Source: a virus
DNA length: 43,093 nt
Strand: one strand, 5' to 3'
IMG/VR virus record: IMGVR_UViG_3300029811_000147
Coordinates: 1-43,093 of that record
Shown: positions 1 through 43,093 of the stretch, piece after piece
How positions within the stretch are numbered: the stretch's first letter is position 1
Layout of the letters: the number at the start of each line of letters is the position of its first letter
Notes under the pieces: generated by a model
What the model saw: the letters and a program-made list of their open reading frames with translations, nothing else
Databases searched by the model: none
What the model was told of the DNA's origin: nothing
Position numbers and translations under genes: made by a program

Positions 1-141
1 GAGAAAAATTATGGCGGCTGATTACCAGGCGATAGTTGATGCGCTCGATGCGGCGATCACGAGCTGGATAGGAAAACCGGTGTCGATAAACGTATCTGAT
101 TTTTCGATTACCTATCGCAGCCTCAAAGACCTTATAGACGC
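1..141. repeat. Terminal direct overlap; bases 1-141 are identical to 42953-43093 (circular assembly closure or terminal redundancy)
   Basis: Read directly. gagaaaaattatggcggctgattaccagg recurs at 42953 and matches to the last base of the window. Confidence 0.95.
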
Positions 142-229
142 CCGCCGGCATTACGCGAAGCTGGCAATCACTAAAAAGACCGGCAGGGGATTTACGATAA
201 CAAACCTGAAGGCGGGGGACGCCAGATGA
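11..229 (+). CDS. gpW-like head-tail joining protein
   Basis: 72 aa. Overlaps the start of the lambda-family portal by ATGA, as W precedes B in lambda. Size and sequence character fit the gpW family by eye. Confidence 0.55.
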   Translation: MAADYQAIVDALDAAITSWIGKPVSINVSDFSITYRSLKDLIDARRHYAKLAITKKTGRGFTITNLKAGDAR

Positions 230-1722
230 AAATACTCGGCCTGGAAATTAAAAGAACGTCAAGACAAACGCAGAGGCGCAGCGCGGCGCCTTATCGGCTG
301 CGGGCCGGTGACTTTCTGCGGACTTACGATGCGGCCGCAATCAATCGCCACAATATAAAGCATTTTCTTAACGCCGACGGACGCGATGCCGACGCCCTGA
401 TACGAGAGAGCCTGCCGACGCTTCGCAACCGTGCGCGGTACGAAATCAGGAACAATTCATACGCAAAGGGGATTACCGAGACCAAGGCCAACGACATTGT
501 AGGCACGGGACCGCGACTGCAGCTCCAGTCGGAAGATACGGAATTCGACCGAAAGGCCGAGGACGGGTTCGGACGGTGGATGCTCGACTGCGACGCCGGA
601 GGCAAAATGACGTTCGCCGACATACTCAGACTGGCCGGCTCATTGCAGCAGGACGACAGCGGTGAGTCAATTACCATTTTAACAAATGCCGAGCAGGAAA
701 AGCAGTGGACAAAGGCAAAACCACAGGTGCGGCTGCGACTGCAAATCATCGAGCCGGACAGGGTGACAACCCCGATAGCTGTACTCGGCAATATCGGGCT
801 CGATACCGAAAAGATACGGGACGGCGTCGAAGTCGATGAATTCGGCAGGCCGCAATACTATTACATACTAAAAAAACATCCCGGCTCGACGTCGGCTTTC
901 GGAGGCTTCGGCGCAGTCGGTCAATACGATAAGGTGCCCGCCGCCTACGTGATTCATCTCTACCGGCAGGACAGGCCGGGCCAGACGCGGGGGGTCCCCT
1001 GGTTCACGCCGGCAATACCTCTGTTCGCATACCTGAGGCGCTGGACACTGGCAACCATAGCGGCGGCGGAGACGGCCGCCAATATATCGGCTGTCCTCGA
1101 AACGGTACCAAGCGGGATAGAGGTGGATGCGGTCGAGGTGGGCGAAGAGGTTGAGATTGCACGCAACGCCATGCTGACGCTGCCGGACGGGGCGAAAATG
1201 AATCAGTTCAAGCCGGAACAACCGTCGTCGACATACAAGGAATTCAAGGCCGAAATTCTAAACGAAATAGCCCGATGCCTGAACATGCCGTACAACGTCG
1301 CGGCCGCCAATTCATCGGGATACAACTATGCATCGGGCCGACTGGACTGGCAGGTATATTTCCGGTTCATAAAGACCGTGCAGGGCTGGATAGAAAGGAA
1401 ATTTTGTAACCGCGTATTTTTTGCCTGGCTCAAAGAGGCCATGCTGACGCCGGGCCTGCAGCTGCCCATGGTCAATCCCTTCAAACTAAAGGTCCAGTGG
1501 TTCTGGCCGGGCCAGGAGCACGTGGACCCGGTCAAGGAGGCGGTGGCCCAGAGAATAAAACTCAAAGAAAGCAAAACGACGAACTTAGCAAACGAATACG
1601 CAAAGCAGGGCCAGGACTGGGAAAGAGAGCTTGAACAAAGGGCGAGGGAGCTGGAGAAGATCAAGGAGCTGGGCTTAGATACAGAAACGATACTGCCTAA
1701 AACAGGTATCAATAAGTCATAG
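226..1722 (+). CDS. Portal protein, lambda gpB family
   Basis: 498 aa. N-terminal stretch NRHNIKHFLNADGRDADALIRESLPTLRNRARYEIRNNSYAKGITETKANDIVGTGPRLQ fits the conserved lambda-type portal signature. Lies between gpW-like and capsid genes. Confidence 0.85.
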   Translation: MKILGLEIKRTSRQTQRRSAAPYRLRAGDFLRTYDAAAINRHNIKHFLNADGRDADALIRESLPTLRNRARYEIRNNSYAKGITETKANDIVGTGPRLQLQSEDTEFDRKAEDGFGRWMLDCDAGGKMTFADILRLAGSLQQDDSGESITILTNAEQEKQWTKAKPQVRLRLQIIEPDRVTTPIAVLGNIGLDTEKIRDGVEVDEFGRPQYYYILKKHPGSTSAFGGFGAVGQYDKVPAAYVIHLYRQDRPGQTRGVPWFTPAIPLFAYLRRWTLATIAAAETAANISAVLETVPSGIEVDAVEVGEEVEIARNAMLTLPDGAKMNQFKPEQPSSTYKEFKAEILNEIARCLNMPYNVAAANSSGYNYASGRLDWQVYFRFIKTVQGWIERKFCNRVFFAWLKEAMLTPGLQLPMVNPFKLKVQWFWPGQEHVDPVKEAVAQRIKLKESKTTNLANEYAKQGQDWERELEQRARELEKIKELGLDTETILPKTGINKS

Positions 1723-1735
1723 GAGATATTAAAAA

Positions 1736-3943
1736 ATGCGGGCGAAAAAGACAAAAAAAACCGAAAGGCAGACCCGTGACCTTACCACGCGCACCTATCA
1801 ATTACGGACAGATACGCTCGATGAAAAGACCCGCTCAATTGAGGCGGTGATTGCTACCGAAGCGCCGGTAATGGTTCTGGACTGGACGAGATTTCAGATT
1901 GTTGATGAGGTGCTTCTTATGACGGGCTGCCGGATTCCACCCGCCGGCCAGGTGGCGATGCTCGATACCCATAATCTCAGTACGGTCCAGAAACAATTAG
2001 GCAGTACGAGAGAGCTGCGTATCGAAGGTGATAAACTGAACGGACGGAACTTCTTCAGCAATTCAAAGGAGGCTGAGCACGCCTGGGTGCTGACGAAAGA
2101 AAAGCATCTGACGGACAACTCGATTGGCTATCGAGTAATCAACTCCGTTCTGATTGAGGCGGGCAAGACGGTGGAAGTGGAGGGCAGGGAGTTTACGGCA
2201 TCGCCCGACAGACCGCTTCGCGTAACAACCGAATGGGAAGTTAAGGAAAACAGCGTCTGCCCGGTGGGCGCTGATGTTGATGCAAAGAACAGGAATGAAC
2301 CACAAATTATTATAGGAAAGGACAGAACAATGGACAAGTTTAAGAAATGGCTGAAAGAAAGAGGCCTCAAACTCGACGAGCTCGGCGATGAGCAGCGGGA
2401 TGCGTTACGAACCGACTTTGATGCCGAGCAAACACGGGCCGATGATGCCGTTGCGGCTGTTGCGGCCGAGCGCGAACGGGTCAACGCCATCAGGGCGCTC
2501 GGTGGCGATGATGTGCCGGACGAGGTCATCGAGCGGAGCATCACCGACGGCAAAACCGTCGAAGAGACGCGGGCGGAAATCACGGCCGTACAAAAGCGGA
2601 CCAAAATGACGGGAAATATTGACCCAGGCAAGGTTGCAGCCGATGCCGTTACGGCCGAGCGAGAGCGGGTCAATGCCATCAGGTCGCTCGGCGGCGATGA
2701 TGTGCCGGCCGAAGTCATCGAGCGGAGTATCACCGAAGGCAGGACGCTCAACGAGGCACGGACGGAGGTCCTTAGCGCCATCCGTCAGAACCGCCCCTCA
2801 GTCGGCTCACCGGCGATCCACATCCAGAGCGGCGAAATGACCAGGATGCTGCTCGAAGATGCGATGCTGACGCGGGCCGGGCAGGAGGCCATTATCCTCG
2901 AGGACAAAAAGACCGGTGAGCAGCGGGCCGAAGAGGCGCGGAAACATCATGACATCTCGATGTTCGACGTCTGCCGTCATGCCCTGATGCTTGACGGCGG
3001 GAACGTTCCGACGGGAAGGGACGAGACCATTCGTGCGGCCTTCTCGACGGCGTCATTGCCGATTATACTCGGCAACATAGCCAATAAGAGCCTCTTAAAG
3101 GGCTACACCAGCGTGCCGGCGACGTGGCAGAAGTGGTGCTCGATTGGCTCGGTCTCGGACTTCAAGGAGGTCACCGGCGCTCGGTTGACCGATACGGGAG
3201 CGCTGGAAAAGGTCCCCAACAGCGGTGAGGTCAAGTACGGAGCGGCGCTGGAAGAATACGAGAAGTACAGCGTGGCTACATACGCCAAGAACTTCGGCGT
3301 CACCCGCCAGAACATCATCAACGACGATTTGCGGGTCATTACCAGGATACCGCAGGCGATGGGAGCGAAGGCGGGAAGAAAGGCAGGCGACCTTGTCTAT
3401 GCACATTTGCTGGCGAACGGCGCGATGACCGACACCGTCGCACTGTTCCATGCAACCCACAAGAACCTCAATATCACTGCTACGCTTGCAAAAGCCACGC
3501 TGGCGACCTGCGTGACGGCATTTGCAAAGCAGACGGACAAGGAAGGTCAGCCGATCAACGTGGAGCCGAAAATCCTTTTGGTGCCGCCGGACCTGCGAGT
3601 CACCGCCCTGGAGCTGGTCAAGCCCGGCGTGATTGTCATAACAGGCAGTACAGATGCAGTCAGGCCTGCCTATAACGCCCTTGGCGATCTGAATATCGAA
3701 GTGGTTTCCGAACCCAGGCTCTCCAATATATTGTATTCCGGGTATTCGACGACGACCTGGTTTATGATTGGAGACCCGAACATCGTGGACACTATCGTTG
3801 TCGCATTCCTTAACGGCCAGCAGACACCGACAATCGAGCGGTTCAACGCGGGGCCGGACGTGATGGGAATCATATTCCGCATGTTCATCGACGTCGGATG
3901 CAAGAGCCTGGACCATCGCGGGATGCAAAAAAACACAGCTTGA
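1736..3943 (+). CDS. Fusion protein: HK97 gp4-like (S78) prohead protease, two scaffold-like repeats, and Mu gpT-like HK97-fold major capsid protein
   Basis: 735 aa. N-terminal LDTHN and SIGY fit the S78 His and Ser motifs. The middle has two ERERVNAIRxLGGDDVPxEVIERSI repeats. The C-terminal half (RQNIINDDL, LLVPPDL, WFMIGDP) fits gpT-type major capsid proteins. Confidence 0.75.
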   Translation: MRAKKTKKTERQTRDLTTRTYQLRTDTLDEKTRSIEAVIATEAPVMVLDWTRFQIVDEVLLMTGCRIPPAGQVAMLDTHNLSTVQKQLGSTRELRIEGDKLNGRNFFSNSKEAEHAWVLTKEKHLTDNSIGYRVINSVLIEAGKTVEVEGREFTASPDRPLRVTTEWEVKENSVCPVGADVDAKNRNEPQIIIGKDRTMDKFKKWLKERGLKLDELGDEQRDALRTDFDAEQTRADDAVAAVAAERERVNAIRALGGDDVPDEVIERSITDGKTVEETRAEITAVQKRTKMTGNIDPGKVAADAVTAERERVNAIRSLGGDDVPAEVIERSITEGRTLNEARTEVLSAIRQNRPSVGSPAIHIQSGEMTRMLLEDAMLTRAGQEAIILEDKKTGEQRAEEARKHHDISMFDVCRHALMLDGGNVPTGRDETIRAAFSTASLPIILGNIANKSLLKGYTSVPATWQKWCSIGSVSDFKEVTGARLTDTGALEKVPNSGEVKYGAALEEYEKYSVATYAKNFGVTRQNIINDDLRVITRIPQAMGAKAGRKAGDLVYAHLLANGAMTDTVALFHATHKNLNITATLAKATLATCVTAFAKQTDKEGQPINVEPKILLVPPDLRVTALELVKPGVIVITGSTDAVRPAYNALGDLNIEVVSEPRLSNILYSGYSTTTWFMIGDPNIVDTIVVAFLNGQQTPTIERFNAGPDVMGIIFRMFIDVGCKSLDHRGMQKNTA
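2441..2782 (+). repeat. In-frame tandem duplication (about 189-nt period, 63 aa) inside the protease-capsid fusion gene
   Basis: gccgttgcggccgagcgcgaacgggtcaacgccatcagggcgctcggtggcgatgatgtgccgg recurs as gccgttacggccgagcgagagcgggtcaatgccatcaggtcgctcggcggcgatgatgtgccgg. Confidence 0.9.
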
Positions 3944-3944
3944 T

Positions 3945-3982
3945 ATTTGAATTTTGGATTTTGAGTTTTGAATTCTTATAAC
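3945..3982 (+). repeat. Family A heptamer array (atttgaa ttttgga ttttgag ttttgaa ttcttataac)
   Basis: Starts 1 nt after the capsid gene stop (3941-3943). Upstream of CDS 4016. Confidence 0.9.
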
Positions 3983-4015
3983 AAAAATTGGTTTACAAAA
4001 AAGAGGTGACCAAAA

Positions 4016-4336
4016 ATGGTAAAAACAAAAATTGCGTGTCCCTGCGGTATGGAGACCCACCTGGTCATGCTGGACGGCAAGTGGCATTACGATGTGGACA
4101 AGCACGGCAACGGGGAATTGGCTGAAGGATGCTTTAACTGCCGTGCACCTTTGAAAACCGAAGATGAGCCAGCCGAAGGGCCGGTTGTTACCGATAGAGG
4201 GCAGCCGAAAGCTCTCTCGGATATGACGAAATCATTGAAGACGGCAAAGACGAGCAGCCGGAAGCCAGCAAAGACGAGCAGCCGGAAGCCAGCAAAGACG
4301 AGCAGCTTGAAGCCGGAAATTCCGGGACAGTCATAG
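4016..4336 (+). CDS. Small Cys-containing (CPC...CFNC) protein with a KTSSRKPA x3 C-terminal repeat
   Basis: 106 aa. RBS agaggtga lies upstream of the ATG. The C-terminus is encoded by a 3 x 24-bp tandem repeat and the left arm of a family B element. Confidence 0.5.
   Translation: MVKTKIACPCGMETHLVMLDGKWHYDVDKHGNGELAEGCFNCRAPLKTEDEPAEGPVVTDRGQPKALSDMTKSLKTAKTSSRKPAKTSSRKPAKTSSLKPEIPGQS
4244..4315 (+). repeat. 3 x 24-bp tandem repeat, gcaaagacgagcagccggaagcca
   Basis: Read directly. In frame within CDS 4016..4336. Shares gcaaagacg with the core of family B elements. Confidence 0.9.
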
Positions 4337-4389
4337 TGGCAATGGCAAGAGCCATGCCCCTTGGCAAAGACGATGACAGTCCCGAATTT
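4317..4389 (+). repeat. Family B compound hairpin element, copy 1
   Basis: Left arm aaattccgggacagtca, centre tggcaatggcaagagccatgccccttggcaaagacg, right arm tgacagtcccgaattt. Confidence 0.9.
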
Positions 4390-4436
4390 AAGAAGCCGGA
4401 AGATACGGACGACGGCGAATAAAAGCATCAGAAGAA

Positions 4437-4457
4437 TTTTGAGTTTTGAATTATAGC
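4437..4457 (+). repeat. Family A heptamer array (ttttgag ttttgaa ttatagc)
   Basis: Read directly. Upstream of CDS 4493. Confidence 0.85.
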
Positions 4458-4492
4458 TAAAGGTTAAAAACTTTTTTGGGAAAGGACAAATT

Positions 4493-5278
4493 ATGAACAC
4501 TGAAGGACAGAATTATCAGGCCGGAGATTTCCTGGATTACACCCCGGCAGCGGTCAAGGTCGCCGGTGAAATGGTCCAGGTGGGCGGCCAGGCCGGTATG
4601 TGCGCCACCGTCATAGCGGCCAGTACCCTCGGGGCCTTACAGGTCAAAGGCGTTATCAAGGTCCGCGCTGCGGCGGTCACCGGTGGTGACGGGGACATTG
4701 TCGGATGGGACGAAGACGGGGACCCATACGGCGGAACGGCGGGAACGGGCGCTGCCACTACCATCCTGGCGGACGCCGATTTCCTGCTCGGCTCGTTAAG
4801 AAAGGCGCTAACGGCAACGGACGGCGAGGCCATCGTTAGTCTGAACGATTACGGGCACGTGCACATGACGCTGACAAAGATTACATCCGCCGAAATCCTG
4901 CTTCTGGCAACGACACAGAAAGAATTGATACCCGCGCCGGGGGCGGACAAGGTCACTCAGGTTTTGGGCATTCAAATGAGTCTGAATTACGGCTCGAACG
5001 TCTTTACCGAACCCTCGGCGCCGGATGACCTCGAGGTTGTTTACGATGCGGCCAGCGGCACCTCAATTGCCGATGTTTTAGGCGACTTCATTATAAGCAG
5101 CGCCGATACCATCGCCCAACCGCAAATAAAGGACATCGCAGGGGCGGCGGCAACGACGATGGTGAACAAGGCGGTGGTGCTCGACAACAACGGCACCGAC
5201 TACGGCGGCAATGCAGGAGACGATTCGGAACTTATCGTAATATGCACCTATGTAACTCACAGGGCAGGGTTAGCTTAA
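4493..5278 (+). CDS. Head decoration or cement protein; DUF2190-like N-terminal domain plus a C-terminal extension
   Basis: 261 aa. NYQAGDFLDYTPAAVKVAGEMVQVGGQAGMCATVIAASTLGALQVKGVIKV fits the DUF2190 pattern. Lies next to the capsid gene. RBS aaagga. Confidence 0.55.
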   Translation: MNTEGQNYQAGDFLDYTPAAVKVAGEMVQVGGQAGMCATVIAASTLGALQVKGVIKVRAAAVTGGDGDIVGWDEDGDPYGGTAGTGAATTILADADFLLGSLRKALTATDGEAIVSLNDYGHVHMTLTKITSAEILLLATTQKELIPAPGADKVTQVLGIQMSLNYGSNVFTEPSAPDDLEVVYDAASGTSIADVLGDFIISSADTIAQPQIKDIAGAAATTMVNKAVVLDNNGTDYGGNAGDDSELIVICTYVTHRAGLA

Positions 5279-5282
5279 TTTG

Positions 5283-5332
5283 CCTTTCCATTCTCCGCAG
5301 TACGACTGCGAAGGATGAATTATCGTTTCGGT
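5283..5332 (+). repeat. Element E copy 1, a 50-nt hairpin-containing element; inverted copy at 30011-30063
   Basis: cctttccattctccgcagtacgactgcgaaggatgaattatcgtttcggt equals the reverse complement of 30011-30063 except for 1 substitution and a 3-nt indel. Confidence 0.9.
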
Positions 5333-5384
5333 TGACGGGCCCCTGCGTTTGTCTGTGCCGAGCGGACGCGGGGGCGCTCGTCCT

Positions 5385-5410
5385 GAAATTCCGGGATAGT
5401 CCCGAATTTC
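5385..5410 (+). repeat. Family B minimal hairpin (gaaattccggga tag tcccgaatttc)
   Basis: The two arms are adjacent and form an 11-bp stem with one bulge. Confidence 0.8.
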
Positions 5411-5424
5411 ACGAGATACGAATT

Positions 5425-5799
5425 ATGACTACGTTGCGAGAACAAATAGCGATTGACCTGGCGGGGCTCGTCGATGAGGGCGAATTGAGTGAAGAAATCA
5501 GCTATACGCCCAAAGGCGGCGATGCCAAAACTATAAACGCTTTGGTCGGCCCGCTCGATACCGAAATCGAAGACGATGAGCTGGGCGAGACGAAGGTCAA
5601 GAGACGACGAATCGTCATACTTACCGATGCCGCCAGGGGAATAGCAGCACCGAAAATAAATGACCTTATCACCCTGGGCACCGATATATGGCGGGTCTCT
5701 GCGATCGAGGCGGAAGGGTTCGGTAAGGCGACGCTGTCAATAGTTCTGGGCGAGACCGAAAGTAAGCATCACGAACAGTATAAGCGGAAAATTGAATGA
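5425..5799 (+). CDS. Hypothetical virion protein (possible head-tail adaptor, by position only)
   Basis: The ATG at 5425 was chosen because the upstream part of ORF 5242..5799 is translated repeat and hairpin sequence. 124 aa. Confidence 0.5.
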   Translation: MTTLREQIAIDLAGLVDEGELSEEISYTPKGGDAKTINALVGPLDTEIEDDELGETKVKRRRIVILTDAARGIAAPKINDLITLGTDIWRVSAIEAEGFGKATLSIVLGETESKHHEQYKRKIE

Positions 5800-5844
5800 A
5801 AAAATTAGCCACAGATTACACGGATAAACACAGAAGGTGAAGTT

Positions 5845-6048
5845 ATGGCTTTAACAGAAGGTGATAAAGCGGAATGTAAAGAGATAGCAAGGGTAATCGT
5901 CAAAGAGGTCCTGGTGGAGCACATTGCAAGCTGCCCTCATGGAAAAACCCTATTGGCCAGCAAGATGTTTCTATTCGGTATTTGTGTAGGCAGTGGTTTT
6001 GCCGGCGGCAGTATGGCCCTTGCAATTGCAAGGGTAATCTTTGGATGA
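5845..6048 (+). CDS. Small membrane protein with one C-terminal TM helix
   Basis: 67 aa. RBS gaaggtga. Hydrophobic C-terminus MFLFGICVGSGFAGGSMALAIARVIFG. Confidence 0.5.
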   Translation: MALTEGDKAECKEIARVIVKEVLVEHIASCPHGKTLLASKMFLFGICVGSGFAGGSMALAIARVIFG

Positions 6049-6058
6049 TGGCGGCAAA

Positions 6059-6223
6059 ATGAAAACGATAAAGAAATTGTTAGATAAGCTGAGTTTGACC
6101 GCTCACGAATTGGCCTTGCGGGCGACTGAACCCGACGAGTTTATCGCCGTTAATGATTTGGAGATAGCCATCCACGAGGCAGAAAAAGTCTTTGAACGGA
6201 CGAAGGATATAAACGGAGAATAG
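6059..6223 (+). CDS. Hypothetical small protein
   Basis: First ATG in ORF 6041..6223, which opens with TTG. Weak RBS. Confidence 0.35.
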   Translation: MKTIKKLLDKLSLTAHELALRATEPDEFIAVNDLEIAIHEAEKVFERTKDINGE

Positions 6224-6226
6224 ATA

Positions 6227-6562
6227 ATGCAAATACGAGTAACGAAAGTATCTATTGAAGATGCCGGTGAGCGATTTCGGGGCAAGCTTCTCAATGTCAG
6301 GGTGAATCTAAAACTGTGGCCGGATGGTGTAGATATTAAAACGGCTCAGCCGGTCTTTGACCAGAACCTTGATACTAAGTATCCAACTGAAGTTGAGGGG
6401 AAGACCTCCGACGAGCTACGTCTTTGCTGGCGTGAAAAGACAAAAGAGGCACTTCGTATAATGGTCAAGAAATATAAAAACCAACAAACACAACAAACAC
6501 AAATTAACGAATTATCACCGGTAGTCGATGCTACCCTGGCAGAAATAAATATAGAGGAATAA
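6227..6562 (+). CDS. Hypothetical protein
   Basis: 111 aa. RBS ggag. Tightly packed with its neighbours. Confidence 0.5.
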   Translation: MQIRVTKVSIEDAGERFRGKLLNVRVNLKLWPDGVDIKTAQPVFDQNLDTKYPTEVEGKTSDELRLCWREKTKEALRIMVKKYKNQQTQQTQINELSPVVDATLAEINIEE

Positions 6563-6565
6563 GCT

Positions 6566-7180
6566 ATGGCGGATTTGACACCAGATAAAGGTCAATTGTT
6601 AGACTGGTCTGCATTAAATCCTGGAGGCGTTCTTGAATCAGGTGAATTGACGGAAAGCCAGAATGTCGATAGTGCACTTAGATTCTTCCTGCACATTGAT
6701 ATGGCACATAAAGATACAAACGCAGCAGGAGACCCTGCGGGATTCAAAATACTTATTAGTGCCGGTGATACCGACGAAGACTGGCATGAGATGGGTGTTG
6801 ATTACGAAGCCGATGGAGGTAGTGCTGTTTTACAAGCTTTGGCGGCGGCAAGCGGGCCGGGTCAGGCATACCCCGAACGTATTGAGCTTGCAGAAACATC
6901 TTACTTTGAGACTCCGGGGGCGTCTTTTTTCCTTCTGGACGACACAATTGTGAATTCGGAAGTGATTTATGTTAAAAGCTGGTCTGTGGATGATTATGTA
7001 AGGGCACTAGATAACCTCTCACAAGACCACGATGCGAGCGATAGTTTATCTACGATTCTCAACCGTTGGACAATCAGAATACCGACAATGCACAAAGCCA
7101 AGGTCCTCTTTTATGACAAAGATGACAATGCTGCCTATGCCTGCCGGGTTCAATGGTCGTGCTCAAAGGACATAGAATGA
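6566..7180 (+). CDS. Hypothetical protein
   Basis: 204 aa. RBS agagga. Its stop overlaps the next start (ATGA). Confidence 0.55.
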   Translation: MADLTPDKGQLLDWSALNPGGVLESGELTESQNVDSALRFFLHIDMAHKDTNAAGDPAGFKILISAGDTDEDWHEMGVDYEADGGSAVLQALAAASGPGQAYPERIELAETSYFETPGASFFLLDDTIVNSEVIYVKSWSVDDYVRALDNLSQDHDASDSLSTILNRWTIRIPTMHKAKVLFYDKDDNAAYACRVQWSCSKDIE

Positions 7181-7818
7181 AAAAGCCGTCCGTTTATATT
7201 GCTATTCTTAACACCGGGACAAAGAGAACGGAGTATGACAAGCTCATTATGCCCCGGATGATGGCCACTCCGGGAGTTGATGTGTTTTTAGAGAATCCGG
7301 TAAAGAGCCGTTCCGTGCCTGTTACAAGTAACCGGAACGGTATTTCCAAGCGATACAGGGCAGCTGACCACGATTATTTGCTGCTGCTGGATGATGACAC
7401 CGTCCCATTTGATAACCCTGTTGAACTGGTTTTTGCTAAAAAAGACATCATTGGCTGTCCATATCGAATATATCAGAATGGAAAGCTGTATTGGTCCGCC
7501 TGGATTCATAATGGTGAAGGATATGTTGCCGTAGATTTAGATAAAACTGTGTGCGGTGAACTGCTCGCAGTCGATGTAGTGGCGACTGGCTGTATTCTCA
7601 TTAAACGAAAAGTATTAGAGCAGTTAAAGGCTCCCTTTAATGCTGTTTTTGATGAGGACGGAATTCCTAAACTTGCGGAGGATTTTAACTTTTGTCGCAG
7701 GGCAAAGGAAGCAGGATTTGAGATATACACCACACCCAAAAGACGCTGTGAGCACTTTAAGACCGTAGGTGTGTACGGTTTGGAACAAGATATAAAGAAG
7801 CAATTACAAAAATGCTGA
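7177..7818 (+). CDS. GT-A fold glycosyltransferase (family 2-like)
   Basis: VYIAILNTG start, DxD-type motif YLLLLDDDTVP, then ATGCILIKRKVLEQL and EDFNFCRRAKEAGFEIY, all typical of GT2-like enzymes. Confidence 0.65.
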   Translation: MKKPSVYIAILNTGTKRTEYDKLIMPRMMATPGVDVFLENPVKSRSVPVTSNRNGISKRYRAADHDYLLLLDDDTVPFDNPVELVFAKKDIIGCPYRIYQNGKLYWSAWIHNGEGYVAVDLDKTVCGELLAVDVVATGCILIKRKVLEQLKAPFNAVFDEDGIPKLAEDFNFCRRAKEAGFEIYTTPKRRCEHFKTVGVYGLEQDIKKQLQKC

Positions 7819-8609
7819 CAAGACAAAAACCACAATTAGGGCAGTTGCCGGATTATACGAGGTTTCCTTGGCCTAACGCTCTCTGGCCGTTTATCAAGGC
7901 TGGAAATCTTATTGATTTGAGTGGGAATAAACTTACAGGGACTTTTAATGGCAACCCACAATGGATTGGTTCTGCGTTGGATTTGGATGGTACAGGGGAT
8001 TATGTTACTGTTGTCGATAATAACAAATTGGGTTTTCAGGGAGCAAATGACAATTTTACTATTATCGCTAAAATAAGACCTGATGTGATAAATGCACACC
8101 AAGGCATAGTTTATAAAGATGATTCAGAATTTGGCCCTACTAATGATGATTTTTGGAGAATGCACCTCTGGAGCGATAACAAAATCACGTGCTCTCTTGA
8201 TGCGATAGACTTTAGCTCGGCAACGGGCGTGTGTGCAGTTGGAGTGGATGTACACATTGCAGGTGTGTTTGATAAAAGTGGGTATGGACGGATTTACATA
8301 AATGGTGTAGCAAGTGGAACGCCAGTAGCTTTGAATAATGAAATTCTTAACCTTGCTACCCAGAAAATTTATATTGGTCATCATCACCCTGACTCAGGTG
8401 GCGATTTTGATTTTGATGGTCTAATATATTATGTAATGATTCTTCCCTTTGCTCTCACAGCCCAACAAATCACCTATCTCTACCAACATCACTTTCCTTG
8501 GTTTGAGGAGGACCCGGTTAGCCATTTGTATGTGCCGGGGGCACCGCCGACCGTTAAGCCTGCTTGGTATTATAATCAAATGACGGCAATGATGAGGAGG
8601 TCAGCGTAA
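7812..8609 (+). CDS. LamG / concanavalin A-like lectin-fold protein
   Basis: DLSGNKLTGTFNGNPQWIGSALDLDGTGDYVTV...FTIIAKIRPD...HIAGVFDKSGYGRIYINGV is a classic Laminin_G_3 pattern. Confidence 0.7.
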   Translation: MLTRQKPQLGQLPDYTRFPWPNALWPFIKAGNLIDLSGNKLTGTFNGNPQWIGSALDLDGTGDYVTVVDNNKLGFQGANDNFTIIAKIRPDVINAHQGIVYKDDSEFGPTNDDFWRMHLWSDNKITCSLDAIDFSSATGVCAVGVDVHIAGVFDKSGYGRIYINGVASGTPVALNNEILNLATQKIYIGHHHPDSGGDFDFDGLIYYVMILPFALTAQQITYLYQHHFPWFEEDPVSHLYVPGAPPTVKPAWYYNQMTAMMRRSA

Positions 8610-9811
8610 TGTGGATGGATGTCGATGCAGCACTTACGGAAGTTCCAGTCAATTGTGTCGCTCTTATTGATGATACGGATTTCAAAACCAGAGAAGAATC
8701 GGTAGCTTATAATGCAGCCGGCCTCGAACTTATTTGGCATTTTACAACAACAGCGGGAGTTACAACAGCAACCGTAGTGACGCCTACGACCGGAGGAGAT
8801 TATGACTGGGCACATCAAGATGGTGGACTATATACTATTGAAATCCCCGCCAGCGAGGGAGCGTCTATTAACAACGATACGGAAGGTTTTGGGTTCTTTT
8901 CAGGTGTTGCCGATGGCATTCTTCCCTGGTCTGGGCCGATTATAGGTTTTCGTGATGCCAACCTGAATAACCTATTGATTGACTCTGCATATAGTACAAC
9001 ACGAGGACTTGCCGGAACCGCCCTACCTGCCGCTGTCGCTGACGCCCCTGGTGGATTGCCGATAAGCGATGGCGGCGGGCTGAACCTCGATGGTGAGTTT
9101 ACAGCCCTTTCTGATTATGTAGATGCGTTAGAAATACGACTTACTGATGCACGTGCAGGGTATCTCGATAAACTAAATGTCGCCGGCACGTTAGCTCATA
9201 GTGATGCGGCTTCTACATATAAGGCAACCGGTTTTGGTCCTGCTAACGAATACGATGACGCCCTTTCAGCAATTGCGGGATATGTTGATGAAGAAATTAC
9301 AAACATTATTGACGCGATTGCCGCCTTGAATAATATCACAGCACAGGAAGTAAGGGACGCTATGAAGCTGGCCCCATCTGCTCCCGGGCCTTCCGCCGGT
9401 TCAATCGACAAACATTTGGATGACATTGTTGAAGACACTAACGAAGTACAAGGACTGATTGCCGATTCAAAGGTGGCCGCCCAGGTTAAAGGGATGGACG
9501 ATGATGTGATAAGTGCGGGCAAATACAACGAAACCGATGCCTTCCCTGTCTCGGAAAAACAAAGTAAGGCCGCCTCGACGATTGCAGAAGGCACGGTAGT
9601 TGCCGATGCTGGAAACAGCACTACGCAATTCAAGACCAATCTGACTAAGACTGATAACGATTTTTATAAGGATGGGATAGTCAAGTTTAGTTCTGGAAAT
9701 ATGTTTGAGCAGGGCACGGAAATAACTGCTTACAATGGAACTACTAAAATTCTTACCGTTGTTGCGATGACACAAACTCCGGCAGCGGACGATGAATTTG
9801 TGATTATGTAA
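8609..9811 (+). CDS. Hypothetical virion protein (fibre or decoration candidate)
   Basis: 400 aa. Strong RBS aggagg. TAATG overlap with the upstream gene. Confidence 0.55.
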   Translation: MWMDVDAALTEVPVNCVALIDDTDFKTREESVAYNAAGLELIWHFTTTAGVTTATVVTPTTGGDYDWAHQDGGLYTIEIPASEGASINNDTEGFGFFSGVADGILPWSGPIIGFRDANLNNLLIDSAYSTTRGLAGTALPAAVADAPGGLPISDGGGLNLDGEFTALSDYVDALEIRLTDARAGYLDKLNVAGTLAHSDAASTYKATGFGPANEYDDALSAIAGYVDEEITNIIDAIAALNNITAQEVRDAMKLAPSAPGPSAGSIDKHLDDIVEDTNEVQGLIADSKVAAQVKGMDDDVISAGKYNETDAFPVSEKQSKAASTIAEGTVVADAGNSTTQFKTNLTKTDNDFYKDGIVKFSSGNMFEQGTEITAYNGTTKILTVVAMTQTPAADDEFVIM

Positions 9812-9812
9812 T

Positions 9813-10034
9813 ATGGCACAGAAAACGGAATTATCTGCGTTGGCTTTGCCGGGGCCGGTCCACAGCTTCAGTGCAAAAGAGGAAGCGGTGCCCTCGGTGG
9901 TTTTTAGGATGTGTGGGTCGATTAGTAATGAGTCGAAATTCGCAGGTGCGGTCTCGAACGAGCCGAAATTCGCAGGGACAGTCAGTAACGAGCCGAAGTT
10001 CGGCGGAGAGGCTGGTTCGGTTGAATGTGATTAA
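9813..10034 (+). CDS. Doubtful ORF; its C-terminal half is a 3 x 10-aa repeat encoded by family B-like DNA repeats
   Basis: No RBS. SNESKFAGAV / SNEPKFAGTV / SNEPKFGGEA are encoded by 3 x 30-bp repeats. Confidence 0.25.
   Translation: MAQKTELSALALPGPVHSFSAKEEAVPSVVFRMCGSISNESKFAGAVSNEPKFAGTVSNEPKFGGEAGSVECD
9923..10012 (+). repeat. 3 x 30-bp tandem repeat related to the family B left arm
   Basis: gagccgaaattcgcagggacagtca resembles aaattctgggacagtca. Confidence 0.85.
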
Positions 10035-10045
10035 ATCGTGAATGA

Positions 10046-10133
10046 AAATTCTGGGACAGTCATATAAATTCGATAAATTCTGGGACAGTCATAAAAGACG
10101 TTGACAGTCCCGAATTTATATAGTCCCGAATTT
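10046..10133 (+). repeat. Family B element, copy 3 (two left arms and two right arms, no GC-rich centre)
   Basis: aaattctgggacagtcat at 10046 and 10075. ttgacagtcccgaattt at 10101. tagtcccgaattt at 10121. Confidence 0.9.
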
Positions 10134-10149
10134 ATACGAGAGACGAACG

Positions 10150-11064
10150 ATGAGTAAATTGTTAATCAATACGGACAATGTAAAAAAGTGGCTGGGGCTG
10201 AAGGACGCTGAGTCCGGCGACTACGGCGATGATACGATAACGGTCAAGATGTCGCTTTTCGAGGACCCGGCCCTGCCCGTCAATAACGCGGCGGCGGCCA
10301 CGCGCGAGCTGCAGACGCTGCTGCCGGACGTGCCGGCGACTGCAGGGACGTGGACGCTGACCTACGAGGGCAAGGATGAGACAAAAACAACGGCGGCAAT
10401 TGACTGGGATGCTACGACGGGGGACGTTCAGGATGCCTTGGAATTACTATCGAATATAACGGCGGGCGATGTGACGGTCGAAGGCGCTCCGCTCGATATG
10501 GACCCCGTGGCCGGCGGTATGACGTTTCTGTGGAAGGACACGTTAGGCGACGTCAACCTGCTCAGCTTCGACTTTACATCCCTGACCGGACCCACACAGG
10601 CCGCCTCGACGATGACAGAGACCGTCAAGGGCGTCCTCAAGGGCGTCGCAGTCGATGAGGGAGGCGGTAAGGTCGGCATACCGGTAATCGGTCATGGCCG
10701 CGTTGCAGGCGATTATGTCCGTATCGAATGCTCGAGGAAATACAACGCCGAATATACAATCGACAGCGTTACAAACGATAAGATTGTCATTACCGCAACC
10801 TACGTCGCCGAGACATTCAAGGGTACGGAGCGGGTCTATCTCGGCGTTCCGAACGGCACGAATATAGCACTGCCCTACGTCACCGCATCCGATGGTAATT
10901 ATCGCGGGGTACTACCGTATACGCTCGAAGGACTCATCGAGTACGGCACTTCGCTGGTGGCGAGCGATGAGGTAAAGGGTAAGTATTTTCTGTTTATGTG
11001 GGCGGCGAAAGATACGAGTAAGGCCACGAAACGAATAGCGATGCGGGCGGAATACGATGAGTAA
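10150..11064 (+). CDS. Virion protein; N-terminus resembles gp6-like head-tail connectors, followed by an extra domain
   Basis: 304 aa. LINTDNVKKWLGLKDAESGDYGDD resembles the gp6-type connector N-terminus. Assignment rests mainly on position. Confidence 0.45.
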   Translation: MSKLLINTDNVKKWLGLKDAESGDYGDDTITVKMSLFEDPALPVNNAAAATRELQTLLPDVPATAGTWTLTYEGKDETKTTAAIDWDATTGDVQDALELLSNITAGDVTVEGAPLDMDPVAGGMTFLWKDTLGDVNLLSFDFTSLTGPTQAASTMTETVKGVLKGVAVDEGGGKVGIPVIGHGRVAGDYVRIECSRKYNAEYTIDSVTNDKIVITATYVAETFKGTERVYLGVPNGTNIALPYVTASDGNYRGVLPYTLEGLIEYGTSLVASDEVKGKYFLFMWAAKDTSKATKRIAMRAEYDE

Positions 11065-11070
11065 AAAGAT

Positions 11071-11571
11071 ATGGCGGAAGTGATACCAACGGGACAGTTC
11101 GGAAAGGTAATGGTGAACCTGCGGAACCTCATCGCCGAGGGTACGACGTTCCAGGATGCTATCGAAGCCGAGGGGACAACGGAAGAAAAAATCGCCGCCG
11201 CCAAGGAACGGCTGCACCTGACGGCCTACGAGGCGGAGGCCTACGAGCGGCCGTTCGGCCTCATCGTTAATACAGGCAATAACACCGATGAAGGGGTCGC
11301 CACGGATGAGTTTCTGGCCGGCGGCGATATGGAGCTGCGGCTGGAAGCGGAGATAAAAGAGCAGTATAAAGACGAGCCGAAGAACGCAGAGCTTGATTTT
11401 TTGAACTTCGTCGAAGGCGTCGTTGCCGACATTAAACAACTGAGCTGCCGGCCGGGCTACCTTGCAATAAATAATATCGATGTAATCGAAGGGCCGCAGC
11501 AGTACGAAACCGAAGGCGGCGTTTACGTTTATGGAATAAGATTATTAGTCAATTGGGGACTGAGTGAATAA
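11071..11571 (+). CDS. Hypothetical virion protein
   Basis: 166 aa. Lies in the structural operon. Confidence 0.5.
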   Translation: MAEVIPTGQFGKVMVNLRNLIAEGTTFQDAIEAEGTTEEKIAAAKERLHLTAYEAEAYERPFGLIVNTGNNTDEGVATDEFLAGGDMELRLEAEIKEQYKDEPKNAELDFLNFVEGVVADIKQLSCRPGYLAINNIDVIEGPQQYETEGGVYVYGIRLLVNWGLSE

Positions 11572-11589
11572 AGCATAAGGAGACTTAAA

Positions 11590-12471
11590 ATGAACCAATA
11601 CACATTATCGGCGGTCCAGAACGATACGACCCTGCTCAAGGGCATCCAGAACCACAATATCAACCCGGGCCTTGCCCAGCTTATCAGCAGTGGAAGCGGC
11701 GCCGTGGACCCTTCGTTCGTAAGTAACGGCCAAATCCAGCCGGAAATGACGTTCGATACGACTGCCATAAAGACGGCATTGGCCAACCTCGGCGGGATAA
11801 GCGGCGAACCCCTTGCAAATTATACGTTTTTCTTCCAGAAGATGCTGGACGGCGGCCTGCGGGGCGGGGCGCTGGCGCATATCAAGGTAGTGGCGGCGGC
11901 GGGAATAATCGTGCCGACGAGAATAGCGGCCGCCCAGGGCGGCGAGGCGACTATCGGATACCGCGTGGTGCCGAAGTCGGCGGACGGCTCGGCATCGCCA
12001 CTGGCCTTTACGGGCAGCCAGTCGCTCGCAAGCGGCCAGGACAAGGTCGATGAGGTCTATACGATGGGGCCGGTCGTAATCAACGGTACAGCGCTCGACG
12101 GCGTCGAGAACTGGTCGCTGGACTTCGGGATAAACCTCAGCATTATTATCGCGGACGGTCATATCTACCCGACATTCATCGGAGTTATGACAAGGGCGCC
12201 CTCGTTAACGGTAAGGACGTTCGACGTCGAGAAATTCCAGGGCTGGGGGCTGGCGGGAGTTGCTCAGGGAGAAACGGACTCGACCGTCAAGCTGCTCGAC
12301 CAGGTCGAAGGCGGCGTCCGAGGGACGTCCCCGCTCACGTTCAGTATCGATGCGGGGATGGCACACTTCGAGTCGATAGACGGCCCGCACGGCAGCCGAA
12401 TAGGCGGCTCGGTAAGGCTCACACCGGTATCCGATGGGGTAAGCGATATTCTTGTGGTCAGTGGATTGTAG
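11590..12471 (+). CDS. Putative major tail (tube) protein, by position
   Basis: 293 aa. Strong RBS aaggag. Upstream of the tape-measure-like gene. Confidence 0.45.
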   Translation: MNQYTLSAVQNDTTLLKGIQNHNINPGLAQLISSGSGAVDPSFVSNGQIQPEMTFDTTAIKTALANLGGISGEPLANYTFFFQKMLDGGLRGGALAHIKVVAAAGIIVPTRIAAAQGGEATIGYRVVPKSADGSASPLAFTGSQSLASGQDKVDEVYTMGPVVINGTALDGVENWSLDFGINLSIIIADGHIYPTFIGVMTRAPSLTVRTFDVEKFQGWGLAGVAQGETDSTVKLLDQVEGGVRGTSPLTFSIDAGMAHFESIDGPHGSRIGGSVRLTPVSDGVSDILVVSGL

Positions 12472-12478
12472 GAAGTAG

Positions 12479-12506
12479 TTTTGAATTTTGAGTTTTGAAT
12501 TTTGAA
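12479..12506 (+). repeat. Family A heptamer array (ttttgaa ttttgag ttttgaa ttttgaa)
   Basis: Starts 7 nt after the stop at 12469-12471. Precedes the RBS of CDS 12526. Confidence 0.9.
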
Positions 12507-12525
12507 TTAAAAAAGGAGAATACAA

Positions 12526-13026
12526 ATGCATTCGGCAAAATTTAATATCGGCCTGACAATGGCCAGCGAAATCATCGATGAGATGAGTAAGCTCAGTGAT
12601 TATCTCAACCAGAGCCGCGGCGTTACCTTTACCGAGGGCGAAGGGGCGGGCCAGATAAACCAGATATTCCATGACCAGCGAGAGCTGGCGGACGGGGCGA
12701 ACGAGACGCTCGATTTCCACGATGGCAGCCTGACGAACAAGGTACAACAGGCCATATCAATGGACAAGTTCAAGGCCATATACGTAAAGAACAATTCGAC
12801 GGACTCGACCTTGATAATCGGCAACGCCGCCAGTAATCAGCTCGCACTGTTCGGGGCCGTTACACACACGCATGTAATTCGGCCCGGCGGAGATTGCCTG
12901 CTAACAGCACCCGATGCAGACGGTATTGATTGTACCACGAATGCCAAGCTGAAGTTCGAGCACGGTGGTGAAGGGACGTCGGCACCGAAGTATGACCTGA
13001 TTACCGCCGGCGTGGCCGTGGCGTAG
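12526..13026 (+). CDS. Hypothetical tail-module protein
   Basis: 166 aa. RBS aaggag. Confidence 0.55.
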   Translation: MHSAKFNIGLTMASEIIDEMSKLSDYLNQSRGVTFTEGEGAGQINQIFHDQRELADGANETLDFHDGSLTNKVQQAISMDKFKAIYVKNNSTDSTLIIGNAASNQLALFGAVTHTHVIRPGGDCLLTAPDADGIDCTTNAKLKFEHGGEGTSAPKYDLITAGVAVA

Positions 13027-13027
13027 C

Positions 13028-13166
13028 GAAATTCTGGAAATTCTGGGACAGTCATAATGGCAATGGCAAGAGCCATGCCCCTTGGCAGAGCCATGCCCCT
13101 TGGCAAAGACGTTGACAGTCCCGAATTTCGTTGACAGTCCCGAATTTCGTTGACAGTCCCGAATTT
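13028..13166 (+). repeat. Family B element, copy 4; the largest, with a duplicated centre and three tandem right arms
   Basis: Left arm at 13038. agagccatgccccttggca occurs twice. ttgacagtcccgaattt at 13112, 13131 and 13150. Confidence 0.95.
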
Positions 13167-13190
13167 ACAGAAGACCAGGAAAGGTGAAAG

Positions 13191-13976
13191 ATGAGCGGAT
13201 TTATTTATGCGATAGAAGACGTTAAAATGGTCAGCTCCCGGCAGCTCGAAGATGCGGGGCTGGGCGGTATCTTCGATAAGGTGGAAATAGCGCAGCGATA
13301 TTCTGCTGCAGGACCGGGCGGTAAAGAATGCGTTTTGTTCGCGGCGGCGGACATCGACGTTAAGCTGCTTTACTTCAAGCCGAATGAGCAGACGTGGAAG
13401 AAGAGTATTAACGGCAAATTTCATGTCGGCTTCTATAAGGACTCGCCGCCGACTGAAAAGACGCTTCGCCGCAAAAAACAACTGGCAGGTCACGAAATCG
13501 AATTGGCGGACCCCTGCCAACAACAAGCAGGGGCAGGCGGCGAAAAGTGGCTCGTGCCGGTGGCGAGGATAATTACGGGCGGCTCAGCGCTACCGCAATC
13601 GCTTATTTTAGGTAAAGACGGTGAAGTTGTTACGGAGGCCCTGCCGAAGTATGCCCGATTCTCCAGTAAGGTCGAAAAGCTGTGGGAAGACTTTCAGTGC
13701 GAAAATAACTGGAAGGAGGGACAGCCGAAACTGACCGTTAAAGAACGGATGGAGCTGGCGATTGAGGCGCTGGCCTGGAACTATAAGGTCGGCGCCGACG
13801 AGGTCAACCTGCTGAAATTGATAACCACGGAGAACCTCAGCGAGATAATAGCGGCCGTAATCGACGTGCCGACGTTAATCGAGGTATCGAAACAGATGAA
13901 GGACGAAAAAAAAAACACAGAGGATGTAAGCACAAACGATGGCTCGAATTCCGGCAGTGGAAGCTCGGACTCTTAA
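13191..13976 (+). CDS. Hypothetical tail-module protein with an acidic, Ser-rich C-terminus
   Basis: 261 aa. RBS aaaggtga. Confidence 0.55.
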   Translation: MSGFIYAIEDVKMVSSRQLEDAGLGGIFDKVEIAQRYSAAGPGGKECVLFAAADIDVKLLYFKPNEQTWKKSINGKFHVGFYKDSPPTEKTLRRKKQLAGHEIELADPCQQQAGAGGEKWLVPVARIITGGSALPQSLILGKDGEVVTEALPKYARFSSKVEKLWEDFQCENNWKEGQPKLTVKERMELAIEALAWNYKVGADEVNLLKLITTENLSEIIAAVIDVPTLIEVSKQMKDEKKNTEDVSTNDGSNSGSGSSDS

Positions 13977-14025
13977 AAGGATATTGTCCCACGTGCGCGG
14001 ATTTGTGCTGGCTGGGGATGGAGTA

Positions 14026-14062
14026 GTAATTGGTAATTGGTTAATTGGTGATTGGTTAATTG
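14026..14062 (+). repeat. Family C heptamer/octamer array (gtaattg gtaattg gttaattg gtgattg gttaattg)
   Basis: Read directly. Contains TTGGTAA-type units, which are the reverse complement of the array at 38867. Confidence 0.85.
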
Positions 14063-14539
14063 ATGCTGCGCGGCGTTATGATAATCGAGGGAAGTCCGAG
14101 GGGGATGGCGAAACAGTTCCGCTCAATCGTCAAGGAGGAGTTAGAAAAGATTATAGACGAGTGGCATCAAAATACACTGCCTTTACATTTTGAAAAAAGC
14201 GCACATCGAAGGTATAAAAAAGAGTATCGGCCCCGAGAGGTAAAATATCAAAAACGCAAAACAAGGGAAAAACCAATGGCGGGTCCCTTAGAATGGTCGG
14301 GCGAATCTAAAAGACAGCTTATGCAAAGAATTCGCATCAGCACGACATCAAAGAAAGCCACGGGGACGATGTTTGCGCCGCCCTATTTCTGGATGAAACC
14401 CAGGCATTGTACGCATGTGAACAAGGGGGAGGAGCTGGTAGCGATAACGAAAAAAGAGGTTTTAATAATGGCGAAATTGCTCAGCGAGCGGGTTGCGAAA
14501 CGATTGGATGCAATAAAAGATAAAGAGGTGATTCGGTAA
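14063..14539 (+). CDS. Hypothetical basic protein (start uncertain: 14063, 14078 or 14105)
   Basis: ORF 14060..14539. Its stop overlaps the next start. Confidence 0.45.
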   Translation: MLRGVMIIEGSPRGMAKQFRSIVKEELEKIIDEWHQNTLPLHFEKSAHRRYKKEYRPREVKYQKRKTREKPMAGPLEWSGESKRQLMQRIRISTTSKKATGTMFAPPYFWMKPRHCTHVNKGEELVAITKKEVLIMAKLLSERVAKRLDAIKDKEVIR

Positions 14540-16125
14540 TGGCAGCAAAAACAAAATTCGTATTGGAGGCAGAGCCAGCCAAAGCGGTTGCCGCCTTTTT
14601 GAAGGTATGGGAGGCCCAGGACAAGACCGCCCGGGGCCTGAAGAACATAAATCGCGAGGGTAAAAAGACCAAGCAGACGCTCGATGGGTTCGGAAAGGTC
14701 GCTTCGGACGTGGGGAAAATGGCGGCCGGCTTCCTGACCGCACAGGGGGCGATTGCCGGGGTGCGCAAAATAATGCAGTTATTGATAGCGGAGTTCGAGG
14801 ACCTGAAAAGAAAACAGGAAGACGCCGCCCGGACCACCATGGATTATGCAAAGGATTATATCAATATCATCGGGACGTGGCTGGGACCAGGCCAGATTGA
14901 TAGGGCAGATGCGGCGCTTACCAAACTGGTTAAAAAAATACCGATGCTGAGTTATGAATCAGGCAAGGCAATGCTTGCAGCTTATGGTGGTGCTTATCCG
15001 GAAAGTAAATTAAAACAAGGTCTGAAAGCGGTGGAATTGGCTACTCCATTAATCTGGGAGAACCGGCCGGAATTTGTAGAATATGTCGCCAAAATACAAA
15101 GACGAATGCCGGGAAAAGATGTAGAAGATATTTTCGACGCCGTTTCAGAAATGCGTCGACGAGCAGGGAGTGATGCAGAAAAATTAACGGCGGCCATGAG
15201 GGGAGTGGGCCAGATGATGGAATATGGTGTGGGCTATGAGGAAGCTCAGGGAACCATAATGGCGATGCTGAAACAAGAATTGAAACCGCGAGCGATAACC
15301 ACTGCGGTGGGGCTTCTGGCAAGAAGATTTACGAAGATAACGCCTACAGCCGGTCGAAGATTGAGACCGGAAGAAATAGCACAGAATGAAATTGCCGCAA
15401 TTCAGGAGGGATTAGGTGCTGCGGAGGCTGGCGGGGCATTGTTTCAATGGATGCAACAATATCCTGAAAAAGCAAAGCTTGCTCTTGGTACTACCTTTGC
15501 CCCTTTAGCACCAGCATTCCGACCAAGTGAAATAGCGGCAGGTACCGAAATGATACGCAGGGCAGAAGCGGAGGATGTTTATCGAAAGGACCTTGAAACA
15601 GGATACCAGCAGAAATTAGTACGCAGGGTTGCTACCGAAGAAGAACAAGCAGCGGCAGTGGAATGGCAACGAATGACGTACGGTAAAGGCGCTGCTGCAG
15701 ATATGGCACGACGCTATACCAGGGAAATGCTTGAGACCATGCCAGGTATCGGGGCGACAAGGCGCAAGATGATATTAGGTGCCGTGGAGATAGAAGGTCT
15801 ATTCGGCGGTGATTATACAAGGGCGGCGGCGGAGAGATTGGAAAGGATACGTCAGCCAATGCTCGAACCGACTACGCCGAGACGTCTTATGCAAACAGGA
15901 TGGGGCGGCGGCGAATGGGTTGGAGGCGGCCCAAGCCCATCCTATGACCCGGCGGCCGCCGAGGCGATAGCACGGCTTATAGATAGAATTACGAGAATGG
16001 CGGAAACTTACGAAGAAGAATCCTTCGTTGAAGTTATTAAGGAAAATACACAAGCGTTGAAAGAGCATACTATGGCCTTGCAGGGTGCCGGTATGGGTAA
16101 TCTGAACGCGGGATTGGTGGATTGA
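14539..16125 (+). CDS. Tape-measure-like or internal virion protein
   Basis: 528 aa. Ala/Gly-rich helical protein with a hydrophobic segment GKMAAGFLTAQGAIAGV. Assigned by position in the tail module. Confidence 0.45.
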   Translation: MAAKTKFVLEAEPAKAVAAFLKVWEAQDKTARGLKNINREGKKTKQTLDGFGKVASDVGKMAAGFLTAQGAIAGVRKIMQLLIAEFEDLKRKQEDAARTTMDYAKDYINIIGTWLGPGQIDRADAALTKLVKKIPMLSYESGKAMLAAYGGAYPESKLKQGLKAVELATPLIWENRPEFVEYVAKIQRRMPGKDVEDIFDAVSEMRRRAGSDAEKLTAAMRGVGQMMEYGVGYEEAQGTIMAMLKQELKPRAITTAVGLLARRFTKITPTAGRRLRPEEIAQNEIAAIQEGLGAAEAGGALFQWMQQYPEKAKLALGTTFAPLAPAFRPSEIAAGTEMIRRAEAEDVYRKDLETGYQQKLVRRVATEEEQAAAVEWQRMTYGKGAAADMARRYTREMLETMPGIGATRRKMILGAVEIEGLFGGDYTRAAAERLERIRQPMLEPTTPRRLMQTGWGGGEWVGGGPSPSYDPAAAEAIARLIDRITRMAETYEEESFVEVIKENTQALKEHTMALQGAGMGNLNAGLVD

Positions 16126-16129
16126 AATT

Positions 16130-16504
16130 ATGAGCAGTATCGGCAACTTAAATTTTATCCGAATGACGGGGCCGCAGGTGCCGAAACTGGCGGCGGCGGT
16201 CGAGATAATCGATAGGACGGGCGTCGATGGTACGGCCAGCAGAATCGATGCGCTCAAGGCGGCCGAAATAAATAAGTTCACCGTGCAGGGCGTAGAGACA
16301 CTCAATATAGCGAACGCGGCGGCGGACACCTACGCCAGCTACAAGGGAACGCACGTTACCGTCGTCGATGATTTGGGCCGGACGGTCAATAGCGTGCTCG
16401 TCGTTGACGTCAGAGTAACGAGCGTTCAGCATACGCCGGTCTCTGACCCGGCGGCCATTAACTACCTGGTGCGGGCTGCGTGGGTGCTGAAACCGACACA
16501 ATAG
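16130..16504 (+). CDS. Small tail protein (sits where lambda gpM-like minor tail proteins sit)
   Basis: 124 aa, directly after the tape-measure-like gene. RBS ggtgga. Confidence 0.45.
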   Translation: MSSIGNLNFIRMTGPQVPKLAAAVEIIDRTGVDGTASRIDALKAAEINKFTVQGVETLNIANAAADTYASYKGTHVTVVDDLGRTVNSVLVVDVRVTSVQHTPVSDPAAINYLVRAAWVLKPTQ

Positions 16505-16555
16505 TTTTGAATTTTGAGTTATAACTAATAATTAAAAATTAAGAACTAAAAACTA
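16505..16555 (+). repeat. Family A array with inverted right arm (ttttgaa ttttgag ttataac taataattaaaaattaagaactaaaaacta)
   Basis: Fills the whole gap between the stop at 16502-16504 and the ATG at 16556. Confidence 0.9.
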
Positions 16556-19378
16556 ATGGTGACGGCGGTCTATTATAAATGGGAATGGAAGGGCCGGTGG
16601 ATTTATGCGCCGTATATCACGCCGATTTCGGCGACCAAGACGGCGGCGCCCGCCATAGCAACGGCAACGTTCAAGCTGCTGTACGGACAGGGGACGTGGG
16701 AAGACTTTACCCGAATGAAGGACGGCGGCCTGCTTTCGAGCTTCGCATACTGCTATATCCAGATACGCGGCAGGGACGGCGCCAGTGAAACTATTCTCTG
16801 GACGGGAATTGTGCCGGCGGAGACGTTTCAGCTTCTGGGTAAAGGAAGCACGGGAAAGAAGGTGGACCAGGTCCTGCAGGCGTACGGACTGGACATGCTT
16901 TTAGAGAGTCGGCCGGACGGCGCCCGGGTGAAACGTGGTACCACCAAGCCGGTCTGGATAGATTATTTGCCGACGTTCAACCGCCGCTACGAGTACGGAG
17001 GCGGCATCGTCGGTAATCGCTCCGACCAACAGATTGAAGGGGCAAGCGATGTGTATGTCTTTTCCGATGAAGGTAACGATTGGACTAATTACGACATTAT
17101 AAAGTATCTCTTAAAATACTATCAGCAGGACAACGGACCGCAATTTTTCTTGGGCAAGAAATTAAAAGGTTTGATCGGATTCAAATGTGTAAGCTGCGGC
17201 AAGACATACGATTATAAACCGGAGAAATGCGAGAGATGCAGCGGCAGTAACTTCAAAAGAATTCGTCTGCCCAGGATAGAGAACGAAGAGGCGGACATAA
17301 ACGAGGCGCTGGATAAGATTGTCGGCGTCTATAATTTCAGCAGCCAGACCGTTCGCAGCGCCCTTAACGTTCTGATAAATCAAGGCCGCGGGTTTTCGTG
17401 GACATATACCGTCGATAGCGACAACAACGTCGAAATCGTGCCGTTCAGTCTGCTCGATAAGGAGATGACGCTCGGCGACGTTACGATGCCGGCGAACAAG
17501 AACAAGGTAGCGCTGGACCTGTGGGAAAACAAGATGCACACCACCGTCAACGTCATCCAGGACACGATGCATACCTACGATAAGATAGTGGTGCGCGGGG
17601 CGAGAATGAAGTGCTGCTGCACGCTGCGACCGATACAGGGCTATAAGGACAGTGAAGGGGAGATTCAACTGTTACCGCCGTCCATCGAGAAAGGCTGGAC
17701 GGAGGCCGAGGAGACGGCGTATAAGAACGCGGCGAAGAATACGGAAGGATACGATGAGCTTGACGATTATGCAAAGGCGGAATTGAATGATAAGTTCCGA
17801 GCGGTGGACAGGTTCTCAAGGGTCTTCACGACGTTTAGAATACCGCACGACTGGGACTGGACTATATGGACGATGCCGGAAGAAGGCAAGGACCCCTCGT
17901 TCGAGCTGGTCAATCCGAAACTGGATTCGTTAGGCAATATTACGAAAGAGCAGGCGGCGTATTTTAACGTCGATAAGAGGCTGCTTACGTTTGTGCCGTT
18001 AAAGGTCGGCGTCGATTATAGTAATTATGCGAAAGATGAGAACCCAATTAACTCCGAGCCGGAATTCCGCAAGCTCTTTGTTTTGGTCAAGGACCGCAGC
18101 GGCAAATACCAGTACGCCGAGAAATTAGAGAACCCGGCGATAATCAGGCCCTTAATGAGGGAGATGGGACTGGAGATGCGGTTCAGACCGGCCTACTTAG
18201 CGGCGCTGAACCACTGGGCGGACGCCGAGCCGGGACAGACAGCGGTCGGAGGAGAACTTGAATATACCGAAGGGCTGGGAATCGATTACGAGACGATGAT
18301 TGCCACGGTCTTTATCGAGACCGACCAGCACGTCCAGTTAAGCTATAACTTAACTAATTACGAGAACAAACGGGTGCTTACAATAGATATACCCGACGCC
18401 GAATTGTGGTATATCGTGCCGGGTACGATAGTTGATATTGACGCTGGCGGGAAGCTTGTCGAAGATAAGTGCTGGCCTTTTTTAAGGGACGATTGCGGCC
18501 GAATGCGGTCAGCGCTGACGGCGGCCGTCGGCTGGTACGGCAGGCGCCATAACAAGGTCAATATAACCGTTAAGGCAATTGAATCGGGGCCGGAGCTCGG
18601 GACGCTGATTGACAACGTTGACGTCGCCGGGGTAGGGGCGGCAGGCTCGGTGGTAACGGCCGTAAGCTGGAACTTTCAGAACAGGCCGCCAACGACGACT
18701 ATACAGACCGATTTCGCCGCGCTTAATATCGCGGGCATATTCGGACTGGGCGGCTCGCCAAGGGGAGGGACGGCGGGGACGCCGGGCCCGCTAACGGCCG
18801 CCAGGAAAATCGATACGCTCGAAAAAGATGTAAATGCAATCAAAACCGAATTAGGTAAATCGCCGCTTAGAATAGAAACCGGCGGGGGAGCGAGTACGGG
18901 CATCCTTGCGAAGATAACCGAGTCGCTTCGGCGGGCGGACGAAACAGCGGAAGAACCGGAAGACAGAGAGGCCGTCGAGAATTACAAGATAAAGCTGCTC
19001 GGCGGAGCGATTATCGATGAATGGGCGGCGGATTATGGCCAATATACGGCAGGTGATATCGCCAAATACGGCGAAAAGGATTACGATTACAAATGCCTCG
19101 TAACACATAACAGCGAGGAGGCAAAGAAGCCAACGAATACGACGTTCTGGAAAGAGCTCGGCGCCGGGCTGGATGCATGGGTTTCGGGATACGCAGGAGA
19201 AAATCTGCTCGAGACGCTCCCCTGGTTCCAAATAGACGACATCGTAGAGGTCGAATACCATTCGGGTAAATGGTGGATCAAAGAGACGGCGACGAAAGTG
19301 GAAGTAGTAGAAGATGATGAGATTCATTGCTCCCTTGCCTGGAACGAAACGGATGAGCGGGCGATGGGAGTGTTCTGA
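16556..19378 (+). CDS. Large tail, baseplate or receptor-binding protein with an inserted zinc ribbon and a C-terminal CBM5/12-like motif
   Basis: 940 aa. Contains CVSCGKTYDYKPEKCERCSGSNF. YTAGDIAKYGEKDYDYKCLVTHNSEEAKKPTNTTFWKELG fits the chitin-binding type 3 (CBM5/12) pattern. Confidence 0.6.
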   Translation: MVTAVYYKWEWKGRWIYAPYITPISATKTAAPAIATATFKLLYGQGTWEDFTRMKDGGLLSSFAYCYIQIRGRDGASETILWTGIVPAETFQLLGKGSTGKKVDQVLQAYGLDMLLESRPDGARVKRGTTKPVWIDYLPTFNRRYEYGGGIVGNRSDQQIEGASDVYVFSDEGNDWTNYDIIKYLLKYYQQDNGPQFFLGKKLKGLIGFKCVSCGKTYDYKPEKCERCSGSNFKRIRLPRIENEEADINEALDKIVGVYNFSSQTVRSALNVLINQGRGFSWTYTVDSDNNVEIVPFSLLDKEMTLGDVTMPANKNKVALDLWENKMHTTVNVIQDTMHTYDKIVVRGARMKCCCTLRPIQGYKDSEGEIQLLPPSIEKGWTEAEETAYKNAAKNTEGYDELDDYAKAELNDKFRAVDRFSRVFTTFRIPHDWDWTIWTMPEEGKDPSFELVNPKLDSLGNITKEQAAYFNVDKRLLTFVPLKVGVDYSNYAKDENPINSEPEFRKLFVLVKDRSGKYQYAEKLENPAIIRPLMREMGLEMRFRPAYLAALNHWADAEPGQTAVGGELEYTEGLGIDYETMIATVFIETDQHVQLSYNLTNYENKRVLTIDIPDAELWYIVPGTIVDIDAGGKLVEDKCWPFLRDDCGRMRSALTAAVGWYGRRHNKVNITVKAIESGPELGTLIDNVDVAGVGAAGSVVTAVSWNFQNRPPTTTIQTDFAALNIAGIFGLGGSPRGGTAGTPGPLTAARKIDTLEKDVNAIKTELGKSPLRIETGGGASTGILAKITESLRRADETAEEPEDREAVENYKIKLLGGAIIDEWAADYGQYTAGDIAKYGEKDYDYKCLVTHNSEEAKKPTNTTFWKELGAGLDAWVSGYAGENLLETLPWFQIDDIVEVEYHSGKWWIKETATKVEVVEDDEIHCSLAWNETDERAMGVF

Positions 19379-19382
19379 TTAG

Positions 19383-19422
19383 TTTTGAATTTTGAGTTTT
19401 GAATTTTGAGTTATAACTAAAA
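19383..19422 (+). repeat. Family A heptamer array (ttttgaa ttttgag ttttgaa ttttgag ttataac taaaa)
   Basis: Lies between the stop at 19376-19378 and the ATG at 19423. Confidence 0.95.
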
Positions 19423-21822
19423 ATGTTCTGGTGGGAAAAAGCTAACTGGCCTGCGAAGAAAATGGACGAGGTCCTTCATCCGTTCTTCGAGGACATTCGC
19501 AAGCTCATTTTTTTGCTTGAGAACCCAGCAGCCGGTAATTTCGATATTTACAGGTTCTTCGGTAAAAGCCTCGATGGTAATATTACCTACGTTCCTTACG
19601 ATGAGCAGAACTGGGCCGGCTCATGGGCGGGGTACGCACCGCCGAACCTGGCCAAGCCGGGTGAAATAACCGTTGTCTATAAAGACCATACCGGCGCCGA
19701 AGATATTTACGTGAACTGGATTGAGATGTCGGAAGCGGGCCTGGAGAACCATCCGCCAATACAATCGGACAATACGCTCGATAAGAGGTACTGGCGGCTT
19801 ACCACGAACCCGAATTACTACTGCCATTACAACCACAATGCGGGCAAGCCGAAAATAAAGGCGGACGGCAGATACTTCGTAATCCACCACGCCGAAAAAA
19901 GCGAATTAGGCCAGGTGGTTTACGAGGCATACGATTATCGCGATTATGCTTACAAGTGGCTGCCGCGTCATACGCATCCTGAGCGGCAGGTAGCGCCCGT
20001 CAAATACAAATCAGGTATAGTAAAACAGCGCAGAGACCCAGCATTGTACGGGGTTGAAAAGAAACACAAGTATATCACACAGAACCTCGGCACCCAATGG
20101 CCCAGGGACTATGCAGATGTATATCGGCGGCTGACCGAATATGTAAAGGAATTTACAGAGCCCAGGGACGAGGCCGTGGAATTGGCGAAGCAGTTTGCGC
20201 ACGATGCCAAGATGTGCGAGGCCTACCAGGACCGGGCAATACGTACTATAGAGCATGAGCAGCAATACCTTGCAAAGGTCGACCAGACCTATATCGACGC
20301 CTGGACGCGCCGACAGGGGACCGAATATAATTCAGGTACAGAATACTTTAGCGGGACAGAACAATGGGCCACTCCTGCCAGCATAGTTTATCCTCCGGGT
20401 GGAGGTGCTGAGGGGACGCGTTATCTCTGTATTAAAAGAAATACAGGAAATCCGCCGCCGAACCCGACGTACTGGACTACGCCGGCCTATCGGCCGGATT
20501 TGTGTATATACCAGCCGGTCTATGATGCGCCCGGCGTTGATGTTGCCGGCAAATTATACGGCGCACGCTTTTTCTGCTGTAACGGCAGTGCGTTCGAGAA
20601 AGTGCTCAAAGAAGTCGGCCATTACGATTGGTGGTGGGACTCCGCCTGTCCTTTCGTACCCAGGGTATTAACCGACCTGCGCGAAGTGTATCCCCCGGCT
20701 GAGTGGCCACTGCCGTGCGGATGCTGGCGGAGGACGTGGCGGCATTCGATGGGCAGGGTCGGGGCGCTCATGTGGCCGGGGGAATCAGGAGAACCGCCGG
20801 AATATTACCCGGCCCATTGGAGCGTGACGCAGGCGGTTTACGATGCAGCGAACAACCCGACCAATTACAGAGTCGTCAATAACCCGCCCGACTTTACGCT
20901 GACCGAAGAGCAGGAAGAAGCGCTAAAGAAAAGACATGACCCCAGGGCGGTCAGTACGGCAAAAGTAAACGGCGCCACAATCATCGAGCCGCATTACGAG
21001 CTCCATCACGATTTGGTCAATGATATTTACGATGCATTGAAGGAGCTCAAGCTGATTGACTGGACGTACCCCAGCTGGTGCTGGGTAAAGTCCGGAACGA
21101 ATACTAATTCAGGGGAGTATCGTGATTCGAGCCTTACGGCATACGCAGCAGGCAGACTTTCGGCCATCGCAGCCAGGGCCTGGCCCTGGCCGAACCCGAA
21201 CGGCTGGGAGGGGGGGATGGAAGAAACATTCGGATATGACACGGAGGTGCGATGCCATGAAAATGCGCCTCTCGGCCCCCCAAAATATAATCCGGACTTG
21301 GTAATTATATTAGATGAGTTTGCACTGTGCCTGCGCGTTCCGAAAACAGGGCTTCTGCCCGGTATGCTGTCGGGACGGCTGCTTCTGCGCGTAGCCTGGC
21401 GGGGTATAAATACCCCGAATAGTATTAAGCGTTATACCGAATGCGTATTCGGATTCGGGGACAAGACGCTGGTGGGTGTCCCCGGCGATATAGAATGGAA
21501 TTACGCGTGGGTGGCGCTGCAGCCTGGAACCGTCGTAGAGAGTGATGACTTTTACAACTATTATTGGTTTTATGGTCACGTACTTTCACCGTGGCCTTAT
21601 ACGGAGAAAGGCGGATGGATGGACTGGGTATGGGCGTCGGATGATTATGTCAGGTATGCTATCAGCCAGATTGAAATCAGAGTGCCCGGCTGGCCGGGAA
21701 CGGCGAATCCAGATCTACGGACGAGTATAGATAAGCGCTCCATATTCGAGATTGACTGGGACAAGGCGCCGAAGTCGGTGTTTACAGAGCTGGGAACGAA
21801 TGCGATTGAATTAAAGAAATAA
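19423..21822 (+). CDS. Large tail or fibre protein with a CBM5/12-like motif
   Basis: 799 aa. WATPASIVYPPGGGAEGTRYLCIKRNTGNPPPNPTYWTTP resembles CBM5/12. Trp/Tyr-rich. Confidence 0.55.
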   Translation: MFWWEKANWPAKKMDEVLHPFFEDIRKLIFLLENPAAGNFDIYRFFGKSLDGNITYVPYDEQNWAGSWAGYAPPNLAKPGEITVVYKDHTGAEDIYVNWIEMSEAGLENHPPIQSDNTLDKRYWRLTTNPNYYCHYNHNAGKPKIKADGRYFVIHHAEKSELGQVVYEAYDYRDYAYKWLPRHTHPERQVAPVKYKSGIVKQRRDPALYGVEKKHKYITQNLGTQWPRDYADVYRRLTEYVKEFTEPRDEAVELAKQFAHDAKMCEAYQDRAIRTIEHEQQYLAKVDQTYIDAWTRRQGTEYNSGTEYFSGTEQWATPASIVYPPGGGAEGTRYLCIKRNTGNPPPNPTYWTTPAYRPDLCIYQPVYDAPGVDVAGKLYGARFFCCNGSAFEKVLKEVGHYDWWWDSACPFVPRVLTDLREVYPPAEWPLPCGCWRRTWRHSMGRVGALMWPGESGEPPEYYPAHWSVTQAVYDAANNPTNYRVVNNPPDFTLTEEQEEALKKRHDPRAVSTAKVNGATIIEPHYELHHDLVNDIYDALKELKLIDWTYPSWCWVKSGTNTNSGEYRDSSLTAYAAGRLSAIAARAWPWPNPNGWEGGMEETFGYDTEVRCHENAPLGPPKYNPDLVIILDEFALCLRVPKTGLLPGMLSGRLLLRVAWRGINTPNSIKRYTECVFGFGDKTLVGVPGDIEWNYAWVALQPGTVVESDDFYNYYWFYGHVLSPWPYTEKGGWMDWVWASDDYVRYAISQIEIRVPGWPGTANPDLRTSIDKRSIFEIDWDKAPKSVFTELGTNAIELKK

Positions 21823-21848
21823 CGTGAAACGTGAAGCGACGAACAACG

Positions 21849-21934
21849 AAATTCTGGGACAGTCATAATGGCAAGAGCCATGCCTCTTGGCAAAGACGTT
21901 GACAGTCCCGAATTTCGTTGACAGTCCCGAATTT
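21849..21934 (+). repeat. Family B element, copy 5
   Basis: aaattctgggacagtcat, then ggcaagagccatgcctcttggcaaagacg, then ttgacagtcccgaattt twice. Confidence 0.95.
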
Positions 21935-21955
21935 ACAAATTGAAAGGACAGGCAG

Positions 21956-22948
21956 ATGGCTGATTTATACTGGAAGGGCGGTCAGTTGAATGGGGGGAGC
22001 GAAGACGAGGACAAGGGCGATTTTAACCTGGCTGCGAACTGGCAGACGGCAGTAGGCGGGGCAGGCAGTGTGCCCGGCGCCGCCGACGTGATGCACTTCG
22101 ACAAGCGGGCGGGGATTGTGCCGAGTAACTACGCAGGCACCAAGCATACAATCGGCAAGCACTGGAACTGCTATCATAATATGGCCAACGGGCCGGACGA
22201 CTGCCAGGGCTTCGTGAGAAGTCCCGACTTTACCGGCAGAATCGGTATGGACTCCGAGGATACGATCGCACCTTTGCAGTTGAGCTTAGCGGCAACGAAG
22301 AAACTCATCTACCAGGGCGATGAGCCGTGCCATATCAAAATCAAAACGGCGGCGAAAAGCATACCCCTGGTAACCCACGACAGTGTGTCGGGACTACTGG
22401 CAATAAGCGGCGTCAACGATACCAACGCCGAGTGGACGAAGATCGAATGCTACGGCGGCGGGACGCTCGAGGTCCAGAACGATACGAAGGTCATCGAAAT
22501 CCATAATTACGGCTCAGCCACGGTTACCATTCACGAGGGCTGCCCGGCGCTCAAGATTTATGCGGACGGCGGCTCGGTGTACAGCGATAGTCCGTTGGAT
22601 GCAGTCGAAAATTACGGCGGGGCGATAATGCTGGGTAATACCGCGCTGGCCGTGGCACAGGCGGCGATTGATATTGCGAGCTTACTCAACGTTGACGGCA
22701 GCTTTACCTGGCGGGCGGGCGGTAAGATGACGGCGTGTGAGCAGCGGGGGAATGCCACTATTACAGTCGTCGGCGATGGCGATAAACAGGTAGGTAACAG
22801 CGGAAACATCTTCAAGCTGCTGGACGGCACATTCGACGCGAGCGGACAGCACGGTAAGTTCACGAAGGGAGCGACCTGCGGGATACTTATACGCGATGCG
22901 ACGTTCATACCGCCGAAGGGCTTCCAGATAGATGACTGGAGCGTGTAG
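21956..22948 (+). CDS. Hypothetical tail protein; last gene of the + strand late operon
   Basis: 330 aa. RBS aaagga. Confidence 0.55.
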   Translation: MADLYWKGGQLNGGSEDEDKGDFNLAANWQTAVGGAGSVPGAADVMHFDKRAGIVPSNYAGTKHTIGKHWNCYHNMANGPDDCQGFVRSPDFTGRIGMDSEDTIAPLQLSLAATKKLIYQGDEPCHIKIKTAAKSIPLVTHDSVSGLLAISGVNDTNAEWTKIECYGGGTLEVQNDTKVIEIHNYGSATVTIHEGCPALKIYADGGSVYSDSPLDAVENYGGAIMLGNTALAVAQAAIDIASLLNVDGSFTWRAGGKMTACEQRGNATITVVGDGDKQVGNSGNIFKLLDGTFDASGQHGKFTKGATCGILIRDATFIPPKGFQIDDWSV

Positions 22949-22951
22949 TAA

Positions 22952-22997
22952 TTTTGAGTTTTGAGTTATAACTAAAAATTAAAAACTAAAAACTAAT
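22952..22997 (+). repeat. Family A array with the fullest inverted right arm (ttttgag ttttgag ttataac taaaaat taaaaac taaaaac)
   Basis: Starts 3 nt after the stop at 22946-22948. Lies between convergent genes, so it may act as a terminator. Confidence 0.9.
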
Positions 22998-23036
22998 CTA
23001 TGGGTATCAGGTGGATTGATTATGCTTACTATGATG

Positions 23037-23915
23037 TTAAAATTCTGCCTGTGATTTATGTTTGATAGTTAGGATCGCAAAACCCAGCGGTCTACAAAAT
23101 TTTATTGTTATTAGCTTATTTCCTTTGATTATTTCCCCGCCCAAATCATCTGAAGAATAGTCGGATTCCTCCACAATCGTGCTCAACCACTTAGGACTGC
23201 TTGGCCATTCAGGTACCATAATTTCAAGAAAGCGGAATTGTATTCTAATATTTCGTTCCAAAATATCAGGTTGGTCATTAGGAAGCCAAATCAGAAGTGT
23301 GGCCTGTGATATATTATTTTTACCGATGATTTCCAGAGATGCTAAACCATCGGACGTTTCTCCCAGATATTTCTTCTGTCCATTATCAAGCATTATTTTG
23401 CTCACCAAGAAGAAATCAAAAGAGGAATTAGAAAAAGCGTTCACTATCTGATAGTACAAAACCTCTATTGATTTTTGGGCACGGACTTTTTCGGGCATCG
23501 GCGAAATTATGGTCGGATAGATTGGTTCTGGTTTCAAAGGTGGATGAGACGAAGAAATTCGACCATAGATATAAATACATAAAGCCAAAGCAGATAAGAC
23601 GCCTATGGTTGTCAAGAAACCAGTGCGAAATGCTACTGGTGAGCGGTTCCAGAGTTTTGTCAGGAAATTGCCGCGAGATGGTAATAGCTGGGATTCTTGC
23701 GGCGCCGTAGATTTGGGAGATTCGCTGGCCTGCAAGACATCTATCGGCACAACAATGGGGGTCGGCTTAGGTTTCGGACTTTTGGGGATTATTATTTTTT
23801 CTTCCAACGGGTTGGTTATCAAAACCCCTTGGCAACCTTTGCATTTGATGCGCTTGCCTTCGTACTCATCCGGCACAGAGAGGACTTTTTTGCAATGTGG
23901 GCACTGGACTTTCAT
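23037..23915 (-). CDS. Membrane protein with an N-terminal MJ0042-type zinc ribbon, one TM helix and a roughly 170-aa extracytoplasmic domain (moron or superinfection-exclusion candidate)
   Basis: 292 aa. Starts MKVQCPHCKKVLSVPDEYEGKRIKCKGCQGVL, followed by a Pro-rich linker and TM FLTTIGVLSALALCIYIYG. AT-rich and on the opposite strand. Confidence 0.6.
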   Translation of the reverse strand: MKVQCPHCKKVLSVPDEYEGKRIKCKGCQGVLITNPLEEKIIIPKSPKPKPTPIVVPIDVLQASESPKSTAPQESQLLPSRGNFLTKLWNRSPVAFRTGFLTTIGVLSALALCIYIYGRISSSHPPLKPEPIYPTIISPMPEKVRAQKSIEVLYYQIVNAFSNSSFDFFLVSKIMLDNGQKKYLGETSDGLASLEIIGKNNISQATLLIWLPNDQPDILERNIRIQFRFLEIMVPEWPSSPKWLSTIVEESDYSSDDLGGEIIKGNKLITIKFCRPLGFAILTIKHKSQAEF

Positions 23916-24086
23916 ATCCGTAATATAACAAGAATTTGTGAATTTTCAAGAGAATTTTTTTCTTGACTTTGTTTTCGTCCGGGATTACGATTATTATACG
24001 TTAATGTCAGATTCAATGATAACTCTCTCGTAGCAAGGATGTTACGATGAAAAGCCGTGGCATGCCCGATAGATTCGGCAAGAAAT

Positions 24087-24422
24087 CTACTTTATACGAG
24101 AAGATTTTTCTTTTGATTTTTTTGCGTCTGCTAAAATCTGTTGACGCTGTTTCGGGCTCAAAGAAGCCAAAAATTGCTGAATCTCGGCATTAGTAATATT
24201 GTCGATAAGAGCTCTTTGTACTTGTTTTATGGCTTTTTTCAAGTCAGGCATAACAGCCTTTCGTTTGGCTTCTTCTCTTAAAGTCGAATCCAACGCCATC
24301 CAAATCAAAAATGCACCTGCGGCCGAAGGACTAAACTTTTTGCCTGGAGCGTGAAATTTTTCCCATTGTTCAAGCAATTTCTCTGGGAAATAATAACCTC
24401 TTTTCAAAAATTTTTCATCCAT
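24087..24422 (-). CDS. Hypothetical 111-aa protein, divergent from the RHH-like gene (possible immunity regulator)
   Basis: Clean minus-strand ORF. No recognisable DNA-binding motif. Confidence 0.5.
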   Translation of the reverse strand: MDEKFLKRGYYFPEKLLEQWEKFHAPGKKFSPSAAGAFLIWMALDSTLREEAKRKAVMPDLKKAIKQVQRALIDNITNAEIQQFLASLSPKQRQQILADAKKSKEKSSRIK

Positions 24423-24462
24423 ATAAATCCTTATTACAGGGCTACTTAAAGGTTTTCAAGGG

Positions 24463-24484
24463 TTCTAAATAGTAATTTTTAGAA
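24463..24484. promoter_or_regulatory. Candidate operator, TTCTAAA-N8-TTTAGAA palindrome in a divergent intergenic region
   Basis: Read directly. A TTGACA box follows at about 24505. Confidence 0.35.
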
Positions 24485-24582
24485 ATTTTCAGTACTTTTT
24501 CCTTGACACTCACCGATATTAACTATACCGTTGTCGTTGGTTTTGAAGTGTGTTTGTAGATTCAGTGTATAGGGGCAAAGAA

Positions 24583-25002
24583 ATGAACGAAAAACCCCAT
24601 CAGGTTATGGAAGACCAGAATGACAGGGCACAGAAGGGGATAGTCCTTCGTGCCGAGGTTGCTCCATCCTTGAAATGCGGCTTCCTTACGAGGATCCGTT
24701 CAGCCGGATTCGCCAGCGAAGCCGATGCGATCCGTACTCTTGCCCGCGATTTCGTAACGGGCAGGATTCAATATATCGGCGGGATGCTGAGAAGTCAAGA
24801 AAAAAATTGTGAAAACGGCCCCCCTGCAATGCCGATAGGCCTCAGGACAGAAAAAGACCCATCGGCGGCAGGGGGACCGAGTGAGCAAAGCAGCTCTCCG
24901 GCACAGAGTCAACAAACTTCTCAACCAGCCCCTTCAGGTGGACAGCAGGGCGTCTCACGTGCGTCAGGAACGCTGCACGAAAAAAATCAGGGGGGAAGAT
25001 AG
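24583..25002 (+). CDS. Ribbon-helix-helix-like regulator with a disordered Ser/Gln/Pro-rich tail
   Basis: RBS agggg. GIVLRAEVAPSLKCGFLTRIRSAGFASEADAIRTLARDFV has a strand-helix-helix layout. Confidence 0.45.
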   Translation: MNEKPHQVMEDQNDRAQKGIVLRAEVAPSLKCGFLTRIRSAGFASEADAIRTLARDFVTGRIQYIGGMLRSQEKNCENGPPAMPIGLRTEKDPSAAGGPSEQSSSPAQSQQTSQPAPSGGQQGVSRASGTLHEKNQGGR

Positions 25003-25026
25003 GGGCAGGTAAAAATTAAGGGCGTA

Positions 25027-25068
25027 GATTGAGTTTTGAATTTTGAGTTTTGAATTTTGAATTATAAC
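25027..25068 (+). repeat. Family A heptamer array (gattgag ttttgaa ttttgag ttttgaa ttttgaa ttataac)
   Basis: Followed by the shared leader ggcgaagagcaagtacg and then ATG. Confidence 0.9.
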
Positions 25069-25085
25069 GGCGAAGAGCAAGTACG

Positions 25086-25175
25086 ATGAAACTAATTCTG
25101 TTGATTTTGGCCATCTTTGTATCATGGGTTATTAGTCTTGGTGTAGGTGGTGGCGGCCCAGAAAGACCTCAGTGA
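25086..25175 (+). CDS. 29-aa hydrophobic micro-protein (MKLILLILAIFVSWVISLGVGGGGPERPQ)
   Basis: Below the ORF-track size cutoff. Shares the family A plus ataacggcgaag leader with the next gene. Confidence 0.35.
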   Translation: MKLILLILAIFVSWVISLGVGGGGPERPQ

Positions 25176-25183
25176 ATCGAGAG

Positions 25184-25197
25184 TTTTGAATTATAAC
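25184..25197 (+). repeat. Family A short copy (ttttgaa ttataac)
   Basis: Followed by ggcgaagttcaaggacgaga and then the ATG of CDS 25218. Confidence 0.8.
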
Positions 25198-25217
25198 GGC
25201 GAAGTTCAAGGACGAGA

Positions 25218-25514
25218 ATGACGGAGCTGAAAAAGCCAGTTAGACGCGTATCGGGGGATTCGGTATTCGAGGCGGGGAAGTTACGGCCGGTGATAATTAC
25301 GCTTGAGCCGCCCTGTGTCCTGAAATTCAGGGCGAAAGGCTGCAAGAAAACGTATTCACTCACTATCGCCGCCTGTTATTCAATGGCCGTCAAGGCCGAT
25401 ATAGAAGCTAAAAAACGCGAAAAACAGAAGCAACCGAAGCAATCGAAGCGAAAAATTGGATTGTCTAAATCGTTTGACAGCCGATTTTATCAAACGCAAA
25501 TTATAGCTCTTTGA
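25218..25514 (+). CDS. Small basic protein upstream of the integrase (excisionase candidate, by position only)
   Basis: 98 aa with a Lys-rich C-terminus. Confidence 0.4.
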   Translation: MTELKKPVRRVSGDSVFEAGKLRPVIITLEPPCVLKFRAKGCKKTYSLTIAACYSMAVKADIEAKKREKQKQPKQSKRKIGLSKSFDSRFYQTQIIAL

Positions 25515-25627
25515 AAAGTTAATATGGCGTGGCGCAGCAAAAAGGATTGACGAGGGTCTTGATGTGCTGTAAGCTGGCGGCAATTGCGTCTTGGCTTGCA
25601 GCTATTGCCGCGAAAGGAGGTGATGCT

Positions 25628-26674
25628 ATGGAGATGGCAAGTCAGTCAAGACCTACGCTCTCAACAGTTGTTATGAGTTATCTGGCAGTAAATCATCGGA
25701 TAGAGCCGGCGACGGCAGAACTGACCAAAAGGGTATTCTCGTATGCCAGGAACGTTTTTGGCGATATGAGAATTACGGATTTTGGTCATGCCCAGGCAGA
25801 GCAGTTCCAAAGCTGGGCGATAGAATCCGGCAGGAACCCGGTATCGGCGAATATTTATATCAAGACCATCAGGCCGATATTCCGGTGGGCGATGCGGCGG
25901 GACTTGATTGCGAAAGACCCGTTCGGACAGCTCAGGCTTTTTCGTATTCCCAAAAAGATGATAAGAATTTATGAGCCGTTCGAGTTTCAAGCGATGCTGA
26001 GCAGCTGCCCGAATAAATTGTGGCAGGCCAGATTGCTTTTGGCCAAGACGGCGGGACTGCGGCGAAGCGAAGTGCTCAATTTGACCGTCAACGACGTGGA
26101 TTTCGGCAGGGGCATACTGTATGTTCAGACAAAAAAGGAAACACATCATACCTGGCGATGGATGCCGAAAGATAAAGACCTGCGTGAGCTGCCGTTAGTC
26201 GAACATCTTAATAACCTGCTGATTAAACTTCAAAACGAATTGCCGGAAGGTCAGCCCTACCTGATGATGACTCGAAATCGCTACAAAAGAATTATGCAGC
26301 TCAAGGCCCGGGACCGGTTGTCCTGGCGAATCAGGGTTTGCCCCGATGAAAACTGGAGCAAACCATTCGAGAGGATTCTCAAGAGAGCAGAAATTACCGG
26401 AACGTTTCACGATTTAAGAAGAACCTGTATTACCGAATGGCTGGAGAATGGTCTGCAGCCGCATGAAGTGATGCGGTTGGCGGGTCATTCAAGTATTGAT
26501 ACCACGATGCGCTACTATGTCACCACGAGACGCTCGTTGATTGATAAGGCAAGATTAGCGAGTAGTGAATGTTTGGGGAAAAATAATCAGGGCCACAGGC
26601 CTCTAATACAAAAGCCCATGGCCCCAAACAACATAAATGTCGGGGCGACTGGACTTGAACCAGCGACCTCGTGA
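25628..26674 (+). CDS. int: Tyrosine integrase
   Basis: Strong RBS aaggagg 8 nt upstream of ATG 25628. Catalytic region LRRSEV...HDLRRTCITEW...LAGHSSIDTTMRYY supplies the R, H-x-x-R and Y motifs. Confidence 0.85.
   Translation: MEMASQSRPTLSTVVMSYLAVNHRIEPATAELTKRVFSYARNVFGDMRITDFGHAQAEQFQSWAIESGRNPVSANIYIKTIRPIFRWAMRRDLIAKDPFGQLRLFRIPKKMIRIYEPFEFQAMLSSCPNKLWQARLLLAKTAGLRRSEVLNLTVNDVDFGRGILYVQTKKETHHTWRWMPKDKDLRELPLVEHLNNLLIKLQNELPEGQPYLMMTRNRYKRIMQLKARDRLSWRIRVCPDENWSKPFERILKRAEITGTFHDLRRTCITEWLENGLQPHEVMRLAGHSSIDTTMRYYVTTRRSLIDKARLASSECLGKNNQGHRPLIQKPMAPNNINVGATGLEPATS
26640..26672 (-). other. attP core candidate; 3-prime fragment of a tRNA gene (T-arm, acceptor 3-prime strand, discriminator) on the minus strand, overlapping the end of int
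   Basis: The reverse complement reads ggtcGCTGGTTCAAGTCCAGTcgccccgA, with T-loop TTCAAGT. No anticodon or D arm follows. Confidence 0.6.
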
Positions 26675-26679
26675 CCCCC

Positions 26680-26704
26680 AGTCAAACGGCCGGAAGTCAA
26701 ACGG
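26680..26704 (+). repeat. Direct repeat agtcaaacgg x2, 15-nt period, next to the attP core (candidate recombinase or accessory binding sites)
   Basis: Read directly. Confidence 0.4.
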
Positions 26705-26956
26705 TAATAATAGGTAATAGCTGCAAGCCACGCAATCATAATTCGGAGTATATCAAATCACTACGGGGTAGTCAAGTGGCCCAAAATAGTAGGTCAGACG
26801 GGCTTTTGTACCATCTCCAAAGCCGGCGGCGTTGCTTGTTTTAGTGCGAAACTGGAATTCAATCTTGGCAGGTAGAGCATGGAAGCTTAGACCGTATCGG
26901 TAATTTCCGGTCCGCCGGCTTGTAATTATTTTTTCGCATCACCCTCCTCCGAAGCT

Positions 26957-26987
26957 GCCCGGCTCACCGGGGCCGGGCGGCTTTTTT
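26957..26987 (+). terminator. Intrinsic terminator
   Basis: gcccggc tcaccggg gccgggc ggc tttttt. Confidence 0.65.
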
Positions 26988-27208
26988 GAAAAGTTAATAT
27001 TTCGATCCCAATAAAAGAGGGCTGTTAGTAACAGGAAAGGGCGTGCCGAGGCAATTGTATCGGGAACCGGGTTGCCTCAAATTGGGCGCCGGCACTAAGG
27101 CAGAACGAACCGGCGAGAAAGCAGCCCGCAAGCTTGACTGGCTTGTTAAAAATAATTGCCGAGGCGGGATAGAACCGGCGCCCCGCCTCACATTTGAAAG
27201 GAAACAAA

Positions 27209-27460
27209 ATGATTGAGTTAGGACAAAAAGTAAAAGACATGGTAACCGGTTTTACCGGCATAACAACCGCAAGAGTCGAATATGGGAACGGTTGCGTGCA
27301 GTTTCTTGTCGTCCCCAAGATGAAACCAAAAGACACGGAATGCCCAAAAGGCCAATATATTGACGTTGAGCAACTAAGCATAGTCAACGGCAAACCAATA
27401 AAACTAAACATGAGAAAAGAGCCGAGCGGAGGCGTGAGAGTATATCCATCAGCTCGTTGA
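27209..27460 (+). CDS. Hypothetical small protein, first early-region gene
   Basis: RBS aaagga 6 nt before ATG 27209. 83 aa. Confidence 0.5.
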   Translation: MIELGQKVKDMVTGFTGITTARVEYGNGCVQFLVVPKMKPKDTECPKGQYIDVEQLSIVNGKPIKLNMRKEPSGGVRVYPSAR

Positions 27461-27480
27461 AACGAATCGAAAGGCAAAAA

Positions 27481-27570
27481 ATGAAAGCTCGCTGGATAGC
27501 TTTAACCTGGTTTTTGATAGTCGGCTACGGCGTATGGTTTTGGACCCAGGTAATCAAGGTGATTTTTTGA
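27481..27570 (+). CDS. 29-aa hydrophobic peptide (MKARWIALTWFLIVGYGVWFWTQVIKVIF), possibly the N-terminus of a frameshift product with 27534..27866
   Basis: RBS gaaagg. Ends at the T6 run followed by TGA (27563-27570). Confidence 0.35.
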   Translation: MKARWIALTWFLIVGYGVWFWTQVIKVIF

Positions 27571-27866
27571 AAACTTTTGCAAAACTTGTAATTCAGATAT
27601 TCGGGTTTATGGCAATCGTTTTATTGGCCGGTTTTATAGGCTGGCTGATAAGAGATTGCCAGCCCCGGCCGCGCACGCCTTTGCCTGCGATTACCGAACA
27701 ATTAAAGAATATTCAAAGACAAGTGGGCTGTAAAAAAATAGATGCCGTGATTGGGCCGGAGACAACGGCACTTATAAATGCCGAGGTCGAAAAAGAGAAA
27801 CGGGAATTATTCAATCAATACGCCAAAAGATTTATGACGGCTACGGGAGCGCCAACAGGCAAGTAA
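27534..27866 (+). CDS. Membrane-anchored protein with a peptidoglycan-binding-like motif
   Basis: TM FGFMAIVLLAGFIGWLI. IQRQVGCKKIDAVIGPETTALINA resembles PG_binding_1. Start uncertain. Confidence 0.45.
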   Translation: MVLDPGNQGDFLKTFAKLVIQIFGFMAIVLLAGFIGWLIRDCQPRPRTPLPAITEQLKNIQRQVGCKKIDAVIGPETTALINAEVEKEKRELFNQYAKRFMTATGAPTGK

Positions 27867-27871
27867 ACGGA

Positions 27872-28096
27872 ATGGACCACAGGCAGGGACGCTATATGCA
27901 AACCGACAATAACAAATCGATGCCGCTGCGACTTACCGCAATATCCATGGACGATTTGGTCGGCCACATAGAGCAGCTCGAGGCGCTGGACTGGTCGGAC
28001 TTTCCGAGGTTTGAGAACAAAACGCGGGCCCAGACAAGAAGGCTTTTAATTGAGCTGTGCTGGGCCCGGTTTCTTTACGAGGACAACTGGAGCTGA
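27872..28096 (+). CDS. Hypothetical small protein
   Basis: 74 aa. Weak RBS. Alternative ATG at 27896. Confidence 0.4.
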   Translation: MDHRQGRYMQTDNNKSMPLRLTAISMDDLVGHIEQLEALDWSDFPRFENKTRAQTRRLLIELCWARFLYEDNWS

Positions 28097-28097
28097 T

Positions 28098-28619
28098 ATG
28101 CCCGTTCGAGATACGAGTAAAATCGCTTTGGAAAAAACGCAGTCGAAACTACCGCGTATTACACAGCAGGTCTTCGAGATGATTTTGGAGCTTGGACCCA
28201 CGCATAATAATCGCATCCTCGAATGCCTCAATCAAAAAGAGCAGTCCACTCTCAAGCCGAGGTATCAGAAACGAAAATGGCAAATTAACCAGGTGTGCGG
28301 CCGGGTCAACGAGCTGGTCCATATATACTGTATCGTCGAGGACCTCGGCCCGCATAAAGGAACCTGGTATCGAAAGAAAAAGACCTATCACTTGTGGCGG
28401 GTAATCGGCGATGAACGCGAACCAATTGGATGGAGGCCGATACAGGAAAAAATATCCGAACGTCCCAAAAGCCGTAGGGAGCATAAGGCACATCTGCGGC
28501 AAATCAGGGAAAGAGCCGAACAGCCGGTCCTGGCAAGACTCGCGAAGGCGATTGAATTCCAGCCGACGGGCCGGCGAAGGGCAACGATGCCAACGAGCCA
28601 GGGTTTGTTATTTGCATAA
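28098..28619 (+). CDS. Winged-helix-like DNA-binding protein
   Basis: ATG at 28098, directly after the upstream stop. LPRITQQVFEMILELGPTHNNRILECL looks like an HTH. Confidence 0.45.
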   Translation: MPVRDTSKIALEKTQSKLPRITQQVFEMILELGPTHNNRILECLNQKEQSTLKPRYQKRKWQINQVCGRVNELVHIYCIVEDLGPHKGTWYRKKKTYHLWRVIGDEREPIGWRPIQEKISERPKSRREHKAHLRQIRERAEQPVLARLAKAIEFQPTGRRRATMPTSQGLLFA

Positions 28620-29450
28620 ATGAAAAAAACAGACAAGAAATCATATTATGCCATAATCCCCGCAGAGGTGAGATACGACCAATCTCTGTCCGCTAATGCG
28701 AAGCTGCTTTATGGTGAAATTACGGCTTTATGCAGCGAGAAAGGTTTCTGCTGGGCGACAAATAGTTACTTCGCTGGGCTTTATAAGAAGGATGTGGTTA
28801 CAATCAGCCGATGGATCGCCCAGCTCATCGATAAGAAATATATCACGTCCGTAATCGATAAGGCAGAAGGTAACAAACGTCAACTTCATCTATCTGTAAA
28901 AATGTCAATACCTATTAACAAAAACGCCAATACCCTATTAACAAAAATGCCTATACCTATTAACAAAAACGCCAAGAGCCTCTTAACAGAAACGCCTATA
29001 CCTATTAACAAAAATGTTAAGCATAATATTAAAGATAATACTACAGAGAATATTAAAGATAATAAAGGGATTTCTCAAGAACAGGATTTATCTTCAAAAC
29101 AATCCGATGGGCATTATGCCTGTACACTGCTCAAACGGTACGGCGTTGACGATAAAGTGGCCCGGTCAATCGTCTATGACCAGCACACGCCGTTATCAAG
29201 CATCGAGAACGTAATCAAGAACGGTCTGGCCAAAGAAGAAAGCGGGGGGTTCGTACTCGAGGCGGGATACATCATCGAGGCCCTGAACAAGGCCCACCAC
29301 GAGGGCAAGATAGTCGGGCCGACGAAATTAAGCAAAAAACTGGCGGCGAAACTGTCCATACCGCGAAAAGAACGCAGTCCGCCGTCGCCGGCGGAGATAC
29401 AAAAGCGTAAACGCCGCATTCGTAGTCAAGTTGCGGCAATGAATAAATGA
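28620..29450 (+). CDS. Replication initiator or replisome organiser with an N-terminal HTH
   Basis: YYAIIPAEVRYDQSLSANAKLLYGEITALCSEKGFCWATNSYFAGLYKKDVVTISRWIAQLIDKKYI is the typical phage replication-organiser N-terminal pattern. Iterons lie inside the gene. Confidence 0.6.
   Translation: MKKTDKKSYYAIIPAEVRYDQSLSANAKLLYGEITALCSEKGFCWATNSYFAGLYKKDVVTISRWIAQLIDKKYITSVIDKAEGNKRQLHLSVKMSIPINKNANTLLTKMPIPINKNAKSLLTETPIPINKNVKHNIKDNTTENIKDNKGISQEQDLSSKQSDGHYACTLLKRYGVDDKVARSIVYDQHTPLSSIENVIKNGLAKEESGGFVLEAGYIIEALNKAHHEGKIVGPTKLSKKLAAKLSIPRKERSPPSPAEIQKRKRRIRSQVAAMNK
28911..29064 (+). promoter_or_regulatory. Candidate replication origin; five iterons (cctattaacaaaaa, 22-23-bp period) plus a duplicated AT-rich box aatattaaagataata
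   Basis: Iterons at 28911, 28934, 28956, 28979 (degenerate) and 29001. AT boxes at 29025 and 29049. Confidence 0.6.
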
Positions 29451-29471
29451 GTTTAGGAAAGGAGTCTGAAA

Positions 29472-29990
29472 ATGGGAAAGAAATGGTATTTTTTGTGCGG
29501 AGTGTTGCTTCTGGCGGGTATTGGCCTGATGAGCTGCGGTTCTTTTTTGGACCAGGTGACACCATCGGAGGTCCCTAAGCAAACCAGGGCGTATCTGAAA
29601 GCCGACGCAAATGACTTCGGCTCTTTCGTTTCGCTTCATGAGGCGGAGCAGGCCCGGCGGGATGTCGTCACACAGCATCGGGATTATCTTCTCGATTGGG
29701 AATTCGAGCTGAAGAAGGAGGATTATCTCTACCAGGATGCGATAGGCTATCTTACGCCGGCCATCGAAAGGTCCCGCGAGATGCAGGCAATTATTGTGGG
29801 GTCCGAGGACCAGCCTTTTAGTCTCGCCTGGTTTATAACTCAAGCCGGGTTCGGCGGCACCATCGGTTTGCTGGCCAAGAATCTTCTAAAACGCAAGAAG
29901 GACTATACGCCGGAAGAACACTTTCTCGATGTTGAGAGAGCAAAAGAGGAAGGGCGGGAAGAAGGCCGCAACGTCAATCACGAAGCGTAA
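29472..29990 (+). CDS. Lipoprotein with a C-terminal TM helix (unimolecular-spanin-like architecture)
   Basis: Strong RBS aaggag. Signal plus lipobox LLLAGIGLMSC. C-terminal TM WFITQAGFGGTIGLLAKNLL followed by KRKK. Confidence 0.5.
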   Translation: MGKKWYFLCGVLLLAGIGLMSCGSFLDQVTPSEVPKQTRAYLKADANDFGSFVSLHEAEQARRDVVTQHRDYLLDWEFELKKEDYLYQDAIGYLTPAIERSREMQAIIVGSEDQPFSLAWFITQAGFGGTIGLLAKNLLKRKKDYTPEEHFLDVERAKEEGREEGRNVNHEA

Positions 29991-30010
29991 TGCCTCACAG
30001 GCCTTTATTA

Positions 30011-30063
30011 ACCGAAACGATAATTCATCCTTCGCAGTAGTCGTACTGCGGAGAACGGAAAGG
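30011..30063 (-). repeat. Element E copy 2, inverted relative to 5283-5332
   Basis: accgaaacgataattcatccttcgcagtagtcgtactgcggagaacggaaagg. Contains hairpin cgcagta gtcg tactgcg. Confidence 0.9.
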
Positions 30064-30071
30064 AACAAAAA

Positions 30072-31907
30072 ATGAACGCTAAAAAAACGCAAACTTACGG
30101 GCAGTTCGTAGAGCTGCCGGTCGCCGACATTGTACCATCAGGAAATAATCCGCGGATTATAAACGAAAAAGATGCGGGCTTTGCCGAACTGGCCGAAAGC
30201 ATTAAGGCCCAGGGCGTTATCGTCCCGGTCCATGTTCGGCGGCATCCAGCTCAAAAAAACAAATACGAGCTATTGGCCGGCGAACGCCGGTTGCTGGCGT
30301 CGGCCAAAGTGGAAAGAGACACAATCATAGCGATAGACCACGGTGACATCGGCGATGATGAGGCCTTCAATATCACTTTTATCGAGAACTTCGGCCGTGA
30401 GGACCTGACGCCGCTCGAGCAGGGCAAGGCAGTGGTCATTCTGCTGACGAAATACAAAAATGATGCGCAGGCGGTCGCCTCGAAGATGGGCAAATCCGTG
30501 CGATGGGTAATGCAGAGGGCGGCCATTGATAAAAACCTCAGCGAGAGATGGAAAAAAGCAAGTTCCGAAGATTCCAGCCTTGCGAATATGACCGCTTCTC
30601 ATTTCGGGCCTATCGCAGCGCTGCCGGTTGAGGTCCAGGATGAGATTTTTGAAGATTATATCGATATGGGCGAGTGGTGTTATGGCGAAGTGCCTACGGT
30701 TGCAGAATTAGAGAAGATTATAGCAGAAATGCTCCGGCTGTTGAGCAAGGCCCCCTGGGATTTGGATGATGCCAAACTGCTCGATAAGGTCAAGGCCTGC
30801 AGTAAATGCTCGAAGCGCAGCAGTCATCAGCCCGGACTGTTCGATGATACGACCGATTTGGAAGTCGTTAAAAAAAACGATAGGTGCCTGGACCAGAATT
30901 GCTGGGAGCGAAAGGCGGCGGCTTACCTGGATTTGCGGGCGGCGGAGCTCAAAAACAAATATCACAACCTCGTCTTCGCGGTAATGCCGGACATTAACTA
31001 TTCCGAGAAAAGCAAGCTGATTCTAAAATATGACAACATTGCCTCACAGTGGAAGGCGTCGAAGGAAGGCGCCAAAGATGCCCTGCCGGCGTTGATGGTT
31101 CATGGCAAAAATGCGGGCGAGCTGCGCTGGATAAAATTTGTGGAAATAACGGGCACCGATACGCAAGGAAAAAGCAGAAAAATCGGGTCGGACGGCAAGC
31201 GAAAACCGACACCCTTAAGAGACCGCAGGCTGATGCTGAACAGCAAGCGATGGGCACAGGTGCTGCGGGAACTCTGCGAGAAGGTCGAAGACAGTGGAGT
31301 TGAATTAATTATCTACGAACCTAATACTTATGTAGTGGCGATATTGGCAGGGATATTTGGCACTATCGAAAATCAGCAGCATCTTTATCCGGGTTGTGGG
31401 GATTGGAAGGATTTTCAGAAGAGCATTGATAAGGAATTAGCAAGCGCGTCCGGCGGTATCATGGGGCAAACATTTGAAACATTGTGGGGACAGGTCAGGG
31501 CGGTCCTGGTAAGTCGGTTGACTTACGGCGGGCCTATTTCTCAAACGCCTCCGGAATACATCGACGAGGCCAAAAACGTAAGCAAGCTGCTGGGAATTGA
31601 TGTCGAGGCGATGTTCAAAAAAGTGGCTGAGCAGGATTATCCCGAACCGAAGAGCTGGAAGGGCCTCAATGCCGATGGCACTCCGAAAACAGCCAAGCCG
31701 AAAAAAGCAAATGCGTTTATTGCTATTGTCCGGCCGAAAAAAGCCAAATCGGAAAAAAAGAAGCTGGTCGAAGTACAAACTTGTCGAGTGTGCGGCTGCA
31801 CCGATGATAAACCATGCGTTTTCTCGCCAGGGAAAGGGACCTGTCACTGGGTCAAAAAAGATTTGTGTAGCGCCTGCGTGAAGGAGAAGAAAAATGGTAA
31901 ATCCTGA
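30072..31907 (+). CDS. ParB/Srx-like N-terminal domain protein with a Cys-rich C-terminus
   Basis: VADIVPSGNNPRIINEKDAGFAELAESIKAQGVIVPVHVRR...YELLAGERRLLASA fits the ParB N-terminal domain. C-terminus CRVCGCTDDKPCVFSPGKGTCHWVKKDLCSAC. Confidence 0.75.
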   Translation: MNAKKTQTYGQFVELPVADIVPSGNNPRIINEKDAGFAELAESIKAQGVIVPVHVRRHPAQKNKYELLAGERRLLASAKVERDTIIAIDHGDIGDDEAFNITFIENFGREDLTPLEQGKAVVILLTKYKNDAQAVASKMGKSVRWVMQRAAIDKNLSERWKKASSEDSSLANMTASHFGPIAALPVEVQDEIFEDYIDMGEWCYGEVPTVAELEKIIAEMLRLLSKAPWDLDDAKLLDKVKACSKCSKRSSHQPGLFDDTTDLEVVKKNDRCLDQNCWERKAAAYLDLRAAELKNKYHNLVFAVMPDINYSEKSKLILKYDNIASQWKASKEGAKDALPALMVHGKNAGELRWIKFVEITGTDTQGKSRKIGSDGKRKPTPLRDRRLMLNSKRWAQVLRELCEKVEDSGVELIIYEPNTYVVAILAGIFGTIENQQHLYPGCGDWKDFQKSIDKELASASGGIMGQTFETLWGQVRAVLVSRLTYGGPISQTPPEYIDEAKNVSKLLGIDVEAMFKKVAEQDYPEPKSWKGLNADGTPKTAKPKKANAFIAIVRPKKAKSEKKKLVEVQTCRVCGCTDDKPCVFSPGKGTCHWVKKDLCSACVKEKKNGKS

Positions 31908-32091
31908 CCAGGCATGGAATGCGACAAAACTATCTTTATGGTCTGGAATTGCGCTGGAGTTGGCTGACATCAAAGAGACGAATCCGGACAGGGCTCTCGG
32001 ACGGGCGTTTCACACGAGCTTCAAAATCGGTGTGAAAAAGGCAAACCGAGCTTTTTCTGAGGAATTGAAACCTGAAAACCGGCAAAACTGA
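31894..32091 (+). CDS. Hypothetical small protein
   Basis: 65 aa. RBS aaggag. Overlaps the end of the ParB-like gene. Confidence 0.45.
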   Translation: MVNPDQAWNATKLSLWSGIALELADIKETNPDRALGRAFHTSFKIGVKKANRAFSEELKPENRQN

Positions 32092-32104
32092 ATGGAGCTT
32101 GACT

Positions 32105-32911
32105 ATGTCAATTATTTACCGGCCCAGGGGAAAGGCGGCTGAGTATTCGCATCTTGCCATCAACCATTACACTGGCTGTAGTCACGGATGCGTTTATTGC
32201 TATTGTCCGGCCGTGACCAAGAATTACGAGTTTCATACCAGGCAATCCGTGCGCAAAGACGTGCTTTATCAGCTCCGCCGAGAGGCCCCGAATTATGCAG
32301 GTACTAATGAGCGGGTATTATTGTCCTTTGCCTGTGACCCTTACCAGCCGCTTGACGATTCGGAGCAAATTACGAGAAAGGTCATTTTGATCCTGCGGGA
32401 AAACGATATACCGTTTCAGATTTTGACAAAAGGCGGTACGCGGGCCTGCAGGGACTTTGCGCTTTATGGTCCCAATGATATGTTTGCGGCGACCTTGACG
32501 TTCTTAAACGAGAGGGATTCGCGGGCCTGGGAGCCGCATGCTGCAATACCGCGCAGCAGGATACTGGCGCTCGAGATGGCAAAGCAAAAGGGGATTGAAA
32601 CGTGGGTGAGCCTCGAGCCGGTGATAGATGCCAGACAATCGCTCGAAATAATCCGACAGACCCATCAATTCGTTGACCACTTCAAAATCGGCATTCTGAA
32701 TTATCGGCCCAGTGATATTAGCTGGCGGAAATTCGGGATTAAGGCAATCGAGCTCTGCCGACGGCTCGAAGTCGATTATTATATCAAGCTGGACCTTGCG
32801 AAGTATCTGGACGGCTTATGTTTTCATAGTATCGATAAGCGGAAGGTCAATAGGCCGCTGCCTGAGAAAAAGACAAAAGGCCAGGCATCACTCTTTGAGG
32901 GGGAAAAATGA
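32105..32911 (+). CDS. Radical SAM protein (COG1533/SplB-like class)
   Basis: CSHGCVYC is a CxxxCxxC cluster within INHYTGCSHGCVYCYCP. Downstream are DPYQPLD and ILTKGG. Confidence 0.75.
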   Translation: MSIIYRPRGKAAEYSHLAINHYTGCSHGCVYCYCPAVTKNYEFHTRQSVRKDVLYQLRREAPNYAGTNERVLLSFACDPYQPLDDSEQITRKVILILRENDIPFQILTKGGTRACRDFALYGPNDMFAATLTFLNERDSRAWEPHAAIPRSRILALEMAKQKGIETWVSLEPVIDARQSLEIIRQTHQFVDHFKIGILNYRPSDISWRKFGIKAIELCRRLEVDYYIKLDLAKYLDGLCFHSIDKRKVNRPLPEKKTKGQASLFEGEK

Positions 32912-33153
32912 ACTGGATAATAGTGGCGATTGCCCTGGCAGGCGTTGTGCTGAATGTGCGGCGCCGGTGGGAGGGATTTTTGTTATGGCTCATCAGTAAT
33001 GGCTGGTGGTTCCAGCACAATCTTGTAATCGGCGAATACCATCAGGCCGTACTGTTTGGAGTTTTTTGGTTGTTGTCAGTTTACGGTATTTATAGTTGGA
33101 AAAGAAAGGGGTTCAATCGTGGCAGCAAAAATAACGTCAAAAACAATCGTTAA
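32908..33153 (+). CDS. Three-TM small membrane protein (PnuC/SemiSWEET-like size, or a holin)
   Basis: 81 aa. RBS gaggggg. Trp-rich TM helices WIIVAIALAGVVLNV, GFLLWLISNGWWF and AVLFGVFWLLSVYGIYSW. Confidence 0.5.
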   Translation: MNWIIVAIALAGVVLNVRRRWEGFLLWLISNGWWFQHNLVIGEYHQAVLFGVFWLLSVYGIYSWKRKGFNRGSKNNVKNNR

Positions 33154-33310
33154 AAAAGTCATCGGCGAAGCAAAAGGCACTGAAGTAAAGTTTGGCAAGT
33201 TCAATTTTGCAAGTGGGCAGGCAGAGAAACTTATGGATATGGCCAAATCCAAAGATGCGGTAAAGGTGACAATAGAGAAATGGCAGGAAAATCTGCCGGG
33301 GACGGAATAA
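33119..33310 (+). CDS. Hypothetical small protein (GTG start)
   Basis: RBS aaagggg before GTG 33119. The upstream part of ORF 33056 overlaps the previous gene. Confidence 0.3.
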   Translation: MAAKITSKTIVKKVIGEAKGTEVKFGKFNFASGQAEKLMDMAKSKDAVKVTIEKWQENLPGTE

Positions 33311-33313
33311 GTA

Positions 33314-34054
33314 ATGAGAAGTGCATCGGGCGGACCAAGAAGGCGACGGGACCAGATAGGCTGGAGTAAAGTGCTTACACCCGCCGAGCAGAAAAATTTC
33401 TGGGCTTATTTGCGGGGGGAAATGCGAAGCGCCGTCAATAAACAATTCAGTGACATTGAATCACTGGGCGTAAAGAAGCTTATTTTAATCTGCGACTTGT
33501 TTTTCTGTACGGGCATGCGGGCGGCGGAACTTGCACGGCTTCGTGTTCAGGACACGCCGTTGGTACTGGGCCAGGATGTTATTGAGATATATCGCGGCAA
33601 AGAGAACAAGGACCGCACCATTCAAGTGTCTCGACGGCTTGCAGCGGAGATTGAAGAGTATATCGAAAAATACAGGCCCGAAACAATGCGGCATGTTAAA
33701 CGCAGTGACATCAGTAAGCCTTTATTTTACAATCGGCAGGGCCGACCATATATTCAGCAATTTGAAACGGTGGACAAAAAAACAAAAGCAGTCACGACAA
33801 GGCTCAGGGCATCGACGGCGCTATACAGGGCTATTCGAGTAACGGGTGAGCATGCCGGTATCGCCAAACATATCTACCCACACATGCTCAGACACACTTT
33901 CGCGGTAAATGCTTTGTTAAAAGGAGTCGACATCTATTTATTGAAGGAGCTTATGGGGCACAGCGACATCACGATGACGGCAAGATATTTGCACCTGGTC
34001 AATACCCAATTGAAAGGGCTTGGTGAGAAGCTGGATTTCTCGTTTCTGGGCTGA
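33314..34054 (+). CDS. Second tyrosine recombinase, short and Xer/Cre/Fim-like
   Basis: 246 aa. TGMRAAELARL (Arg), HMLRHTFAV (H-x-x-R), GHSDITMTARYLH (His, Tyr). Confidence 0.8.
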   Translation: MRSASGGPRRRRDQIGWSKVLTPAEQKNFWAYLRGEMRSAVNKQFSDIESLGVKKLILICDLFFCTGMRAAELARLRVQDTPLVLGQDVIEIYRGKENKDRTIQVSRRLAAEIEEYIEKYRPETMRHVKRSDISKPLFYNRQGRPYIQQFETVDKKTKAVTTRLRASTALYRAIRVTGEHAGIAKHIYPHMLRHTFAVNALLKGVDIYLLKELMGHSDITMTARYLHLVNTQLKGLGEKLDFSFLG

Positions 34055-34695
34055 ATTTTAAGAGGTTTAATTCGTGCGAAATCAATACAAAATACGGTTG
34101 CCTATCTTAACATTGCCTCCGCCCGCAACATTTTGTAGGGTTTTGTTGCGTTTATTTTGTATTTTTGTTCTATACTCTTTGTTTATCAGCACTTGTGAAC
34201 CGGCTCAATCACTGTCAAAAACAGCCTTCAAAAGTATGGGGCAATTACCCATCTTAACATTGCCCCTGATTCTGGCTCAAAAATGCGGAAAAGGTAGTGA
34301 AAAACCGCCTTTAAGGTACAATCCACGCGGGTTGATGGTGACATCGCGTTTTTACTTCAATAATGCGGTTATTTTAAGAGTATTTTTGTCCAGAGCGGAC
34401 ATTTGGACTGTTCGATGTCCACTTTTTCATGACTCCAATAACATACAAGACAAGTCGTGTATGCTTTTAACTATAAGTATAATAAGAACTTGCAGCGTTT
34501 TCGAGGTGGTGACATCACTGTTTTTCAATCGGCACAAAAAAAACAACGTAAACAAAGGACTTATGAGCGATCCCAAATTAACAGGCTGCGCGAGGTCTTG
34601 TTTATGGGTCCTTCCTGGAGTTTATCACCGACTCCAGTTAGCGATGGCGCGCAAAAAGCGAATTTTTTGCAGGAAAATAGGTGTCCGGTCCTCTC

Positions 34696-34767
34696 GAAGA
34701 TTCGCAGGTTAGATATAGGGAAGATTCGCGGGTTAGATATAGGAAAGATTCGCAGGTTCGGTATAGG
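34696..34767 (+). repeat. 3 x 23-24-bp tandem iterons (gaagattcgcaggttagatatagg)
   Basis: Read directly. Lies in an 830-bp non-coding tract downstream of the second recombinase. Confidence 0.9.
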
Positions 34768-34888
34768 GAAAAAATGAATGTAAAAGTTACAGGCAGGTTT
34801 CGCAGAAAAGCAAAAAGGGCCCGACGTTTTCTGGAGGGGGTCGGACGTAATAAAAAATTAAGGTCGAAACGAAGAAGGAGATAATGAC

Positions 34889-35284
34889 ATGAAGGCGATT
34901 AGCGTAAGGCAGCCGTGGGCGTCGATGATTGCACGGGGGACGAAGACGATAGAGACGCAAACGTGGCCGACGAAGTATCGCGGGGACCTGCTCATCGTGT
35001 CGTCGAAAAAACCGAAGATAGACAACCTGCCCACCGGCCAGGGGCTGTGCGTCGTCAAGCTCGTCGAGTGCAGGCCGATGGTGTTTTCCGATGTATCGGC
35101 GGCAGGATGTAAGCTGTATCACGGGGCGTGGGCGTGGGTGCTCGAAGATGTTAGGCCGGTCGAATATTTTGCGGTCCGGGGGACGTTCGGTATCTATGAA
35201 GCTGATGATGATTTGATTGTCGCCGATTGCAGGAATTGTAACGGCCGTGCAGGTGGATGTGAAGTCGATGGAATGTGTTTTTGA
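34889..35284 (+). CDS. ASCH domain protein
   Basis: MKAISVRQPWASMIARGTKTIETQTWPTKYRGDLLIVSS is the canonical ASCH N-terminus. RBS gaaggag. Confidence 0.7.
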   Translation: MKAISVRQPWASMIARGTKTIETQTWPTKYRGDLLIVSSKKPKIDNLPTGQGLCVVKLVECRPMVFSDVSAAGCKLYHGAWAWVLEDVRPVEYFAVRGTFGIYEADDDLIVADCRNCNGRAGGCEVDGMCF

Positions 35285-35298
35285 GAAAGGAGAACGAA

Positions 35299-36051
35299 AT
35301 GCTATTGTGCAAAAAATGTGGCAGTAAAACTATTTTGGCAACCGCTTTTATAACCTGCTTTGACCCACACGAAGAACCTTACGAAAACGGCGTTAAAGAA
35401 GAATGTGGTTACGAAGATGGTATTGCCGCCGAAGTTTCGGTGGGTATTCATTGGTGTCCGAAATGTGGGGGGATAGTAGATGTCTGGATCGAAGAACCAA
35501 TGGAAAAAGATGTACGCGATGAGCAACTCCGAACCGAGAACAAGCGGCTGGAGAACGCCTATAATGAGATGTGCGGCGGCTACGAAGCTAAAATCAGTGA
35601 ACTTAAACAATTGTGTAAAACTCACGCCGAATATGACAGACAGAGATTAGACCTATTGCAGATAGCTAAGCGGTTGAAAGAAATATTGGAATGTACATCA
35701 CGAGCGCTCAATATGCCACGAGGAAATCGAGCAAGTCCTGAAAGACAAACCGTAAAGGAGAACAAGATGAGAATACAGGAAGTGATAGATTGTTTGACGA
35801 ATGGCGTTGGCGAAAAACCTTATTGTCGGCGCGTGGATGAAGTAATGAAGGTCTTTGTGGCCGATGACCAAGAATTTTGCACAGTAGCTTTAGACAATGA
35901 AGGTGAATATGACGAGCAAATAGCCAACGCTATATGCGAAGCCGGCCTAATAATTAAGCGGTTGAAAGATGTAATCGAAGAAGTTATTGAGCTGATGGAC
36001 GAAGAACCTGCCAAAGAGCTGCTGGTTAAAGCGCTGAAAGGGACACAATGA
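35299..36051 (+). CDS. Zinc-ribbon plus coiled-coil protein
   Basis: RBS aaggag. CKKCGS...CPKCGG, followed by a heptad-rich segment. Confidence 0.5.
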   Translation: MLLCKKCGSKTILATAFITCFDPHEEPYENGVKEECGYEDGIAAEVSVGIHWCPKCGGIVDVWIEEPMEKDVRDEQLRTENKRLENAYNEMCGGYEAKISELKQLCKTHAEYDRQRLDLLQIAKRLKEILECTSRALNMPRGNRASPERQTVKENKMRIQEVIDCLTNGVGEKPYCRRVDEVMKVFVADDQEFCTVALDNEGEYDEQIANAICEAGLIIKRLKDVIEEVIELMDEEPAKELLVKALKGTQ

Positions 36052-36365
36052 TTACGCAAGTTCAGCAGGACATGGAAAACAGCGTGTACGAAGCGTTGAA
36101 AAAAGGGGAAGTGGGAAAGAAAGTCATCGCGGAATACGCGAAATACGAACATCAGGCTTCTATCGAAGAAATGGCCGAGACGATGTGCGAGGGTTACAAA
36201 GGGTCGTGGGTAGGTAAGATTGTCAAAGAGCTTGAAGCTCGCGGCGAGGTTATAGGTTTTGAAGCGATGTGTAACGCGGCGTTCAAGGCGGCAATGTTGA
36301 GATTGTTAAAGGACGAAACCGGCTTCCAGCCGGACCCGTCTGAAGGGGAACTGTTAATGCAATGA
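36048..36365 (+). CDS. Hypothetical protein
   Basis: 105 aa. RBS aaaggga. Confidence 0.5.
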   Translation: MITQVQQDMENSVYEALKKGEVGKKVIAEYAKYEHQASIEEMAETMCEGYKGSWVGKIVKELEARGEVIGFEAMCNAAFKAAMLRLLKDETGFQPDPSEGELLMQ

Positions 36366-36541
36366 GGATACCATTATTAAAGATGCATATTTTGACGGAC
36401 AAGAAGCTTGGGCGGAAGCTGGACAAAGCGAAGACAGAGACCAGGCAGATTACCAATAAAGTGATGGCAAGCCTGCTGTATAAAAATGCGAAGATGACGC
36501 TGGCCTTGAGAAACCTGGCCGGTGGAAAAAAGAGAAGGTGA
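36362..36541 (+). CDS. 59-aa basic protein, paralog A (MRIPLLKMHILTDKKLGRKLDKAKTETRQITNKVMASLLYKNAKMTLALRNLAGGKKRR)
   Basis: Below the ORF-track cutoff. ATGA overlap with the upstream gene. Near-identical paralog at 37229..37408. Confidence 0.5.
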   Translation: MRIPLLKMHILTDKKLGRKLDKAKTETRQITNKVMASLLYKNAKMTLALRNLAGGKKRR

Positions 36542-36545
36542 AATT

Positions 36546-36815
36546 ATGGGAAATCATATATGCAGACCTCATCCCGATGCGATTTGTTTGAAGCGTTACG
36601 AATGCCCGACTTGTAAAAAACGCAGGTACTTTGTCATCTGGCACGTTCCGTGGTACGGGACAACGCTGGTCTGCCTGCGGTGCGGCGAAAGGTTCGATGC
36701 AGAGGAAGGGCGGCTGCCCCGGCCGTTTATGCGGGGCTGGCGCGAGGAGAGCCGGGAATCAGCAAGAAAACTATGGCGAAGATACGGTGGGAAAATTTTG
36801 AATTTTGAATTTTGA
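36546..36815 (+). CDS. Zinc-ribbon protein
   Basis: RBS gaaggtga. CPTCKK...CLRCGE. Its stop lies inside a family A array. Confidence 0.5.
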   Translation: MGNHICRPHPDAICLKRYECPTCKKRRYFVIWHVPWYGTTLVCLRCGERFDAEEGRLPRPFMRGWREESRESARKLWRRYGGKILNFEF

Positions 36816-36823
36816 ATTATAGC
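36796..36823 (+). repeat. Family A heptamer array (ttttgaa x3, ttatagc)
   Basis: The upstream ORF reads K I L N F E F and stops at the third heptamer. Confidence 0.9.
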
Positions 36824-36844
36824 GGAAAGTGAGGTGAAGGTTTA

Positions 36845-37174
36845 ATGGGTCGTAAATCTAAAATAAAAATGATTAGCGTAAGGGACTTCCAGGCAGAAGG
36901 TTATCTACAGGAAGTAAATAGGAACTTCTTCCATCCATTAGGTTTGGCGTTGAGTGTAGAAAAACCGGACCAAGGCGAAATGTTCCTCAATGGGATTTGG
37001 GATTATCGCGATGACCCGGAAGGTATTATCTATGGAAAAAGCGTCACACAGTCTGAAAGCTTCAAAGAAAAAGCAGGGAATATTTCAAAAGAACAAAAAC
37101 GCCTGGCCAAAACTCGCAAAAAACTTCTCGGTTATATTATTCAACCTGTTAATAGTTGTGGCGAGGATGGTTAA
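36845..37174 (+). CDS. Hypothetical protein
   Basis: 109 aa. RBS gaggtgaagg. Confidence 0.5.
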   Translation: MGRKSKIKMISVRDFQAEGYLQEVNRNFFHPLGLALSVEKPDQGEMFLNGIWDYRDDPEGIIYGKSVTQSESFKEKAGNISKEQKRLAKTRKKLLGYIIQPVNSCGEDG

Positions 37175-37210
37175 TTTTGAGTTTTGAGTTATAACTAAAA
37201 ACTAATTAAA
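37175..37210 (+). repeat. Family A array with right arm (ttttgag ttttgag ttataac taaaaac taattaaaa)
   Basis: Starts immediately after the stop at 37172-37174. Confidence 0.9.
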
Positions 37211-37228
37211 AGGGGAGCTGTTAATGCA

Positions 37229-37408
37229 ATGAAGATACCGGTATTGAAGATACATATTCTGACAGACAAGAAGCTTGGGCGGAAGATTGATAAAGCGAAA
37301 ACAGAGACCAGGCAGATTACCAATAAAGTGATGGCAAGCCTGCTGTATAAAAATGCGAAGATGACGCTGGCCTTGAGAAACCTGGTCGGCGGAAAAAAGA
37401 GAAAGTGA
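37229..37408 (+). CDS. 59-aa basic protein, paralog B
   Basis: MKIPVLKIHILTDKKLGRKIDKAKTETRQITNKVMASLLYKNAKMTLALRNLVGGKKRK. RBS aagggga. Confidence 0.5.
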   Translation: MKIPVLKIHILTDKKLGRKIDKAKTETRQITNKVMASLLYKNAKMTLALRNLVGGKKRK

Positions 37409-37416
37409 GGTGAAGG

Positions 37417-37932
37417 ATGGCTGAGATAATTCATTGCGAGCGGTGCGAAGCGCGTTGTAAAGTAGCCGGGCCGGGGAACCCGGATGCGAGAATGCTGCGC
37501 TGGTCCTCCAAAGGTCTGTGCATCAACTGCGCCGTCCACGATTGGCTCAGAAACACTTATCCTATCAACTTGATATTTACGACATTAAGTCCCGATGCAC
37601 TTCGATTAGAGCATATTCAGCAGCAGTTCACGGGAATTATGCGGGTTGCTTTAGCTGATGCCAAACCTGATGAGATTGATTGGGAAGCGATAATTACCAA
37701 CTGGGATTTGCCTTTCAAGAACAAGGTGAAAGGTACAGCGATGAATCCAGCTTCACAGGATGTGTTGGATATGGAGCCAGAAAGGCAGGCAAGAGAAGAA
37801 AATTTTTTTAGAGAAGAGATAATTGCGAAAGAGGAGGGATTTGAGAGCTTGTTTGATAAACAGCAAGCCGAGCGGAAAAGAATAGTTAAAGAGGAGTTTT
37901 TGCCTTTATTGCGAAAAATGGGTGAGGAATGA
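37417..37932 (+). CDS. Cys-rich protein (CERCEARC...CINC)
   Basis: 171 aa. RBS gaggtgaagg. Confidence 0.5.
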   Translation: MAEIIHCERCEARCKVAGPGNPDARMLRWSSKGLCINCAVHDWLRNTYPINLIFTTLSPDALRLEHIQQQFTGIMRVALADAKPDEIDWEAIITNWDLPFKNKVKGTAMNPASQDVLDMEPERQAREENFFREEIIAKEEGFESLFDKQQAERKRIVKEEFLPLLRKMGEE

Positions 37933-38144
37933 AACTTAACACAGAGTTCATCCTGGAGCGGAAGGTAATAGCGGGCAATTCCTGCTTCCCGCTTCGACAT
38001 ACTCCGCTGATAACGAGCGATATAGCCGACCATAAGCGCCGTGTTGAGAAGGTCTATAAGGAGCTGCTCCACGAGGCCTGCGTGATTGATGATTGTTGTC
38101 GGCGGTTCGAAAGAATGTTTGGGTGTAATGATTTTTACAGATGA
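37929..38144 (+). CDS. Hypothetical small protein
   Basis: 71 aa. RBS ggtgagga. Confidence 0.4.
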   Translation: MKLNTEFILERKVIAGNSCFPLRHTPLITSDIADHKRRVEKVYKELLHEACVIDDCCRRFERMFGCNDFYR

Positions 38145-38150
38145 GTAGCG

Positions 38151-38188
38151 GGATGAGTTTTGAGTTTTGAATTGAGAATTTTGAATTA
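38151..38188 (+). repeat. Family A degenerate array (ggatgag ttttgag ttttgaa ttgagaa ttttgaa)
   Basis: Starts 6 nt after the stop at 38142-38144. Confidence 0.85.
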
Positions 38189-38203
38189 AATGGCAGGGAT
38201 GCT

Positions 38204-38815
38204 GTGGAAAATAAAGATAAGATTATACTTGATTTGTGCGGGGGGACTGGGGCGTGGTCGAAGCCCTACGCCGAGGCGGGGTATGATGTGCGGAATATCA
38301 CCTTGCCTGATTATGACGTGCGAACCTACGAACCGCCGGATGATGTCTATGGGATTCTTGCAGCTCCACCGTGCACTATATTCAGTTGAGCAGATTGGCG
38401 ACACCCAAAAAACAAGAGGAATTTCTCCGATGGATTTGGAATAGTAAAATCTTGTCTTGAAATTATTTGGAACATTCAGAAAAAAGGGTGCCCGTTAAAG
38501 TTCTGGGCATTGGAAAATCCACTTGGATACTTATACAATTTTTTAGGAAAACCAGCTTTTTATTTTCAAGGTTGGCAAATGGGTGAAACCGGCACAGGGA
38601 GGACAAAGCGATATGCAATATGGGGTTATTTTAACCAACCCAAAAGACTTATTACCGGACGTCCGAAAGATTTGCCTCCCACCCGCACGTCGCACAAAGA
38701 TTGGTATTCGCCGGCAAAACCCGAATGGGCAAAAGAAATGAAACTTGGCCGAGCAGATATTCGAGCGTTGACCCCCGCAGGTTTTGCTAAAGCATTTTTT
38801 GAGGCCAATAGATGA
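38204..38815 (+). pseudogene. C5 cytosine DNA methyltransferase interrupted by a single in-frame TGA (38390-38392)
   Basis: Motif I ILDLCGGTGAWS and motif IV AAPPCTIFS precede the TGA. In the same frame after it come ADWRHP...KFWALENPLG (motif VI-like) and RTKRYAIWG. ORFs 38204..38389 and 38510..38815 share one frame. Confidence 0.7.
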
Positions 38816-38866
38816 GTAGCACAATGAAGATTAAAGCGATAGTGCCGTGGTTTGGAGATTAGCGAA

Positions 38867-38903
38867 TTACCAATAACCAGTTACCAGTTACCAGTTGCCA
38901 ATT
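38867..38903 (+). repeat. Family C heptamer array (ttaccaa taaccag ttaccag ttaccag ttgccaa); cos or terminase-binding candidate
   Basis: Directly upstream of, and running into, the start of the small terminase ORF. Confidence 0.85.
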
Positions 38904-39419
38904 AAATCTGTGGCTAAAAAGAAAAAAAAAACGAGCAAAAAAAAACGAGCGACGAAAAAGGCGGCGATTGCCGAGAGCCAGATTCTGCACACGCAGCGAA
39001 AGGCGGCGGCATACGCCCTGGTCTCTGCGCGTACCGTTCGGCGATGGCTTGCCGAGGGGATGCTGACGGCCCAGGCGGACGGCAAAACCGTCTATATCAA
39101 ATCGCAATTGGATTTCTTCAAGCGAAACGAGGGCCGGCAGCCGACCGAGGCGAAGACCAAGGGCCAGACGGCGGACGCCGAGTATAAAGACGCCAAGGCG
39201 AAATTGATGCAGATGGAGCTGGAGATCAAACAGGGCGCGCTTATCCGGCACGAAGATTACGAGCGGCGAGACATTGCAAGAGTATTGGCGGTAAAAAAAG
39301 GGCTGCTCGGCCTGGGCGGGAAAGTCGCAGGCCGGTTCCCGCCGGAAATGCAGCGAAAGATACGGAAGGTCATCGATACTGAGACAAGATCGATAATCGA
39401 AGGGTTCGCAAAGGGATAA
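38895..39419 (+). CDS. Terminase small subunit, Nu1-like HTH (start is TTG 38895 or GTG 38910)
   Basis: RKAAAYALVSARTVRRWLAEGML resembles the Nu1 winged HTH. Immediately precedes the GpA-type large terminase. The Lys-rich N-terminus is encoded by A10 and A9 runs. Confidence 0.6.
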   Translation: MPIKSVAKKKKKTSKKKRATKKAAIAESQILHTQRKAAAYALVSARTVRRWLAEGMLTAQADGKTVYIKSQLDFFKRNEGRQPTEAKTKGQTADAEYKDAKAKLMQMELEIKQGALIRHEDYERRDIARVLAVKKGLLGLGGKVAGRFPPEMQRKIRKVIDTETRSIIEGFAKG

Positions 39420-41368
39420 TGCTGCAAACAAAAACAATCTGGTCCGAGACCTTACAAAAGGCCTGGAAACTGCCGGAGGATATAACCGTAAGCCGGTGGG
39501 CGGACAAGAACCGAATACTGCCTGCGAGCTGCGCATTCCCCGGGCCGTACCGCAGCGCTTTGACGCCTTATATGCGCGAGCCGATGGACGCTTTTTGCGA
39601 TGACGAGGTCGAGGAGATCACGCTTATGTTCGCCTCGCAGACGGGCAAATCCTGCGCTATTCAAAATATGGTAGGCTATGCAATCGACCAGGACCCGGGC
39701 CCGGCGTTCTACGTTGTGCCGACGGAAAATAATGTCAATTATATCTCCGGAGAGGTTTTCAGGCCGATGGTCGGATTATCACCGGCGCTCCGCGCACATA
39801 CCACCGGCAGTCCCCGAGATTTGCGGGTGGAATATTTCATTTTCGATTTGATGACGCTATGGTTCGGATGGGCCGGCTCGGCGGCCGAGCTTGCAGCGAA
39901 ATATATCAGGTATCTGTTTTTAGATGAGACCAGCAAGTTCCCTCCGTTCGCAGGAAAAGAGGCGTCACCCGAGGATTTGGCGGACAAGAGGACAATGACG
40001 TTCGAGGACCGAAAGATTGTCAGGGCGTCGACGCCGATTACCAAAGACGATAATATATGCTATGCGTTCGATGCCTCGAATAAGCAGAAGCATTATGAGC
40101 CCTGTCCGCATTGCGGTGAATATCGAATATGGGTGTTCCCACAGTTAAAGGTGCATCCGAAACTGCGTGACCCTGAAGAAATTATAGAAAAGAAGGAGGT
40201 CTGGTACGAATGCGAAGTATGTGCAGCTCGAATTTATGAAGACCAGAAGACAGAGATTGTGACGGCCGGTAAATGGCTGCCGGAAGGCCGGATGATAGAT
40301 GCAGACGGCAATATAAAAGGCCTGCCCAAACGAACGAAAAGACACAGTGGTTTTCATGCTTCATCTTTGATTTCACCATTTCCGAAGAGTACCTGGCCGC
40401 ATATTATGGCAAGGTGGTTCCTGGCCAATACCGAGGAGGGAATAGCGAGGGGAAAGCTGCTGGATTTTAATAATGCGATTTTAGGCAAGCCATACGAGGA
40501 GACGGGCAGAAAGGTAAAGACGAGCGAATTAGTCAAGCTGCGAGGGGGGTTCAGTAAGGCGACGGTGCCTGCGGACTGTATCGCGTTGGTCGCGTCGGCG
40601 GACTATCACAAGTCAAAGACCAAGGGAATCGTGCGAATAGATTACGAGGTGCGGGGGTTCGGATACGGGATGAAAAACTATGTTATAAAAAGCGGGTGGG
40701 TGCCGAGCTTCGACGAATTGGATAAAGAGGTATTGATGTCACCGTTTCCGTGGTCGGACGGGACGGCCTCGGAAGCGAAACCCTGGCTTGCGACGATAGT
40801 AGAGTTTGTTGACAGCAGTTACGAGTCGGACGAGGTTTATGAATACTGCCGGCAGCGCCCGGGCCTTACCATACCGACCAGGGGCCTGCCCGGGCCGTGC
40901 CTGAAACCTTTGAAGCCGTCCGACCTCGAATCGGCAACGGAACGGCGGCTTAACCGGCGCCAGCGCATTCGGTACCGGGGTATGCAGCTACTATTAGTCG
41001 ATACGTATTACTTTAAGAACCAGGTGACATCGTGGGTCGAAGCGAAACGCGATGAGGACGGCAAAATCATCGCAGAGGCTTTGACCCTGTTCTACGATGA
41101 GATACCGGAATATTATTTTCGCGAGTTCGGTAACGAGCAGCTCGTTAAGGTCCGCGATACCAGGGGCAACGTTCGATGGGTATGGCAGCCGGTAAGCAGA
41201 GGGGCGCCGACGCATTCGCTGGATACGGCGGTGTTGTGCGCGGCGGCGGCCTACTATAAGGGGCTGCAATACCTGCGCAGGCCGGGGGAGAAAAAAAAAC
41301 CTGCCGCCGCCGGACAAAGAAAGAGAATAAGTCTATTGGAGCTGCAGAGAAAAAAAAGGTTGCGATAA
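39419..41368 (+). CDS. Terminase large subunit, lambda GpA family
   Basis: WADKNRILPASCAFPGPYRSALTPYMREPMDAFCDDEVEEITLMFASQTGKS matches the GpA N-terminal and Walker A region. 649 aa. Confidence 0.85.
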   Translation: MLQTKTIWSETLQKAWKLPEDITVSRWADKNRILPASCAFPGPYRSALTPYMREPMDAFCDDEVEEITLMFASQTGKSCAIQNMVGYAIDQDPGPAFYVVPTENNVNYISGEVFRPMVGLSPALRAHTTGSPRDLRVEYFIFDLMTLWFGWAGSAAELAAKYIRYLFLDETSKFPPFAGKEASPEDLADKRTMTFEDRKIVRASTPITKDDNICYAFDASNKQKHYEPCPHCGEYRIWVFPQLKVHPKLRDPEEIIEKKEVWYECEVCAARIYEDQKTEIVTAGKWLPEGRMIDADGNIKGLPKRTKRHSGFHASSLISPFPKSTWPHIMARWFLANTEEGIARGKLLDFNNAILGKPYEETGRKVKTSELVKLRGGFSKATVPADCIALVASADYHKSKTKGIVRIDYEVRGFGYGMKNYVIKSGWVPSFDELDKEVLMSPFPWSDGTASEAKPWLATIVEFVDSSYESDEVYEYCRQRPGLTIPTRGLPGPCLKPLKPSDLESATERRLNRRQRIRYRGMQLLLVDTYYFKNQVTSWVEAKRDEDGKIIAEALTLFYDEIPEYYFREFGNEQLVKVRDTRGNVRWVWQPVSRGAPTHSLDTAVLCAAAAYYKGLQYLRRPGEKKKPAAAGQRKRISLLELQRKKRLR

Positions 41369-41389
41369 ATTTTTGAAAGGACAACAAAA

Positions 41390-41947
41390 ATGACAATTAA
41401 AACTTCTGCCAATGCCACAAATATCGAGCTTAGAAATCAGGGGATAATACATATATGCGGAGCAATCAAGGACGAAAAGATAGGAGAAACAATAAAAGAG
41501 CTTGTTTTTATGAACTTCTTTGAAAACATGAGCTTCAAAAACATTCAGATTATTCTGAATTCCTGTGGTGGAGAGTTGAATTCGGCGTTTATGCTGACGG
41601 ATTTTATTGAGTTTTCAAAAAAACCTGTTTATATAACAGGTTTGGGGATATGTGCATCGGCAGGAATATTGATTCTGTGCTCAGGAGTCGAGAATCATAG
41701 AATCATTACGAAGAATACCTCCCTTTTGAGTCATCAATATACATGGGGGATGGCAGGTGAAAAATATCACGACTTGGTTGCGAGCAGAAAAGAACAGGAC
41801 CTTACACATGAAAGAATGATAAACCATTACTTAAAACACAGCAATTTGAATCGAAACCAGATAAAAAAGATTTTACTGCCAGAAAGCGATGTCTGGCTGA
41901 CGCCCAAAGAAGCAAAAAAATACGGTCTTATCGATAAAATAGTTTAA
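41390..41947 (+). CDS. ClpP-family serine protease
   Basis: ILNSCGGELNSAFMLTDFI, GICASAGILI (Ser), LLSHQY (His), ESDVWLTPKEAKKYGLIDKI (Asp). RBS aaagga. Confidence 0.75.
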   Translation: MTIKTSANATNIELRNQGIIHICGAIKDEKIGETIKELVFMNFFENMSFKNIQIILNSCGGELNSAFMLTDFIEFSKKPVYITGLGICASAGILILCSGVENHRIITKNTSLLSHQYTWGMAGEKYHDLVASRKEQDLTHERMINHYLKHSNLNRNQIKKILLPESDVWLTPKEAKKYGLIDKIV

Positions 41948-42138
41948 TGAAGAGCAGGGACGCTAAGAAGATTAAGGGATTGAAATGCCCGCGGTGCGGC
42001 TGCAATGATTTCCGGACAGAGGATGGACGGCCCTGGGATACGGTAAAGACCGTTAATATATTTGGTGCGGTTCGGCGCTATAAAATATGCCGATATTGCG
42101 GCAAAAGAATAAGGACGAAAGAGGTGGTGGAAAAATGA
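41947..42138 (+). CDS. Zinc-ribbon protein (NrdR N-terminal or Ogr/Delta-like layout)
   Basis: CPRCGCNDFRTEDGRP...RRYKICRYCGKRIRTKE. Confidence 0.5.
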   Translation: MKSRDAKKIKGLKCPRCGCNDFRTEDGRPWDTVKTVNIFGAVRRYKICRYCGKRIRTKEVVEK

Positions 42139-42731
42139 AAAAACGATGCTCGAAATGTCATAAACATAAAGATTCAACGGAATTTTATAATTATCCACTT
42201 AACCGAGATGGTCTTAAGGGTCAATGTAAAGAATGCTGTAAGGCTTATTCTAAAGAATGGATAAAAAAAAACAAGGAGCATTATAAAAAATATCGACTTA
42301 GATACAGTAAAACAAAAAAAGCAAAAGCAATCAAGAAAAAGAGCAACATAAAATATCGAAGCACAAAACACGGCCGGAACATAGCAAGATTGGTATTTAA
42401 TAAATATCAGAAAACGGCGAAAGGTAAAGAGGCAACATTGCGCGCTACGTCTAAGAGACGAAGCATATTCAAAAATGAACAACAGGCTTTCACGTTAATT
42501 TTAGAACAATGGCTTCAGACCTTAAAATATTTCAAAAACAGATGTGCTTATTGCGGCAAAAAGAGCAAAAAGCTTGTTCATGAACATGTGATCCCATTGC
42601 AAAGAGGTGGATGGCATACGAGGGAAAATGTTATCCCGGCTTGCCAGAAGTGTAACCTTTTGAAGGGCAGAAAAATACCTTTCTTAGAGTGGGAGCCGCC
42701 AAAATATTTTAGAAAAATGTGCCGAAATTGA
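42135..42731 (+). CDS. HNH endonuclease
   Basis: ATGA overlap with the upstream gene. C-terminus CAYCGKKSKKLVHEHVIPLQRGGWHTRENVIPACQKCNLLKG. Confidence 0.8.
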   Translation: MKKRCSKCHKHKDSTEFYNYPLNRDGLKGQCKECCKAYSKEWIKKNKEHYKKYRLRYSKTKKAKAIKKKSNIKYRSTKHGRNIARLVFNKYQKTAKGKEATLRATSKRRSIFKNEQQAFTLILEQWLQTLKYFKNRCAYCGKKSKKLVHEHVIPLQRGGWHTRENVIPACQKCNLLKGRKIPFLEWEPPKYFRKMCRN

Positions 42732-42913
42732 AAATAGTTTCCTAAATGTAGCCATATTTAGTCTAAGTCACCGTTTTTTCCCATTTTTGCGTTGACATCA
42801 CGGGGGGGAAATTTCGATGATAGATAGTAAGCTCTTTTGTAGGTAAATATTGGATTTGAGTGAGGATTGGATAGCTACCAGTCCTGAATTAGCCAGAAAA
42901 GTAAAGCGCCGTG

Positions 42914-42956
42914 CGGGGCCGCATTCCCGCCCGGCGCTTCTTTTTTGGCAGTGAGA
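42914..42956 (+). terminator. Strong intrinsic terminator just upstream of the gpW-like gene
   Basis: agcgccg t gcggg gccgcatt cccgc c cggcgct followed by tctttttt. Confidence 0.7.
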
Positions 42957-43093
42957 AAAATTATGGCGGCTGATTACCAGGCGATAGTTGATGCGCTCGA
43001 TGCGGCGATCACGAGCTGGATAGGAAAACCGGTGTCGATAAACGTATCTGATTTTTCGATTACCTATCGCAGCCTCAAAGACCTTATAGACGC
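42953..43093. repeat. Second copy of the terminal overlap; contains a truncated duplicate of the gpW-like gene start at 42963
   Basis: Identical to 1-141. Confidence 0.95.

Follow-up and report, generated by a model that had tools for sequence, protein, structure and literature searches.

The question raised by the phage DNA analysed here is whether the long hairpins that recur amid its structural genes constitute a conserved processing signal or a mobile repeat. The window, i.e., the whole stretch of 43,093 nucleotides (IMG/VR virus record IMGVR_UViG_3300029811_000147), belongs to an uncultured Phycisphaerae phage (43-kb), and Family B, as these hairpins are called, is a hairpin-forming, 45-base DNA unit present at five of its loci. 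Most knowledge of small palindromic repeats (REP, MITE, RPE) comes from bacterial chromosomes, and their origin and movement are still debated, notably for families without a dedicated transposase. The five phage occurrences, together with an insertion in the likely hosts of the phage, point to a tiny mobile palindromic repeat and not to a conserved processing signal.

Structure and position of the phage copies

The basic unit is an imperfect hairpin of 45 nt which comprises (i) a left side, (G)AAATTC-T-GGGAC-A-GTCA; (ii) a loop, TAAAAGACGT; and (iii) a right side, TGAC-A-GTCCC-GAATTT(C). The two sides pair over 6 + 5 + 4 = 15 bp with a bulged T and an A.A mismatch, as had been counted by eye (about 15 bp). 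The left arm, AAATTCTGGGACAGTCA (17 nt), was found at six plus-strand sites (4317, 5386, 10046, 10075, 13038 and 21849; 0.11 expected), and the right arm, GACAGTCCCGAATTT (16 nt), at nine plus-strand sites with at most 2 mismatches (4375, 5395, 10103, 10119, 13114, 13133, 13152, 21901 and 21920), a count reached in none of 100 shuffles, from which 1.3 sites were expected. The loci, arm sequences, tandem arms and inner GC module of the preliminary description were thus all recovered where it had placed them, well over chance. Identity among the copies is about 95%, which indicates a recent spread. In a modular alignment, the long phage copies correspond to the short unit with a GC-rich palindrome in its loop, between TAA and AAGACGT; they also carry tandem duplications of 6, 9, 18, 19 and 29 nt.

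Copy 1 (4317-4389, plus strand; MFE z -4.5 against 200 dinucleotide shuffles per locus, as for all z-scores of the copies) is a long form with left arm at 4317-4333, GC module at 4337-4366 and right arm at 4374-4389. It lies in the 3' part of a Zn-ribbon/acidic-tail gene, the next one after the capsid gene, and is read through whole, as about 24 aa, in frame 2 (4198-4422), the frame favoured by codon usage; the alternative ATG frame (frame 0) ends at the left arm, at TAG 4334-4336. The sequence GAAGCCGGAA flanking this copy was considered as a target-site duplication and rejected, since a 24-nt coding repeat accounts for it and it disagrees with the frame that codon usage favours.

Copy 2 (5385-5410, plus strand; z -2.9) is the minimal form, AAATTCCGGGATAGTCCCGAATTT, with arm matches and a match of 30 bits to covariance model R1. 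It equals what a collapse of a full copy from one direct GACAGTC heptamer to the other, with one C>T change, would leave, and we infer that such a collapse took place. The end of copy 2 lies 14 nt 5' of ATG 5425, the start of a head-tail attachment gene, which is backed by PF05354 coverage and by a 124-aa orthologue in a related phage locus (L045).

Copy 3 (10046-10133, plus strand; z -5.0), identified by its arm matches, is a nested double hairpin devoid of the GC module and composed of L1 (10046-10062), a partial arm (10066-10072), L2 (10075-10091), the loop TAAAAGACGT, R1 (10102-10117) and a truncated R2 (10119-10133). Its inner 36 nt (10082-10117), loop included, are exactly those of the host-chromosome copies described below, and it ends 16 nt 5' of ATG 10150 of the tail tube gene.

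Copy 4 (13028-13166, plus strand; z -3.8), delimited by arm matches and internal repeats, is the most expanded one. A 9-nt left-arm stutter (13029-13037) precedes the left arm (13038-13054); the GC module (13058-13105) contains an 18-nt internal duplication, and three tandem 19-nt right-arm units follow (13111-13166). This copy begins 2 nt past the stop codon at 13024-13026 and ends 24 nt short of ATG 13191. Copy 5 (21849-21934, plus strand; z -5.7) comprises a left arm (21849-21865), a GC module (21869-21892) and two tandem right-arm units (21898-21934); its stem is lengthened by CAACG/CGTTG, CGTGAAA/CGTGAAG heptamers (21823-21848) stand directly 5' of it, and its end lies 21 nt 5' of ATG 21956. 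The three tandem right arms at 13112-13166, the two left arms at 10046 and 10075 and the presence of the GC module in three copies (1, 4 and 5) had all been correctly described.

All five phage copies have the same orientation (p about 0.06, weak), which is unexpected for a passive palindrome and counts against their being an insertable repeat. The arm sites bear out the claim that all copies are in plus orientation; the accompanying claim that they sit just after stop codons fails for copy 1, which is in coding sequence, and for copy 2, which is 106 nt past the stop. Four loci occupy a short spacer between a stop codon and the ribosome-binding region, and copy 1 a tolerant, acidic tail-coding region. 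The distance from the right end to the next ATG is 14-24 nt at those four loci and 22 nt in the host. This constancy suggests target preference or selection for position and counts against a plain insertable repeat. The leaders 3' of the elements are of two unrelated types: SD-like AAAGG (two) and ACGAGAnACGAA (two).

Folding

Four of the five loci folded more stably than all of their 200 shuffles, and the fifth beat 199. The minus strand folds equally well or slightly better, so folding cannot discriminate the strand, and the hairpins hold none of the G.U pairs that would mark an RNA strand. Helix length ranges from 12 to about 30 bp across copies. The internal bubble for which the elements had been likened to the RNase III sites of T7 was not found, since the stem has just a 1-nt bulge and a 1x1 mismatch. 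Because 11 of the 15 pairs never vary, no covariation is available, and compensatory changes number zero. A consensus scan for intrinsic terminators called none at Family B, where there is no U-tract and the only three U after the stem are paired with the left arm. Rfam returned no family match.

Distribution in phages and genomes

Family B is absent, by mismatch scan and by covariance model R1, from 12 related phage loci with 60-87% aa identity in the capsid or tube protein. The same junctions hold unrelated heptamer arrays, hairpins or no spacer at all (several of the hairpin-forming arrays reach z-scores of -3.5 to -5.3), and the conserved intercistronic positions originally proposed are therefore contradicted. 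Within the phage, the corresponding slot at other genes is taken by Family A heptamer arrays. No copy was found among GenBank phages. In IMG/VR, the right-arm scan gave three single matches, judged to be chance, the core-hairpin scan only one doubtful coding match (L048, the same as L040) and the inner-module scan nothing. The exact-arm (18-mer) scan of 185,579 species genomes, in which diverged copies would be missed, gave 29 matches, the genuine ones being a single locus in two related Planctomycetota MAGs. A metagenome hairpin scan retrieved only that host locus and one doubtful coding match.

The host locus and the coding repeat

The only other home of the core unit is this chromosomal locus in Phycisphaerae-type MAGs (the likely hosts), 22 nt 5' of a DMT-transporter gene, where the copy lies in the 5' region of the gene, inverted relative to transcription. 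In close relatives of these MAGs the site is empty: their orthologous loci, which run from MBL-hydrolase to DMT/EamA and share 88% aa identity, lack GAAAATTCGGGACTGTCAACGTCTTTTATGACTGTCCCTAATTTT, exactly 45 nt, and both flanks can be aligned. Filled and empty sites differ by a precise 45-nt indel, the hairpin itself, which lends direct support to the miniature mobile element that the preliminary description had listed as an alternative. Two more distant orthologous loci also lack the 45-nt unit, which makes the filled site the derived one. The locus carries (i) no copy in L049-L053; (ii) one in L010, L018 and L030; and (iii) two in L038 and L039, whose tandem duplications differ from each other and are bounded by microhomology. 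There is no target-site duplication at the host insertion (ACG|[45 nt]|AAGG, 0 duplicated bases), nor are phage copies 2-5 bordered by any consistent direct repeats. Four host lineages have identical 45-nt units within flanks that differ by 6-10%; this hints at either purifying selection (function) or recurrent homogenisation, and counts against an insertable repeat.

Next to copy 3, the 9923-10012 segment that had been taken for a degenerate, coding-frame version of the element does not fold (z -0.75) and encodes instead an NEPKF[AG]G decapeptide repeat, which relatives without Family B (L045 and L047) preserve at the protein level through other codons. Unit 2 of this repeat in ORF 9813-10034 (9953-9978, plus strand; CCG AAA TTC GCA GGG ACA GTC AGT AAC) has CGAAATTC and GGGACAGTCA in common with the left arm, and the arm may derive from it or have exchanged sequence with it by gene conversion.

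Comparison with known systems

REP/BIME are short imperfect palindromes, intergenic in co-transcribed genes, combined with other motifs in mosaic, compound arrangements and occasionally intragenic, which are thought to form RNA hairpins and to be mobilised in trans; one of their ends bears a GTAG or CGTC tag that stays unpaired (Di Nocera et al., 2013; PMC3733652). Family B resembles them as an imperfect palindrome with an irregular 15-bp stem, extragenic at four of the five phage loci and in the host. Its core of 45 nt is, however, slightly longer than the canonical 20-40 bp, and REP stems of 8-9 bp and loops of 4-5 nt contrast with arms of 17 nt and a 10-nt loop. Neither end bears a GTAG/CGTC tag (the flanks read G|AAATTC...GAATTT|C/A, and GACG occurs only inside the loop). 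REP reach high chromosomal copy numbers, whereas Family B has one host locus in the exact 18-mer scan of the 185,579 species genomes. Unlike REP, it is carried mainly by a phage, in which no RAYT was found.

Some MITEs, such as Correia/nemis in Neisseria and ERIC in Yersinia, have terminal inverted repeats that fold in mRNA; they lie near gene starts or ends, are co-transcribed, alter mRNA processing or stability and vary in presence among strains. Family B shares with them the terminal inverted repeats, near-identical copies (at five phage loci) and a filled/empty insertion polymorphism, but it is far smaller (45 nt core) and shows no target-site duplication at the one testable site. We know of no related autonomous IS. 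Rickettsia palindromic elements (RPE) measure 100-150 bp, are chromosomal, exist in many copies and can be in-frame in genes and translated. Copy 1, in-frame and apparently translated, recalls them, although only one of the five phage copies is intragenic. RPE are also mentioned by Di Nocera et al. (2013; PMC3733652).

Among phage elements, the ESAS of cluster K mycobacteriophages, of unknown function, are inverted repeats of 17 bp, imperfect and variably spaced, which share one orientation and stand just 5' of translation starts; they accompany a 13-bp SAS in which the RBS is included, map to the non-structural genome half and recur at orthologous genes of related phages (Pope et al., 2011; PMC3203893). 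Family B is similar in inverted-repeat length, variable spacer and distance to the ATG (14-24 nt), but it is found in the structural operon, is missing from relatives and has no common SAS-like motif 3' of the element. The RNase III sites of T7 are related irregular hairpins between cistrons of polycistronic mRNA, with an upper and a lower stem around a sizeable internal loop. Their positions are conserved among T7-like phages, whereas those of Family B are not (12 related loci).

Origin and possible roles

The best-supported view of Family B, at slightly better than even odds, is that of a lineage-restricted insertable palindrome which behaves like REP or MITE elements, settles in the spacers from stop codon to RBS and forms stem-loops once transcribed. 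The unit would spread as a hairpin-forming DNA segment, by means of a trans-acting enzyme or of replication template switching, and its compound architecture would arise from hairpin-induced slippage. Since all late genes point the same way and are separated by tiny gaps, each copy is probably transcribed and would form a stable stem-loop in the polycistronic mRNA; any effects on 3'-end protection, processing or downstream translation would be secondary, possibly co-opted, and not the reason for the family. A search for a transposase in the phage came up empty: Pfam detects neither an HUH/Y1 enzyme nor an RNase III, and the ORFs of about 100 aa or more include no RAYT (Y1/HUH transposase) by Pfam or PHROG. 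The low copy number (five phage loci and one host locus) also counts against an insertable repeat. Family B is outside the defined families, as no GTAG/CGTC tags, high copy number, target duplication or transposase were found.

It is improbable that the unit was born de novo in the phage lineage from the repeat of ORF 9813-10034, became mobile, jumped from phage to host and now acts as a transferable cis-regulatory hairpin. Under such a scenario, the repeat DNA (CGAAATTC..GGGACAGTCA) that matches the left arm would be the source, the protein repeat predating the element; the unit would have turned mobile, spread across the late operon and then passed to the host, where its copy would be held invariant 5' of the transporter gene. 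A specific host or phage factor would recognise the hairpin, tying host gene expression to the control of phage late mRNA.

Compared with an insertable palindrome, an adaptive intercistronic RNA punctuation, i.e., RNase III-type sites, 3'-end stabilisers or attenuators selected in the late mRNA, appears rather doubtful. Attenuators would set different protein doses along the operon, and mobility would be a mere route of arrival. The hairpins do fold stably, with helices of 20-30 bp in compound copies, all phage copies are co-oriented with transcription, and they stand between cistrons with ends at a constant 14-24 nt 5' of start codons. Moreover, the invariance of the host copy despite diverging flanks agrees with selection, and the other hairpin-forming arrays that sister phages put in the same slots (several at z -3.5 to -5.3) mean that the slot may want structure. 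Nevertheless, those slots in relatives are often fold-less direct-repeat arrays or the spacer is absent, so hairpin punctuation is not conserved. The invariance of 11 of 15 pairs with none compensatory, the equal or better folding of the minus strand with G.U pairs absent, the inverted host copy, the lack of a U-tract (which leaves the sites uncalled as terminators) and of Rfam matches, and the location of copy 1 within a coding region further argue against it. An adaptive RNase III-type or stabiliser role, to which we assign a low probability, would be compatible with an insertable palindrome.

Still less likely is a start-associated, post-transcriptional element, in which the unit, above all its unpaired extra right arms just 5' of the RBS, would serve as a binding or standby platform for the ribosome or an RNA-binding protein, in the manner of ESAS or of heptamer repeats 5' of start codons. 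The distance to the next ATG is constant (14, 16, 24 and 21 nt in the phage; 22 nt in the host), but that spacing is perhaps the sole insertion-tolerant place. Extra right arms are always gene-proximal and Family A heptamer arrays take the equivalent slot elsewhere, yet inversion of the host copy turns a different arm towards the gene, copy 1 is not associated with a start, and the downstream leaders differ (AAAGG in two, ACGAGAnACGAA in two). The literature offers precedents, the function of which is unknown (PMC3203893; PMC4679880). It is highly improbable that the arms act, in the manner of stoperators, as double-stranded DNA sites for a regulator from the phage or the host, each arm being one asymmetric site. 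The arms are better conserved than what lies in the loop, single arms recur as direct repeats every 19 bp, and the phage is temperate (integrase). Against this reading, the spacing between arms ranges from 3 to 58 nt, which a dimeric operator could not accommodate; pairing is preserved in the nested arrangements, the sites are confined to five late-operon junctions and no candidate binding protein was identified. Finally, the GC module of the long copies is hardly a sigma-54-type promoter (TGGCA-N7-TGC) driving the downstream tail genes. The three long copies all carry TGGCAAGAGCCATGC with canonical GG-N10-GC spacing, oriented with the genes; however, the three sites are one motif copied three times, they match about 10 of 14 consensus positions, the motif is missing from the short copies and the host copy, and neither another intergenic motif of this kind nor an enhancer-binding protein gene was found in the phage.

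The system is a simple one: the 43-kb phage has five copies, the host has one polymorphic insertion whose empty counterpart is clean, a second palindrome has enlarged the unit by nesting inside it, and an adjacent gene contains a candidate progenitor sequence. The birth, spread and phage-host exchange of small palindromes are, in consequence, directly testable in this phage and its host. A wider trait of the Phycisphaerae phage clade was also observed: nearly all of its structural-operon spacers hold fast-evolving heptamer arrays or hairpins, just 5' of start codons.

Organization and folding of the Family B repeats

Family B is a real and well delimited set of repeats, best described as a phage-borne variant of small palindromic insertion elements that is shared with the host. 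Its five copies, all on the plus strand, lie in the structural (late) operon at positions 4317-4389 (copy 1), 5385-5410 (copy 2), 10046-10133 (copy 3), 13028-13166 (copy 4) and 21849-21934 (copy 5). Each of these coordinates, first given in a preliminary description of the sequence, was confirmed, as were the plus-strand position of every arm, the tandem right arms, the doubled left arm and the GC module of copies 1, 4 and 5. Nine right arms and six left arms were counted, against shuffle expectations of 1.3 and 0.11, respectively.

The anatomy of the unit was read from an alignment (A2) of the phage and host copies. The basic unit consists of a left arm, the loop TAAAAGACGT and a right arm, to which the long copies add a GC-rich near-palindrome of 24-48 nt (TGGCAAGAGCCA-TGCCYCTTGGCA), placed within the loop, where it separates TAA from AAGACGT. 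Further repetition is found inside the copies: (i) ATGGCA is present twice in copies 1 and 4; (ii) copy 4 contains an 18-nt duplication and two occurrences of AAATTCTGG; (iii) the 19-nt unit CGTTGACAGTCCCGAATTT appears three times in copy 4 and twice in copy 5; and (iv) copy 3 carries a 29-nt duplication of the left arm. Both arms contain the quasi-palindromic heptamer GACAGTC in direct orientation, and the minimal copy 2 may have arisen, judging from its sequence, by collapse between these two heptamers plus one substitution. The layout of the extra arms permits nested pairing in copies 3, 4 and 5, and the right arm nearest the gene stays unpaired in copies 4 and 5. The GC module also holds TGGCAAGAGCCATGC (4343-4357, 13064-13078 and 21869-21883), whose GG-N10-GC spacing is that of sigma-54 promoters and which points the same way as the genes; elsewhere in the genome there are only two matches to it, both intragenic.

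By RNA folding against dinucleotide shuffles, Family B is more stable than its controls (z from -2.9 to -5.7). The minus strand folds equally well or slightly better and, hence, folding reflects a strong inverted repeat without indicating which strand or molecule matters. As a test of selection at the RNA level, strand asymmetry of folding energy gave no uniform trend, whether in Family B or in the hairpins of related phages. The covariation analysis proposed earlier was carried out and detected no covariation, the copies being too alike for this result to count for or against a conserved structure.

Phage genome and host chromosomal copy

The window is a complete phage genome of approximately 42.95 kb (49.6% GC), whose exact 141-bp terminal overlap (1-141 versus 42953-43093) indicates a circularly assembled or terminally redundant molecule. 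It encodes a portal protein, a prohead protease/major capsid fusion, a GpA-type large terminase and a tail module, together with two tyrosine recombinases, a ParB-like protein, an HTH replication protein with internal iterons and an HNH endonuclease. No nucleotide match to the window was found among GenBank phages. The host is probably a member of Phycisphaerae, since homologues of the capsid fusion protein (at most 71% identity) are located on metagenomic contigs and in Phycisphaerae MAGs.

When the 18-nt right arm was scanned against one genome per bacterial and archaeal species, 29 matches were obtained, approximately the chance expectation, three of which are genuine elements accompanied by a left arm. 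All three belong to a single locus, shared by the chromosomes of two related Planctomycetota MAGs (Phycisphaerae CSMAG_1493 and another labelled Pirellulales), with 49% GC and at most 95% identity at the locus. The remaining 26 are due to chance or lie within a conserved Latescibacterota gene, and a generic host REP was thus discarded on the basis of this species-level scan, which led to a single genuine locus. A metagenome scan with the whole hairpin recovered the same host locus twice more (L038 and L039), as well as one doubtful coding match.

The host unit, AAAATTAGGGACAGTCATAAAAGACGTTGACAGTCCCGAATTTTC, of which 36 nt including the loop are identical to phage copy 3, is flanked by the genes of an MBL-fold hydrolase and a DMT/EamA transporter. 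It lies 22 nt 5' of the transporter start codon, and its orientation relative to transcription is opposite to that of the phage copies. The element is missing from the empty-site loci L049-L053, which have the same gene neighbourhood and transporter orthologues of 88% identity: AAACG is directly followed by AAGGCACACAG in the empty sites, while 45 nt separate the two in the filled ones, and the alignment of filled and empty sites reveals no duplication of target bases. More distant transporter orthologues (73-77%) lack the element too, so that the filled state is the derived one. Both L038 and L039 have two copies, via different tandem duplications bounded by microhomology. The four filled lineages show no substitutions in the 45 nt, while their flanks differ by 6-10%. 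A (GACAGAA)n array adjoins the insertion on the host chromosome (L039:1030-1113).

The doubtful coding match (L040:2236-2286, the same as L048:10386-10433, minus strand in both) reads GGGACAGTCATA-26 nt-TGACAGTCCCGAA, in frame (NGTVIDTPVWGFCIDSPEL), within a secreted-protein gene on an unrelated contig of higher GC that is also an IMG/VR UViG; its reading frame is that of window copy 1. Only cores of 12-13 nt are common to this match and Family B, with approximately 0.05 such matches expected by chance, and it may be either a chance match or a distant in-frame relative.

Related phages and the occupation of intergenic spacers

Family B was not found in other phages by a mismatch scan or by a covariance model built from its copies (R1): it is absent from 12 of the 12 related loci, identified through the capsid protein (L004-L008, L041-L044) or the tube protein (L045-L047; 77-87% identity), and the model detected no diverged copies in these relatives. 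The conserved intercistronic positions previously attributed to Family B were therefore not borne out. At the same junctions, relatives have almost no spacer or else tandem heptamer arrays, often with an inverted array that creates a periodic hairpin. Thus, L046 has (GACAGAR)4...(TCTGACW)4 upstream of the tube gene (z -3.5), L047 a GTCAGAR array downstream of it (z -5.3), and L045 the heptamers ACGTGAA/CCACGAR; some of the relatives' arrays show no fold. In the late operon of the window, 10 of the 11 spacers of at least 40 nt are occupied by heptamers of Family A, by some other heptamer array or by Family B. Family B is thus one occupant of a fast-evolving slot rather than a conserved signal. 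Heptamer direct repeats immediately 5' of start codons have been described but not explained (TAACTGA repeats, PMC4679880), and the TAACTGA heptamer is also present in L047.

Every related phage has its own heptamers in the spacers of the structural operon (GACAGAR, GTCAGAR, TAACTGA, ACGTGAA, GATTGAR, GAGTGAAT and others), often paired with an inverted array in periodic hairpins with 4-bp stems and 3-nt loops. These arrays are found at L046:1-68; L047:40-95 and 996-1105; L045:5218-5304 and 8676-8758; L042:6640-6766; L041:3516-3596; and L006:14390-14886. A 16-nt sequence, CGTGAAACGTGAAGCG, is common to window 21823-21838 and L045 5221-5236, at non-syntenic junctions.

Family A consists of two to five tandem RRTTTTG heptamers, with GTTATAAC/ATTATAGC usually coming next and inverted CTAAAAA/TTAAAAA heptamers in some cases, and resembles the published TAACTGA-type repeats upstream of start codons (PMC4679880). 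Its copies, on the plus strand at 3950-3987, 4435-4472, 12476-12523, 16496-16549, 19374-19427, 22943-22996, 25025-25078, 36794-36831, 37166-37219 and 38156-38193, lie in spacers directly 5' of start codons; some touch the ATG with no SD, and only some have a significant fold. Another array, with five heptamers (GTAATTG/GTTAATTG/GTGATTG), fills the spacer (13977-14059) before a TTG-start ORF at 14060. A third repeat of approximately 55 nt, with the hairpin CCGCAGTACG(ACT)ACTGCG, has two copies of approximately 95% identity in inverted orientation: one (5285-5338, +) lies in the spacer that precedes copy 2 of Family B, the other (30010-30066, -) immediately 5' of the ParB-like gene at 30072.

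The decoration (Phage_cement_2) gene has a strong GC-rich hairpin behind it, both in the window (5338-5384) and in all relatives (L041:4837-4922; L042 after 8003; L043:11806-11892; L004:13444-13532; L006:13946-14017), with a different sequence but the same position and structure. It looks like the sole spacer structure of the operon with a conserved position, and may serve behind the capsid genes as an attenuator or terminator.

Coding contexts of copies 1 and 3

Copies had been placed just after stop codons, but copy 1 overlaps coding sequence, the TAG of the ATG frame falling within its left arm. Codon usage favours the frame 4198-4422 over the ATG frame both upstream of copy 1 (21.5 versus 4.8 bits) and within it (7.8 versus -3.9), and this frame crosses the copy as approximately 24 residues inside an acidic tail that varies among relatives. 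The corresponding Zn-ribbon/acidic-tail gene (4016-4422), 3' of the capsid gene, changes frame near 4195 (4190-4198): according to codon usage and composition, the N-terminal domain is in the ATG frame, and the acidic repeats and C-terminus are in the -1 frame. This change may reflect a sequencing indel, a frameshift of recent date or programmed frameshifting. Flanking copy 1, GAAGCCGGAA was considered as a 10-bp target duplication, and excision of 83 nt would restore the ATG frame; nevertheless, codon usage backs the other frame and the motif opens every 24-nt coding repeat unit. Such a duplication is hence ambiguous and was not counted as evidence.

The supposed degenerate coding copy at 9923-10012 has no fold (z -0.75) and turned out to be a real decapeptide repeat, NEPKF[AG]G, conserved as protein in L045 and L047. 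Its ORF (9813-10034) stops 11 nt upstream of copy 3, whose left arm matches the DNA of decapeptide unit 2 (CGAAATTC, then 3 nt in the gene versus 1 nt in the arm, then GGGACAGTCA). As relatives encode the protein repeat with different codons, the coding repeat is older than the Family B element. The arm may derive from this repeat, or gene conversion may later have made both alike, which is a lead and not a result.

Nature of the Family B element

Several identities were discarded. Rfam returned nothing at gathering thresholds over the whole window, and at E≤1 over 9.9-13.25 kb its sole match was a chance snoRNA. The TTGACA of the right arm has no -10 at usable spacing for a sigma-70 promoter, the promoter scan calling none, and intrinsic terminators are excluded by the lack of a U-tract. 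An attP/attB or Xer/dif-like site does not fit five copies located inside an operon, at a distance of over 3.6 kb from both recombinase genes and devoid of 11-6-11 architecture. As for shufflon/invertase sites, the spacers are too short and inversion between loci would break the operon.

On balance, Family B is regarded as a short palindromic repeat capable of insertion, of the REP/MITE/RPE kind, because (i) filled and empty sites can be compared, and the element is confined to a single phage and a narrow clade of hosts; (ii) it is absent at syntenic positions in relatives and has grown in a modular, stuttered manner; and (iii) its contexts vary, including an in-frame coding insertion. The miniature mobile element formerly listed as an alternative is, in the light of the filled/empty comparison, better supported than the proposed analogy with the RNase III sites of T7, whose premise of conserved positions is wrong. 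Family B does not qualify for any defined family: REPs require a GTAG/CGTC tag and high copy number (PMC3733652), neither of which it has, and MITEs are expected to show the target duplication that it lacks. No RAYT-type or other transposase was found in the phage, and movement might depend on a trans-acting host enzyme or on hairpin-promoted template switching.

Since the late genes run in one direction and are closely spaced, the copies would be transcribed and form stem-loops in late mRNA, which makes it likely that they affect, to some degree, the stability, processing or translation of mRNA segments. That these hairpins play an adaptive RNA role is rather unlikely: the constant distance to the next start codon (14-24 nt), the single orientation throughout the phage and the invariance of the host copy speak for it, while the lack of covariation and strand asymmetry, the inverted host copy and the non-conserved positions go against a primary function of this type. 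An insertable repeat of this kind is already known; the case is unusually clean: it links phage and host, has an empty site, and shows nested growth as well as a candidate progenitor.

Other repeats in the genome

Five iterons of 22-23 bp (AAAAAYGYCWATACCYATTAAC) at 28898-29032, within the HTH_36 replication-protein gene (28620-29450), probably constitute the replication origin. A 199-nt direct duplication (92%; 36343-36541 versus 37210-37408) spans two small early-region ORFs, the protease/capsid fusion gene contains a 122-nt internal repeat (84%; 2456-2577 versus 2645-2766), and three 24-nt coding repeats are located at 34697-34770.
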